DNA from: Bdellovibrionales bacterium
GTDB lineage: Bacteria; Bdellovibrionota; Bdellovibrionia; Bdellovibrionales; UBA1609
Length of the DNA stretch: 64,000 nucleotides
Assembly (NCBI GenBank): GCA_965261545.1
Contig: CBDHDF010000006.1
Location: 32,001 to 96,000, forward strand
Direction: 5' to 3'
The first letter of the stretch is position 1, and each line of letters starts with the position of its first letter. The position numbers and the translations under genes are program-made. Shown piece after piece: positions 1 to 64,000 of the stretch. The notes under the pieces were generated by a model that was not told where the DNA came from, searched no databases, and saw only the letters and a list, made by a program, of their open reading frames with translations.

Positions 1-1121
1 TCATGCATGGCATTGAAGGCAAAACGAGTGCCTGAAGTCTCAGGCCGTCCCCAGGTTTGAACAAAAGGAGCATCATCGAAAGGCGAATCTTGCCCCACTC
101 CCTCCGCATCGGGGGCATTGGGACGTTGATGACCGCGAGAGAGGGCCTCATTGCTATTGGTATCTACAGAGAGATTAAGAAAACTTTTTCTTCCCCAGCC
201 TATTCCTGTGTTAGCCCCAATTTTCCAAGAGGTTTCCCCCTCAAAGTGATTGCCAAAACTAGCCTCCACAAGACTGCCTTGACGGGCATCCTTGAGGACA
301 AAGTTCATAACACCTGCAATCGCATCTGAACCGTATTGGGCGGAGGCACCATCTCTAAGAACCTGCACCTCTTTAAGGGCAATGGAGGGAATCATAGCCA
401 CATCCACCCCATGGGATCCGTTGTTGGCGGGGGGAGCAAAAAGTTGCACAAGGGCAGATCGGTGGCGACGACGCCCATTGACCATCACAAGGGTTTGGTC
501 TCCAGCCATTCCACGCAGCGTTGTTGGACGCACAAAGGCACTTCCATCACCTGTGGCAGGGGTGGCCATGTATGAGGGGATCAAGGTATTGAGATTGTCT
601 GTGATGTCTGCTGTGGAGTTCACCATGGAGAAGTTCTCCCCGGAAATAACATCCACAGGGACAGGGGAGTCAAGGGCCAAACTCATCCCATGGCGAGAGC
701 CAATCACGGTGATCTTCTCTGCGTCTTCTTTGCTATCACGGCTTTCACTTCCATAGTTATTATCTGAGGAATCTGAGGAATCTGAAGCCATGGATTCGTT
801 GGCCTCCACCCCTTGGGACTTTTGGCTGTTTGTATCACCAGAAAACCCTGAACCTGAATTCACACTCGAATCCGTGCTTGAGTCGGCACTTGAACTTGAA
901 TCGATACCTTGGGCTAAAATCCATTTTTCACTCTCTTCCCTTTCTGAATCTTGGTTAGAGGCCGATTGGCCCATAGAAGCCCCACCCACAGTGGCGAGTA
1001 GAAAAGTCAAGATGACCGTGTTGCCCACTCCCTTTAAGAAACTATACCCACTTCCTATAGAAGCTACAGAAGATTTGAATTCTATGGTCTTTCTGTGAAA
1101 CGATCTCAATTTTAACATCAT
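1..1121 (-). CDS. TonB-dependent receptor, 5' part (runs off the window start)
   Basis: Hand translation of the minus strand from ATG 1121 (AAGGAG RBS upstream) stays open to position 1. It contains a TonB-box-like 'EKITVIGSR', 'LRGMAGDQTLVMVNGRRRH' and the plug motif 'LRDGASAQYGSDAIAGVMNFVLK'. Confidence 0.9.
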   Translation of the reverse strand, partial: MMLKLRSFHRKTIEFKSSVASIGSGYSFLKGVGNTVILTFLLATVGGASMGQSASNQDSEREESEKWILAQGIDSSSSADSSTDSSVNSGSGFSGDTNSQKSQGVEANESMASDSSDSSDNNYGSESRDSKEDAEKITVIGSRHGMSLALDSPVPVDVISGENFSMVNSTADITDNLNTLIPSYMATPATGDGSAFVRPTTLRGMAGDQTLVMVNGRRRHRSALVQLFAPPANNGSHGVDVAMIPSIALKEVQVLRDGASAQYGSDAIAGVMNFVLKDARQGSLVEASFGNHFEGETSWKIGANTGIGWGRKSFLNLSVDTNSNEALSRGHQRPNAPDAEGVGQDSPFDDAPFVQTWGRPETSGTRFAFNAMH

Positions 1122-1353
1122 GATGATTCTCCTTATTATGATACTAAAGATTAGGATTAAGAATAATAAACACCCAACAATGCAATAGGGTAACGAATGG
1201 CATGGCTCTAGGCAATAGTCCAACAAAAAATAATTAATAACCCTTACTCAATAGGGCGACGCATCAATATTTATGCATGTTCCGCATGCCTATCTCAAAG
1301 CTATTTTGCGCTTCAAGACTCCTAATATTTTTGTGTTTTTTGGATTTGTGTGA

Positions 1354-2400
1354 TTAAGAATCTTGAAGTAAGTCAAACAGTCTTTTGTTAATATAATACA
1401 CTTCCTTACCAATCTTGTTCTTTTCAAGAATATTATTTTGAGCTAAGGCTTCTAAATAGCGAGATGCAGTGGGTCGAGAGACACTCATTGCTTTTTCCAG
1501 AAATTTAGCTTTGGTATAGGGGTGTGAAAAAATATTGTTAATTAAATCATGGGAATAAAATCTATGATTTTTACGGATAATACGCTTGTACTCTCGAATC
1601 AATTCATCAATGCCTTTGATTAAACTTTTTGCTTCTTGAGAAGTGGCAGAGATGGCTTCCAACATATAAACAATCCATTGTGTCCAACTCTCTTGTGTTC
1701 TAACTTCTTGAAGGTATTTATAGTAATTTTTTTTATGTCTAAGGATGTATCGACTGAGGTAAAGAATGGGGCTATCTAAGAGGTTATTTAAGATGAGATA
1801 GAGAATATTAATAATGCGACCTGTTCTTCCATTCCCATCATAAAAAGGGTGAATACTTTCAAAATAATGGTGAATTACGGACACTTTTATAAGTGGATCC
1901 ATGGAGTTCATATGAATCAATGCCTCGAACTGATTCATCAGTTCTGGAATTTTCTCAGGAGAAGGAGGGGTATAAATAACTTCACCAGTGGCCTCATTTC
2001 TTAAAATCGTTCCAGAGACCTTCCGAAAACCTGGGCGTTTAGGTTCAATAAGCTTTTGAATTTCAAGAATGGTATTAAGGGATATACCATTGTTTTCTCG
2101 AACCCTCTCCCAACCGACATTCAGGGCCTGCGAGTAATTGTGAACTTCTTTCTCGTGACCCTTTAAGTTCTCCTGAATCTGATACTTGTATAAACTGTCT
2201 TGAGTGGTGATGATGTTTTCAATGGCAGAGCTATTTTTGGCCTCTTTAAGAGTTATATTGGCAAGTAGAATTTTGTCGTTTGGAAGGGTGGGGGCCATTC
2301 CTTTGAGTTCAGCTAAATGGCGGTGGGCCTGGACCAGTGCCTTAAAGATTGGGGGACTCTCCAAAGTCTCTTGATTGGGACATTGAGTTAAACCTTCCAC
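1354..2400 (-). CDS. Fic family protein (AMPylase-type) with C-terminal HTH-like region
   Basis: Fic motif HPFYDGNGRTGR and inhibitory-type SSAIENI motif. The probable start is GTG at 2400 after AGGAGG; the ORF track extends to 2466. Confidence 0.9.
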   Translation of the reverse strand: MEGLTQCPNQETLESPPIFKALVQAHRHLAELKGMAPTLPNDKILLANITLKEAKNSSAIENIITTQDSLYKYQIQENLKGHEKEVHNYSQALNVGWERVRENNGISLNTILEIQKLIEPKRPGFRKVSGTILRNEATGEVIYTPPSPEKIPELMNQFEALIHMNSMDPLIKVSVIHHYFESIHPFYDGNGRTGRIINILYLILNNLLDSPILYLSRYILRHKKNYYKYLQEVRTQESWTQWIVYMLEAISATSQEAKSLIKGIDELIREYKRIIRKNHRFYSHDLINNIFSHPYTKAKFLEKAMSVSRPTASRYLEALAQNNILEKNKIGKEVYYINKRLFDLLQDS

Positions 2401-2449
2401 TGGGCTCCTCCTTGCCCAAAAGCATGGGCTCTCAATGATTATCCTCTCG

Positions 2450-2583
2450 ATCTCCTCAAAAATCATCCTTTTTGAGGAGATATTAGCTCACCTCTTCAAA
2501 AAGATACTTTTTTGAGGAGATACTAGCTCACCTCTTCAAAAAGATACTTTTTTGAGGAGATACTAGCTCACCTCTTCAAAAAG
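2450..2583. repeat. Three tandem 40-bp palindromic units plus one inverted half-unit upstream of fic
   Basis: Unit CTTTTTTGAGGAGATACTAGCTCACCTCTTCAAAAAGATA at 2467, 2507 and 2547 (last partial). ATCTCCTCAAAAA at 2450-2462 is the reverse complement of the unit start. Confidence 0.95.
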
Positions 2584-2805
2584 GAGTATTTCTGCATATT
2601 TATAAAGGTTGTTATACCCTTTTTTAGTAGACTTTAATCCAGAGATGTATTCTCAGATTTAATGCACCGCATATGCTCTCGCACATATTTCCCCTATCTC
2701 ACATACCTATCTCACATGAAAGAAATAAAAGAACATGTGTCTCCCCTTTTAAAAGTTACTTAAAAATTGCTACAATTAACAACAAGTGGGGAGAAGTTGA
2801 AGCAC

Positions 2806-3738
2806 ATGGAGAGCGCACAGAAAAAAATTGCATTGATACAAGGAGGCCTGGGGGCTGAAAAAAAAATTAGCCATATGACAGGAGCCTCTTTTGCCAAGGC
2901 TTTGTTGGAATTGAAATATCCCTTTGAAGTGGTCGAAGCCGATGGACAATTACCAGTTCGACTTGCTCAATGTGAGGCCGATGTGGCCTTGCTTGCCGTC
3001 CATGGAAAATATGCCGAAGATGGTGTGGCCCAGGCGCTTTGTGAATACTTAAAAATTCCCTATACGGGTTCAGGAGTTTTATCCTCAGCCCTTTGCATGG
3101 ACAAGGTGGTTCACAAACAACTCTTGCGTCAAAATAACCTTCCCACTCCCAATTTTAAAGTGGTGGACACACAAGAGGAAGATATCTCCACTTTAAAAGT
3201 TCCCCCCATGCCATGGCCCTTGGTGATCAAGCCCGCCCGAGAGGGTTCCAGCATAGGCATTCATATCGTTGAAGAAAACAAGGAGTTTTACAGCGGCCTT
3301 AAAGATGCCGCTCAATATGATCGCTTTCTTCTCATAGAGCAATTTATCAAAGGCACCGAGATGACCGTCCCCATATGGCTGGGGCGCAGTCTCACGCCCA
3401 TCGAAATTGCACCGAAAACAGGTTTCTTTGACTTTAAAAATAAATACACAAAGGGTTTCACAGACTACCACTTACCAGTTCGCTTGGACTCCAAAATAAT
3501 AAGTCACTGCCAAAAAATAGCCACCGAAGCTTGTAAAAAATCTTATATAAAAACCTATGCCAGAGTCGATTTTATTGTTTCTACAAAGGGAGCCCCCTAT
3601 ATTATTGAAATCAACACATTGCCTGGCTTTACACCTTTGTCACTGTTTCCCATGTCGGCCAGGCATGAGGGCATCACTTTCTTAGACTTGATAAAGGGCC
3701 TGATTGAAAATGCGAGCTTGGACTATGGTGTTACTTAA
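2806..3738 (+). CDS. ddl: D-alanine--D-alanine ligase
   Basis: Motifs HGKYAEDG, IPYTGSG, CMDK, KPAREGSSIG, EINTLPG; directly upstream of ftsQAZ. Start ATG 2806 chosen by homology length. Confidence 0.95.
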   Translation: MESAQKKIALIQGGLGAEKKISHMTGASFAKALLELKYPFEVVEADGQLPVRLAQCEADVALLAVHGKYAEDGVAQALCEYLKIPYTGSGVLSSALCMDKVVHKQLLRQNNLPTPNFKVVDTQEEDISTLKVPPMPWPLVIKPAREGSSIGIHIVEENKEFYSGLKDAAQYDRFLLIEQFIKGTEMTVPIWLGRSLTPIEIAPKTGFFDFKNKYTKGFTDYHLPVRLDSKIISHCQKIATEACKKSYIKTYARVDFIVSTKGAPYIIEINTLPGFTPLSLFPMSARHEGITFLDLIKGLIENASLDYGVT

Positions 3739-4576
3739 AAGCTTGGAGGCTCGCCTCTGCCTTCTTCTAGCGTTGAGTCTTCGCTTTCTTCTGAGGCTGC
3801 GCCCTCGCTTTCTTCTGAGAGATCGTCTCTGCATCTTTCTGAAGCTGCACCCTCACTTTATTTACGGAGTGCTGACTGTCATGCTCCTAAGTGGAGGACT
3901 TGCCGCTCTGTTAAGTAGTAAGGTTAAGGTATTTCAATCTCACCACATTGAAGTGGAGATAGATTCTGGACCTTGGTCCCAGGAGTTTTTAGCAAGTTTT
4001 AAGAAAAGTGTCATGAATCAACTGGACCCCTTGCGAAGCCAGTCCATCTTTACTGTGAATTTAAATGAGTTATCAAAGAAACTAAAAAACGATCGCCGCA
4101 TTCAACACATCTCTATTCAAAGAATACTTCCCCATCGAATGAAGCTCAAAATGACCCTTCACAAACCCATCGCATTGCTTATGGGTTTACAAAATGAACT
4201 CCTCTCTGTTTCGAGAGATGCCAGTATTTTACCTCCCATGGGCGAAGCCATAGATCTACCCATCCTCAGGGGCCTCAACTTTCACAAGGAAGAAAAATTG
4301 AGGGCCCAGGCCCTAGAATTCTTAGAACAAATTCCAAAAACAGGATTTACAGGTTACAACAATATTTCAGAAATTCGCTTTGATAAGAAATCGGGCTATG
4401 TTCTCTACCTCCTTCCCCATGGAGTTCAATTGCATCTGGGACAAAGTCATTTTGCACAAAAAATAAATCGAGCTGAAAGAGTGATGAACTACCTTGAAAA
4501 TCAAAATATGAAATATCGCGTTATTGACGCTCGCTTTCCCAAAAAAATAGTTGTCAAGCTGCGTAATGAAACCTAG
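3704..4576 (+). CDS. ftsQ: Cell division protein FtsQ/DivIB
   Basis: Single TM helix, POTRA-like region, C-terminal 'IDARF'; lies between ddl and ftsA. Start uncertain. Confidence 0.85.
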   Translation: MKMRAWTMVLLKSLEARLCLLLALSLRFLLRLRPRFLLRDRLCIFLKLHPHFIYGVLTVMLLSGGLAALLSSKVKVFQSHHIEVEIDSGPWSQEFLASFKKSVMNQLDPLRSQSIFTVNLNELSKKLKNDRRIQHISIQRILPHRMKLKMTLHKPIALLMGLQNELLSVSRDASILPPMGEAIDLPILRGLNFHKEEKLRAQALEFLEQIPKTGFTGYNNISEIRFDKKSGYVLYLLPHGVQLHLGQSHFAQKINRAERVMNYLENQNMKYRVIDARFPKKIVVKLRNET

Positions 4577-4667
4577 GCTTGAGATATGCCTTGATATACA
4601 CTTGACTTGATGCACACTTGAACACTTGCATATGCACAATAAAGCTAAATAGGGATGTCTAAGAATC

Positions 4668-5954
4668 ATGCCGACGGGTGACCAAAACAATAGCAACAAT
4701 CGTAATATTAACATGAGTCATCGTCGTCACAATAGCGATCACAATATTGTCGCTCTCGATATTGGCGCAACAAAGGTCGTTGCGGCCATTGCAGCCCATC
4801 GCTCCAATGAATTCCCCGGTTTCGACCTCCTCGGCGTGGGACAAGCCTTCCACCGGGGAGTGAGGCAAGGAGCCATTATCGATATAGAAGCCACAAGCCA
4901 GGCCATTTCTGAAGCTTGTGAAAAGGCCGAAACCATGTCGGGCCAAGAAATTCACTCCGTTTGGCTCGGCATTGGTGGAACTGACATTTCCTCTTTTGAA
5001 TCTTCGGGAATTGTCCCTCTCCACAAGCAAGAAGTCACAGAGCATGATATCCAAAAAGTCATGGACGTGGCTCAAGCGACGGTGATCCCCAACAACCACT
5101 GTATTCTACATGCCTTGCCAAAAAGCTACAAAGTTGACCACCAAAGTGGAGTGCGCTGCCCCTTGGGAATGGCGGGAAAACGTTTGGAAGCTGCCTTCCA
5201 CCTCATTACAGTGCCTGAAACACTCATGCAAAACTTTGTTCGCTGCACACAAAGGGCAGGTCTCAAAATCTCTGGCTTTGTTTTACAGTCTTTAGCTTCA
5301 TCCCTTGCCGTCATCAACGAAGATGAAAAAGCCATGGGAGTGGCTGTGGCAGATATGGGCGGGGAGACATGTGATCTCGTCATTTATGACCAGGGAAGTC
5401 TCGTTCATGCAAGCTCCATTCCCCTTGGAGGCAAAAACTTCACCAGTGATTTAGCTCGGGGACTTCGCATCAAACAAACCCATGCCGAAGAACTCAAAAG
5501 ACATTGGGGTTGCACTCTCCCCGATGTGGAATATGAAGAAAAAGACTTATTAACCATCTTAGAAGCTCGTTCCGAAGAAGTTTTATCGCTTCTTCGGAAC
5601 GCTTTGCAAGAAGCAAGCTTTATGGATCCGTTGGGTGCCGGTATTGTCATCACGGGTGGAGGCAGTCATCTGCAGGGCTTTATCGAAATGGGAAGCTTGC
5701 TTTTTGATATGCCCATCAGACAAGGACTTCCTCCTAAGTGGGATGGATTTGTAGAGACAACAAGCGGTAGCTTCGCAACAGCTATTGGTATTCTTTGTTA
5801 CGGCCACCAAGAGCAAAGAAGAAGAAAAAAAAGAGACCAAAAAGACCAAAGAGGCCACAAAAGAGCTACTTCCATTCAAGGAGGAATTATGTTGTGGGAA
5901 AAGTGTACCACCATGGGTACAAAGGTTAATAGTTATTTTTCTAAACTTTTCTGA
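4668..5954 (+). CDS. ftsA: Cell division protein FtsA
   Basis: ALDIGATKV, DMGGETCD and GIVITGGG actin-fold motifs; directly upstream of ftsZ. Confidence 0.95.
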   Translation: MPTGDQNNSNNRNINMSHRRHNSDHNIVALDIGATKVVAAIAAHRSNEFPGFDLLGVGQAFHRGVRQGAIIDIEATSQAISEACEKAETMSGQEIHSVWLGIGGTDISSFESSGIVPLHKQEVTEHDIQKVMDVAQATVIPNNHCILHALPKSYKVDHQSGVRCPLGMAGKRLEAAFHLITVPETLMQNFVRCTQRAGLKISGFVLQSLASSLAVINEDEKAMGVAVADMGGETCDLVIYDQGSLVHASSIPLGGKNFTSDLARGLRIKQTHAEELKRHWGCTLPDVEYEEKDLLTILEARSEEVLSLLRNALQEASFMDPLGAGIVITGGGSHLQGFIEMGSLLFDMPIRQGLPPKWDGFVETTSGSFATAIGILCYGHQEQRRRKKRDQKDQRGHKRATSIQGGIMLWEKCTTMGTKVNSYFSKLF

Positions 5955-6126
5955 AGTAGCAACTCTTTGCTTCTTTGCTTTTTGCAAAATATTCTTGATA
6001 AGAATATTCTTGATAAGAATATTCTGATAATTAATACTGTGATAATTTTGATAAAGACTTGATAAAAAAATTGATAGAGCATTTATAACATTTATAAAAG
6101 TTATAAAAGTAAAAGAAGGAGAAACT

Positions 6127-7722
6127 ATGTTTGAACTCGACGAAAGTAGCAATATAGGGGCGAATATCAAGGTGATCGGTGTTGGAGGAGGCGGTAACAA
6201 CGCTGTCCAAACGATGATTGACAGCGGTTTGGTTGGCGTTGATTTTATTGTCGCCAATACAGATCGACAAGCCTTGGAGGCCAATCAATCGAAAACAAAA
6301 ATCAACCTTGGAAGCGAATTGACAAAGGGACTTGGAGCAGGAGCCAATCCAGAAATTGGAAAAAGAGCCTCCATAGAGTCCTACAATGATATTACAGAAA
6401 GTCTTCAAGGCTCTGATATGGTTTTTGTCACCGCAGGTATGGGGGGTGGCACAGGCACGGGAGGAGCCCCCGTGGTTGCCAAGATTGCCAAAGAACTGGG
6501 CGCTCTCACCATTGGTGTGGTCACCCGCCCCTTTACCTTTGAAGGAAAAAAGAGGAAGCGTCATGCCGATGCTGGCATCCAAGAATTAAGAGAAAATGTC
6601 GACACATTGATTGTCATCCCCAACCAAAAGTTGCTTTCAGTTTCAGGCAAACAAACAGCTTTGCTTGAAACATTTAAAAAAGCCGATGAAGTTCTCCTCC
6701 AAGCTGTAAAAGGAATTTCTGATCTCATTAATATTCGAGGTCTTATCAACCTGGATTTTGCAGATATTCGAACCGTCATGGCTGCAAAAGGAATGGCCAT
6801 CATGGGCTCTGGGGTTGCCCAAGGCAGTGGGCGTGCTGTGGAAGCAGCCAGAGGAGCCATTTCCTCACCACTTTTAGAAAATATTGCCATTGAGGGAGCC
6901 ACCGGTATTGTCATCAACGTCACAGGTGGCTCCAACCTCACTCTTTGGGAGGTCAATGAAGCCTCATCTCTTGTGACCGAAGCGGCCCATGAAGAGGCTG
7001 AAATTATTTTCGGTGCTGTGATTGATGACACTATGACGGATGAAGTGCGTGTCACCGTCATTGCCACAGGTTTTGGAGATGAAAGTCAGAAAATGGTTTC
7101 CGATCAAATTGGTCGACTCCATACCCTTGCCCATGCCCAAGTAGACTCACTCAGTGGAAGAAGAAATATGGAGAGTCAAAGAGCCCTGCAAGGTAGCGCC
7201 CTTCAAAGCGCCCTGCAAAGTGGTTCTCTTCAAGGCAACTCCCTACAAAGTTCCCTAAATATAGATAGCTCCTCCACTTTTGAAAGAGAATCCATGAACA
7301 AGGAATCCACCAGTGGAGTGAATATAAGCCAGGAGACTATGACCAGGGAAGCCATAAACGGAGAAGCCATGGGCAAAATGAGCGACAAAATGAACTCCGA
7401 AATTGAAAAAATCTATTCTCTGAGCCCCCAAGAAGAAATCACACCTGAACCAGAAGAAAAGCCTCTCCCCAGAGACATCCTTCTTGCCAAAGCAAAGGCT
7501 TTTCGTCAGCAACATGGAGAAAAGCTATCAGAACAATCCGAGGAGAAGGCCCCAGCCATGGAGCAACTTCAAATGAATGTGGACACAGAAGATGACTCTC
7601 TCACCATAGCCCGTCAAGTGGCTCAAGATGTGGCCAGATCTTCTCTCGGCACAGATTCCCTAGATATTCCAACCTATCTCCGCAAAAGACAAAGCCAGGA
7701 TCACAATAAGCCAAGAAGTTGA
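6127..7722 (+). CDS. ftsZ: Cell division protein FtsZ with long linker
   Basis: GGGTGTG tubulin signature, NLDFAD, C-terminal LDIPTYLR peptide. Confidence 0.99.
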
Positions 7723-8462
7723 CCTCTCATTTCTTCAACGCCTGTTTTGTTTCTGATATACACATAGGTCTCACAATGGACTCAAGGAGGCGTTGCTTCC
7801 TTGAACTCCTGGACCTCTGGAGCCATGAGGAAAGTCTCACCCATCTCTTTATGGTCGGTGATATTTTTGATCTTTGGATTGGCGGGCACGATATCTTTAA
7901 AAAAGAATATGCCGCTCTTATCTCAGCCCTCCTTCGACTCCAAAAAACGGGAGTGGATGTCCACTACTTTGAGGGAAATCACGACTTCCACCTTTCATCT
8001 TTTTGGCAAGATGAACTGGGAATTCAAGTTCACACAGGACCTAAAACATTTCAGCTAGGCCGCTACAAGGTGAGAGTGGAACATGGGGATGAAATGGATC
8101 CCGATGATAAAGGCTATCTCTTTTTGCGATGGTTTTTAAGAACTCCCCTCGTAAAGTCTTTGCTCTGCCACGGTCCTGGCAAAGTGATTCAGGGCCTAGG
8201 AAGCTTGGCCAGTGCTCAAAGTCAAAAGCACAGCCACCGAAAGCAACCCCATGGGGAAGCAGAAATTCGTCAGAAATTTTATACCCACACCAAAAAGGTT
8301 TCAGCCTTAGAGCCCCTAGACTTTCTTATATCAGGCCACATACATACAAGACTCGACGAAACCATTGGCAAGACTCGCTCTCTCAACCTCGGAACATGGA
8401 CTCTTCAGCCCTGTTATTTTCAACTAAGCTCCACCAAGGCTGAATTTATAAATTTATTGTAA
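7719..8462 (+). CDS. lpxH: UDP-2,3-diacylglucosamine diphosphatase (LpxH-like metallophosphoesterase)
   Basis: SDIH, GDIFDLW, EGNHDF, EHGD and SGHIH motifs. Confidence 0.75.
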
Positions 8463-8535
8463 CTTCTCACATTCCACTAATTTCCAAGAAAATCTTGTGG
8501 ATTTACAGCTCGCGGCAGCTTTTAGGCAATCCCTA

Positions 8536-9474
8536 CTATGACTCACGGCCGCCATTTCCACCATGGCGGCCACTACTCTCGCCATTCTCACCACGTTCAG
8601 CCAAGGGAAACTCAGCCTGAAAACGATTTAATATATCCAAATAACTTTCTTTCACCCCCCCGAGGTCATGGCGAAAGCGGTCTTTATCTAATTTCTTCCC
8701 CGTTTTGATATCCCATAGCCTGCAACTGTCGGGAGAAATTTCATCGGCCAAAACAATATCCCCCTCCCCGCTCATCTCTTCCTTGAAGCCAAACTCCAAT
8801 TTAAAGTCAATAAGTTCTATGCCCAACTTCCAAAAGAGATCCTTTAAGTGAATATTGATCTCTAAGGCACGGTCCTTTAACATTTGCAAGTGGGAAGGGT
8901 GACGCACAACCTGAAGCATTAAAGCTTGCTCATCACTGACAAATGGATCCTCAAGCCGATCATCCTTGTAATAAAATTCCACCAATGGCTTTTTCAAAGG
9001 ACTTCCTTCTTCTCGACGAAACTTCCTGGACGTGGAACCCGCAAGGCGGTTTCTTACCACCACCTCAAGAGGGATGACCCCCACTCTCTGGCAAATCATC
9101 TCACAGACTCCCACATTTTGAATCCAGTGATTGGCGATAGATTTTTCTCGAAGATAGGCAAAAATAAAAGATGTTATCTGACGGTTAATAGCCCCCTTGC
9201 CATCAAAAGAACTGGCCTTTTTGGCGTTAAAGGCCGTAAGGCTATCTTTAAAATCCACCCACACCAAGTCTTCACAGCCAACCACAGTGTAAACCCGCTT
9301 TGCCTTTCCCTCGTGGAGAAGGTCTCCTTTTTTGAAAGCTCTTTCCCTTTCTAGGGGAGGCGAACCCAAGCCGTCAACTGCTTCTGAAGCTGCAACTACA
9401 CTCGCACCTACATCTAAATCTTCATCCTCGCTATCTTCCAAATAGCGAGAGCCTCTAATGTTCTTCATGGCCAT
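8536..9474 (-). CDS. purC: SAICAR synthetase
   Basis: EGKAKRVY, IPLEVVVRN, DFKLEFG, LADEISPDSCRLWD, DKDRFR. Confidence 0.97.
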   Translation of the reverse strand: MAMKNIRGSRYLEDSEDEDLDVGASVVAASEAVDGLGSPPLERERAFKKGDLLHEGKAKRVYTVVGCEDLVWVDFKDSLTAFNAKKASSFDGKGAINRQITSFIFAYLREKSIANHWIQNVGVCEMICQRVGVIPLEVVVRNRLAGSTSRKFRREEGSPLKKPLVEFYYKDDRLEDPFVSDEQALMLQVVRHPSHLQMLKDRALEINIHLKDLFWKLGIELIDFKLEFGFKEEMSGEGDIVLADEISPDSCRLWDIKTGKKLDKDRFRHDLGGVKESYLDILNRFQAEFPLAERGENGESSGRHGGNGGRES

Positions 9475-10153
9475 TTTTTTGCTCTTCTTGTAGCTCTTCC
9501 CGTGATTCTTCTTGTAACTCTACCTGTGAATCTTTTTGCAACTCTTCTTGTAGCTCCGCTTGCGGCTCTTCTTTTTTTTCTTCTTCCTGTTCTTTCTCCC
9601 CTGCTGCCAGTTGCTTGGCCGCTTTGTGCAAGCGACTAAGGAGAAGGCTACGTAATTCTCTTCTTACAATCAGATCATTGGCCACCAAACCCAAAAAACC
9701 AAAGGGCATCTCGTACTCCACACAATCCACCACCTTAGTGCCAACACCTCTGGGGTCATCTTCAAAGGAAATCTTGTGCTCCCAGTGAGAAAAAACTCCC
9801 TCCAACTGATGATAAATCACTTGGGTCCCTGCAATGACCTCAGAGACTTCCCAGTGAATTTCCTGGCTAATTCCAAAGCGAGTCATCACCAAAGCGTAGG
9901 TCGCCCCCTTTGCAAGCTCATCCTCACCATCCACCACTTCCACATCCACCACCTCCTCAAGAAGTAAAGGAAGTTGGTTGATGTTTGCCAGCAATTCAAA
10001 AGTCTTTTCCCTAGAATAGGGAATCACATATTCACACCTTACACGAGCCATAGTTTCCTTCTCTTCTCTTTGTGGATTCAATTTTGCAAGTTCAACTTGT
10101 AAGTTCCATTGGTAAGTTCCATTGGTGAGTTCAATTTGCGAACTCAATCCCAC
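9455..10153 (-). CDS. SRPBCC/polyketide cyclase-like protein with acidic low-complexity tail
   Basis: 'FSHWEHKISF...VVDCVEYEMPFGFLG' pattern typical of SRPBCC proteins; real start may be near 10051. Confidence 0.7.
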   Translation of the reverse strand: MGLSSQIELTNGTYQWNLQVELAKLNPQREEKETMARVRCEYVIPYSREKTFELLANINQLPLLLEEVVDVEVVDGEDELAKGATYALVMTRFGISQEIHWEVSEVIAGTQVIYHQLEGVFSHWEHKISFEDDPRGVGTKVVDCVEYEMPFGFLGLVANDLIVRRELRSLLLSRLHKAAKQLAAGEKEQEEEKKEEPQAELQEELQKDSQVELQEESREELQEEQKNGHEEH

Positions 10154-11664
10154 CCCCGTTCACTTTCCCCCACGAGAACTCCATCCATCTTTGACGGCTG
10201 AGAATGGTCGTAACCAATAACTTTCATGGGTACAACTTGTCCCGGTGAGCACTGTTTATTTTTTTCCCAAGTCAAACGCCAATAATCTTCACTCAAACCC
10301 TGGTTCCCTCCCTTGAAAACCATCACTTGCTTCCTCTTCCCCACTTGTTCCAAAGCCTTTTTCGTATAGCGAAGACGACTTAACTCACGCAATTTCTTCG
10401 CCCTTTCCAATATCTCATGACGATGCAAAGCCCCCCCGATGCGATTGGCATAGACACCCGGTCGCGGGCTATAGGGAAAGACATGAATACGAGTCCATGG
10501 CAGAGATTCCATACGAGTGTAGGTTTCATAAAATTGCTCTTCGGTTTCCCCCGGAAAACCAACAATCATATCCATGCCCACAAATCCATGGGGCACTCGC
10601 TTTGCAATTTCATTTAAAGCCCACCCCACTTCTTCGTGACCATATTTTCTGCCCATGGACTGCAACACATCCGTTTGCGCACTTTGTAGACTTATATGAA
10701 AATGAGGGCATATTCTAGGGTTGGTATACAAAGCCAACAACTTCTCAGAAAGCTCAATGGGCTCCAAACTTGAAAGGCGAAAACGAGGCATAGAAGTTTG
10801 ATCTAAAAGCTCCTCCACAAGATTTTCTAGATGACGCCCTTGATCGTCCCTGTAATCACCAATATGAACCCCCGTCAACACGGTTTCACGAACTCCTTGA
10901 GCGTATAGTTCTTTCACCTTTCTTACGAGTGCACCCACATTCACACTGCGACTTTTACCTCTAGCAAAGGGAATCACACAAAAAGTACAAAAACTATTGC
11001 AACCATCTTGAATTTTAAGGAAGCTGCGAGTGTGTTCTCTCTCTTGACCACCACCTTCTTCTAAATCCTTTTTTTTGAAGATATTGGATTTAAAAACCCT
11101 CTCCTTGAGTTCCCCTTGCAAATAACTTTGAAGAATTTTTTCCAACTGTCCTTTGTGAGAATTGGCAACAATGAGATCAACAAGGGGCTCATTGATAAAA
11201 AAGTCTGTATCCACTTGGGCTGAACATCCTGTGACCAAAATAATGCTATGCGGGTCTTTGGCCTTTATTTTACGTATCCACCGGAGAGATTCCTTGGTGG
11301 CTTCCGCCGTCACCGCACAGGTATTTAAAATATGGATATGGATAGCTTGCCGTGAAGCAGAAGCAATAGAAACGGCAGAGGCAGCAGAAACGGAAGAAGC
11401 CACGGCAGAGGCAGCAGTATGTTGAGTCGAACCGCCGGTTGTGGGCTTGTGAACAAATTCAACCCTGGAAAGACGACTTTGCAAAAGACCAGAGTCATAG
11501 GTGTTCACCTTGCAGCCAAAGGTGTGAATGGAATAGTTCAGCCCCTCCCCTAAGGAGATTGAATTCAAAGAATTACTGGTATCCCTGACATCGTTGGCAT
11601 CGTTGGCATCGCTAGCACCCCTGGCATCGCTAGCATCACTGGTATCACGACTCATTGAATCCAC
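10144..11664 (-). CDS. mtaB: tRNA methylthiotransferase MtaB (radical SAM)
   Basis: TFGCKVNTYD, NTCAVT, KIQDGCNSFCTFC (CxxxCxxC), IVGFPGETEE. Confidence 0.9.
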   Translation of the reverse strand: MDSMSRDTSDASDARGASDANDANDVRDTSNSLNSISLGEGLNYSIHTFGCKVNTYDSGLLQSRLSRVEFVHKPTTGGSTQHTAASAVASSVSAASAVSIASASRQAIHIHILNTCAVTAEATKESLRWIRKIKAKDPHSIILVTGCSAQVDTDFFINEPLVDLIVANSHKGQLEKILQSYLQGELKERVFKSNIFKKKDLEEGGGQEREHTRSFLKIQDGCNSFCTFCVIPFARGKSRSVNVGALVRKVKELYAQGVRETVLTGVHIGDYRDDQGRHLENLVEELLDQTSMPRFRLSSLEPIELSEKLLALYTNPRICPHFHISLQSAQTDVLQSMGRKYGHEEVGWALNEIAKRVPHGFVGMDMIVGFPGETEEQFYETYTRMESLPWTRIHVFPYSPRPGVYANRIGGALHRHEILERAKKLRELSRLRYTKKALEQVGKRKQVMVFKGGNQGLSEDYWRLTWEKNKQCSPGQVVPMKVIGYDHSQPSKMDGVLVGESERGWD

Positions 11665-12746
11665 CCTCCACCCACCAATTGTTGGCCACGGTAGAATACA
11701 GCCGCCTGGCCGGGGGTGATGGCTCTCTGGGGCTTGTCAAAATTAATATCCATGATATTGCCATCACGCCAACCCCAATGAGTGACCACAGTCCCTGAAT
11801 GCTGAAAACGGATCTTAACCTTTAGCGTTTCCCCCTCTTGAACTTCATCGAGCCAATTTAATTCTTTCACAAACATTTTATCACTGTAGAGGTGAGGCTC
11901 CTCACCAAGCCATACCGTATGGCTTTGGACATCAATGCGACATACATAAAGGGGTTTCGAGTGGGAAATGCCCAAGCCTTTTCTCTGCCCATAGGTAAAA
12001 TGATGAACACCTCCATGGTCACCTAAAACCTTCCCCGTGGGATAAAGTTTTAATTTCCCAGGCTTTAGCTGATCTTTGGAAACCTGCTTTTCAATAAATG
12101 AAGCATAACCTTCCTTGCCAATAAAGCAAATTCCCGTAGAATCTTTCTTTCTTGCCACAGCTAAGCCCCGATCTTCTGCATAATCACGCAAGTGAGGCTT
12201 TGTCCAACCCCCCACGGGAAAGAGCAAGTGGGGAATCACCCCATGATGAAGTATAAATAAAAAATAGGTTTGGTCTTTCCAATCATCACAACTTGTAAAA
12301 ATGGAATCTCTTTTTGTCACCTCACTCTTTTGAATCCTAGCGTAGTGACCCGTGGCCAAGTAATCACAACCCAATTTCTCCATGGTTCGAAAAAGGTGAT
12401 CAAATTTTAAATAAATATTGCAATTCACACAGGGAATCGGAGTTTGTCCCTTGAGGTAAGTGCTCACAAAGTCATCGATCACCTTTTCCTTAAACTTGGC
12501 CTCACAATTCATAACATAAAATGGAATGCCAAGGTGGTCAGCCACGGCCCTTGCATCATCCACATCAAGACTGGAGCAACAGGTTCCATTTCCCTCCTGA
12601 AGGCTACAGGAGTCTTGGCTATAGTCCCATACTTGCATGGTGACTCCCACCACATCATAACCCTGCTCCACCAAAAGGGAGGCTGCCACGGAACTATCCA
12701 CCCCACCACTCATGGCCACAAGCACACGGCCCTTAGACTTTTTCAC
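11652..12746 (-). CDS. mnmA: tRNA 2-thiouridylase MnmA
   Basis: AMSGGVDSS, PCVNCN, ATGHY, KDQTYF, TPGQAAVFY. Confidence 0.97.
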   Translation of the reverse strand: MKKSKGRVLVAMSGGVDSSVAASLLVEQGYDVVGVTMQVWDYSQDSCSLQEGNGTCCSSLDVDDARAVADHLGIPFYVMNCEAKFKEKVIDDFVSTYLKGQTPIPCVNCNIYLKFDHLFRTMEKLGCDYLATGHYARIQKSEVTKRDSIFTSCDDWKDQTYFLFILHHGVIPHLLFPVGGWTKPHLRDYAEDRGLAVARKKDSTGICFIGKEGYASFIEKQVSKDQLKPGKLKLYPTGKVLGDHGGVHHFTYGQRKGLGISHSKPLYVCRIDVQSHTVWLGEEPHLYSDKMFVKELNWLDEVQEGETLKVKIRFQHSGTVVTHWGWRDGNIMDINFDKPQRAITPGQAAVFYRGQQLVGGGWIQ

Positions 12747-12837
12747 AACAGCAACCTCAGACTTTTCACGGCAACAACCTCAACCTTTCCTGTTCGCTCC
12801 ACAATAGAGTTAAGTTTAATAGTAAACTCAAACGATC

Positions 12838-14151
12838 TCAATCTTGCCACGACAACGATCTCAATCTTGCCACGACCCCAACGAGAGTTTGAACAAATTC
12901 TTTTAAATCCTCCCTTGAAGTATTCCAGCCCAAACTCAAACGCAATGAAGATTGGGCCTCTCGACGGCTCAGCCCCATGGCCTGAAGCACGAGACTGGGC
13001 TCCATGCTCCCAGAGCTACAAGCAGCCCCCGTGCTCACCGCAAAGCCAGCCATATCTAAATTCATAAGAAGAATCTCACCATCCACCCCATCTATCACAA
13101 GATTCAAAGTGTTGGGAAGACGCTTTGCCTCCCTGCCAACCACATGGACGCCAGGGAGCTTCTGAAGAAGCTCTTCCTGGAGAAAGTTTCTCAACCCTTT
13201 CATACCCTGAGCTTTATCCACAATATCATGACCTTGAGCAAGCAGGGCACCAAAGCTTGCCACTGCAAGTAGGTTCTCCGTCCCTGCCCGTCGCCTCCGT
13301 TCCTGGGGACCACCGTGAATCAAGCTTGTCAATGGAATTCCCTTTTTCACATAGAGAACCCCACAGCCTTTGAGGGAGTAAAACTTATGGGCTGAAAAGC
13401 TACAAAGGTCCACATCCAAGTGGGAGGGATGAATCAACACCTTGCCTAGAGCTTGCACACCATCACAGTGGTACAAAGCCCCCACTTCATGGGCCATTTT
13501 AGCACATTTTTTCACGGGAAAAATACTCCCCGTTTCATTGTTGGCGAACATAATGGAGACAAGGGCTGTCTCGCAAGAAAGCCGACTTTGATAAAATTCC
13601 ATGTCGAGTTCTCCTGAGCGATGCACAGGAATCACATCGACCCTCGCCCCACAGGAGGCCAGATACTCCATGGTTTTAAGAACACTGGGGTGCTCCACAG
13701 CCGAGCAAATATAATGGTTCCGAGATGTCGCTCTCATCTTGTCAAAGACACCCTTAATTGCTAGGTTATTGGCCTCGCTTCCCCCACTGGTAAAAATGAT
13801 CTCCAGGGGGTGACAAAGAAGAAAATCCGCCACTCTTTGACGAGCGTCTCGCATAAGGACCTTGGAGCCTCTCCCAGACCAGTGAACCGAACTGGGGTTT
13901 CCCCACTCCTCCAACCACTCTACAATTTGAGGTTTGAGACTCTCATCAAGGGGAGTGGTCGCATTGTGATCCAAATAAACCCGGCCTTGTTGAAAACTCC
14001 CGCGAGGCTGGAGGCCCCATGGGTCTTGAGAATGAGAGCCATCATCAAGGTGGCCCTCTTGCTGAGGATAAGATTGAATTTGAGGCTGGGGCCTAAAAGC
14101 TGTTTTTGGCAATTCCGTAGTGTTATTGTAGTTATTTCTGTTGCTGTTCAT
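12838..14151 (-). CDS. iscS: Cysteine desulfurase (IscS/NifS family)
   Basis: YLDHNATTP, FTSGGSEANN, SAHKFY, STGAACSSG; adjacent to mnmA. Start uncertain (long N-terminal extension). Confidence 0.9.
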   Translation of the reverse strand: MNSNRNNYNNTTELPKTAFRPQPQIQSYPQQEGHLDDGSHSQDPWGLQPRGSFQQGRVYLDHNATTPLDESLKPQIVEWLEEWGNPSSVHWSGRGSKVLMRDARQRVADFLLCHPLEIIFTSGGSEANNLAIKGVFDKMRATSRNHYICSAVEHPSVLKTMEYLASCGARVDVIPVHRSGELDMEFYQSRLSCETALVSIMFANNETGSIFPVKKCAKMAHEVGALYHCDGVQALGKVLIHPSHLDVDLCSFSAHKFYSLKGCGVLYVKKGIPLTSLIHGGPQERRRRAGTENLLAVASFGALLAQGHDIVDKAQGMKGLRNFLQEELLQKLPGVHVVGREAKRLPNTLNLVIDGVDGEILLMNLDMAGFAVSTGAACSSGSMEPSLVLQAMGLSRREAQSSLRLSLGWNTSREDLKEFVQTLVGVVARLRSLSWQD

Positions 14152-14226
14152 GGCACAAAATTAATACAAAGCACAACGAAAGTCTATAAAACCCTTAGAA
14201 GTTCTTAATATTAGAAATTCTTAGCA

Positions 14227-15060
14227 TTAAAAGTTCTTAATAAATGAAAAGCCCACTGTGTTATCCCCGAGGCCCTTTTCCGTCATGGGATTTTTACGGT
14301 TGGTAAGGTTGACCCAAAGGCTGGTATTAAACCCATCAATTTTCCTATCTAAGGATAAGAGACTGTGGGTATAACTTGTCGAGCCCATACCTTCTTCATT
14401 GCCATAGGAGGCATACCCCAAGGCCACACCAAGACAGAGATCCTCTGGGAAGTCCCAAGCTTCAGGAAAGTAAAAACTTCTCTTAACTTCGTAATAACCA
14501 TAGGCGTTATCTCCCACAACAAAATAATCTTCTTCTTGAAGAATCTTAGCCTGAAAGCCCCATATGGAAAGATAAAGAGCATACTCCAAGCTATCTTGGG
14601 AACTGAGCGGACCTGAAGCCTCGTAGTCCCACTGGGAAACTTCAAATTTCAAGCTCATATCATCATGCTTCCAGCCCAAACCCACATAAGTGCGACCGTA
14701 ACGAGCGGCCTCATCGTGAGGGTAATAAAAATAAAGAGTCCCAACATAGGCTGACCAATGCTCACCAAAAAAATAGCTGTAGCTGGCATAAAGATCTGTT
14801 TCTAAACCTTTTCCATAGCCTTCTGGAGGACCCGCCAATGCGGCGGCACCAAAGTTCAACCCATAGTCAGTGGTAAAATCTAAACCCCCTTGAACCACAG
14901 GCTCATGGTTTGTAAAACTCATTCCTCGCCATATGTAGTCCGTCTTAGCACCAAAATGTCCTGAAAATTCAGCCGAAAAGGCTTGAGAATTCCCACCTAA
15001 AAATCCACCCCAAAAAATAAGTGCGACAAAAAGAAATAGATTTAAATAAGACTTTTTCAT
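14227..15060 (-). CDS. TorF-like putative outer-membrane protein
   Basis: Signal peptide, 'TDYIWRGMSFT...PVVQGGLD', 'ETDLYASY', C-terminal Phe. Confidence 0.75.
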   Translation of the reverse strand: MKKSYLNLFLFVALIFWGGFLGGNSQAFSAEFSGHFGAKTDYIWRGMSFTNHEPVVQGGLDFTTDYGLNFGAAALAGPPEGYGKGLETDLYASYSYFFGEHWSAYVGTLYFYYPHDEAARYGRTYVGLGWKHDDMSLKFEVSQWDYEASGPLSSQDSLEYALYLSIWGFQAKILQEEDYFVVGDNAYGYYEVKRSFYFPEAWDFPEDLCLGVALGYASYGNEEGMGSTSYTHSLLSLDRKIDGFNTSLWVNLTNRKNPMTEKGLGDNTVGFSFIKNF

Positions 15061-15220
15061 AATACCTCCTACATGCGTATATTGTTGTATATTTATGATA
15101 GTCTTTGAAATAGTTACGTATTTCTTTTAAAAAAACAAGCTTGTTCTATCTTCAGTTAATGCACAGAGCCTATTCTCTCGTTATTAACTCCCTTTGTTAG
15201 CTCCCTTTATATTAAACTGC

Positions 15221-16429
15221 CTAAATGATGGACTCCACAAATTCTTTGGAGTCAAAGGTCCTGAGGTCTTCGAGACCTTCTCCCACACCAATCATTTTTA
15301 TAGGAAGCTGTAACTCACAGGCCAGGCCCACAGCGACACCTCCCTTGGCCGAACCATCAAGCTTTGTAAGAATCGCTCCCGTCAAACCCATGGCTTCATT
15401 AAATGACCTGGCTTGAGCAAGAGCATTTTGACCTGAATTTGCATCAAGGACCACAAGCACCTCATGGGGGGCTTCAGGAAGAACCTTTTGAATCACTCTT
15501 TTCATCTTTTGAAGCTCTTGGACCAAGTGCTCTTGAGTGTGCAATCTTCCCGCTGTATCGACAATGACCACATCAAAACCTTTAGATTGAGCTGAGGTAC
15601 ACGCATCAAAAGCCACAGCACTGGGATCTTTCACCCCAGAGGGACTAAAAAGCTCCACTTGAGCCCGCTCACTCCAAACCTTTAATTGAGCATCCGCAGC
15701 AGCTCGAAATGTATCCCCTGCCACAACCATAACTTTCTTCCCACCTTGCACCACTTGGTGGGCAAGCTTTCCAATAGTGGTTGTTTTACCTACACCATTC
15801 ACACCCACAACCATCCACACATGAGGAGTCCTTGCTCCACTCTGAAGACGCAGAATTTGGGAAATATTATCCAGTTCTTGGTGGTTCAAAGATTGAAAGA
15901 TTAAAGCCATTTCCTCTTGCAAGGCTTTGCGAACCTTATCAATATTCGACTTCTCTGACTTAGTAAGGCTCTTCCCCACGGACTCAACAAGTCGCTGAAC
16001 GGTCCGGGGCCCCAGGTCACTGGTATAAAGAATTTCTTCCAAGGACTCCATATCATCCTCAGAAAGTGGCTTTTCTCCATCAATGACAGTTTTAATGCGC
16101 CCCCAAAGGTGAGTGCGTGTGCAAGAAAGGGCTTCCCTTAGATCTTTTTTATGAATCTCGGGGGCAGAAGTGGGCATTTGAATAGAGGTGGAGGTGGTCG
16201 TAGGGGTGGGGGGGAGAGAGGTCGGCGTTGAAGTTGAAGTGGTTGTGGAAGCAGAAGTCGATCCTGGGGGCGGTGGAGGTGGCAAAGAGTCCGAGTCTCT
16301 ATGCCCAGGGAATTTTTGATCTACCTCGTGGGTGCGAATATAATAGCGAATAAAATAATAAAGGGTCGTGGCCAGAAAGCCAAAGATAACAACACAACCT
16401 ATGATAATAAATGTTACATTTTCGTGCAT
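15221..16429 (-). CDS. ftsY: Signal recognition particle receptor FtsY
   Basis: GVNGVGKTTT, DTFRAAA, DTAGR, TKLDGSAKGG; N-terminal TM helix and Pro/Thr linker. Confidence 0.97.
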   Translation of the reverse strand: MHENVTFIIIGCVVIFGFLATTLYYFIRYYIRTHEVDQKFPGHRDSDSLPPPPPPGSTSASTTTSTSTPTSLPPTPTTTSTSIQMPTSAPEIHKKDLREALSCTRTHLWGRIKTVIDGEKPLSEDDMESLEEILYTSDLGPRTVQRLVESVGKSLTKSEKSNIDKVRKALQEEMALIFQSLNHQELDNISQILRLQSGARTPHVWMVVGVNGVGKTTTIGKLAHQVVQGGKKVMVVAGDTFRAAADAQLKVWSERAQVELFSPSGVKDPSAVAFDACTSAQSKGFDVVIVDTAGRLHTQEHLVQELQKMKRVIQKVLPEAPHEVLVVLDANSGQNALAQARSFNEAMGLTGAILTKLDGSAKGGVAVGLACELQLPIKMIGVGEGLEDLRTFDSKEFVESII

Positions 16430-16562
16430 CTTTTGTACCTTCTTCTTTTTACTTTATGACCTCATAATTAGACAGTCCGCGGTTCTCAGCAAACTCTCCA
16501 GCTCATAACTTCAGACTTTCCAACTCATAACTTCACACTTTCTAACTCATAACTTCCAACAA

Positions 16563-18212
16563 CTAAATCCAATAAGATTTCAAACCCCTTTCTCGGCCCG
16601 TAGCCTTAGCTTCTTCATAACCTGCATCAATATGCCGAAACAAACCCATGGCGGGATCCGTTGTGAGAACTCGTTGCAACCTAGCCTCAGCGCCACGTGT
16701 TCCATCGGCAACGATGACTTGCCCAGCATGAAGGCTGTAACCCATACCCACTCCTCCCCCATGATGAAAGCTCACCCATGTGGCTCCATTGGCAGCATTG
16801 GCAAGAGCATTGAGTATGGGCCAATCGGCCACGGCATCAGACCCATCTTTCATTGCCTCCGTCTCACGATAGGGAGAGGCCACGGAGCCACAATCGAGGT
16901 GATCTCGTCCAATGACGATGGGGGCTTGCACCTTACCTCGGGCCACAAGATCGTTGAAAACTTGGCCTGCCTCAGCTCGTTCTCCATACTCCAACCAACA
17001 AATCCGAGAGGGAAGTCCTTGAAAAGCTATTTTTTGCTGAGCCATATCAAGCCAGTGGAGAAGATGTTTTTTATGAGGAAACAGTTCCCTCATAGCTTGA
17101 TCTGTCACTTCAATGTCTCTGGGGTCTCCAGAGAGGGCCACCCACCTAAAAGGGCCACTTCCCTTGCAGAAAAGAGGACGTATAAATTCGGGCACAAAGC
17201 CAGGAATATCAAAAGCATTTTGAACTCCCACCTCTTTCGCCATCGCTCGAATGTTATTACCATAGTCAAATGTTATGGCTCCCCTTTTTTGAAACTCCAA
17301 CATACCACAAACATGGTGAGCGATGCTCTCCTTTGATTTCTGAATATAAAGCTCTTTTTGGGAGTCTCTAAAGCGAGGGGCTTCTTTGATATCCATGCCT
17401 TCAGGGATATAGCCCATGAGGGGATCGTGGGCCGAAGTTTGGTCTGTGACAATATCTGCCTTAAAATTCCTCCTAAGGAGTTCATGAATAACTGTAGTCA
17501 TATTTCCACAAAGGGCAATGGACCTTGCCTCTTTGCAAGAACGATATTTTTCCACCCGATGCATAGCATCGTCGATGCCTTGGGCCACTTCGTCCACATA
17601 TTTTGTATCCAAACGCCTTTGAATACGGTGAGGGTCCACTTCCACAGTGAGAACCACAGCTCCCGCAAAAACACCAGCCAAGGGTTGGGCTCCCCCCATT
17701 CCCCCAAGACCCGCCGTGAGAATCACACGGCCCTTGAGATCTCCCTTAAAATACTTGCGACCTAACTCCACAAAGGTTTCATAGGTCCCCTGAATAATGC
17801 CTTGAGTGCCAATGTAAATCCACGATCCCGCTGTCATTTGGCCATACATCATAAGGCCCTTTTTATCGAGTTCATCAAAGACCTCCCAGTGAGCCCAGTG
17901 TGGCACCAGGTTGGAGTTAGCTATAAGAACTCGGGGGGCATCTGGGTGAGAGTGAATGGCACCTATGGGCTTTCCCGACTGAACAAGAAGTGTTTCATCA
18001 TTTTCAAGATCCTTGAGGGCTTGTAAAATGCGTTGAAAACAATCCCAATTACGGGCGGCTTTGCCTCTCCCTCCATACACAATGAGCTCATCGGGAACCT
18101 CAGCCACCTCAGGGCTGACATTGTGCTGAATCATGCGATAGGCGGCTTCTTGCAACCAACCTTTACAGGTTAAACGAGTTCCCGTAGGAGGGTAAATATT
18201 CTTTTTCGCCAT
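16563..18212 (-). CDS. hutU: Urocanate hydratase
   Basis: [52 protein letters not shown]. Confidence 0.98.
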
Positions 18213-18357
18213 AGAACTCAAATATAAGAATTCATAAAGAAAGACAAGTCCCCAAGCCAAATTGGTGAAGGCTTCACAGCTTGGCTCTTTCGGGGACTAA
18301 TAAGACACATTTTTCTCTGATTTCGAAATGATTTAAATAATTTTACCGATTTTATCT

Positions 18358-18630
18358 TTATCGAAGTAAATTCTTGAAATCAGATCCTGGACGGAACTTA
18401 GGGTGCCAAGCCGCAGGAATTTTAATGACTTTTCCTGTGTGGGGATTGCGACCCATACGAGCTTTGCGTTTTGTTTTGGTAAAAGTGCCAAAACCAACAA
18501 GCTTCACCTCGTCTCCTTTCTTTACTGATTTACGAATGATCTCGAGAGTACTATCAAGCATTCTCTCTGTCTGAGCCTTTGTGCAATCAGTGTTCTTAGC
18601 GATCCGTTCGATAAGTTGCGCTTTATTCAT
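18358..18630 (-). CDS. hup: DNA-binding protein HU
   Basis: MNKAQLI...GFGTF...GRNPHTG...PKFRPG. Confidence 0.95.
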   Translation of the reverse strand: MNKAQLIERIAKNTDCTKAQTERMLDSTLEIIRKSVKKGDEVKLVGFGTFTKTKRKARMGRNPHTGKVIKIPAAWHPKFRPGSDFKNLLR

Positions 18631-18786
18631 TCCTGACCTCCCATGGTGGTTAAAATTAAGCCGTCAATGGCCTTAAACCAATTGAACCTGCTCCAGGTCT
18701 CGCAGTCAAAATAATTTTATCAATATTTAGACAATGGTCCAGGCGCGCTTTCACACAACAGTATGGCTTTCACCAAGGAGCACCCC

Positions 18787-20274
18787 CTACAAAGTGAAGC
18801 GCATGGATTTTAAGAGGAGGCCAGGGCAGCGATAGGCCCCCACGGATCGGTTGCCATAGGACCCTGTGTGAGGGAGAGTGACCACCTTTTTCGTGAGATC
18901 TTCAAGTTCAGAGCCCAGTATCCGAAATAGGGTGTCGTCCCAACGCATATGTTCCATGGGTTCTTGAAGCCGCCCCTTCTCCACCCAAAAGCATGCGTAA
19001 CGGGTCATTCCCGTCACTCTTCCCTTCGCTTGGTCACTCCAGTTGAGATAATGCAAATTGGAGATGTAAATCCCACAGTCCAGCCGTGGAAGGATATTTG
19101 AATCGGCCAAATTCCCCGGCCCCATGAGAGGGGCGCGCACTGATTCACTGGAGGAAGCACGATTTGCCATCAAACCATACTCCCTCGCTGTTCGATGGTT
19201 AATCAATGTGGACTTGAGTTGCCCTCCCTCAATGAGAGTTGTCTTATTGGGCAATATGTCTCCATCATTGGTAAAGCGTGGTGAGTCTCCCTGGGAAAAA
19301 TCATCGCTTATAGAAAGTTGCGGAGAAAGCTTGTGCTCTCCAAGTCGCAGGAGGCGCAGCGGAGAGTCCCCTTGTCGAATCCGAAGCTCACTAAAAATGC
19401 TTGAACTCCCCAAAAGCAGATTCAAGAGTTCCCCCACGGCAGCGGGAGCGAGGTAAACCCTATATTCCCCAGGCTGTACGGAGCGAGGAAAAGCGGCTAA
19501 CACCTCCATTTGCCGACGGCTTTTTTTCAACTCTTTAGTCCATTGTTCTTGATTCCAGGTGGCTCCCCCCAAAAAACCTTTGCAGGCTCGTTCATTGGGA
19601 CCGTAGAGGGAGTAATCCAAAAGAAAACTATCGGATTCAAACCAGTGAAAGGCTCCCTTTGAAGTGGCATTTCCACGCTTCAATGACCCTGATGTGTAAA
19701 GGCCCACAAGGTCAAGCTCTGTCTCAAGCAGGGCCTCAGGCACTTGGTTCATCTCTAGCAGCTTTCCCCGGTGAAGACTTTCACTGGTGTGAGTGGAGGA
19801 GGGAAGGGATGCAAAAGGATCCACAGACAAGGTGGGAGCTTCCTCTTGAAGTTTTCCCAACAATTGTGTGCCCCACTCTTGGTCCCTAAAGAGATCGTGG
19901 GTGAGTGTATGGGATTTTTGAGCCCTTCGCACTTGGCTGTAGCCCGTACTTAGATTTGTGTTTGGATTTTGGTTTGGTTTTTTTAAATTCTGGCTTTGAC
20001 TTTGGTTTGGATCCTGGCTTTTTGGGTCCACAATGAGATTCACAGTCAATAGTGTTAATGAAGCTTTGTGGTCGAGAACCCATCCACTTTGTCGAATCTT
20101 TGCTCCGTTCAAACGACAATAATGGGTGGATTCCCCTTTCAAGTCGACAATAAGATATTCGCCCTCTTTCAGTTGTGAAAAAAGATGTTGAGCGTAGGCA
20201 AAGAAATAATCTCTATCCACAACATCATCGGGCCTTGATTTTTTTTTCTTCCCATTTTCTGTTTTACATAGCAT
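18787..20274 (-). CDS. TldE/PmbA-family metalloprotease partner
   Basis: 'GEYRVYLAPAAV', 'YISNLHYLNWSD...TGMTRYACFWVE'; follows tldD. Confidence 0.8.
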   Translation of the reverse strand: MLCKTENGKKKKSRPDDVVDRDYFFAYAQHLFSQLKEGEYLIVDLKGESTHYCRLNGAKIRQSGWVLDHKASLTLLTVNLIVDPKSQDPNQSQSQNLKKPNQNPNTNLSTGYSQVRRAQKSHTLTHDLFRDQEWGTQLLGKLQEEAPTLSVDPFASLPSSTHTSESLHRGKLLEMNQVPEALLETELDLVGLYTSGSLKRGNATSKGAFHWFESDSFLLDYSLYGPNERACKGFLGGATWNQEQWTKELKKSRRQMEVLAAFPRSVQPGEYRVYLAPAAVGELLNLLLGSSSIFSELRIRQGDSPLRLLRLGEHKLSPQLSISDDFSQGDSPRFTNDGDILPNKTTLIEGGQLKSTLINHRTAREYGLMANRASSSESVRAPLMGPGNLADSNILPRLDCGIYISNLHYLNWSDQAKGRVTGMTRYACFWVEKGRLQEPMEHMRWDDTLFRILGSELEDLTKKVVTLPHTGSYGNRSVGAYRCPGLLLKSMRFTL

Positions 20275-20302
20275 TTGGTTTTTCCTCTACATCAGCACTA
20301 CT

Positions 20303-21739
20303 TTATGATTTGGCTCCCCCAAAAACTTCCACATGGGAAAACAAACAAACAGGTGAGGAGTGTCCTACCCGTATGGCTTGATTGGGTTCCCCCTTGCCAC
20401 AGTAGGGAGTTCCATAGGAGCCTTGGGTGTGAGAGTTTCCCACCATTTTAAGATTCTTCCAGAAGGGAAGGGTCACGCCCCGGTAGTTCGGATTGCGAAG
20501 GGTTTTGGTCACCTTTCCTCTTTCAATGAGCTTGCCATACTCACAACCAAACTGAAACTTGCGTCTCAAATCATCAATGGACCAAGAGCGGTTGGCCTCC
20601 ATGAGTACACCCAACTCCACAGACTTAATGATCTCTTCCATGGAGCTTTCGCCTGGCTCCAAATTGATATTGGCCATACGGTCAATGGGGGGGCGGTTCC
20701 AGAGGCAAGCCCTGGAGTTGGCCACTCCAGAAACCCCAGACCGAACTTGGCTCTCTAAACCACCCAGGCCCCGCAATAAAACACCCTCTTTGATGAGAAA
20801 CTCTTTTTGGGCTGGCTGACCGCTGTCATCAAAGCCATAGGAAGCATATTGCTGGGGCACACTGGGATCAAAGCAAATATTCATAAGGGGGGGGCCGTAA
20901 ACAAGGGAACCAAAATCGTCGAGCTTTACAAAACTTGAGCCTGCGTAATTGCGCTCATCACCCAAAATGCGATCCAGTTCTAGGGGGTGACCAATGCTTT
21001 CGTGAATTTGTAACATCATTTGGTCGGGCATAGCCACAAGGTCCATGGTGCCTGAAGGACATTCCTCAGCAGAGAGAAGTTCCACGGCCTGCTCACCAAT
21101 GGCTTCAAGTCGCCCCTCTTCCAACATGGAATCTATGCACTCCAAGCCCCCCTGCAAGCTATGAGGCAAAAAACCACCACTGGAGCGAGATTGGACTACC
21201 ACTCCCTCCATAGCTGTGGCCTTAAAGCCTGTAGAGGTAAAAGCGAAATTTTGCTCCACATCCAAACCATTGCTTCCAACAAGGCGATGCTGTGACTCCA
21301 CCATGTGAATCATGCTCACCGTACGGTGAATGCGAGGTGACACTTTCATGCGCTCGCAGGAGTTTGCAAGAAATTCGTTCAACTCCCTGGGGCTGTGTTG
21401 GCCATGGGGTTTAAGGGACATCGATTTGTAGCTGCCCTTAGAGGGGGGACGCTGCTTCCCTGTGAATCTGTAAGTCCCGTGGCGGGCAGAAACCTCTGCG
21501 ATTCTTAAAGCGGTATCTAGGGCTTCTTGAAGACCCTCTGTGGAGGGGTTTCCTGTGGCGGCATAGGCAATAAAACCATCCTTGAGAACCTCCACCATGG
21601 TGCCACGGCTCAGGCTTTCTTCATGGGTGCTGGGCCATCCGTCTCGGACAACATATTGGGTAGTTTTTTCAGAAACCTCTCTCAAGCCCACCCAATCGGC
21701 TCCGCGAAGAGAAAGAGAGTTGAAGACTTCTGGTAGCAT
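20303..21739 (-). CDS. tldD: TldD-family metalloprotease
   Basis: HESIGHPLELDR metal motif, PIDRMAN, CGKGEPNQ. Confidence 0.9.
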   Translation of the reverse strand: MLPEVFNSLSLRGADWVGLREVSEKTTQYVVRDGWPSTHEESLSRGTMVEVLKDGFIAYAATGNPSTEGLQEALDTALRIAEVSARHGTYRFTGKQRPPSKGSYKSMSLKPHGQHSPRELNEFLANSCERMKVSPRIHRTVSMIHMVESQHRLVGSNGLDVEQNFAFTSTGFKATAMEGVVVQSRSSGGFLPHSLQGGLECIDSMLEEGRLEAIGEQAVELLSAEECPSGTMDLVAMPDQMMLQIHESIGHPLELDRILGDERNYAGSSFVKLDDFGSLVYGPPLMNICFDPSVPQQYASYGFDDSGQPAQKEFLIKEGVLLRGLGGLESQVRSGVSGVANSRACLWNRPPIDRMANINLEPGESSMEEIIKSVELGVLMEANRSWSIDDLRRKFQFGCEYGKLIERGKVTKTLRNPNYRGVTLPFWKNLKMVGNSHTQGSYGTPYCGKGEPNQAIRVGHSSPVCLFSHVEVFGGAKS

Positions 21740-21806
21740 AGCCCCCCTTACTTATAGGTATATTATGATACAGGCATACCCTACGATCCGTCGAAGTTGA
21801 AGCATT

Positions 21807-23168
21807 TTATTGAGAAAAATCAACGGCGGTGAAACCGCCGTTGATTTCATTAAAATTAGTGAGTTGCCCACGGTATATTCGAGCGATGCTCAATTGAATG
21901 GAGTCTTTATAGGCATAAAACCTTAAATCATATTTCCAGGGTAATTTTTTTCCCAGTGCCCCCCCCCCTCTATCACCACCGCCACTACTACCGCGGCCAC
22001 TCCCATTGTCGCCCCTACCCCTACCTCCGCGACCATTCCCATCACGGGGGCATGGCAAGTGAATTTGGGCAGGAGGGATCAATTCTTGGACAAGAAAATT
22101 TTCCTTGAGACTTCGTTCAAAGTTTTTCTTTGTAATATTTTTTCCGCGGTAAACAGAGCGACTTCCATAATTATTTTTTGGTTTGAAAAACAATGTTTTT
22201 CTTTTTTCCCACAGCTCTTGGGGATTCTTAAAAGAGTGGGTGTCTCGACACTCAATGAGGGTCTGCTGTAAAATCTTTTGAGCCTCTCCCTTAAATGGTT
22301 CTTGCTTAAGTTGTTCTTGAAAACTTGGGGCTACCCAGTCAATAAGTCTTTGTTTATCTGCAAATAGAATATAATCCCGCGGCTGAGGGCTGAAAATGAC
22401 CTTCCCACTCCTATAGGCCATGGAGAGGTGCCTTGAAGCTTCTTCACCTAAGTAAAAATCACAGTAACGATTGTAAATAAAACGAACAGGCTGATCTCTT
22501 CGAAGGAGTTGATAACCATCCCATTTTAACTCTCGAAAATCATAGATATCAGCATCTAAGCCCCAAGATTGAAACCACTCTTTGTACATTATAAATTCGA
22601 GATACATCTTTTGAATGGGGGGCTCCTTATCTATGATAGAGATATGCTGGCATGGGTTCACCACCGCCATTTCTTCAAAAAAAGAGTTTCGCAAAAAGGG
22701 AAGGGAGGTCTCCAAACCATGTGCCCTTCGACACAAGTCTGCCAACAAGAAGCCTGATCCATTGGTGTTAATTTCGATGAGTTTAAGCTTGTCATCGTAG
22801 AGATGAAAATCATAGGTCATCAAAACAGAGTGGTTTTGGTTTTGAATTTGGGGAGGACAAAATTTTCCTAGGGCTTTATAAAGTGCCCTATGGCAAAAAG
22901 CTTCCTGTGGCGAATCGCTAGAGATTTTCTGGGTGGAAGTGGTGGGTGTGCCCCTAGAGCAAAGCTGGCCAAGCTGTTGTTGACCTTGACCTATTTCATA
23001 AATGGTTTTAACAATGGCTTGGGCTTGCTGAAAAACGTCTTGGGGAAGGCTTAAAACAAAGGGGCTTACTAAACGAGTCAGCTTATCAAGGGGAAGATGA
23101 TGAGACGCCTCAGGAAACTCTGAGGCCATTAACTCTTGATAACGTCTATAAAAATCTTCTGAATTCAT
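21807..23168 (-). CDS. Hypothetical protein, putative ATP-grasp/glutathionylspermidine-synthase-like ligase
   Basis: 'YDFHL...LIEINTN', 'FFKP...YGS', 'VQELIPP' and 'KYDLRFY' resemble ATP-grasp ligase motifs (inference). Confidence 0.5.
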   Translation of the reverse strand: MNSEDFYRRYQELMASEFPEASHHLPLDKLTRLVSPFVLSLPQDVFQQAQAIVKTIYEIGQGQQQLGQLCSRGTPTTSTQKISSDSPQEAFCHRALYKALGKFCPPQIQNQNHSVLMTYDFHLYDDKLKLIEINTNGSGFLLADLCRRAHGLETSLPFLRNSFFEEMAVVNPCQHISIIDKEPPIQKMYLEFIMYKEWFQSWGLDADIYDFRELKWDGYQLLRRDQPVRFIYNRYCDFYLGEEASRHLSMAYRSGKVIFSPQPRDYILFADKQRLIDWVAPSFQEQLKQEPFKGEAQKILQQTLIECRDTHSFKNPQELWEKRKTLFFKPKNNYGSRSVYRGKNITKKNFERSLKENFLVQELIPPAQIHLPCPRDGNGRGGRGRGDNGSGRGSSGGGDRGGGALGKKLPWKYDLRFYAYKDSIQLSIARIYRGQLTNFNEINGGFTAVDFSQ

Positions 23169-23181
23169 ACTCTTAAACTTA

Positions 23182-23209
23182 TACTGGGGAGCGAAATCTC
23201 CCCCCAGTA
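23182..23209 (-). terminator. GC-rich hairpin downstream of the peroxiredoxin gene (possible terminator/attenuator)
   Basis: TACTGGGG...CCCCAGTA inverted repeat; weak U tract. Confidence 0.4.
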
Positions 23210-23219
23210 GGAAATATTT

Positions 23220-23771
23220 TTATCCGATCCTTAAGTGCTTATCCCCAGGCTTCCAGCCCGCAGAACACAATTCACCCGATTTAAGACCTGTAAGCACTCG
23301 CAAAATCTCTCTGGAATCACGGCCTACATTTAAATTGTGAATTCCCATGTATTGCACAACTCCCTCCGGGTCGATAATGAAAGTCCCACGGGTTGCAATG
23401 CCTTCTTCTTGAAGCAAAACACCGTAATCGCGAGAAAGTTGCTTGGTCACATCACCGAGCAGTGGATAGCCCAACTCTCCTAAATCGTCTTTGATCCAAC
23501 GCTTATGGGCATGCACAGAATCAACGGAGACGCCAAGAACCTCAGCTCCCTGCTCCTTGAATTCGGGCAGCGTGTCACGAAACTGAGTAATTTCTGTGGG
23601 ACACACAAAGGTAAAATCTAAGGGATAGAAGAACATGACAACCCATCGACTTTTAAAATCAGAGAGGCTAATATCTTTGAAATCTCCTCCATCAACAACA
23701 GCTTGGCATGTGAATGAAGGTGCTGGCTTACCAATCATAGGCATTTTTATAACTCCTTTCTTTTCTGACAT
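23220..23771 (-). CDS. ahpC: 2-Cys peroxiredoxin (AhpC/Prx1)
   Basis: FFYPLDFTFVCPTE, RGTFIIDPEG, C-terminal 'LCSAGW'. Confidence 0.9.
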   Translation of the reverse strand: MSEKKGVIKMPMIGKPAPSFTCQAVVDGGDFKDISLSDFKSRWVVMFFYPLDFTFVCPTEITQFRDTLPEFKEQGAEVLGVSVDSVHAHKRWIKDDLGELGYPLLGDVTKQLSRDYGVLLQEEGIATRGTFIIDPEGVVQYMGIHNLNVGRDSREILRVLTGLKSGELCSAGWKPGDKHLRIG

Positions 23772-23990
23772 GGTTACTCATTATATGTCTTTCAGTTCAG
23801 TTCATCAGTGATTTGGTTTTAAGACCCCTAACCACATACAATATTAGACCACGAAATAGAGCCTCCCATAGAACAGAGAAGTGGACAAGGGGCCCATGGT
23901 CATAAAAATGTCAGGACGCAATTGGGTCTGGGTCAAAATTATTGACACCAGACGCACCATTCCGAAACACATCTCTAGTGTTGCCATTAC

Positions 23991-24018
23991 AGAGATTCTT
24001 CTTAAGGAAACGGCATTG
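23991..24018 (-). mobile_element. Solo left end of the IS4-B element
   Basis: Reverse complement CAATGCCGTTTCCTTAAGAAGAATCTCT matches the IS4-B left end at 29272/30132 at 27 of 28 positions. Confidence 0.75.
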
Positions 24019-24072
24019 CCCCATGAAGGTTACGAAATAAGTATAATTGTGTAGCGTAAGCTGCCTATTCCC

Positions 24073-25707
24073 TCAAAAAGCAGAGAGACCAGTAGAGCTA
24101 CGAATCAAGTTCATAACCTCCATGGGTTGAGTCGAAGAAAGGGACAATCGCCACTTGACCGCTCCATCTCCTAGCTGACCACGAAATCGAGACGGATTAC
24201 CAGCTTCAAGCTCTTGACCTGTCAATGTTTGAGCACTCCCAGCCGGCAACCTGATGTGCACCGCTTCTGCACCCGGTTGACCTAAATCATCAATTCCCGT
24301 GATTTTCACATTTATGGCACTTAAGCCAGGGTTGATCAGGCGCAATTGGCTCGAAAAAGAAGTATTACCTCCAGACTGAAAAGCATCAATGGACACACGC
24401 TGCCCCCGATGAGATTTGTAAAAGCTTTGTAGAGAAAAAACAGAGTCATCACTTTTCTTTCTATTACGAATATAGGCTAAAGCTTTGATCTTAAGTGTTG
24501 TTTCTAGTTCCAAACGCCAACTACCTTGACCCTGACTTCCCACACCTCCGGAGAGACCTTTACTAGAGTTTCCCTGCTCTAAATCCGTGGTATTAAAGTA
24601 AATAGTTCGACCGGCCGGCAAATTCAAAGAGGCAGGACCAAAACGTGTTCCTCGGTCGTCAATGGCATAAATCTTTACACTCCCAGAATGGCCTGAAAGA
24701 TTGATGATTCTTGCAACGCTTTGAACTCGAACTCCAGCCACCAAAGAACCTGAACTGGCCTGCGAAGCAAAAAAAGGAAGAGTATAAAGTGAAGTCCCTC
24801 CTCGTGTCATTTTTTTCGTTAAACCAAAGAAATTAGAGAGACCAGTAGAGCTACGAATCAAGTTCATAACCTCCATGGGTTGAGTCGAAGAAAGGGACAA
24901 TCGCCACTTGACCGCTCCATCTCCTAGCTGACCACGAAATCGAGACGGATTACCAGCTTCAAGCTCTTGACCTGTCAATGTTTGAGCACTCCCAGCCGGC
25001 AACCTGATGTGCACCGCTTCTGCACCCGGTTGACCTAAATCATCAATTCCCGTGATTTTCACATTTATGGCACTTAAGCCAGGGTTGATCAGGCGCAATT
25101 GGCTCGAAAAAGAAGTATTACCTCCAGACTGAAAAGCATCAATGGACACACGCTGCCCCCGATGAGATTTGTAAAAGCTTTGTAGAGAAAAAACAGAGTC
25201 ATCACTTTTCTTTCTATTACGAATATAGGCTAAAGCTTTGATCTTAAGTGTTGTTTCTAGTTCCAAACGCCAACTACCTTGACCCTGACTTCCCACACCT
25301 CCGGAGAGACCTTTACTAGAGTTTCCCTGCTCTAAATCCGTGGTATTAAAGTAAATAGTTCGACCGGCCGGCAAATTCAAAGAGGCAGGACCAAAACGTG
25401 TTCCTCGGTCGTCAATGGCATAAATCTTTACACTCCCAGAATGGCCTGAAAGATTGATGATTCTTGCAACGCTTTGAACTCGAACTCCAGCCACCAAAGA
25501 ACCTGAACTGGCCTGCGAAGCAAAAAAAGGGAGTGAAGTTTTCGTAGGTGTAGGTGGAGGTGGAGGTGGAGGTGGTTTACTAAAACTAGAACCTGTCGTA
25601 TCGTCAGAACTCTTGCTACAATTTTGATAAGTACCTACTAAAATACCTAGGATAAGAAAAGCAAGTAAGTTCCTCAAAATACTCTTTTTATTATACTTCA
25701 TATTCAT
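24073..25707 (-). CDS. Lipoprotein with poly-Pro linker and two identical ~232-aa domains
   Basis: Signal peptide ending YQNC, poly-Pro linker, duplicated beta-rich domain; GGAG RBS before ATG 25707. Confidence 0.8.
   Translation of the reverse strand: MNMKYNKKSILRNLLAFLILGILVGTYQNCSKSSDDTTGSSFSKPPPPPPPPTPTKTSLPFFASQASSGSLVAGVRVQSVARIINLSGHSGSVKIYAIDDRGTRFGPASLNLPAGRTIYFNTTDLEQGNSSKGLSGGVGSQGQGSWRLELETTLKIKALAYIRNRKKSDDSVFSLQSFYKSHRGQRVSIDAFQSGGNTSFSSQLRLINPGLSAINVKITGIDDLGQPGAEAVHIRLPAGSAQTLTGQELEAGNPSRFRGQLGDGAVKWRLSLSSTQPMEVMNLIRSSTGLSNFFGLTKKMTRGGTSLYTLPFFASQASSGSLVAGVRVQSVARIINLSGHSGSVKIYAIDDRGTRFGPASLNLPAGRTIYFNTTDLEQGNSSKGLSGGVGSQGQGSWRLELETTLKIKALAYIRNRKKSDDSVFSLQSFYKSHRGQRVSIDAFQSGGNTSFSSQLRLINPGLSAINVKITGIDDLGQPGAEAVHIRLPAGSAQTLTGQELEAGNPSRFRGQLGDGAVKWRLSLSSTQPMEVMNLIRSSTGLSAF
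24082..25530. repeat. Direct repeat, 2 x 696 bp, period 753 bp
   Basis: 24082-24777 matches 24835-25530 with no difference seen by eye; the translated domains are identical. Confidence 0.95.
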
Positions 25708-28016
25708 ATAATTTATATCTCCACACAAAACATTTCTTCATTCGTGTCACGAGCGGATCAAAAGATATCTCATCACAATACATATATCGTCACATAATAA
25801 TAAAAAGTTAAGCAAAAAATTGAAGATAATCCAATACGTACGAACTTAAGGTGAATTGCCTCCAAATTATTGACACCAAGAGATCTCGCTGCGCTTCTCA
25901 TCTTGACCAATCCTTAATAACAATTTACTAGGGGCTAATGGCAATGGCATTCGTTTAGTGAGAGATCCCATTCGGTTAAGGATTTGAACCTCTAACTCCT
26001 CGGGGGTGGGCTAACCCCAAGTTTTTTTCTTTGATCCATGTGATTATCCGTTGGCCATAGCCCCCCTAACCTCTTTACTGGGTCTCCATACTCCGATGGG
26101 TTTTCTAGAAACTCGGTCGTAATGCCTATTCGGACGTAGCCTTTGTCGGCAGGTCTTCATATTTGTAATGATGCAATTGAGGGTTTTACTAAGCACTACC
26201 TTTTGTTGAAGAAAAAGACCTTCAATATTTCTTGCAATTGTCAGTAAATTGTTTTTAAAGTTTGTCTGCATGGTTTGTTTTTTACTATGGGATTGAGATG
26301 TATTAAGACGGTCTTCCGTGTAGTTGGAAAATAATCTTGTCAGAGTGATAAGTGTGAAGTGTGCAAACAATTCTTGTTTGACTCCCCTTTCACTTTGAGA
26401 ATGAAACTCTTCAATGGTCATCAGTTCTTTGGATATTTTGTACAGTTCCTCTATACTCCAGCGTCCATGATAGAGATTGGCCAGATCATCAATGGAATAT
26501 TTTTTTTGATCCATTAAGGTTGTTCCTAGAACAAAAGTAGTTTGTCCAATTTTATATTTGACCAAACGCAAAGCGTAGGCTTTGAAGTCGTCTTGTGGCT
26601 TTTTTTTATGTAGTTCTTTCAGAATTTGCTTGCTAGGAATGACTTGGATCACTGAGTCTTTTTGATCATTATTAATAAATTCATCAAAAACAGTGTTGGC
26701 ATTTCTCCTTATCCTAAACACCGCATGCAGACTTCGCACCTTATGCTCATGAAGCATTTCGTAGGAATAATAGCCACGATCATAAACCACAACATCGTTT
26801 TCAAACAATTTTTTGAAATGAGTTTGTGCAGCCTTTCTCTCATTGTTATGGGCAAAGAGATCAAAATCCACAGGAATCTTCGACTGTAGTTGGTACAGGC
26901 AACTGACAAGACCTTGAGGGTACCATGCTTTTTCCCATGGTTGCTGATACCCATTATCTACGAGTTGACGTGGTAAATTTATTTTCGATCCATCCACTGC
27001 GAAAACCTTATGGCCCTTCCATAAGGTACTAGAATGGATATACCGTCTTGTTTAAGAATTTCATCATGCAAAACTTTAAATATATTTTCATCTACTTTAG
27101 CCCGTGCACTACACATAGTGGATGCCCGAACTGGTTTAGGTTGAGGGAGTTCAATGTCTAATATGCGACACTGCTCCCAAAGTTCAATCAAAGTTGTATC
27201 ATAACCTTGTTTTCCTTTAGAGAAAACAAGTCGGAAGATGAAAAGTATAATCAACAATGTATTCAAGACACGTTGACGCTTTTGCCAGGTTCGGTCGTAC
27301 TCATCTGCAATGATAACCACTGTCTTGATGATGTTTTGCCAAAGATGCACAAAAGAGTCCTCTAGCATAGGCTCAGCCAAGTTCTTATGTGGCTTGATGG
27401 TGGGTTTCCCGACGGGTTTAGCGCATTGGGGGCCATTCAATAAGATAGACTGATAATTCTTTGTCAGAGGTTGAACATAAACACCTTTTTGAGTTTTTCC
27501 CTTTACATTTTTGTAGGCACGACTCCCATTTGTTTTGCCCAAATAAAGCCAGTTGGCAGCACGATAGCTCGTGGCATTAAATTTGGTAAGGTCGACAAAA
27601 GTCTCCATGAGTACAGGTTTGAAAGCATGTTTTAACTCCCAGTCTGTGGGAAGTTGGCGAGTTGCCATAGATAAAGCCATCGAAGCAAGATGGCGAACCT
27701 TTACCCAGGGAAAGATCAAAAATCGACTATTGTTCACCACTAAATTCAAGTGCTTTTTGTAAGCTCGATTTTGCCAACCGATCCATTCATCACGGCAAGG
27801 CAAAGTGGATGTGCCAGCTTCAAATAAAAGACAACCCAATCTTCGCCCACAATTATCTAGGATGAAATAGCGCAAATGGGGACCAAAGGGACGTCTGTAA
27901 TTGAGATAATGATGCCGATCGACAACTTCATTCCATTCCTTAATGGCCTCTTGATCAGTTACGATTTGCAAAGAAAGTGGGGTCAATGAGTCTAGTTTAT
28001 CGTTGATGAGAGGCTT

Positions 28017-28610
28017 CCTGAAATCCCTAAAAGTTGTAACTAGGTTTAATGTATTGCGTTAACTCTCTTTTCCTATGGAATTGGCTACTATCAACGGTTT
28101 GAGAGGTTTAATAGTATTAATATATTTAATATGACTCATAAAAATCTTCTTCGAAAGGTCCTTCGTTCCCATTGGATCGACAATATAAATTAGGCATAGT
28201 GGTAGCCTGCTTCTCTTCCTTGTCCCAAAAGCTTTTAACTTTATAGAGATAGGTTTTTCTTCAGTAACCCTCTCCAAAATTAGTTTCAGCTCCTATAGCC
28301 TGTTTCATGTGTTCTTGGGAAAGATATATCGCAGATTTTTCCTCTATTTGAAACAATTTTGAGAGATATTTCTTTCATTAAGATTATTATAAGAGTACAC
28401 AGTTTAAAATAGCAGTGCCAAGTTTCAAAACGAATCTCGGCAAGAACTACTGGTTTTTTCCTTATTTTTTTGCTCAAAAGTGTATGACATCGTTAATATT
28501 GTAACTATGCTTTTGAAGAGATGAAAATCTCTTAATCAAAGTGAAGGCCTTCTCAGACAATAATCAGGACTTAAGTCCTATACCTAGTTACAACTTTTAG
28601 GGATTTCAGG
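28017..28610 (-). mobile_element. 594-bp MITE derived from IS1634-A
   Basis: Same 29-bp TIR CCTGAAATCCCTAAAAGTTGTAACTAGGT as 34282-36180; 6-bp TSD AGGCTT; internal sequence matches both ends of IS1634-A. Confidence 0.92.
28262..28452. mobile_element. 191-bp insertion nested in the MITE (probable mini-MITE)
   Basis: Absent from the parent IS1634-A; ends CAGTA...TACTG with an imperfect TIR (17/25) and a degenerate ~9-bp flanking duplication. Confidence 0.6.
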
Positions 28611-29091
28611 AGGCTTTTCATCTGTTCGGTGTGTCCAAGTGATTTTTTTGGAGGGGACACTCCGCTTTGACATGTCTTTTTCTGGCAGGGATAGAATGTC
28701 AAGTTCCTCTAGCGTCTCAAGCATACGAAGGCACGATTGGATGCGATGATCACCTTTGGGAGTTAGCCAACCAAGATGTTCACAAACTGTATAACCCAGT
28801 TCACGGCGACTTAAAGAAGGAAATAGCGCCACCGTCTTTTGAATGTCGGCAATTTGCTTGCGCGTCAAGCGTCTTCCAAAAAAAGTTGTTGAAGGCAATG
28901 TCTCTATGCGTGGGTCCATTTGAGTCTCTCCCCTTTGGGAATGGTTCAAATATAATGTGACACAACGATGGGGTGGACTCAAGTATTTTTTTTCGGAAAA
29001 AGAAAAAAGATAAAAGCCCCCTTAACTCAGTATGTTAGAGGGAGTCAGAAAAATGTGGAAAAACCTTCTGCAAAAACGAATGCCATTGGGG

Positions 29092-29271
29092 CTAATGGGG
29101 CTGATTTGGCAAGAGGGTCCTTCCACATAAAATATTTATCGATGGTAAGAAAGCTGTTGTTGATGTGCACGCATATGTGAATGGAGCGTCTGTATCATTA
29201 TCATGACCTCCATAACCATCCACATATTTAAGAACTGGTACTTGAGAAGAGGAGCGAAAGTCCCAAGGGGT
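29092..29271 (-). pseudogene. C-terminal fragment of the GLUG lipoprotein
   Basis: 'TPWDFRSSSQVPVLKYVDG...LLPNQPH*' continues '...SGWSTTPW' across the IS4-B TSD. Confidence 0.85.
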
Positions 29272-30131
29272 CAATGCCGTTTCCTTAAGAAAAATCTCTT
29301 GAAATCATTAGATAAATCGACAAGAATAAGACTTGTTTTATTTTACACCCAACCCTCAACCAAGGAGTAAGTTACATGCAATCCAATATTGATCTCGAAA
29401 GCCCCCAAATGACGAGTTCGCGTCACAGATGACCATTTTATTCTACCAAAACTTGATTCTTCCTTCAAGCCAGAGCACCTTGTCGATCCAGAAAAACAAA
29501 AAAGGAATCGAAAATTTAATCCTCAAATTTTCTTTTTTACCATTATCTATCTTATTTCCGGAACAAATTACGAAGGCTACCAAATCGCTCTTAAGACGGT
29601 ATGGACTCATTTTGGTGACCTGCTTCTCATGCCAGTCAAAAGCAGTCTCAGCAAGATACGTCAAAGTATTTCTTACCTATTTTTCAAAGATATCTTTGAA
29701 TCTCTGATTACAGACTACGAACCATTGAGAAAAACGTTTCATGGTTTTTATATCTATGCCATAGATGGCGACCAATTAGCACTTCCTCGCTCTAAAGATC
29801 TTTTAAAGGAGGGTTATTGTGGGTACCCTTGCCCAAATGAGATGGAAACTCATTTCTTACGTATGTATCTATCTCATGCTTATGACGTTTTATCGGGTGT
29901 GACAAAGAATCTTTGCTTTTCTCCCGCTCTCAACGAAATCGCCAATGCTATTCAAATGATAGGTAGTTTTGAGAGTAATAGCATAACTCTCTACGATAGG
30001 CTTTATTGGGTATATCCGAGTTTCTCAACAGAAAATGGGCCTAATTTCGACGTTGCAGAATTACCGCATTAAAAACCAAGAAAATAATTCAATTTCCATG
30101 ATTTATCCCCCTCATTACTTTACCCATAACA

Positions 30132-31548
30132 CAATGCCGTTTCCTTAAGAAAAATCTCTTGAAATTATTAGATAAATCGACAAGAATAAGACTTGTTTTA
30201 TTTTACACCCAACCCTCAACCAAGGAGTAAGTCACATGCAATCCAATATTGATCTCGAAAGCCCCCAAATGACGAGTTCGCGTCACAGATGACCATTTTA
30301 TTCTACCAAAACTTGATTCTTCCTTCAAGCCAGAGCACCTTGTCGATCCAGAAAAACAAAAAAGGAATCGAAAATTTAATCCTCAAATTTTCTTTTTTAC
30401 TATTATCTATCTTATTTCCGGAACAAATTACGAAGGCTACCAAATCGCTCTTAAGACGGTATGGACTCATTTTGGTGACCTGCTTCTCATGCCAGTCAAA
30501 AGCAGTCTCAGCAAGATACGTCAAAGTATTTCTTACCTATTTTTTAAAAATATCTTTGAATCTCTGATTACAGACTACGAACCATTGAGAAAAACGTTTC
30601 ATGGCTTTTATATCTATGCCATAGATGGCGACCAATTAGCACTTCCTCGCTCTAAAGATCTTTTAAAGGAGGGTTATTGTGGGTACCCTTGCCCAAATGA
30701 GATGGAAACTCATTTCTTACGTATGTATCTATCTCATGCTTATGACGTTTTATCGGGTGTGACAAAGAATCTTTGCTATTCTCCCGCTCTCAACGAAATC
30801 GCCAATGCTATTCAAATGATAGGTAGTTTTGAGAGTAATAGCATAACTCTCTACGATAGGCTTTATTTATCTACAGAGATTATTAAGGCCCATGCTCAAG
30901 CCAGTAACTTCTTTATTGCGCGTTGTAAGCGAGGCTCTACTTTTATCCCCATCGTAAATTTATTTAATGGCCCAGGTTGGTATTCACAAATGGTTATTGA
31001 GGGGGTGGTCATTCATCTCTATAAGTATAAAAACCCAAAGACTGGGGAGTTCTCTGTTTTGGCCACTAATCTTCCGCATGGCTCCTTGGACAAGAAGGAT
31101 ATGGTTGCTCTTTACTCTCGTCGTTGGGAAATAGAAACGACATTTCGTGATTTTACATCGACAATGAAAATGGAGCAGTGGCACTCAACAAGCCTTAATG
31201 GAATATTGCAAGAGCTGTATTCTTATTTTTGGCTCTTCAATTATACAAAGATTCAAATGAGCATAAATGAGGATGAAGACAGTGTGAATCAGTTGGTAAA
31301 AAATGACTACAAAAAACCTAACTTTAAACTGATTCTTGATTTCATAATGGATAGCATCCCCCTTTTTGTTGCGGGGCTCTATCAGAAATTTAGGAAGCAG
31401 ATAAAGTTGCTGATGAAGATTTCAATGGAGAAGAGGAGGCACTTCAAAAGAAGCTATGAAAGGTCTATCAAAAGGGCTGGGAGTTCTTTTAAAAGAAATA
31501 GCTTAACGCAGAGGCAGAGGGGTGTGGTGGCTTAAGGAAACGGCATTG
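30132..31548 (+). mobile_element. IS4-B copy 2 (complete, 1417 bp), inserted in the ISL3 leader
   Basis: Same 18-bp TIR; 10-bp TSD ACCCATAACA (30122-31 and 31549-58). Confidence 0.95.
30273..31535 (+). CDS. IS4-family DDE transposase (start unresolved)
   Basis: AIDGDQL, LYDRLY, YSRRWEIETTFR (Y-R-E-K type motif). The frame is open from 30273; first in-frame ATG is 30489. Confidence 0.85.
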   Translation, partial: RVRVTDDHFILPKLDSSFKPEHLVDPEKQKRNRKFNPQIFFFTIIYLISGTNYEGYQIALKTVWTHFGDLLLMPVKSSLSKIRQSISYLFFKNIFESLITDYEPLRKTFHGFYIYAIDGDQLALPRSKDLLKEGYCGYPCPNEMETHFLRMYLSHAYDVLSGVTKNLCYSPALNEIANAIQMIGSFESNSITLYDRLYLSTEIIKAHAQASNFFIARCKRGSTFIPIVNLFNGPGWYSQMVIEGVVIHLYKYKNPKTGEFSVLATNLPHGSLDKKDMVALYSRRWEIETTFRDFTSTMKMEQWHSTSLNGILQELYSYFWLFNYTKIQMSINEDEDSVNQLVKNDYKKPNFKLILDFIMDSIPLFVAGLYQKFRKQIKLLMKISMEKRRHFKRSYERSIKRAGSSFKRNSLTQRQRGVVA

Positions 31549-31612
31549 ACCCATAACAAAACCATGGTTTAATCTCTTAATTTACTTATTGGAAAATAAT
31601 ACAGGAGATGCC

Positions 31613-32854
31613 ATGGTCTTGAATAAGTTTATTATAAAGATGTTGAAATTATCATTCTTAAAAGTGACTTGGGTTAAATTTAAAAATCGAAATCAAGAAC
31701 TTCACTTAGGGGTTAAACCCCATAAGAATGGCTGCCGCTGTCCTCATTGTGGACGCCGCTGTAAGATACTTAGATGCTTAGAAGAAAGAGTGTGGCGAGA
31801 TATCGTCGTGTGCGGTACCCCCATTTATTTCCATTATTCTCCGAAGGAAGTTCTGTGTCCCACTCATGGTCGTATTATGGAGAGAATTCCTTGGGCCGAC
31901 CACTTCAGTCGAGTCACCTATCGTCTGGAACTAACAATTCTGACCCTGACCAAGCAGATGACCCAAAAAGCCGTTTCAGAGCTTGTCAAGATACCCACAT
32001 CCACCTTATCTGATCTTATTCATCGAATCATCCACAGGGAACGAGATGGTCACAAAATTCGTGGTTTGGAGGTCATTGGAGTCGATGAAATTTCTTATGC
32101 TAAGGGAAGGAAGTTTATTACCTTGATTTACGACATGAAGAAAGGCTGTGTCGTTTGGATTGGAAAAGGTAAGGGTAAGGAGACAATAGACTCCTTTTTT
32201 ACAAAGGAACTCAGCCAATATCAGCGAGACAAAATTAGAGTGGCTTGTTGTGATATGGCTCAAGGCTACATCTCCTCTATCAAGGAGCATTGTAAGAATG
32301 CTACTCTCGTTTTGGACAAATTTCACATTATTCAATCCCTCAACAGGGCTGTGGATGAGGTGAGAAAAGAAATTTGGAGAGATGCCTGCAAGAAGGACAG
32401 AAAGGCTATTAAGGGAACTCGCTGGTTGATAGCCTACAGTTCATCCTCTCGTAGTAAGGCCCAAACTCGTAAAATTAACCTCATGGAGAAATCTAACAAT
32501 AAAATATTCAGAGCATGGCTGCTTAAAGATAATTTTGAGCATTTCTGGGATTATGTGAGTCCAGGTCATGCTGCGAATTTTCTGAATGCCTGGATCACTC
32601 GTGCCTTAAGATCACGCATTGATTCTATGAAAAAGTTTGCCTTGATGCTCAGGAAGCACCAAGAAAATATTCTTTCCTTCATTAAAGATCCTGTCACAAA
32701 TGCCAAGGCTGAGGGAATCAATCGCCTTCTAAAGATCATAAAAAATCGGGCTTCAGGATTTAAGAACCTACAGGGTTTTGAGAATATGATTTACTTGTGT
32801 GCTGGGGATTTGGATATTGTTGGAAGTTTCCCCAAGCGTTTTTGTACATTATAG
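31613..32854 (+). CDS. ISL3-family transposase
   Basis: Zinc finger CPHCG...CPTHG, IGVDEISY, CCDM, DKFHI, TNAKAEGINR; AGGAG RBS before ATG 31613. Confidence 0.93.
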   Translation: MVLNKFIIKMLKLSFLKVTWVKFKNRNQELHLGVKPHKNGCRCPHCGRRCKILRCLEERVWRDIVVCGTPIYFHYSPKEVLCPTHGRIMERIPWADHFSRVTYRLELTILTLTKQMTQKAVSELVKIPTSTLSDLIHRIIHRERDGHKIRGLEVIGVDEISYAKGRKFITLIYDMKKGCVVWIGKGKGKETIDSFFTKELSQYQRDKIRVACCDMAQGYISSIKEHCKNATLVLDKFHIIQSLNRAVDEVRKEIWRDACKKDRKAIKGTRWLIAYSSSSRSKAQTRKINLMEKSNNKIFRAWLLKDNFEHFWDYVSPGHAANFLNAWITRALRSRIDSMKKFALMLRKHQENILSFIKDPVTNAKAEGINRLLKIIKNRASGFKNLQGFENMIYLCAGDLDIVGSFPKRFCTL

Positions 32855-32906
32855 TTTTTATTGTCGATCAACATTTCTTTTTCCAATTCACCTCCCCATA
32901 CTAACT

Positions 32907-33019
32907 CCGCCAAGATGAGTCAGTTATCCACAGACTCATCCATGGCGACGCTGCGGCTATGGCCCTCGGAGCCACAATAAAGCAGCGCTGCTGTGGGTGA
33001 GTCTTGTGGATAACGGCGG
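32907..33019 (+). other. DnaA-box hairpin module, ISL3 copy
   Basis: TTATCCACA at 32924-32 pairs with TGTGGATAA at 33005-13; long stem homologous to the IS21 copies. Confidence 0.8.
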
Positions 33020-34281
33020 CTCTCCACACAAGTGATTTGGTAGCCCTGTCCTCCGTGTTTTTATGTACAAATCTTAGGAATAACCTGTACATCCAGTTTT
33101 TAGCTATTTCCCTAGGGAATTTGGACTTTAGGCTCCGAGAAACTCGGATATAGCCGAATATTGCAAGAGCTGTATTCTTATTTTTGGCTCTTCAATTATA
33201 CAAAGATTCAAATGAGCATAAATGAGGATGAAGACAGTGTGAATCAGTTGGTGAAAAATGACTACAAAAAACCTAACTTTAAACTGATTCTTGATTTCAT
33301 AATGGATAGCATCCCTCTTTTTGTTGCGGGGCTCTATCAGAAATTTAGGAAGCAGATAAAGTTGCTGATGAAGATTTCAATGGAGAAGAGGAGGCACTTC
33401 AAAAGAAGCTATGAAAGGTCTATCAAAAGGGCTGGGAGTTCTTTTAAAAGAAATAGCTTAACGCATGTTAGCTGACAATTAAAATGCCCCACCGTCGCCA
33501 ATGAAAAGTGGCCACTTTTCAGAGGAGGACCTATGGTGATTTTTGGCATTGTCAACCGAGACGCATATAATCAATTGATATTACTCATAAAAAGGCTCCG
33601 AGCTGATAAGAACTCCTTTTGGGTTCTTGTCGACCTGGAAAGGGGCTCCGTGTTGGAGAGTCCTTCCATGACAGCCTATTCAGGTTCCATATTTCTCATT
33701 TGTAGACTGTTTCTGGATTTCAATGAGGTTAAATATATAGTCAAGAAAAGCCTGTTTAGGCTGTGCCCATTTTCTAAAGTATTTAAATTCCACAAGATTC
33801 CAACATTTGCCTCAATTTTCATGGAATTTCTTTTTGAAGACAGGCTTCCCTTAAAGCCGTCGCCAATTAAAATGTCCCACTTTCAATATGGAGGTTGTCG
33901 CCAATGAAAAGTGACCAATCTTCAGGGAGTGTTCAAATACTAGACAATGAAGTCTCTTCTTCTGATATAGATACTAAGCTCACAGAGTCCCTCCCTTTTG
34001 CAACTCAAAAGGTTAGCAATGAGGAGGATCTTATGATTAGTCAATACACTTTCGGCCGCATTCGTGACCTGAGTCACAGTGGTAAAAATAAGACAGAAAT
34101 ATCTCGTGAATTAGGGATCAATCGTAAGACGGTGCGCAAGTACTGTAAGTCCAACACCCCACCGAAGTACAAGGCGAGGTCCAAAAGAACTCGCCCAGAT
34201 CCCCTTAATGGATATATGGATCGGGTGAAGTACTTTTTGAAGTTGAACCCAAGTAACACCGCCCGTGAAATATATGAGCTA

Positions 34282-36180
34282 CCTGAAATCCCTAAAAGTT
34301 GTAACTAGGTGTAGGACTTAAGTCCTGATTATTGTCTGAGAAGGCCTTCACTTTGATTAAGAGATTGTCATCTCTTCAAAAGCATAGTTACAATATTAAC
34401 GATGTCATACACTTTTGAGCAAAAAAATAAGGGAAAAACCTATGTCTATAAAGTTGAAAGCTTTTGGGACAAGGAAAAAAAGCAGGCCAGGCAAAAACGC
34501 ATCTACCTTGGAAGAAAGGATGAGTTTACAGGTCAAATTAAGACCAAAAGAAAAAAGATTCCCATAGGCTCCTATAATGTGGGAGCCTTATTTTTCTTAG
34601 AGAAAATATGCGAACAACTAAATCTTCTAAAAACATTGTCTAAAATTTATCCAGATAATTACGAACATTATTTGCATTTAGCTTTTTTTAAAATAATCAA
34701 AAGAGAGCCCTTTTATCTTTACGATATGTGGTGTCAAGAAGCTTATGTTTCAAAGAAAAATTTTATGTCGTCACAAAAAATAAGCAATCTCTTATGTGAT
34801 CTTGGGAGAGATCAAAAAAAGATAGAATCTTTCTTTAGCGAATGGATAAATCAAGTGAAGGGTTCTGGTACGGTAATGTTTGACATCACATCCTTTTCTT
34901 CCTACTCTATGAATAATGAATTTTTAGAGAAAGGTTACAACAGAGATGGAGAGAATCTCGAACAAATAAACTTAGGTCTGATAAGTAGGAAATCTGAAGA
35001 CAATAAAACTCATACGCCTATAGCGTACAGAATCTATCCTGGAAGTATACCGGATGTCAAAACTTTATCGAATATTATTGAGATCATAACAAGTTATAAA
35101 TTAGATTTAGATTGTTTAGTTATGGATAAGGGTTTTTCTAGTGTAGAAAATATTAAGGGACTGCATCGTAAGGAATTGAAGTATTTGATACCCATGAGTT
35201 TTAGAACAAAACTCTCAAGAGAGCTTGCTGTGGCTTTAAATGAGAAAATAAAATCTCCATCATGCTCTTTTACTTTTAATGAGGAAATTTATTCGCATTG
35301 CAAAGAATCAATAAAAATCGGAGGATTTGATTGTACGGCTCATATTTTCTTAGACAAAGAAAGAAGGGTTTATGAGGAATCTGTGTTAATGAAAGAGTTG
35401 CTTGATTTTATGAAACTCTTTCTTGAGAAAGATTTGAAATCAGAAGAACAAGCTAGTTCCTATATGAAAGAAACTTTAGGAAATAAAAAAAGGTTTCTCA
35501 ATATCTCTGATTGCACTCCATTTAAGATTTCTTTAAATGAAGAAAATATTAATGAAGAATCTTCTACGCTGGGTATTATGATATTAATTACAAATAGTCA
35601 TGATTTAAAGAAAACAAATATATTGAGTTTATATCGAAACAAAGATATCATTGAGAAAGTATTTTTCTCATTCAAGCATGATATTAATGGAAGGAGAAGT
35701 CGAGTTCATTCTCTCATGAATATGAGGGGAAGCATCTTTATTAATTTTCTCTCTTTAATTTTAATTTCACATATTGATACTGTTATGAAAGATAAGAAGT
35801 TATATAAAAAAATGTCTAAAATAGAAATTTACAAAATGATGGACCGATTAAAATTTTATGAATTAGCTACAGGTGATCTGATGCTTGGAGAGCTGTCTAA
35901 AAAACAAAAGGATATTTTTTCAGCCTTCCAAATAGATGGGCTTCCCAAGACAAAATGATGTTTTTTATCTGTTTCAAATGTGACGGTGGCTGTGGCTACC
36001 ACTATGCCTCATCTATCCAATGGGGACGAAGAGGACCTTTCGCAGCAAATTCTTATGAATCATATTAAATATATTAATACTATTAAACCTCTCAAACCGT
36101 TGACAGCAGCCAATTCCATAGGAAGAGAGGAAAGTTAACGCAATACATTAAACCTAGTTACAACTTTTAGGGATTTCAGG
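34282..36180 (+). mobile_element. IS1634-family element IS1634-A (1899 bp)
   Basis: 29-bp TIR; 6-bp TSD GAGCTA (34276-81 and 36181-86). Confidence 0.92.
34402..35958 (+). CDS. IS1634-family transposase
   Basis: 'FDITSFSSYS...GYNRDG...QINLG', 'VMDKGF', 'YRNKDIIEKVF'. Confidence 0.88.
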   Translation: MSYTFEQKNKGKTYVYKVESFWDKEKKQARQKRIYLGRKDEFTGQIKTKRKKIPIGSYNVGALFFLEKICEQLNLLKTLSKIYPDNYEHYLHLAFFKIIKREPFYLYDMWCQEAYVSKKNFMSSQKISNLLCDLGRDQKKIESFFSEWINQVKGSGTVMFDITSFSSYSMNNEFLEKGYNRDGENLEQINLGLISRKSEDNKTHTPIAYRIYPGSIPDVKTLSNIIEIITSYKLDLDCLVMDKGFSSVENIKGLHRKELKYLIPMSFRTKLSRELAVALNEKIKSPSCSFTFNEEIYSHCKESIKIGGFDCTAHIFLDKERRVYEESVLMKELLDFMKLFLEKDLKSEEQASSYMKETLGNKKRFLNISDCTPFKISLNEENINEESSTLGIMILITNSHDLKKTNILSLYRNKDIIEKVFFSFKHDINGRRSRVHSLMNMRGSIFINFLSLILISHIDTVMKDKKLYKKMSKIEIYKMMDRLKFYELATGDLMLGELSKKQKDIFSAFQIDGLPKTK

Positions 36181-37402
36181 GAGCTATTAGTTGAGGAGGG
36201 TTATCGTGGGAGTGAGAGAACGGTTCAGAGAAGAGTTTGTGAGATTCTTGGTTCTCGCCCCAAGGAGCGTTTTTTCAGCCAAAGATATGATCCTGGAGAA
36301 CAGGCTCAGTTTGATTTTAAGGAGAAGGTTGCTTTACCATTTGCCGATGGTGTTCAGATCGTTCATCTCCATTTTGGAACATTGCCTTGTAGTGGCACCT
36401 GTTGGGTTCGTGCCTACCCCTTTCTTGTCTATGAGTGTTTCATCGATGGGGTGCATGCTTTTTTGAAAAGATAGGTGGGATGAGTGCGAACATCCGTATT
36501 GATAATTTATCTCCCTGTGTGAAGAAAGTTCTTAAAGGAAATCAGCGAATTTACACCCAATCTTTTGATCGAGCCATCCAATACTATGGATTTAAGGTTC
36601 TTCCCTGCCGCGCAGGGAAGGGCTCTGACAAGGGAGATGTGGAGCGTGATATTCGAACCTTCAGTTCTCGGATAAAAAATATTGTTAGAAACAAAGGAAT
36701 TGTTTTTAAAGACTGGGATCATTTGAATCAGTTTTTAGAGTCTTATATGGATCAGCATCAGAGTGACTCCACCAAATCTCGCTTTGAGGAGGAGGCCAAA
36801 GTTCTTAAGCCTTTGCCTCCACGAGATGAAGATATTCTCTGTAAGGTGAATATTTGTCAAAGTAATGGTTATGGGACTTTGAGAATAGGTAAAACCACAT
36901 ATTCCATACCTGATGAGGTGATCCAATCTCCCTGTAAAACCGTACAGGGTCCCTATCATGTCACGATCTATCGTGCAGGAGGGAAGCAAGAAATTGTCGC
37001 TCGCCATCAAAGAAAACCTGATGGGGAGCATAGTCTTCTTCTTGAACATATCCTTCCCTCTTTAGTTCGTAAGCCGCAAGCCATGGTAAGATGGGCTCAC
37101 CGATCCATTCTTTTTCCAACAAATGTGTTTGAAAATTTTTATCAATACCTCAAGCAACAAGATTCAAGCCGTGCCGAGCATGAATATTTAAGAGTTATCA
37201 ACTTGATTCAGCATGTGAGTTGGCAGGACTTATCTACAGCCATGGAGCTTCAATTAGAAAGTCGTGAGATTTTCGACTTTAAATCCATAAAAGATTTGCT
37301 CTTAGGCAATCCCACCAAAATTAATTTGAATGACCAACAAAAACCACTTCAACCTAGATTGTCTCAATATGACAGTCTTGTTCCAAACATAGGAGGTTCT
37401 TA

Positions 37403-38185
37403 ATGAATCACGAAGAACTTATAGGTTCTCTTAAAAAACTCCGACTTCCAGCGATGGCGGATGAATATGTTGCAACGGCTAGAGTTGCCGAAAAAACAAA
37501 AAAGACGTATGAACAGTATTTAGGTATACTCGTTCAAAATGAGCTTGCTGACAAGCATTCCCAGAGAGTGAAAAGATTGCTTAAGGGGGCCAAGCTTCCT
37601 CAACTTAAATCACTCCAAACTTATAACTTCCAGAAAAGAACGGGAGTGACAGCTCAGCAAATTAATTGGATGGCAGAGGGAGAGTGGGTCAGAAAAGCCT
37701 GTAATGTTGTGTTTTACGGAAGCTTTGGAATGGGGAAAAGTCATTTGGCCATGTCCCTAGTTCGTTCACTCTGTGAACAAGGCTATCGATGTTTATGGGT
37801 CACCACTCATGAACTTATTGAAACAATGCGTGAAAGCAAGAAAGAACTCTCATTGAATGCTCTTTTTAAGAAATTAGACCGTTTTGATCTTATTGCTTGT
37901 GATGAACTTGGCTATACAGCTTCCTGCACAGAGGGGGCAGATCTTTTCTTTCAATTCATATCTCAGCGATATGAAAGGAAAAGTCTCATGATCACTACAA
38001 ACTTAACATACTCTGAATGGGATAAGGTGTTTCTTAACCCTATTACCACCGCTGCTGCTGTTGATCGAATCATTCACAACTGTGAAACCCTCAACATTGA
38101 AGGAAAAGAAAGTTGGAGAACCGAATCGGCAAAAGCCAAGTCTAAACAGAGCAAAGAGGAAAGTTCAACCAAAGAAGTTCATTAG
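37403..38185 (+). CDS. istB: IstB AAA+ ATPase
   Basis: Walker A GSFGMGKS, 'CDELGY', 'ITTNL', 'AAVDRIIH'. Confidence 0.95.
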   Translation: MNHEELIGSLKKLRLPAMADEYVATARVAEKTKKTYEQYLGILVQNELADKHSQRVKRLLKGAKLPQLKSLQTYNFQKRTGVTAQQINWMAEGEWVRKACNVVFYGSFGMGKSHLAMSLVRSLCEQGYRCLWVTTHELIETMRESKKELSLNALFKKLDRFDLIACDELGYTASCTEGADLFFQFISQRYERKSLMITTNLTYSEWDKVFLNPITTAAAVDRIIHNCETLNIEGKESWRTESAKAKSKQSKEESSTKEVH

Positions 38186-38212
38186 AGATCCCCACTTTTG
38201 GGGAAGGAACTC

Positions 38213-38311
38213 GCCAGTTATCCACAAAAATTTATCCACAGCAGCACTGCGTTGCTAGACATCGGGGTCACAGCCGCAGTGTCGCCATGGATAAATTTAT
38301 GGATAACTGGC
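38213..38311 (-). other. DnaA-box hairpin module, IS21-A copy 1
   Basis: Two perfect TTATCCACA boxes (38218-26, 38232-40) facing two near-perfect inverted boxes; GCCAG...CTGGC closing stem. Confidence 0.85.
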
Positions 38312-38471
38312 TTTTACCGTACTATTTGCTCGTCACTCTCGCGGAGCTTTAGACATTAGCTGCGCCAAGGAATCCTGAAAAATACTCCATTTACCTCTGC
38401 CATAGGGCTGAAGGATGCATTTGGGGTCATGCCAAAAGTGGTGGGCAGAAAATCATTCCTCAGAATCTTGT

Positions 38472-40382
38472 CCCGAGTTTGACAGCAGCATCTGCGTTAA
38501 AATGCGAAATTTCCAGAAATTGGGGTTGTACTGAAATATAATGGTAGCTGCTGGAAAAATTAAAATTGACGTAAAAAAAGTGTAGAAAACAAAATAGGAT
38601 TTTATCGTTTTAAATATTGATATATCATAGAAATATGTAGAAAATATCCTCATGTACATCCAAACGACTAAAACTCAAAAGGTCAGTGCTACTACCACCT
38701 TGTGGAGTCCTACAGAGAAAAAGGCAAATCCAAAAAACGCATGCTCATGTCCTTAGGTAAGGCTGGAGAAGGAGGAGAGGATAAGATTAATAGTTTGGCG
38801 CAGGCCGTATCCCGCCACCGAGAGCTTCTCACTGTGAGTCAATTGGCTAAGGAGCTTTACATCGAAGAGACTTTCATTTTGGGTCCCTTGCTGATTTTAC
38901 AAAAGTTGTTTGATCAACTGGGTATCAATAAGACCCTCAAAGACATAAAAGATTCTCATGAGAAAGTTCAATTTGATTTATGTAAGGTGATTTTTACCTT
39001 AGTTGCCAGCCGATTTATTGCTCCTAGTTCCAAGTTAAAGGTTTTTGAGTATTGGCAAAAATCTTTTTACCCAGACATGATTAAGGGTGATTTGAGTCTC
39101 CAGCATATTTATCGGTCTATGGACTTACTTGCCTCCCATAAGGATGAAATAGAGAACTCGCTTTATTGGGTGGGGCGAGATTTATTTAATTTCCAAGTAG
39201 ACATTGTGTTGTATGATTTAACAACCTTACGCTTCGAGAGTACAAGAACAGACTTAGGGAAACTTCGTCAATTTGGCTATAGTAAAGAGAGACGATCAGA
39301 CTGCACCCAAGTTGTCTTTGGTTTGTTGGTGAATCGGGATGGCATCCCTTTAGGTTTTGAGGTTTTCCCTGGTAATACTTTTGAAGGCAAGACGCTTTCA
39401 GATATTGTTGATAAAATGAGAAAAAAGTTTAATGTACGCCGTTTCATTTTTGTGGCTGATAGGGGGCTTTTATCAAAGGCTAATACTGACAAACTCAGTG
39501 AGGATCAAAGCGAGTTTATTGTTGGTATGAAGCTTGGATCTTTAAAAAAAGAAAAGAAACAAGAGGTCTATGATTTAAATCGTTTTAGCTGGGTATATGA
39601 GAATGAGCTTGCTGTTTACGAAACAGACCATGGGGGGCATAGATGTATTGTGACTTGGTCTAGGAAAAGAGCAGAGAGAGATAAAAAATCTAGAGAATCC
39701 CTTCTTGAAAAGATCGAAGGAAAACTATCTTCTAAAGGTGTTCAGTCTAGTACTTTTGTTTCCAATAAAGGTTATAAGAAATATGTAAAGATGGCTGACG
39801 ACAAAAATAAAAAACCTGAATTAAATGCAGAACAAATAGAATTAGATGAAAAAATTGATGGTTTTTTGCCGTCCTTACAAATGTCAAAGACTTGACGGCA
39901 GATGAGATTATTATCAACTACAAAGAATTGTGGAAAATTGAAGATGCTTTTGGTGAGTTAAAAGGGACTTTGAAAACACGTCCTGTTTTCCATTGGACAG
40001 ACCAGAGGATTATTGGACATTTAACTCTATGCTTTTTAACTTATCTTTGTGAGGCCCACCTTACAAAATGTTTAAGAGATAAGAAGATGAACCTAAAAAG
40101 CCCAGCCATAGGCATTGGTCATGTTAAAGAGCGACCTTTAACTGTTGTAGAGGCCATGAGGGAACTCAAGGAAGTTAGGGCTATCCCTGTTAAAATTCGT
40201 GATCAAGTCATTTGGACCCGCACAGATATCACTGGCAATGCCAACTCCTTATTTAAAGCCGCAGGCGTCCCCATCCCTCCCAGAATCCTTAATGCCCACA
40301 AGTGTGGATAAACAAAATACAACTGTATGCGTTAATCCTTTAATATCATTCGTTTGACGCAGATGCTGCTGTCAAACTCGGG
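38472..40382 (+). mobile_element. IS1634-family element IS1634-B copy 1, flanked by a 53-bp direct repeat
   Basis: 26-bp TIR CCCGAGTTTGACAGCAGCATCTGCGT; DR 38419-38471 = 40383-40435. Confidence 0.93.
38652..40311 (+). pseudogene. IS1634-B transposase with two 1-nt homopolymer deletions
   Basis: Matches 41618-43279 except A4 vs A5 near 38670 and T6 vs T7 near 39865; these may be assembly errors. Confidence 0.8.
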
Positions 40383-40623
40383 ATTTGGGGTCATGCCAAA
40401 AGTGGTGGGCAGAAAATCATTCCTCAGAATCTTGTGGCATAGTCCGAGTTAAATGATGAGCAAAATAAAGACACTTGACTAAACTCTGAACGAAGAATAA
40501 CTAAATCAGTACATCATCAACTGGCCGTTTTTCATTGGCGACGGCTTCTAAAAATGGCCAATTTTAATTGGCGCCTAACAACGCAGAGGCAGAGGGGTGT
40601 GGTGGCTTAAGGAAACGGCATTG

Positions 40624-41546
40624 CCCAAGGGGTGGTTGACCATCCAGAGTTTAACTGAGTGAGGTCACTTGCTGAGTTGACATTGGGAGGAGGGACTCCG
40701 CCTCTTCCCAATGTATTCCCACTGATAATACGACCAAAACCATAACTTAATGTGACCGTCCCGCGGCTCTCCCCTAGAAGGGCACCACTATAGGAAGAAG
40801 GGCGAGAAGAGGTGGTGGCGGTGGCAGAAACACTTCCTGTTGCGTAACTTGAAGTGATAGTTCCATTCCCACTCGATCCTGCATTGCTTCCCACCAAGCC
40901 ACCAGCCCAGGAGGAGGAACGAACACCGCTGTCTAAGGATAAGGCAAAAACATTTCCTGTTGCATAGCTTGAGGTGATTGTACCACCATTAGATCCCACC
41001 AAGCCACCACTGCTGGAGTTAGAAGTCAAAATAGAGGCGGACGCAGAGGATGCAGAGGAGGAAACATCTCCTGTTGCATAACTTGAAATGATGGCTCCTC
41101 TATTGTTATGTCCTACCAAACCGCCACTATTGGAGGAGATAGATAAGAGGGAAACAGAGGAAGCAGAGGAGGCAGAGGAGGAAGAAGAAAAAACAGCTCC
41201 TGTTGCGTAACTCGAAATGATAGTTCCACTATTATAGCCCACCAAACCACCACTGTAAGATGTGGACAAGATGGAGGAAGAGTTGATGGAGGCAGAAACG
41301 GTTCCTGTTGCATAACTTGAGGTGATGGTGCCACCATTATATCCCACCAAACCACCGCTGTAGGATGTAGACGAGTTGGAGGAAGGGTTAGGGGTGGAGG
41401 AAAGAAAGGAGGAAAAAACAGATCCTGTTGCGTAGCAATCCTTGATCCTACCAAAATTTATCGCAACTAAAGAACCCACATAATCTCTACCTTCCACATC
41501 GGCCATTTCAATACCAAGATTTTTAACAGTCCCACCAACTCTTAAT
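40624..41546 (-). pseudogene. Middle fragment of the GLUG lipoprotein (GLUG repeats)
   Basis: Repeated 'SGGLVGYNGGTITSSYATG(T/A/D/N)V' units with Ser-rich spacers. Confidence 0.88.
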
Positions 41547-43459
41547 CCCGAGTTTGACAGCAGCATCTGCGTCAAACGAATGATATTAAAGGATTAACGC
41601 ATATAGTTGTATTTTGTTTATCCACACTTGTGGGCATTAAGGATTCTGGGAGGGATGGGGACGCCTGCGGCTTTAAATAAGGAGTTGGCATTGCCAGTGA
41701 TATCTGTGCGGGTCCAAATGACTTGATCACGAATTTTAACAGGGATAGCCCTAACTTCCTTGAGTTCCCTCATGGCCTCTACAACAGTTAAAGGTCGCTC
41801 TTTAACATGACCAATGCCTATGGCTGGGCTTTTTAGGTTCATCTTCTTATCTCTTAAACATTTTGTAAGGTGGGCCTCACAAAGATAAGTTAAAAAGCAT
41901 AGAGTTAAATGTCCAATAATCCTCTGGTCTGTCCAATGGAAAACAGGACGTGTTTTCAAAGTCCCTTTTAACTCACCAAAAGCATCTTCAATTTTCCACA
42001 ATTCTTTGTAGTTGATAATAATCTCATCTGCCGTCAAGTCTTTGACATTTGTAAGGACGGCAAAAAAACCATCAATTTTTTCATCTAATTCTATTTGTTC
42101 TGCATTTAATTCAGGTTTTTTATTTTTGTCGTCAGCCATCTTTACATATTTCTTATAACCTTTATTGGAAACAAAAGTACTAGACTGAACACCTTTAGAA
42201 GATAGTTTTCCTTCGATCTTTTCAAGAAGGGATTCTCTAGATTTTTTATCTCTCTCTGCTCTTTTCCTAGACCAAGTCACAATACATCTATGCCCCCCAT
42301 GGTCTGTTTCGTAAACAGCAAGCTCATTCTCATATACCCAGCTAAAACGATTTAAATCATAGACCTCTTGTTTCTTTTCTTTTTTTAAAGATCCAAGCTT
42401 CATACCAACAATAAACTCGCTTTGATCCTCACTGAGTTTGTCAGTATTAGCCTTTGATAAAAGCCCCCTATCAGCCACAAAAATGAAACGGCGTACATTA
42501 AACTTTTTTCTCATTTTATCAACAATATCTGAAAGCGTCTTGCCTTCAAAAGTATTACCAGGGAAAACCTCAAAACCTAAAGGGATGCCATCCCGATTCA
42601 CCAACAAACCAAAGACAACTTGGGTGCAGTCTGATCGTCTCTCTTTACTATAGCCAAATTGACGAAGTTTCCCTAAGTCTGTTCTTGTACTCTCGAAGCG
42701 TAAGGTTGTTAAATCATACAACACAATGTCTACTTGGAAATTAAATAAATCTCGCCCCACCCAATAAAGCGAGTTCTCTATTTCATCCTTATGGGAGGCA
42801 AGTAAGTCCATAGACCGATAAATATGCTGGAGACTCAAATCACCCTTAATCATGTCTGGGTAAAAAGATTTTTGCCAATACTCAAAAACCTTTAACTTGG
42901 AACTAGGAGCAATAAATCGGCTGGCAACTAAGGTAAAAATCACCTTACATAAATCAAATTGAACTTTCTCATGAGAATCTTTTATGTCTTTGAGGGTCTT
43001 ATTGATACCCAGTTGATCAAACAACTTTTGTAAAATCAGCAAGGGACCCAAAATGAAAGTCTCTTCGATGTAAAGCTCCTTAGCCAATTGACTCACAGTG
43101 AGAAGCTCTCGGTGGCGGGATACGGCCTGCGCCAAACTATTAATCTTATCCTCTCCTCCTTCTCCAGCCTTACCTAAGGACATGAGCATGCGTTTTTTGG
43201 ATTTGCCTTTTTCTCTGTAGGACTCCACAAGGTGGTAGTAGCACTGACCTTTTGAGTTTTTAGTCGTTTGGATGTACATGAGGATATTTTCTACATATTT
43301 CTATGATATATCAATATTTAAAACGATAAAATCCTATTTTGTTTTCTACACTTTTTTTACGTCAATTTTAATTTTTCCAGCAGCTACCATTATATTTCAG
43401 TACAACCCCAATTTCTGGAAATTTCGCATTTTAACGCAGATGCTGCTGTCAAACTCGGG
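41547..43459 (-). mobile_element. IS1634-B copy 2, flanked by a 125-bp direct repeat
   Basis: Same 26-bp TIR; DR 41422-41546 = 43460-43584. Confidence 0.93.
41618..43279 (-). CDS. IS1634-family transposase (intact, 553 aa)
   Basis: 'YDLTTLRFES...FGYSKERRSD', 'FVADRGL', 'YKELWKIEDAF...RPVFHW'. Confidence 0.92.
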   Translation of the reverse strand: MYIQTTKNSKGQCYYHLVESYREKGKSKKRMLMSLGKAGEGGEDKINSLAQAVSRHRELLTVSQLAKELYIEETFILGPLLILQKLFDQLGINKTLKDIKDSHEKVQFDLCKVIFTLVASRFIAPSSKLKVFEYWQKSFYPDMIKGDLSLQHIYRSMDLLASHKDEIENSLYWVGRDLFNFQVDIVLYDLTTLRFESTRTDLGKLRQFGYSKERRSDCTQVVFGLLVNRDGIPLGFEVFPGNTFEGKTLSDIVDKMRKKFNVRRFIFVADRGLLSKANTDKLSEDQSEFIVGMKLGSLKKEKKQEVYDLNRFSWVYENELAVYETDHGGHRCIVTWSRKRAERDKKSRESLLEKIEGKLSSKGVQSSTFVSNKGYKKYVKMADDKNKKPELNAEQIELDEKIDGFFAVLTNVKDLTADEIIINYKELWKIEDAFGELKGTLKTRPVFHWTDQRIIGHLTLCFLTYLCEAHLTKCLRDKKMNLKSPAIGIGHVKERPLTVVEAMRELKEVRAIPVKIRDQVIWTRTDITGNANSLFKAAGVPIPPRILNAHKCG

Positions 43460-44102
43460 ATCCTGTTGCGTAGCAATCCTTGATCCTACCAAAATTTATC
43501 GCAACTAAAGAACCCACATAATCTCTACCTTCCACATCGGCCATTTCAATACCAAGATTTTTAACAGTCCCACCAACTCTTAATGTAAGAAATAAAGCCG
43601 CATTACCAGTGGTCACATGGATTGTGGGATTCATAATTTTTTTGCCGCGTCCATTCAATATTCCTGAAAAGTTGGCAATGGGAGAAGCGTCTTGATTCTT
43701 TAAGTCAATATTTTGACCCATTACATAGTTAAAAGATGATGAAGAATACATAAAATGACCTAGCAATGCTAAGTGAGCAGGCGAACATAAAACAAAGGGA
43801 TCATTCGCAGTGCCCAAGCCAGGTAATTCACTATCCATTGTGTTGGGGTCATTGCAAATCTCTAGGTCAGGCTCCTCGCCGGGAATCTCTGGCGTGGGTG
43901 GAGCGGGCTCCTCGCCGGGAATCTCTGGCACTGAAGTTGGACTCTTTAACCTGTAACTACGATAGGAACTTTCTTCATGACATGCAGACAGCAGTAAGCA
44001 ACACAAAAGTAGTAAGAAACATAAGAACACATGGCCAAGAAATAAATTGCAACGCATGGTCGATAAATTGTAACGATATTCCTTCATTTTGATCTCCAGC
44101 AC
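43460..44102 (-). pseudogene. N-terminal fragment of the GLUG lipoprotein
   Basis: Lipobox LSAC, PEIPGEEP duplication, 'GLGTANDPFVLCSPAHL', 'FSGILNGRGKKI'. Confidence 0.85.
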
Positions 44103-44263
44103 CTCGGCCGGGTGAATGAACTCATTGGGTTAATGGGACTGATTTGGCAGAAGGGTTTTTTCGCATAAAATATTTATCAATGTGTAATTATTATACAGTG
44201 CCATCAATTGACGCACAAGTTATCATGCAGAATACTGCGTTAGGGCTCAAACGGCTTTAAGGA

Positions 44264-45079
44264 ATGGAATGGAGGTCTATGAAAATCATATCTTGGAATG
44301 TCAATGGAATTCGAGCTTGTGCAAAAAAGGGCCTCTTGGAGTTTGCATCCAAGGAAGATCCCGATATTCTCTGCCTCCAGGAAACCAAGGCCCACCCCGA
44401 CCAACTCGTATCTCAACTTTTACACCCCATGGGACGCAAAAGTTATTGGTCATCTGCTGTGAAAAAGGGGTACTCAGGTACTGTTACCTATTTGAAAGAA
44501 AAACCAGACAGCGTCATACGAGGTATTGGCCTCAGAAAATTTGATGCAGAGGGTCGATTTGTTGTGACGGAGCAAAAGGGCTTTGCTTTATACAATGTAT
44601 ACTTCCCCAACGGTTCAGCCCGAGAAGAGAGGCATTTATACAAGCAAGATTTTCTGAAAAAATTTACAACTCATCTCAAAAAGAGGGTGGATCGTAGCGA
44701 GGAGGTGATGGTGGTGGGTGATTACAATGTGGCCTATCAAGATATAGATGTCCATGACCCCCAAGGCCTCTCCAAAGTCAGTGGCTTTCTCCCAGAAGAA
44801 CGGGAGTGGTTTCAAGGGTTTCTCAATGTAGGCTTTACAGACATCTTTCGCCACTTTCATCCCAATGAGGAGAATCGCTATTCTTGGTGGTCGTATAGAG
44901 AAAATGCTAGAATTGCCAATAAGGGCTGGAGAATTGACCACATATGTTGTACAAGTGGACTAGCTCAAAAAGTAATATCTATTGACATTCTTGATGAGCA
45001 AATGGGCTCCGATCATTGTCCCATTGTCGTCGAGATGGAAGACTCATTTGACTTGGCCACCCCTGCTTCAAGAGCCTAA
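44264..45079 (+). CDS. xth: Exodeoxyribonuclease III
   Basis: SWNVNGIRA, LQETK, YFPNG, GDYN, GWRIDH, SDHCP. Confidence 0.97.
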   Translation: MEWRSMKIISWNVNGIRACAKKGLLEFASKEDPDILCLQETKAHPDQLVSQLLHPMGRKSYWSSAVKKGYSGTVTYLKEKPDSVIRGIGLRKFDAEGRFVVTEQKGFALYNVYFPNGSAREERHLYKQDFLKKFTTHLKKRVDRSEEVMVVGDYNVAYQDIDVHDPQGLSKVSGFLPEEREWFQGFLNVGFTDIFRHFHPNEENRYSWWSYRENARIANKGWRIDHICCTSGLAQKVISIDILDEQMGSDHCPIVVEMEDSFDLATPASRA

Positions 45080-45209
45080 AATAAATAAGAGTCATTTGCG
45101 AATTTTACAAACCCAATAGGCAAGCGAGGCACTCGTGGGCAGGCAAAGCAAAAAGCAACCTACAGTGGGCAAGTAAAGACCCAAAGACCCATAAATAAAT
45201 AAGGCACAT

Positions 45210-45749
45210 ATGCTATTGATTTTAATACTACTTTTGACAACAATTCCCATCATAGAGATTTTCTTGCTCCTTCAAGTAGGGGAAGCCATTGGAACATGGA
45301 ACACTGTGGGAATTGTCATTTTTACGGGTTTACTGGGGGCATACGCCCTACGAACCCAGGGTCGGGCCATATTTCGACGCCTAGAGCTTAAGTTGTATCG
45401 AGGGGAACTCCCCACAAATCCCATTGTCCATAGCTTATTTATCCTTATCGGTGGGATTTTAATGATAACACCTGGTCTTCTTACAGACCTTGTGGGCTTT
45501 GGTATGGTCTTACCTTTTACTCGCCCTTTATTCGTCGGTATCTTTAAAAGTTTCTTTCGCAAATTTGGTCAAGTACATGTGCGTACCTATAGAGCCACGG
45601 AAAACCCCTTCCATGGCCAATGGAAAGAGGTCCCCTCGGCGACAGAAGAAATAAAAAAATCCAAGACCTCCCTGTGTAAGGCCGACATCATTGATCTCAA
45701 TGCCTTTAAAGAGAAAAATAATCAAAACCACCCTCATTCCACAGATTGA
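45210..45749 (+). CDS. fxsA: FxsA family membrane protein
   Basis: 'IPIIEIFLL...GGILMITPGLLTDLVG' pattern. Confidence 0.85.
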   Translation: MLLILILLLTTIPIIEIFLLLQVGEAIGTWNTVGIVIFTGLLGAYALRTQGRAIFRRLELKLYRGELPTNPIVHSLFILIGGILMITPGLLTDLVGFGMVLPFTRPLFVGIFKSFFRKFGQVHVRTYRATENPFHGQWKEVPSATEEIKKSKTSLCKADIIDLNAFKEKNNQNHPHSTD

Positions 45750-45786
45750 TCCCCACCAGAATGGACGGCATGGAAATAGCAGCGTG

Positions 45787-46248
45787 CTAATTGCTAGAAA
45801 TATTTATGAGATCATAACCGTTTAAGAGTCTAGAAATAATTCTTAACTTTACGATATAAATGGCACAAGGAGGTATAGTGGATAAAAAATCTCTTTGATA
45901 CTCACTCAATTCACGGGGCCCCTTTGTATAATTCAACAAATCAATAAGGGTGTCCAACTCAATTTGAGCTTCGGCAATATCCAACTCACCCGTAGGTGTA
46001 TCACTTTGGCATAGCCTAGGGTTCCAGCTCTGTTCGCCCCCAGGAAGCCCACGCTTCACGCCCTCAAATTGCACCTCTTCTTTGCTGTTGTAGGTGTGAA
46101 TCTCTCCTTTGGAATCCTTCATAGTAATAATAGTTTTTTCTTTCCCTCTCCCCTCTAGCTTATGAAGAGTCTTTGATAAAAGGTGGGTCATAAATAAATT
46201 GTAAGTCACTATAAAAAGAAACCATAAAATAAAATTTCTCTTGTTCAT
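45787..46248 (-). CDS. Hypothetical protein with N-terminal membrane anchor
   Basis: 153-aa ORF, GGAG RBS, hydrophobic N-terminus. Confidence 0.55.
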   Translation of the reverse strand: MNKRNFILWFLFIVTYNLFMTHLLSKTLHKLEGRGKEKTIITMKDSKGEIHTYNSKEEVQFEGVKRGLPGGEQSWNPRLCQSDTPTGELDIAEAQIELDTLIDLLNYTKGPRELSEYQRDFLSTIPPCAIYIVKLRIISRLLNGYDLINISSN

Positions 46249-46490
46249 GATAACTCCATTAAATAATGAAATAACAACTAGGCTCCTTATTTGGTGCCTT
46301 GAGATGTATTGATTCGTAAAGTTGTGAAAAAGACCCCCCCCCCTATGATCCTCTTAGAACCATGAGGAGGGGGAGAGCAATTATTAGCAAGGAGACTAAT
46401 AAGCTTAGTAAACTTATCGGAGACCAAAAAAAATCCTAAACATTATTTATAAATTTATAATCTTAGGGCTTGTCGCGGCGCAATGCGTCT

Positions 46491-47474
46491 CTATTTTTTT
46501 TCAGGAAGATACTCTAGTAATTCTGTAATCTTGACAACTTCTTCCCCTGCACAAGAGTGATCACTGCAACGAAACGATACATTGCAATTGCGCCTTTCAT
46601 CAAGTTTATAATCCACCTCTCCTCTTACAAGAACCCCCTCTACCAGACCCGATTGGCTGTTAAAAACAGCTGAGCCTGAATTGCCCCCATAAGTGTCTAA
46701 ATTTGATATAAAATAAAAATCTCCCATAGACCTTACAGCAGCGCCACTAGAAACCTTCTTTGGCAACCCTGATGGGTGGCCTATAACCAGCAAAGGACTA
46801 CCTATGGACACAATACCAGAACGCCTTATTTGAAGAGGTTTCCGCCCTAAAACATTTCTATCTAGTTGAATAATGGCATAATCAATTTCTCCCGCCCCCC
46901 CATACTCAACCTGAATGATATCACGACAAGTGTAGACATCCTCCAAGGGAATCGTAGACGGATCATGATTTGGAGACTGAAGCTCATATCCAAAAATAAA
47001 TTTTGTTCTTTGACAAATATATAGTGAGGGCACACAATGTCCTGCTGTTACAACAATGTCTGAGTCTACCAAAAAAGCCGAACAAAAAGCGCCAATCCTT
47101 TGGTGATAAAATAATTCATCAGAGCATAAATTATAGCTCTTCCCAAATGGGTATGTATAAATTTCTACACCGAGACTTGAACTAGAAATATGGCTTTCAT
47201 CCACAAGAGCCAGAGTTGACTGTGACATTTCAATATACTTAGAGTTGCATACATTATACATATCCACCCTATTGTCATTGCCATATATAACCTTAGTTGA
47301 AAAAGAATTCAGAGTATTTAGAGTATTCAAAGAATTTAAAGAATTCTTATCTTCACATAAATAGTTGGACTCTGCTGACTCCGAATTGAAAGGCGACTGA
47401 ACGCCGGACCGACTTCCACCACAACTTAAAACCACAGAAAGACTCATAAAAAATCCGAAGTATTTCATCATCAC
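46491..47474 (-). CDS. Trypsin-like serine protease lipoprotein
   Basis: Lipobox VLSC; TAGHC, DYAII and GNSGS catalytic triad motifs. Confidence 0.9.
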   Translation of the reverse strand: MMMKYFGFFMSLSVVLSCGGSRSGVQSPFNSESAESNYLCEDKNSLNSLNTLNTLNSFSTKVIYGNDNRVDMYNVCNSKYIEMSQSTLALVDESHISSSSLGVEIYTYPFGKSYNLCSDELFYHQRIGAFCSAFLVDSDIVVTAGHCVPSLYICQRTKFIFGYELQSPNHDPSTIPLEDVYTCRDIIQVEYGGAGEIDYAIIQLDRNVLGRKPLQIRRSGIVSIGSPLLVIGHPSGLPKKVSSGAAVRSMGDFYFISNLDTYGGNSGSAVFNSQSGLVEGVLVRGEVDYKLDERRNCNVSFRCSDHSCAGEEVVKITELLEYLPEKK

Positions 47475-47629
47475 AATCCTCTAATTTTAGATGATAATAG
47501 TTCGGTAATTTATTTTATCTTTTTAATGGCTACATAGATAAACTAGATGGAGATATAAATAAACTAGAGTGAGGTGATATAAATTGTCCATAAAGTCCTC
47601 ATACTTATAGCTGGATCCTACATTCCCCA

Positions 47630-48247
47630 TTAGAGTTGAGAACAATCATTGGAGAGGATGGTAAGTTGCCAGACCTGTTCCCGCAACAATTTCTGAGACC
47701 CTGGCAACTCTTTCATCATTCTTTCTCGAAAGTCCACCCATTGCTTTTCAGAATACAACTTCTGGTTGATTCTTTTGATATTACAAAAAAGACTCATATC
47801 TGAAGCGTCCATCCAGCCATATTTCTCGCCAATTCCTCTCGGCGGCTTATCTCCCCAAGCAATCCTTACCATAAGTTCAATGGTTTCCCAAAAAGCGTCT
47901 TTGAGTTCCTTGACCTGGCCGATGCCCCTCTTACACTCATTGGATACAAGACGAAAGCTTCTTAAAATATCTCTAAAATTGAAAAAAAACTCATAACACC
48001 CCCCTGTGCTATTAGAGTTTCGACAATACTGGATATCTTTTTGAAATCCTGACCTTGGCATTCCCCCCAACTTTTGCCCCTTTGCTTTATCAACAAAGAG
48101 GTATTGACCTATGTCTTCCCTAAAGACTTCCATCTGGCTAGTACATATGTTGTGGGGCGGATCCATGAGAACAATAAGGAGCACTCCTCCGACAAGGCAA
48201 AGAGTGACAAGAACGGGTTGAGATAACTTAGAGAAAAAATTATTCAT
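47630..48247 (-). CDS. Hypothetical exported/membrane-anchored Cys-containing protein
   Basis: 205-aa ORF, N-terminal TM helix, several Cys. Confidence 0.65.
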   Translation of the reverse strand: MNNFFSKLSQPVLVTLCLVGGVLLIVLMDPPHNICTSQMEVFREDIGQYLFVDKAKGQKLGGMPRSGFQKDIQYCRNSNSTGGCYEFFFNFRDILRSFRLVSNECKRGIGQVKELKDAFWETIELMVRIAWGDKPPRGIGEKYGWMDASDMSLFCNIKRINQKLYSEKQWVDFRERMMKELPGSQKLLREQVWQLTILSNDCSQL

Positions 48248-48277
48248 TCATGAAAACAACCTGGCCTTTATTTTATC

Positions 48278-49831
48278 TTAAAAGTTCAAAGAGCCTTCAA
48301 GCATCAACTTAGAGTAGGTATCATAAGCACTACCATCACTCATGGCAAAGTAATCTCCCGGTGTGAGCTGACTGTAAGTCAAAGAGAGGTTAAGAGTATC
48401 ACTAAATCTCTTTCCCACCCATAAATCAATTTCTGAGCCTAAATTATCATTATTATTGCTGTTCGACTTCATCCAAGCTTTAGAGGCTCCCACAGAGCCT
48501 CCCCCCATGGCGTGAAAACTGTCAGCCCCATGGGTCGCTGAAAACATAAAATAAGAAGCACCTAATTGAATCTCACTTGCGGGCTCCAGCATAACACCCA
48601 TACCCATATAAGTGAGATTTCCCCATTGAAAAACATCTAACTCTCCACCATTGGCGTGAATGTCATAGTAGAAGGAGTCGTATCTCTCACTTCCATTGTC
48701 ATCAACACCATCCTCTCCTGAGTCTGTATGGAAGACACCATAGACTCTTAAGTTGGCCGCATTTGAAAAAGAATAACCTACCTTGAGGTCCACCATTGTT
48801 CCCGACCAATCCATTTCACTGCTAGCTAATGTTCCACTGTGAGAAGCCAAGGAAAGATTGTAATTTAAGTTCATAACACTTCCCATCGTGCTCATTCCAT
48901 ATCGAAGAGAAGAGCGTTCAGTAAAAGAACCTATAGTATCGGATTGATTTTGCATCAAATGAAAGCTAAGCGAACCCAACCAACTTGGAAGGTATTTGAT
49001 GTCAAAACTCCCTCCCACAGATGAAGCCTCTTTATCATCATAATCATCATACATGTTGTTTTGAGATACCCCGTCAGCAAAATTAATGTACCAAAAGATA
49101 GATCGCACAGGCTCCAAGTCATAAGTGACAACAAGCCCATCCATAGCCGTGGGAACCTGTTCAAAATCATTTTTCGCAAGAACAGAGCCATCTGCAAGCT
49201 CCAAAGATGTGCGTCCAAAGTGAATGGTCAATTCATCTGAAGCCATCCAAATTCCATAGGCCTGATTCACAGTGAGTCCATTGTCTGCCACAAACCGGTC
49301 AGGCGTTGCCATATGGGGGTAACCTTGACTTTCTCCCATGGTGACACCACTTTCATCAACGATCACCTGGTGCCCCCACCGATGGGTGTGAAGCAAAGTG
49401 ACATGTCCCAAAAATTTTTCTTGGGCACGAAAATCAGTGCTCAATCTGAATCTTTGCTCCCAGTAATCTTCAGTTCCCGGCGCAATTTTATCGTTACCAT
49501 CAGCACCAATATCTATCACATGTCGCAAACGCATATCCCCCCCTAGAGACATAGGCCGGTAGCCTTGATTCTGGTGACCGCCGCCTTCATGGCGGGGACC
49601 CGGGTGAGTCTGGTGGCCGCCGCCTTCATGGCCCTGGGGCCCCGGGTGAGTCTGCGGCCGATGGCCTCCTTGGTGATTCTGATGGCGGCCCTGTTGATCT
49701 TGCTCCTGACCCCATGACGCCCATGACATGGAAGCCACAAAAAATAAGATAAGCGATATAAACAAACTTATAATTTCTTGGTGGATGCTCTTTTGAATGA
49801 TTAGACTTTCAGTAATTCCTCGAGTTTTCAT
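48278..49831 (-). CDS. Outer-membrane beta-barrel (alginate-export-like) with His-rich N-terminal repeats
   Basis: Signal peptide, 'LGSEIDLWVG' strand, C-terminal Phe; HEGGGHQTHPGP repeats. Confidence 0.65.
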   Translation of the reverse strand: MKTRGITESLIIQKSIHQEIISLFISLILFFVASMSWASWGQEQDQQGRHQNHQGGHRPQTHPGPQGHEGGGHQTHPGPRHEGGGHQNQGYRPMSLGGDMRLRHVIDIGADGNDKIAPGTEDYWEQRFRLSTDFRAQEKFLGHVTLLHTHRWGHQVIVDESGVTMGESQGYPHMATPDRFVADNGLTVNQAYGIWMASDELTIHFGRTSLELADGSVLAKNDFEQVPTAMDGLVVTYDLEPVRSIFWYINFADGVSQNNMYDDYDDKEASSVGGSFDIKYLPSWLGSLSFHLMQNQSDTIGSFTERSSLRYGMSTMGSVMNLNYNLSLASHSGTLASSEMDWSGTMVDLKVGYSFSNAANLRVYGVFHTDSGEDGVDDNGSERYDSFYYDIHANGGELDVFQWGNLTYMGMGVMLEPASEIQLGASYFMFSATHGADSFHAMGGGSVGASKAWMKSNSNNNDNLGSEIDLWVGKRFSDTLNLSLTYSQLTPGDYFAMSDGSAYDTYSKLMLEGSLNF

Positions 49832-50001
49832 TTACGTCCCCTCCCTCTCTTCATCTTCATACATACACATATTACATTTTTTAGAGTATAAAGTTGTTAG
49901 TTAAAGCATATAATAATTATGGGGATAGTATATGGAGCAAGCTATTTTAGAGTCAATACATGGCCATGCGGGAGGCCATGATTATTCATAAAAACCAAAG
50001 A

Positions 50002-51225
50002 TTATAAAATCTTATACTTTAAAAACCGACACTCAAGGGGGCCATTGTAGATAGGGTGTTTTGCCGAGGCTTTGAGTTGAAGAGCACGAGTGAGTTCCGC
50101 ATTCCCAGAAATGATCCAACAGGTCCAACCTTTAAAGCGTCTTTTCAAAGTAAAAGCTAAATCCTTATAAGTGTCCATAACTTCATCCAATGAACCCATC
50201 CTTTCCCCATAGGGCGGATTGACAACCAAGATTCCCTTCTTTTCTTCCACCGTCAAGAGGTTGTCTGCCAAAGGGGCGGCTGCTAAACGAGTGTCCTTCA
50301 AAATATTTTTTGCCAAATGATTTCCAACCTCATGAGCGACACATGGATTCTTTAAGAGACTCACGAATTCTTTTTTAAATACAATGTCATTCTCCACTCC
50401 CGCCTCCTTGGCATTGACCAAGCTATCTTGAATGGCCTTGGGGTGACAATCAAAACCATAGATATCAGCAACAGGGCCCTCCTTTTCTCGGTCCACGGCC
50501 TCCTTAACCACTCGATCCCAAACATCTTTTTGGAACTCCTTGAACCCTTGAAAAGCAAAGCCTTGACGCCAAATCCCCGGAGCCATAGCCCTTGCCATCA
50601 TGGCGGCCTCAATGAGAATCGTTCCCGATCCACACATGGGATCAATAAGAGGGACTCCTGGCTTCCACCCACTTATTTTAATCAATGCCGCAGCTAGGTG
50701 TTCTCGCAATGGAGCCGGTCCTGCATTTTTACGATATCCCCTAAAAGCCAAGCTTTCCCCGGAAGTATCAAGACTGAGAGAAACCTGATTCTTCACAATA
50801 CGCACCACAACCTTTAAATGGGGAGCCTTTTTGTTAACATCCGGTCGAGTTCCCAATTTTTCACGAAACTGATCCACAATAGCATCTTTGACTTTCAAAG
50901 CGACAAAACGATGATCCCTAAAGGAACTGTCTCTCACATGAGCCTCTACAGCAATGGACTCCGATGGCTCAATATACTTGGTAAAATCATGTTTTCTCAC
51001 ATTGCAATAGAGTTCATCATTTTGGTAGGCCGGAAATTGAAGGAGAGGCTTTACAATACGAGTGGCTGAGTGAAGATAGAGATTGGCCTTGTAACACCCC
51101 TCCCAAGAGCTGTCAAACCATACTCCCGCAGGCTCTTTTTCAAGAACTTTAAGCCCAAGGGCCGTAAGCTCATCATGAAGGACACCGTGAAGACCTCTTG
51201 AGGTCATGGCAAGAAACTTTGCCAT
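50002..51225 (-). CDS. THUMP-domain RNA methyltransferase (RlmL-like)
   Basis: 'DTSGESL..RGYR', 'APLREHLAA', 'DPMCGSGT', 'NPPYGER'. Confidence 0.9.
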   Translation of the reverse strand: MAKFLAMTSRGLHGVLHDELTALGLKVLEKEPAGVWFDSSWEGCYKANLYLHSATRIVKPLLQFPAYQNDELYCNVRKHDFTKYIEPSESIAVEAHVRDSSFRDHRFVALKVKDAIVDQFREKLGTRPDVNKKAPHLKVVVRIVKNQVSLSLDTSGESLAFRGYRKNAGPAPLREHLAAALIKISGWKPGVPLIDPMCGSGTILIEAAMMARAMAPGIWRQGFAFQGFKEFQKDVWDRVVKEAVDREKEGPVADIYGFDCHPKAIQDSLVNAKEAGVENDIVFKKEFVSLLKNPCVAHEVGNHLAKNILKDTRLAAAPLADNLLTVEEKKGILVVNPPYGERMGSLDEVMDTYKDLAFTLKRRFKGWTCWIISGNAELTRALQLKASAKHPIYNGPLECRFLKYKIL

Positions 51226-51226
51226 A

Positions 51227-51598
51227 CTATGGCTTTTTTGGCTTTTTTGAAAGGCCCTTTGCGGGCGCCTCTTTGCTTTCTTTTTTAATTTCTTTGCGAA
51301 GTTGGTTTTGAACTTTGCTTACGCTAAAGAGGCTGCGAGGCTCAGCCACCAGTTCCTGAACTTGAAGGTCTTCTTCGTCCGCTCCCCCCGGATAGCTCCT
51401 CTCTTGAGACCTTCGAGCCACTTCCCTCTCAGAAACTTCCTCAGAAACTTCCTCAGAAATCTCAGTTTGAGAAGCGACCCCTCTCTCCTGGGCCATGAGA
51501 CAAGGGGAAACCACCACGAGAAAAAAACTGAGAAATAAGGCCATCGGTGCCATAAGTGCCGCAGATATCATAGGTGCCGTAGGTGCCGTGGATGTCAT
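51227..51598 (-). CDS. Small hypothetical exported protein
   Basis: Signal peptide-like N-terminus, 'RSYPGGADEEDLQVQ'; abuts the methylase gene. Confidence 0.6.
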   Translation of the reverse strand: MTSTAPTAPMISAALMAPMALFLSFFLVVVSPCLMAQERGVASQTEISEEVSEEVSEREVARRSQERSYPGGADEEDLQVQELVAEPRSLFSVSKVQNQLRKEIKKESKEAPAKGLSKKPKKP

Positions 51599-51831
51599 AA
51601 ATGCCGCAAATGTCCAAGTGCCACAGTAATAGATTCCATAAGAAAACGAAACAATAATTTCATAAACAGCACCTCATACCAACTAAATAACCCTATAAGG
51701 ACAAAAAAACAAGATGAACTTGGAAACAATATCATAGTGCTATGCGTTGATATTTGAAAGTGCATCTCTAGAGGGTGTAGAATGAAGAATGACTGTTCTA
51801 CAAGCTTAAGCTTACCCAAGGGACCATTTCA

Positions 51832-52890
51832 TTGGCAACAGATGTCGAAGTTGAAATTTCATCTCTGCTTCTCATGGAGCCAGACCCTTCCTGTATCGCA
51901 CACAACTTATGTCAGAAGATCCAAGCCTCAGAATATGATTTCAATGAAAAAATCACGTTTTTAAATGCACTCATCCATATAGGCTTTTATAAGGAGGCTC
52001 TCTCCAGCATTCTTGACCTTTGGAGGGAATATCCCAAGAACTTTGCTTGGAAGCCACTTTTATTTCTCCTTCTAAAGCTTGAAATTTACCCATCTCAGGA
52101 TTTGTTGGACACTGTTTTTGAAGGAGCCTATCAGCAAAATAGCATAGATGAACTCGGAGCTATAAAAAAGTGGGAAGTTTGGGATGGGCGCTTTAAAGAA
52201 GCCCATTTGACTGCACAAAAGAAAAAACAAAAAGAACTACAAGAGAAGGGCGCAGAACTACAAGACCGGGCTCAATTTCTTAGAACACAAAGAATATACG
52301 ATGAAGAGATCGCACTGCTCCAAAGACTCTCCGCTCTTTTCCCTAAAAACCAAAATATCAAAACGCAGCTTAAAGAGGCCGAGAGTCTATGGTCTAAGGC
52401 TGTCATATCGAAGGCATCCTATAATAAGGATAGCTGGTTACACTCACCAAAGAGATCTTCGAAAAGTACCGACCCATGGGAAAAGCAATGCGACCATTGG
52501 CTCCAATTTATTCTAGATACGGTTCAAGAAAAAAGAAATATGAAAAAAAAACAGATCTACCACTTAGGTTTATTCTTTAAATTTATTGAAGCTCCCCACC
52601 ACGCACTCAAAGTCTTAAAAAACCTTGAAGGCTTTGCTGTGGACTGGTTAAGGATTGACATTTATATTGACTCGGAGCAATATATTCTGGCCCTAGAAGA
52701 AATTTCCAAGGTAGAAAAAAAGTATGCCGAACACCCAGAAACAAGTTTTGCAGCAAATTACTCCAGGGGAATTGCATTAAAGCACCTCGGACAGGAGCCT
52801 GCAGCTATTGAATTTATGAAAAAAATTGTTCAAGTCAAGAGAGACTACAGGTCTGCCCTTCAGTACATTAAAGACTGGGAGTCGCCATGA
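51832..52890 (+). CDS. Hypothetical helical protein with C-terminal TPR-like repeat
   Basis: 352-aa ORF; 'ANYSRGIALKHLGQEPAAIEFMKKIV...YRSA'. Confidence 0.65.
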   Translation: MATDVEVEISSLLLMEPDPSCIAHNLCQKIQASEYDFNEKITFLNALIHIGFYKEALSSILDLWREYPKNFAWKPLLFLLLKLEIYPSQDLLDTVFEGAYQQNSIDELGAIKKWEVWDGRFKEAHLTAQKKKQKELQEKGAELQDRAQFLRTQRIYDEEIALLQRLSALFPKNQNIKTQLKEAESLWSKAVISKASYNKDSWLHSPKRSSKSTDPWEKQCDHWLQFILDTVQEKRNMKKKQIYHLGLFFKFIEAPHHALKVLKNLEGFAVDWLRIDIYIDSEQYILALEEISKVEKKYAEHPETSFAANYSRGIALKHLGQEPAAIEFMKKIVQVKRDYRSALQYIKDWESP

Positions 52891-52915
52891 GTACAAACAA
52901 TCGCCCGTGGAAGCA

Positions 52916-55900
52916 ATGATGAGTCAACGAACTGTTATTAGAATGAGCGGACTCCTTTCTCTAACATGCCTTCTTATAGGCTTCTTATATAGCTACTACT
53001 CCCCAAGGCTGAAGTCGTGGCTTCTCTTGGAAATAGCGACTCAAAGCCAAAAACACCTCCATATAAAACTTCTTCCAGAGTCCTTGGAACTTACATTCTT
53101 GCCTCTAGGTCTCAGTATTCACAATATTCACATGACCCCACAGCCCCCTCTCAAAGATAACTTGGCTCCCACAAATATTGATCGTGTGGATATCTATTTT
53201 CAACTCTCACCACTGTTTCGTAAAAACCTTAAGCTCAAACACATTCATGTTACCGGAGGCACATTTAAATACACACAGCAACTATCTAAAAAATCAGCCC
53301 AAGAACCATCCCAAAAACCATCTGAAAAATCACCCCAAAAGAAAGATATAAATTTAGATTTATTATTAAATCTACCCATTGACCAGATCAGTACTGAAAA
53401 TGTGAATATCTATGTGAAAATGGAGAAAAAAGAAGAACACAATCTTAGAGAAGACACACTCATTCAAGCCATTGACTTAAAATCAAATTTAAGAATTGTC
53501 TCCGGACACATATATTTTGATGTACTTTCAAATAAGGTCATCTTTAAAAAAACAAATCCTCATGCTTCCATAAATATGGGCCTGTTTGCTCAGATACAAG
53601 TGAGCAAAGACCGAATTCAAATTGACTCAATAAAATTCACAAAGAATCGGTCATTTTTTAATATATCTGGTAAGATCAGTGGTCATCTTAATCAAAACCA
53701 ATACAACACCATCAATATCAAGACAGAGGGGGACATTAAGCTTGAAGACCTCACTCACATTATCAGCGGAGTCTTTCCTCAAAAGACAATTCCTCAAATG
53801 GAGGGAGATATTGACTTCAAGGTGCGAATCAACCATAAGAGAAAACAATCTCTTCTTTTAGATATTGATATTAAATCACAAAATACATATCTAAATAAAA
53901 TCGAAGTCGGGAATTTCCAAATCAAAGGAAAGAATAAGGGACGAAAATTTTTAACCTCTTTCTTTAGAATTGAAAATTCTGGAGCAAAAACGCAGATTCA
54001 TAATTTTAACATCCTCCTTAGAGATGAATATTATTTTTCTGGCGACATTGATCTTTCTTATTTTGAACTTAAAAATTTTTTAAATACTCTAAAAATAGAA
54101 AATACCCTTGTACATATGGATGCCAATGGAAATATTCCATGTGAAGGAAGGTTAAAGCCAGAGTTTGAATTAAACTGTCATTACGATCTAAAGATTCCAC
54201 TTCTTGAAGTTCAAAAAGATAATTATTCCCTCTCTCATACAACAAAATTGCCTAAATTATCTAAATTATCTAAATCGTCTAATAAAATGAAATTGGTTGG
54301 TAAATTAAAATTACCTCATAATAAAATAAAATCACCTCATAATAAAGTAAAATTAAAGAACATTTATGCCAAAGGAGAGGTATCCATTTCTTCTAAGAAG
54401 TTAACATACAAATCTGACATAGGCTTTCCCAGTGCCAAAGCCCAAACTCATGGGTCCGTAAGCTTTAATAAAGATTTTCTTTATATTAGCCACTATAAAG
54501 GAACAATAGAAAAGCTCTCAAATATTGATAACTTATTTGACCTAAACCTTTCTGGGTCAGTTCACATCAAAGGGACCGCACAAGGCAACATCACCGGGAA
54601 GCCAAAACATACTCTCATAGATATGAATCTCCAAGGAAGACATGGCTATCTCAAAGATTGGTTTCTGGGCCACCCCTCTTTTCATATGAAGTACCATCAA
54701 GGAATTTTAAAGTTTAGCGACCTTGAGGGAAGGTTCCATCAAACGAAATACCATGGCAATATCACCTTAGACTTTTTAAAAAATAATATCTCTTTAAACA
54801 TAGAAGCCCCTCTTCTTCGACTGAATATCTTTAATAATTCTTTTAAGAAGAAATTTAATATTAATCCTCGTCTTCATGGATCTGGAAAAGCTCACATGAA
54901 TCTATGGGGTCCTTTTTCAAAACTCAACTATAAACTCAAATCGAAATTTCATCGAGGAAGCCTTTATGGAGAAGGGTTTGATGTCCTAGAATGTCATATC
55001 TCATCAAAGAGTGGCGAGAGTTCTTTAGATAATGTTCTTATAAAAAGACGACAAAGCTCTTTGAAGCTGAGTGGCTTTGTAGAACACAACGGAAATATCG
55101 ATGCTCACCTATCAGGTCATCGCATTACCATCGAACAAATAGATAACTTAGAAAGTCTCGGCTTAGACCTCACCGGACAATTCGACTTTGAATCAAAAAT
55201 TCAAGGCCCTCATCAAAAACTCACGGCACAAATTGAAGGAACGATATCAAACACAATGGTGAGAGACGCTGCTATTAAAGATTCAACATTTAAAATACAC
55301 ACAACCGAAGACAAAATGTCTGGTCACTTTAATCTTCTTGGAGGTGAAATTGATTCAAAGTTTCACCTCCCTCTTAAAAAAGGAAACCCCTTTTCTTTGT
55401 CTATTTACACCAAAAATTGGGACTTTACAAAATTCTTCTCTATGTTCTCAGAATCTGTAGAAAAAAAGAGTTTCCAATCCAAGATGACCTCAGAAATTAA
55501 TTTAAGTAACGAAAATGGAAATTTATGGAAATCTAGTGGATATGGTCAAATATCTCGATTTGAGATATCTAGAGGACCTATCTTCATGTACGCACCTCAA
55601 ACTATGAAGATATTCTTTTCAAACGGAATTATGAAAACACAAAATTTTAAAATAATAGGAGAAAATACTTTTCTTGAAGTGATATCAGAAGGATCTTCAT
55701 ACGAAAAAATAAATATTGCACTCAATGGCATTTTAAACATGGGCTTGGGAATACTTATAACTCCATTTCTAAATGAACTCAATGGACGCCTTACATTTTC
55801 AAATCAAATATCCGGCCACCTCTTCGACCCATACATAAAAGGATCCATAGATATAAAAGATGCCTTTATTCAAATTAAAAAATTTCCTCATCCACTGGAA

Positions 55901-57082
55901 AATGTCTCTGCAGATCTTTTGTTTAGCAAAAAAAATCTTCTCATCAACACCTTTAAGGCTAATTTTGCTAGAGGAAGCATACAGTCCTGGGGCAAAGTTC
56001 ACTTTCTTGAAATAAATAAAGTGCCCATAGATATTAAAGCTAAATTTAAAGGTATTTCTTTGGATGTCCCCGAAGGAGTCCACACAAAGGGGGATGGAGA
56101 TATACATATTTCAGGAAATTATTTTCCCTATAAAGTTAGAGGACAATATAACATTTTAAGTGGTGGAGTGAAGAAGAACTTTTCGATACCAATATCAAGT
56201 TTTAAGAAAAGAGTCACACCCAGTATTATTCTTCCTGATTTTTTAAACAAAGCCAGAGAAACACCTATTGATCTCAAATTTGCATTGCATATTAATAATC
56301 CAATTAAAATACAAACACGAGTTAGCACTGTAGATATTAATACCCAAGTCCATGGACATGTCAAAGTAATGGGACCATATAATCAAATCATATTGAGAGG
56401 AACCCTTGAAACAATGGATGGCGGAGAAGTTAACTTCAGATCTAATATTTTTAATATAAAGACAGGTCGAATTGTCTATAGAGATTCTTCTCCCTTTGAC
56501 CCTGAAATACTTATTTCTGCCAACACGAGGGTCGGAGGATCAGACATTAACCTTGTCGCTCAAGGAAGACCAAGTTCACCTGAGATACATTTAACAAGTC
56601 GCCCCCCTATGCCAGAGCATGAAATTATATCTTTATTAGTTTTTGGACTCACATTAAAAAAATCATATACTCTTTCGCCGTCATCGATATTTGATGAAAA
56701 TAATCAAAGACAATCTACCTTTCAAGCAGCCTCTGCAATTTTTAATGAACAAATCGGTCTTACAAAAGAAATTAACAATCAACTTGGTATTCAAGTGGAT
56801 ATTTCTTCGTCCTATGACGAGACAACGGGAGCAATTATTCCATCTGTTGTCGCTCGAAAACAGTGGACACCTCAATTTGGAGCCTCCATTGCAAGAACTA
56901 TAGGTAACAAAGAACCTACCAATCTTCTGAGAACGGAGTATCGTATTAATAATAATGTTTCATTCGTAGGATCATTTAAACAAAAAGAAAATAGCTCAAC
57001 AGAGACTGATATAAAAAATTCTAATATTTTTGGACTCGATTTGGAATATAAATTTGAATTCAATCTAGATGATGACAAATGA
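52916..57082 (+). CDS. tamB: TamB/AsmA-like translocation module protein
   Basis: ~1390 aa, N-terminal anchor, beta-rich; C-terminal 'LTSRPPMPEHEIISLLVFG'; overlaps the Omp85 gene. Confidence 0.8.
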   Translation: MMSQRTVIRMSGLLSLTCLLIGFLYSYYSPRLKSWLLLEIATQSQKHLHIKLLPESLELTFLPLGLSIHNIHMTPQPPLKDNLAPTNIDRVDIYFQLSPLFRKNLKLKHIHVTGGTFKYTQQLSKKSAQEPSQKPSEKSPQKKDINLDLLLNLPIDQISTENVNIYVKMEKKEEHNLREDTLIQAIDLKSNLRIVSGHIYFDVLSNKVIFKKTNPHASINMGLFAQIQVSKDRIQIDSIKFTKNRSFFNISGKISGHLNQNQYNTINIKTEGDIKLEDLTHIISGVFPQKTIPQMEGDIDFKVRINHKRKQSLLLDIDIKSQNTYLNKIEVGNFQIKGKNKGRKFLTSFFRIENSGAKTQIHNFNILLRDEYYFSGDIDLSYFELKNFLNTLKIENTLVHMDANGNIPCEGRLKPEFELNCHYDLKIPLLEVQKDNYSLSHTTKLPKLSKLSKSSNKMKLVGKLKLPHNKIKSPHNKVKLKNIYAKGEVSISSKKLTYKSDIGFPSAKAQTHGSVSFNKDFLYISHYKGTIEKLSNIDNLFDLNLSGSVHIKGTAQGNITGKPKHTLIDMNLQGRHGYLKDWFLGHPSFHMKYHQGILKFSDLEGRFHQTKYHGNITLDFLKNNISLNIEAPLLRLNIFNNSFKKKFNINPRLHGSGKAHMNLWGPFSKLNYKLKSKFHRGSLYGEGFDVLECHISSKSGESSLDNVLIKRRQSSLKLSGFVEHNGNIDAHLSGHRITIEQIDNLESLGLDLTGQFDFESKIQGPHQKLTAQIEGTISNTMVRDAAIKDSTFKIHTTEDKMSGHFNLLGGEIDSKFHLPLKKGNPFSLSIYTKNWDFTKFFSMFSESVEKKSFQSKMTSEINLSNENGNLWKSSGYGQISRFEISRGPIFMYAPQTMKIFFSNGIMKTQNFKIIGENTFLEVISEGSSYEKINIALNGILNMGLGILITPFLNELNGRLTFSNQISGHLFDPYIKGSIDIKDAFIQIKKFPHPLENVSADLLFSKKNLLINTFKANFARGSIQSWGKVHFLEINKVPIDIKAKFKGISLDVPEGVHTKGDGDIHISGNYFPYKVRGQYNILSGGVKKNFSIPISSFKKRVTPSIILPDFLNKARETPIDLKFALHINNPIKIQTRVSTVDINTQVHGHVKVMGPYNQIILRGTLETMDGGEVNFRSNIFNIKTGRIVYRDSSPFDPEILISANTRVGGSDINLVAQGRPSSPEIHLTSRPPMPEHEIISLLVFGLTLKKSYTLSPSSIFDENNQRQSTFQAASAIFNEQIGLTKEINNQLGIQVDISSSYDETTGAIIPSVVARKQWTPQFGASIARTIGNKEPTNLLRTEYRINNNVSFVGSFKQKENSSTETDIKNSNIFGLDLEYKFEFNLDDDK

Positions 57083-60045
57083 ATATAGATATGACTATGA
57101 CTATAAAAAAAATCATTATATTTTTCGCATTCATCCTTTCTTTTAGCCAAACCACGATGGCTAGGGAACAATTTTTGTTCGAATCTATATCAGAATCAGA
57201 TATCAAGTCTATCAAAAAAAAATTTCTTAATCACCAAAAATCTTCACCCAATAATCAAATCATCCTCCCTCCCAAGGCCAACACACCCCTTCAACTCAAT
57301 ATTTCTCTCGGAGACAAGATTATTAAATACTTAATGATGACGGAACGATATAAATCTGTCTCCCTCATAAAAAGCCAAAAAGGTCTTATTATTAAGGGAG
57401 AAAAATCTCGTATTATTAGAAAAATTTCTATTAAAGGAAATAAAATTATAAGCAATAAAAAGATTGCTTCTTTCACCTCCTTATCTGAAGGTCAAGGCAT
57501 GAATCGCTCTTCTTTGATTCAAGGGGTAAGCGCAATCAAAAAATATTATAGCGAGAGAGGTTATATCAACGTCAACGTTCAAGTAAAAATAGTCTCTACT
57601 GGCAAGGATGGCATTCACCTCAAGTATGTCATTGAAGAAAATGAGCCTTGCTTAGCTGACAACATTGTTATTACAACGACTAATAATAAAATAAAGAAGA
57701 AAATTCTATCAAAAATAAAAAAATATAAGAACAAAGTATTTTCTAACAAACTTATTTTTAAAATAGACGAATCTATCAAAAATACCCTCCAAGAAAATAG
57801 ATATATAACTTCCCAATTGGAACAGGTCCAAGCCATTTATAACGAAAAAAAGACACGTGTAAAAATAGAGTATAAAATAAGAAATCCCTATAAATATGAA
57901 ATATATATTTTTGGCAACAAGGAGTACTCAAGATCATCAATTTTGCGCACCTTCGGCATTAAAAAAGTTCAATCACACAATATTGATCCTGTTAATGAGA
58001 TGCGAATTCAACTTAAAGATCGCTATAAGAGGGATGGATTCATTCATGTTAAAGTTGACTACACAATAGAGTCTCACCTATCCTCATTCATCAAAAAAGT
58101 AGTATTTAAAATAACCGAGGGACCAAAAGTAAAAATAAATAAAATCAAAGTTTCTGGAATTTTGAAGAAAAAATCTAAACGATATGAAGAATTTATCAGT
58201 CAAAATAGTTCAGATTTAGTAGCTTCAGGATACTACAATTTAGAAGATATTAAAATAGGAAGGGATAATCTTATCGCTCACCTAAGAAACCAAGGTTACC
58301 TTCAGGCGATTCATATTTCAACATCTATAAAATATCTGAATCGAGATAAATCATTGGGGGATATATCCATTCTTATTGATGAAGGTTTGCCAACAAAAAT
58401 TCATCATATTAAATTTACAGGTGCTAATTTTTTTACAAACCAACAACTCATAAAACAAGTAGGCATAAAGGTCGGATCCCCTTTGAAAAATCAACATGTA
58501 AAGGACGGTGTACAAAAATTAAAAGATTTTTATGCAAACCAAGGATTCTTGGATTTTTATGTGAGAAATGAGGAATCAAAAAATATCATAACCCCCAAAA
58601 AACCAATCATTCAGTTCAATAATCTTAATAATCAAGAAGACTTAAACTTTAATCATCAAGTAGATTTAGCTTTTATGATTTATGAAGGTCCTCAAATCAA
58701 AGTGGCCTCTATTCTTATAGAAGGCCACTCTATCACCAAAGATTATGTCATCCTCAAAGAACTTAACTTTAATGTCGGCGATGTTCTCACACGAAAGAAC
58801 ATACTCCTCTCACAGAAGGCTCTGAATCGCCTCGGTATTTTTTCTCAGGTTGACATTCAAGTTCTTGGGCAAGGAACAACGAATTCCTGGCGCACCGTGC
58901 TTATTCGCATTCGTGAAGCCAACCCAGGATCCTTTAAAACGGGCCTGGGGCTTACCAATGAAAGGCAGCTAACAGGCCGCTCTTATGTAGGAGCTGCCTA
59001 CAACAATATCAGAGGTACTTCACGGTCCTTAAGCGGGCGCCTTGACTACCAAGTAAGCCTTGTTGAAAAAAGAGCCTCCAATGAGTTGCAAGCCACTATG
59101 GGCTACTTAGAACCTTATCTTTTCGATTCCATGTGGCGTGGGCGTATCAACTCCATTGCCGCCAAAGAACTACGGGATCAAGATGAACAGGTAGAGAGGT
59201 ATGCAATAAGCCAAACACTCGACCTCATCCTTGAGAAGAATTTTAGCCAAGAAATCACGTTCAATTGGACTCTTTTAAGCTGGACCCAAAGACGCCTTGA
59301 TATTGAACCCAAACCAAATTCAAGTTTAAGCCGAAAAACCTTAAACGAACTCAAAATTGCTCAAATAGGGCCTAGCCTAGACTTTGAGTATAGGGACAGC
59401 CCCTTTCTCCCCACAAAGGGCTACTATGGTAAACTGAGTGCATTTTATGCCTCTCCATTACTGGGCAGTTCAGACCCCGTGCACTTTTTTAAGATGGAAG
59501 GAAATTTTCGACATTATTTACCCATCGGAGAAACTCGATGGATTTGGGCCAACTCTTACAGTGCAGGCTATATAAAAGATATTCTAGGAAATAATGGACA
59601 AAGCGGCATTCCATTTCTCTCCTTTTTCTTTCTCGGTGGGCAAAGATCCATTCGTGGATTTGGCGGCAGTGATGAGCTGGAAAGAATTCCCAGTAGTGAT
59701 ACACTCAGCCTTAGCGATCCCAGTAGTTCCACACAATTAAGACAGGCCGAACTTATCCAAACAGAAAAAGCTTTTTATGGCCTTTTCCGCTCTGAAATCC
59801 GATTTCCCATTAAAGGAGTGTTTGGTGGTGTTCTTTTCTATGATGTGGGCGGGGTTCATATGTCAGATATATCTCAGAGAAAAACTTGGAGGCAAAGCTT
59901 TGGAGTCGGCCTGAGATTAAATTCACCCTTCGGACCTATTGTCCTCGATTATGCACGAAAAATCAATCCTTTGTCTGGCATTGGACGCTATGGCCAACAA
60001 AATGAGCGAGAGAGTAAAATTCATGTTTCTATTGGTACTTTTTAA
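57079..60045 (+). CDS. Omp85-family protein (TamA/BamA-like) with multiple POTRA domains
   Basis: POTRA repeats, 'FFLGGQRSIRGF', 'GVGLRLNSPFGPIVLDYA', C-terminal Phe. Confidence 0.9.
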   Translation: MNIDMTMTIKKIIIFFAFILSFSQTTMAREQFLFESISESDIKSIKKKFLNHQKSSPNNQIILPPKANTPLQLNISLGDKIIKYLMMTERYKSVSLIKSQKGLIIKGEKSRIIRKISIKGNKIISNKKIASFTSLSEGQGMNRSSLIQGVSAIKKYYSERGYINVNVQVKIVSTGKDGIHLKYVIEENEPCLADNIVITTTNNKIKKKILSKIKKYKNKVFSNKLIFKIDESIKNTLQENRYITSQLEQVQAIYNEKKTRVKIEYKIRNPYKYEIYIFGNKEYSRSSILRTFGIKKVQSHNIDPVNEMRIQLKDRYKRDGFIHVKVDYTIESHLSSFIKKVVFKITEGPKVKINKIKVSGILKKKSKRYEEFISQNSSDLVASGYYNLEDIKIGRDNLIAHLRNQGYLQAIHISTSIKYLNRDKSLGDISILIDEGLPTKIHHIKFTGANFFTNQQLIKQVGIKVGSPLKNQHVKDGVQKLKDFYANQGFLDFYVRNEESKNIITPKKPIIQFNNLNNQEDLNFNHQVDLAFMIYEGPQIKVASILIEGHSITKDYVILKELNFNVGDVLTRKNILLSQKALNRLGIFSQVDIQVLGQGTTNSWRTVLIRIREANPGSFKTGLGLTNERQLTGRSYVGAAYNNIRGTSRSLSGRLDYQVSLVEKRASNELQATMGYLEPYLFDSMWRGRINSIAAKELRDQDEQVERYAISQTLDLILEKNFSQEITFNWTLLSWTQRRLDIEPKPNSSLSRKTLNELKIAQIGPSLDFEYRDSPFLPTKGYYGKLSAFYASPLLGSSDPVHFFKMEGNFRHYLPIGETRWIWANSYSAGYIKDILGNNGQSGIPFLSFFFLGGQRSIRGFGGSDELERIPSSDTLSLSDPSSSTQLRQAELIQTEKAFYGLFRSEIRFPIKGVFGGVLFYDVGGVHMSDISQRKTWRQSFGVGLRLNSPFGPIVLDYARKINPLSGIGRYGQQNERESKIHVSIGTF

Positions 60046-60115
60046 AAAAATCCGTGCCAATCAATTGACAAAACAAGCAATTGACAAAACAAGAAAAATT
60101 TGGAACAATTATATA

Positions 60116-60887
60116 ATGACTCTTGTATCTTCTTCAAATCAAGGAGGTTTCACGATCACCGCAGCACTGATGTCTGTGGCTATCGTGGGCGTAGGTATGT
60201 CTGCCATGATAAGCATGCTTTCGTTTCAACATAGAGAACTTCAGTCCATCAAAGAGCAGCTTATTAGTTCCAATATAAAACAATTTATCCTACAAACCAT
60301 GAAAGATTTGAGAAAATGCGATTGTCACTTCAATTCATCTTTGAACTCCGGCCCCTTCAACGGTGAAGCTGTAGGGCCTTTCACCATCGACATGACAACA
60401 CCACCCATTGGAGACATTAACCTAGGCAGCCTCCGCACAGGTTGTGATTTCACAGGAACGAACAATATCATCGTCGCGGCAGGAGCAACCATTAAAAATA
60501 TGGGACGGCTAAAGACAAAATCGGTCCGAGCAAAAAAGATTCAGCCCACAACAACCCTCGGAGAGTATCAAGCTGAACTTACGGTGGATTTTGAAACACC
60601 AAATCGCCCCCTCAGGCCCGTCGTCGTAGATATTCTTCTTTCTGTTGACACCACGGTAGCTGGTGCCCAAAGCCCATAACTCACTGTGGCCCGACACTGG
60701 TTGCAGCAGCCAGCAACACAGATTCTGCCGTGTACAAATATAAAACTCAGTTCGATAACTTCATTGAAAATACAGAGTTTAGTATCCTAACCCCCGGCAG
60801 CACCATTGTTCAATGCTTTAAAAAAACATTTCGATGTTCTGGAGAGCATAACCTATCCACATCCACCTGCGATTACTCTTCAAGAGG
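60116..60887 (+). pseudogene. Prepilin-like protein, frameshifted and probably truncated by IS21-B
   Basis: 'NQGG|FTITAALMSVAIVG' prepilin-type N-terminus; stop at 60679, but the -1 frame continues 'PITHCGPTL...' to the IS end. Confidence 0.55.
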
Positions 60888-60896
60888 TATTTATTG

Positions 60897-60966
60897 CTGA
60901 ATTTCACGAGTTTGACCCACTGAATTTCACGAGTTTGACCCACTGAATTTCACGAAGTTTGACCCA
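60897..60966. repeat. Three tandem ~23-bp terminal repeats of IS21-B
   Basis: CTGAATTTCACGAGTTTGACCCA x3 (third with one extra A). Confidence 0.9.
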
Positions 60967-61246
60967 CCCCTCAGTCAGTCAATTTGAGGTCCAATTTTGA
61001 ATTTCACGGTGGCTCAAACTTTGTCAATTTAAACCTTCTTTTTTCTGCTGACTCAGTAACTTTTACACCCTCAATGTCACGATGTCCCAACGGTGGGTTA
61101 AGGCTTATTTGCCAGAATGTTAGATGCCAACTAAAATTGGCCACTTTGTCATTGAGAATCTCGGCCCTTCCCATTTTTGAGGTTTCAATGGAGGGTTTTT
61201 CGATGGGGATGTTGAACCCATGGCTCAAAATGGCAGAGAATAGCGA

Positions 61247-61344
61247 GCCAGTTATCCACAAATTTATCCATGGTGACGCTGCGTCTGTGACCCCGATGTC
61301 TATCAACGCAGCGCTGCCGTGGGTAAATTTTGTGGATAACTGGC
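61247..61344 (+). other. DnaA-box hairpin module, IS21-B copy
   Basis: TTATCCACA at 61252-60 and TGTGGATAA at 61331-39; 90/98 identical to the IS21-A copy at 63828. Confidence 0.85.
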
Positions 61345-61433
61345 GGGTACATGATTCAATAGTTCCGATGGAGTGTCTCCCGATGGTGTCTTCTGATGGT
61401 GTCTTCTAAGGTCTGCTTTTGCATGGATTCTCC

Positions 61434-62162
61434 TTAAATCGTCTTTCTCTGCCTAAATGAGCTTCCAGACATGGCTATTTTGATAGCTTGAGAGGTTATG
61501 CGATCCATAATAGCTTCACAAACGATGGGATCCCCAATGACTTCACTCCAATTTTTTATTGGAAGTTGGGTTGTAAGAATGAGGCTCAGGTCAGGGCCTC
61601 GTTCATCAATCACATCGTAAAGGTCTTGATATTGGCTGGAGGTAAGGGGTTTGATACCAAAGTCATCCAACACAAGTATAGAGATTGATTTTAGCCTTTT
61701 AAGGAAGTTTAGATATGTCCCCTGGGCTCTTTCTAAGTTGAATTTTTCAACAAGAGTATTCATTCTGAAGAACTGAGTGGAAAAACCCTGGCGACAGGCG
61801 TGATTGCCTATGGCACAAGCCAAATATGACTTTCCAACACCTGTTGGGCCAGAGATAATTATATTTTGACCTCTTTGAGCAAATCTCATAAGGGCTAGAT
61901 CACTCAAAACTCTTCGATCGACTCCTCGGCTGGGCTTGGTTTCAAAGGCCTCAAGGCTTGCTTTTTGCTTCAAAGCTGCTCTTTTGATAAGTCTTAAGAC
62001 CTTCTGATTGTCACGATGGATTTTTTCGTCCTCAAAGATGACATTTAGAAAGTCCTCGTAACCAAGATCCTGCTCCTCAGCTTCTTTGAGCCTCTGGCTC
62101 AAGGTTGCTAAAACTCCCCTCATTTTTAATATCTCTAATAAATTTTCTGTTTGTTTAATCAT
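61434..62162 (-). CDS. istB: IstB AAA+ ATPase
   Basis: GPTGVGKS, LDDFG, LTTQL, AIMDRI. Confidence 0.95.
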   Translation of the reverse strand: MIKQTENLLEILKMRGVLATLSQRLKEAEEQDLGYEDFLNVIFEDEKIHRDNQKVLRLIKRAALKQKASLEAFETKPSRGVDRRVLSDLALMRFAQRGQNIIISGPTGVGKSYLACAIGNHACRQGFSTQFFRMNTLVEKFNLERAQGTYLNFLKRLKSISILVLDDFGIKPLTSSQYQDLYDVIDERGPDLSLILTTQLPIKNWSEVIGDPIVCEAIMDRITSQAIKIAMSGSSFRQRKTI

Positions 62163-62243
62163 TTTCTTCTCCTATACGACCTCTCTTATGGAGGTCAAAA
62201 TGACCCGTTAGGTGGTTGAGAACCACCCACCGGGGCTATGTGA

Positions 62244-63522
62244 TTAGTGGCGGCAAGCATTCTCCCAGTGCTCTGAACCTCTTAAATTTTCATTAGGTTG
62301 ACGGCAGACTCTTGGCTCCTCTTTTCGATGACTTTTTGCTGAAATGACTTTCTCAACTCCACGAACCCTAATGTCACTTAAAGCTGCATCTACAAAAAAT
62401 GAGCAAGCCTGCTCCAAAGAAGCTGTTGAATACCGTTTTCTTAGATTGAGTATCCCCTGAACACGACGAAGATACATAAGCGGATGGCGAGGCTCTTTGA
62501 TAAGCCGCTCGGCAACTTTGTGAATGCTTTCTCCAAGGCTTGATGCCTCTTTAAGTACATTTTGTGGCGTTTGCTCTAAAATGGGCCGGTGGGACTCAGG
62601 GAGATGAGATTTTGTCGTAAAGTAGCGCCCTCGACTGCCCTGGGGGATGTGATGTATCGCCACCCGCTCTAATTCTGAATAAACCTCCAAGCATTGTTGG
62701 CTAATACGAATATCTAATTTCTTGCCGCGATGCTTATAAGGAACAGAGTAAAAATTGTAGTTATATTGAATGTGACAATCCGGATGAACCTTGGCATGCT
62801 TCCAGAATCCACTCTCATAGCGTCTTTCAGGAAGAGGATTCAATTTTGACTTCTCAAAAGATTCAAACTTCTGTCGACGACTCAACCCATACTTTTTTTG
62901 AATACGATCATTGAAAATAGCTGCCAAATGCTTCAACTCAGCGTTGATGTCTGCTAGAGAATACATTTGTCGCTCTCTTATCTGGGGCCAAGACCAGCGC
63001 CAAAAGACTCCAAGGGTATTTTCGATAAGACTCTTGTCTTTGGGATGAGATGGCCTCATCGCCAAAGGAGCCACATTGTAGTGATCACACAAGAGGTGAA
63101 ACTCAGAGTTAATATCGGGATCATAAGTATCAGCTCTTGTCACTTGAACCTTTGCGTTATCAAAAGCAATGGTTTCGGTCACACCACCAAAAAACTCAAA
63201 ACCAGAAGCTATGGAGGAAAAAACATCTTCCCGCTGCTCTGTTAATGTGGCGCAGGGAAAGAAAAACTGACTCGATGGAAGTATCATCCCAAATAATCGA
63301 CATTGGATGAACTCCCCAGTCTTGGTATCTGTATAGCCAAAACAAGAGTCTTTTCCCTTATAGTCAAATTCACTCCGCTCACCAGGGGTGAATGTCTGGT
63401 GCATATCAAGCTTTATACTTGGGTGCCTCCGACGAAACTCTCTCCAAAAAGAAAGATAACTCACACCGTCAATCTCGGACTGAATATGTCGCTCCCAGTA
63501 ATGAGCTAATTGAGTCCCTAGG
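62244..63522 (-). pseudogene. istA: IstA transposase, 5' part displaced by IS21-A copy 2
   Basis: PGERSEFDY, FDNAK, KDKSLIEN, YSVPY; the frame stays open up to the insertion at 63523. Confidence 0.88.
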
Positions 63523-64000
63523 TGTTAGGCGCCAATTAAAATTGGCCATTTTTAGAAGCCGTCGCCAATGAAAAACGGCCAGTTGATGATGTACTGATTT
63601 AGTTATTCTTCGTTCAGAGTTTAGTCAAGTGTCTTTATTTTGCTCATCATTTAACTCGGACTATGCCACAAGATTCTGAGGAATGATTTTCTGCCCACCA
63701 CTTTTGGCATGACCCCAAATGCATCCTTCAGCCCTATGGCAGAGGTAAATGGAGTATTTTTCAGGATTCCTTGGCGCAGCTAATGTCTAAAGCTCCGCGA
63801 GAGTGACGAGCAAATAGTACGGTAAAAGCCAGTTATCCATAAATTTATCCATGGCGACACTGCGGCTGTGACCCCGATGTCTAGCAACGCAGTGCTGCTG
63901 TGGATAAATTTTGTGGATAACTGGCGAGTTCCTTCCCCAAAAGTGGGGATCTCTAATGAACTTCTTTGGTTGAACTTTCCTCTTTGCTCTGTTTAGACTT
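63523..64000 (-). mobile_element. IS21-A copy 2 (right end, partial)
   Basis: Reverse complement of the IS21-A right part, without the IS1634-B insertion and with a single copy of the 53-bp segment. Confidence 0.93.
63828..63925 (+). other. DnaA-box hairpin module, IS21-A copy 2
   Basis: Reverse complement of 38213-38311 apart from a 1-nt homopolymer difference. Confidence 0.85.

What the first reader, a model, noticed from the sequence alone, without database searches (positions are those of the whole stretch)
32907..63925. Conserved DnaA-box hairpin module shared by unrelated IS21 and ISL3 elements
SEEN: A ~98-110-bp element lies 30-90 bp downstream of the last transposition gene in ISL3 (32907-33019), IS21-A (38213-38311, 63828-63925) and IS21-B (61247-61344). 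IS21-A and IS21-B have different ends and clearly divergent IstA/IstB, yet their modules differ at only 8 of 98 nt and the flanks are unrelated. Each module is a long hairpin whose arms carry two DnaA-box-like 9-mers each, with two perfect TTATCCACA boxes per module. Substitutions are compensatory: AATTT/AAATT vs GACTC/GAGTC, CACTGC/GCAGTG vs CGCTGC/GCAGCG, apical GAC/GTC vs GGC/GCC. KNOWN: TTATCCACA is the consensus DnaA box. A DnaA box in a single-stranded hairpin stem (plasmid R6K ssiA 'A-site') assembles the ABC primosome. IS21 and ISL3 elements form circular intermediates. INFERENCE: This is a portable cis module exchanged between IS families. It may recruit DnaA/DnaB to prime copy-out replication, couple transposition to replication, titrate DnaA, or act as a structured RNA. 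I do not know of a description of it, but I could not search.
Basis: partly seen in the sequence, partly recalled or inferred. Interest (0 to 1): 0.85.

Follow-up and report, generated by a model that had tools for sequence, protein, structure and literature searches.

The report
Portable DnaA-box hairpin in insertion sequences
Four different jumping-gene types in one bacterium carry the same 100-base fold-back DNA stretch whose stem matches the binding motif of the host's replication-starter protein DnaA; it is an optional add-on that likely helps the cell's own machinery start copying single-stranded forms of the element, which is untested.

Summary
A ~100-bp imperfect palindrome lies 26-88 bp behind the last gene of ISL3, IS21-A and IS21-B. 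IS21-A and -B differ at 8 of 98 nt, while their IstB proteins are 25% identical. The genome has 106 copies, all in ends of IS21-A, IS21-B, ISL3 or a fourth carrier, IS110, and they hold 202 of its 298 perfect DnaA boxes. The boxes match the host's oriC boxes. Pairing is kept by 4 compensatory and 5 wobble changes, and the module has no segregating sites within families. Its travel left footprints: a relic IS21-A-type end in IS21-B, an ISL3 end in IS110, and one A-flank/B-module hybrid. It is accessory: 0 of 49 IS21-A relatives carry it, nor do two other IS21 families here. It faces opposite ways relative to the transposase in ISL3 and in the others, which argues against an mRNA element. No Rfam match and no homologue outside this lineage; one analogous box-bearing hairpin family in a relative. 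Best reading (about 40%): a DnaA-bound single-stranded DNA hairpin that helps prime element copies. Against: box polarity is opposite to the R6K candidate hairpin, and nothing functional is shown.

The parts
32918..33019 (+). Module in ISL3; + strand (transposase sense) folds best; perfect boxes 32924-32932 (+) and 33005-33013 (-)
38212..38312 (-). Module in IS21-A copy 1; - strand (antisense to istB) folds best; perfect boxes 38218-38226 and 38232-38240 (+)
61246..61345 (+). Module in IS21-B; + strand (antisense to istB) folds best; perfect boxes 61252-61260 (+) and 61331-61339 (-)
63827..63926 (+). Module in IS21-A copy 2; perfect boxes 63899-63907 and 63912-63920 (-); group II intron landing site after 63900 in other copies
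61118..61149 (-). Relic right end of an IS21-A-clade element, 200 bp inside IS21-B's own right end: footprint of module capture
   Evidence: (E = 9e-5 with a profile from A-clade relatives)
30008..33155 (+). ISL3 element (1721 bp when intact, 8-bp target duplication), here interrupted at 30131-31546; transposase 31589-32854
33466..40580 (+). IS21-A copy 1 (3246 bp when intact), interrupted twice by other elements; istB 37403-38185
60895..63522 (-). IS21-B (2983 bp when intact): istB 61434-62162, istA 62244-63464 cut by the insertion of IS21-A copy 2
63523..64000 (-). Right end of IS21-A copy 2 (runs beyond the window)

Best explanation
The module is an optional DNA cassette that four insertion-sequence types in this genome have picked up from one another and kept intact, and it likely works as a folded single strand whose stem rebuilds a double-stranded DnaA box, so that host DnaA would load the replicative helicase and primase on single-stranded copies of the element. 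Shown: the hairpin, the boxes, their match to the host oriC boxes, conservation, confinement to IS ends, capture footprints, absence from relatives. Inferred: folding in vivo, DnaA binding, and use during the step that turns the displaced strand of a copy-out circle (or transferred single-stranded DNA) into duplex. It would raise efficiency rather than be required.
For: 106 of 106 copies (E<1e-10) have an IS21-A, IS21-B, ISL3 or IS110 flank. Host dnaA is followed by an oriC with TTATCCACA-type boxes. In 7 variants the outer 9-bp box duplex varies at one position only (C-G to T-G), while 3 of the next 5 pairs change on both sides; overall 4 compensatory, 5 one-sided and 23 invariant of 35 pairs. 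All 5 one-sided changes keep a pair through G-T on the same strand, and that strand folds better in 5 of 5 variants. Invariant wobble and mismatch positions persist, which template switching alone should erase (inference). 0 segregating sites in 301 module positions against 4.7 expected at element-wide rate (P about 0.01) or 13 at flank rate. Opposite orientation to the transposase in ISL3 vs IS21/IS110 fits a DNA-level role. IS21, ISL3 and IS110 are listed as forming circles (PMC9333248 and bioRxiv 10.1101/2023.06.07.543989, passages). DnaA loads DnaB at a box-containing hairpin on ssDNA (PMC6127211, passages). An analogous long hairpin with 2-mismatch boxes and one-strand wobbles sits at an ISL3 end in relative G041.
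Against: Not needed for transposition: 0 of 49 distinct IS21-A-clade loci have it, most ending 60-100 bp after istB; the two nearest IS21-B relatives seen end right after istB; two other IS21 families and other circle-forming families in this genome lack it. The box-bearing hairpin beside the R6K replication region has the box pointing the opposite way relative to the loop (its identity with the A site is unconfirmed). The strand bias is weak: 6 of 7 non-Watson-Crick positions, P = 0.06 one-sided, and DNA folding differs by only 0.7-3.5 kcal/mol between strands. No orientation bias to local GC skew, 42 vs 30 of 72 scored copies, P = 0.19. Compensatory changes in inverted repeats can arise by template switching (bioRxiv 10.1101/2021.04.15.439925, search listing and abstract start only). 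Only about 5 distinct variants from one genome underlie the covariation. No binding or priming data.
Confidence: 0.4

Rival explanations
1. Duplex DnaA-binding site: two convergent tandem box pairs bind DnaA in double-stranded DNA and regulate the element, as a transcription roadblock protecting the right end or host genes, or as a cell-cycle coupler as at the Tn5/IS50 ends. The symmetry is then upheld by template switching rather than by a folded function. DnaA titration is a side effect.
For: Two perfect boxes in every variant; 202 of 298 perfect boxes of the genome lie in modules. DnaA binds Tn5 ends and can out-compete transposase (PMC3347997, passages). Works in either orientation, matching the mixed orientation seen.
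Against: The GC-rich inner stem between the boxes is conserved and covaries twice at one pair, and one-sided changes favour one strand, which duplex binding does not need. The boxes lie about 140-400 bp from the element tips, not in the transposase site as in Tn5.
Confidence: 0.22
2. Hitch-hiking palindrome without benefit to the elements: captured through nested insertion and deletion in an IS-saturated genome, homogenised by gene conversion among about 100 copies and by template switching.
For: A third of the genome is multicopy DNA (1.45 of 4.3 Mb) and nesting is common. Capture footprints and an A-flank/B-module hybrid show passive exchange. Relatives do without it. Not found in 400 phylum genomes or the species-level collection.
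Against: Three or more captures retained precisely this piece while flanks were lost or diverged; no segregating sites where flanks have 2-8%; a perfect host DnaA box in the stem is unlikely by chance (about 7e-4); long palindromes are usually unstable in bacteria (own knowledge).
Confidence: 0.17
3. Structured RNA element (RNase III substrate, stability hairpin, or part of a small antisense RNA) that controls transposase expression; the DnaA likeness is secondary.
For: G-U-tolerant changes on one strand, and RNA folding favours that strand by 4-8 kcal/mol in 5 of 5 variants.
Against: The favoured strand is sense in ISL3 but antisense in IS21-A, IS21-B and IS110; no terminator-type U tract and no shared promoter; no Rfam family; an RNA stem gives no reason to fix a DnaA consensus.
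Confidence: 0.12
4. Miniature DnaA-dependent origin that melts duplex DNA (basal unwinding system) and over-replicates the element locally.
For: Each arm has tandem boxes 3-4 bp apart, the outer one closer to consensus, then a GC-rich stretch, as in the origin pattern of PMC8287927 (passages).
Against: Three T-centred trios within 16 bp of a box are absent in IS21-A, IS21-B and IS110 on both strands; ISL3 has one loose run after a 2-mismatch box; the host oriC passes cleanly. No AT-rich flank is shared between carriers. About 100 active origins would be hard to tolerate (inference).
Confidence: 0.05

Closest known systems
A site of the ABC primosome (ssDNA hairpin holding a DnaA box; Masai 1990 as described in PMC6127211 and PMC3737561, passages read; original papers not held)
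   Same: Hairpin with a DnaA box in its stem; imperfect stem with G-T pairs on one strand (as in the R6K candidate hairpin).
   Different: The A site has a single box; the module has a perfect outer box duplex plus a degenerate inner one, a 35-pair stem, and box polarity opposite to the R6K candidate hairpin. It sits in chromosomal insertion sequences, not at a plasmid origin. That the A site comes from R6K is recalled, not read.
DnaA box in Tn5/IS50 ends (PMC3347997, passages read)
   Same: DnaA site carried by an insertion sequence, a host factor that can modulate transposition.
   Different: One box overlapping the 19-bp transposase site, no hairpin, not exchanged between families; here the boxes are well inside the ends.
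Basal unwinding system of bacterial origins (PMC8287927, passages read)
   Same: Tandem boxes followed by a GC-rich stretch.
   Different: No conserved DnaA-trios; arranged as an inverted pair that can fold.
REP/BIME, RPE and MITE-type palindromic repeats (recalled)
   Same: Multicopy, about 100 bp, palindromic, used as a target by another mobile element.
   Different: No free-standing copy, no target duplication of its own, always inside an IS end.

Membership tests
A site (ABC primosome) | Hairpin with a DnaA box in its stem | tested here: met
A site (ABC primosome) | Host DnaA that reads this box | tested here: met
   dnaA over cut-off and oriC with the same boxes, (sequence level only)
A site (ABC primosome) | Same box polarity and stem sequence as the R6K site | tested here: inconclusive
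   Candidate R6K hairpin has opposite polarity and no match to model R1, but it could not be confirmed as the A site
A site (ABC primosome) | DnaA/DnaB/DnaC/DnaG-dependent priming on SSB-coated ssDNA | not testable with these tools
   needs bench assay
Basal unwinding system (oriC) | Tandem DnaA boxes then GC-rich spacer | tested here: met
Basal unwinding system (oriC) | Three or more DnaA-trios within 16 bp of a box | tested here: not met
   Absent in 3 of 4 variants, one loose run in ISL3; host oriC positive
Tn5/IS50-type end with DnaA box | Box inside the terminal transposase-binding site | tested here: not met
   Module lies 137-328 bp from the nearest tip
Rfam RNA family | Score above a family's gathering threshold | tested here: not met
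   0 hits in the window; only sub-threshold hairpin-type chance hits
Intrinsic terminator | Short GC stem followed by a U tract in transposase-sense orientation | tested here: not met
   orientation differs between carriers
REP/MITE-type independent repeat | Copies outside IS elements with own boundaries or target duplications | tested here: not met
   0 of 106 copies free-standing

The most novel reading that the evidence does not exclude
Insertion sequences trade a class of accessory host-replication cassettes: DnaA-box hairpins that fold on single-stranded transposition intermediates and call in the host primosome. This module and the analogous hairpin in relative G041 would be two members. 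It would supply a cis site for second-strand synthesis in copy-out transposition, and 100 copies holding two thirds of the genome's perfect DnaA boxes would let an IS burst retune host replication timing.
Probability: 0.3. Interest if true: 0.85.

Novelty: new variant of a known kind. Interest (0 to 1): 0.6.

Why it matters
[quoted passage not shown] A small, swappable, conserved DnaA-box hairpin gives a directly testable candidate, with natural controls: same-clade elements without it, and a same-genome hybrid. Whatever the function, the module now holds 202 of this genome's 298 perfect DnaA boxes, a possible sink for the initiator. It also documents module-level exchange between IS21, ISL3 and IS110.

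Tried and rejected
Homologue searches, all blank: BLAST in plasmids and phages; BLAST in 60 relatives, one 24-nt chance hit; pattern in 400 phylum genomes, 0; covariance model R1 in 141 class genomes, 0, with no positive control in that set; pattern in the species-level genome collection, 2 hits, both chance; three viral pattern scans gave DnaA-box clusters or chance matches only; IstB and ISL3 protein scans of viral contigs gave nothing useful. These patterns are strict and short-read assemblies lose IS copies, so this is 'not found', not 'absent'. A looser inverted-box pattern hit 28 of 201 genomes; of 29 loci folded only the G041 seed was a comparable hairpin. Homology between the module and the G041 hairpin was not established (18, 469 and 110 of 1000 shuffles reached the score for three arms; no R1 hit). 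Group II intron insertions in the module first looked like evidence of folding, but the same intron also sits in a non-hairpin site with the same sequence, so targeting is by sequence. Derivation from a miniature element with box-bearing ends was considered and dropped: the similar 19-mer is at one end only of a 31-copy element. No RNA holder listed. No circle junction in assembled contigs of 4 runs; contigs cannot show absence. No replication-strand bias. My box-hairpin screen found only 2 of 3 positive controls, so its negatives are soft; the nhmmer negative on the A-clade loci does not depend on it. Ten literature searches showed no description of such a module in their listings; ISfinder, TnPedia and subscription journals could not be searched and no supplements were read.
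Full report
Observation. The four stretches are in the window as described. A covariance model built from seven variants places them at 32918-33019, 38212-38312, 61246-61345 and 63827-63926 (they match by construction). IS21-A and IS21-B modules differ at 8 of 98 nt; ISL3 differs from either at 19-20 positions plus 3 gaps. The carriers are distinct: IstB 25% and IstA 23% identical, different ends and target duplications, intact lengths 3246, 2983 and 1721 bp. Family labels come from Pfam. Both strands fold into one long hairpin, far beyond shuffles (z -4.0 to -8.5). Every variant has two perfect TTATCCACA boxes; the inner boxes are 0-3 mismatches off.

Genome census. A profile search gave 111 merged hits, 106 at E<1e-10; the other 5 are four half-modules cut by insertions and one chance hit. 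By module type: 60 IS21-A, 19 IS21-B (one of them a hybrid, below), 23 ISL3, 4 divergent. Of the last four, one is a decayed ISL3 end and three lie behind an IS110 transposase, antisense, inside 182 bp that are 84% identical to the ISL3 right end. An earlier scan note pointed to IS110; I checked it. No copy is free-standing. 202 of 298 perfect boxes in the genome are in modules; 37 more are one position overlapping the stop codon of another multicopy element. Of 36 multicopy protein families examined, only those of IS21-A, IS21-B and ISL3 carry such a hairpin; two further IS21 families do not. The host is probably a member of Bdellovibrionota (FtsZ look-alikes; nearest IstB-B relative in Bdellovibrio; a lead, not a classification). 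It has one dnaA, and the dnaA-dnaN gap holds boxes of the same consensus and a box-GC-trio unwinding motif.

How it moved. IS21-B carries, 200 bp inside its own right end and about 130 bp beyond the module, a relic right end of the IS21-A clade (E = 9e-5 with a profile built from metagenome relatives). The simplest history is nested insertion of an A-clade element into B followed by deletion that spared module and end (inference). IS110 took its copy with a piece of ISL3 end. One copy (G000:C11:695068) has a 306-bp flank that differs from IS21-A's at 13 of 307 columns, yet its 74 visible module bases equal IS21-B's and differ from IS21-A's at 7: module-only exchange.

It is accessory. The metagenome scan returned 74 IstB relatives. 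I read the DNA behind 60 of them, dropping 14 distant or partial ones. None matches the module (best E 2.7), and most show the same terminal repeats 60-100 bp after the stop codon; 0 of 49 distinct loci pass a generic box-hairpin screen. The two nearest IS21-B relatives seen (51-52% IstB) end directly after istB. Among 39 other IS21 loci, 28 distinct ones had enough downstream DNA: 0 pass, one (L482) has a 38-pair stem with a single box-like 9-mer. Among 36 ISL3 loci, 1 of 34 distinct passes. That screen recovered 2 of 3 positive controls. The one hit, in G041 of the same order, is a 48-50-pair hairpin with 2-mismatch boxes and one-strand wobbles; that genome has three full variants and half copies beside IS21-like terminal repeats. 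Homology to the window's module is not shown, so I call it analogous. Direct homologues were not found elsewhere.

Constraint. On 7 aligned variants, of 35 stem pairs 23 never vary, 4 change on both sides, 5 on one side and 3 outermost pairs are lost in some. The rows are related: three compensations mark the IS21/ISL3 split, the fourth appears in two lineages. The outer box duplex changes at one position only, to a wobble, while the adjoining pairs covary: sequence is held in the box, pairing beside it. All one-sided changes are G-T-compatible on one strand, a modest signal (6 of 7 positions, P = 0.06). Within families the module has 0 sites segregating in two or more copies over 301 positions, against 124 over 7950 element positions and 2-8% in non-coding flanks; Poisson P about 0.01 and 2e-6, overstated because sites share haplotypes and hits under 90% identity were dropped. 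Template switching can produce compensatory changes without selection (listing only), but would tend to remove the invariant wobbles (inference).

Mechanism. A sequence-fixed DnaA duplex in a stem that tolerates strand-specific wobbles, in either orientation to the transposase, fits a folded single-stranded DNA site best. DnaA loads DnaB at such a hairpin in the ABC primosome (PMC6127211, PMC3737561, passages). IS21, ISL3 and IS110 are listed among circle-forming families whose figure-eight intermediate is processed by host replication (PMC9333248, bioRxiv 2023.06.07.543989, passages). I put this at 0.40. Against it: relatives do without; other circle-forming families here lack it; the only strong box-bearing hairpin near the R6K replication region (25908-25956 of NZ_LT827129) has its box pointing the other way, though I could not confirm that it is the A site; strand energies differ little as DNA; no strand bias to GC skew, in line with weak IS bias outside Firmicutes (PMC3971601, passages). 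Rivals: duplex DnaA regulator as at Tn5 ends (PMC3347997, passages), 0.22; hitch-hiker, 0.17; RNA element, 0.12; mini-origin, 0.05, since trios are missing in 3 of 4 variants (rule from PMC8287927 passages).

A second user. An ORF-less 645-nt group II intron (Rfam) has 7 intact 5' ends in the genome; 5 sit at module position 74 and 2 in the terminal repeat of another element that shares 15 of 16 nt with the module's 3' arm. It is also seen in a public run. Targeting follows sequence, so it says nothing about folding.

Novelty. No Rfam family. Ten full-text searches listed no description; ISfinder and subscription journals were out of reach. The parts are known (A-site hairpin, DnaA box in IS50); a DnaA-box hairpin cassette swapped among IS families is, as far as I could search, not. 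Earlier notes of this scan report the same module in this genome and similar cassettes in other genomes; they are leads, not independent support. Verdict: real, conserved, portable and accessory; new variant of a known kind; function untested; interest 0.6.

Noticed in passing
   Followed up: partly
L433:358-480, L434:150-272, L435:1501-1625, L436, L437 (G041): Analogous 48-50-pair hairpin with three box-like 9-mers per arm at an ISL3 3' end, two more full variants, and half copies beside IS21-like terminal repeats.
   Followed up: partly
L339, L351, L353, L354, L367 (behind istB); L283 (behind ISL3); L274, L275 (before ISL3): A second kind of GC-rich accessory hairpin cluster near IS ends, without DnaA boxes, several starting with a similar 7-mer; resembles plasmid single-strand origin motifs (recalled).
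   Followed up: no
G000:C11:817825-819170 (31-copy DDE element, left end): Box-like 9-mer near the left end, 17 of 19 nt like the outer arm of the ISL3 module; an IS50-like end with a DnaA box or a shared origin.
   Followed up: partly
G000 whole genome: 1.45 of 4.3 Mb is multicopy DNA; at least 36 multicopy protein families, the largest with 126 members; GC skew is scrambled away from oriC.
   Followed up: partly
L001-L120 (viral contigs): Many phage contigs carry dense clusters of perfect DnaA boxes in both orientations, some in recurring families; possible DnaA sinks or DnaA-dependent origins.
   Followed up: no
L396:25908-25956 (plasmid R6K record): Hairpin with a one-mismatch DnaA box and one-strand G-T pairs upstream of the replication region; candidate for the A site.
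   Followed up: partly
L482, behind istB: 38-pair hairpin with one box-like 9-mer at an IS21 3' end in a genome of the phylum of G512.
   Followed up: no
L150:1221-1257: Single borderline Rfam CRISPR-DR16 match (35.3 bits, cut-off 35) near the IS110 copy.
   Followed up: no
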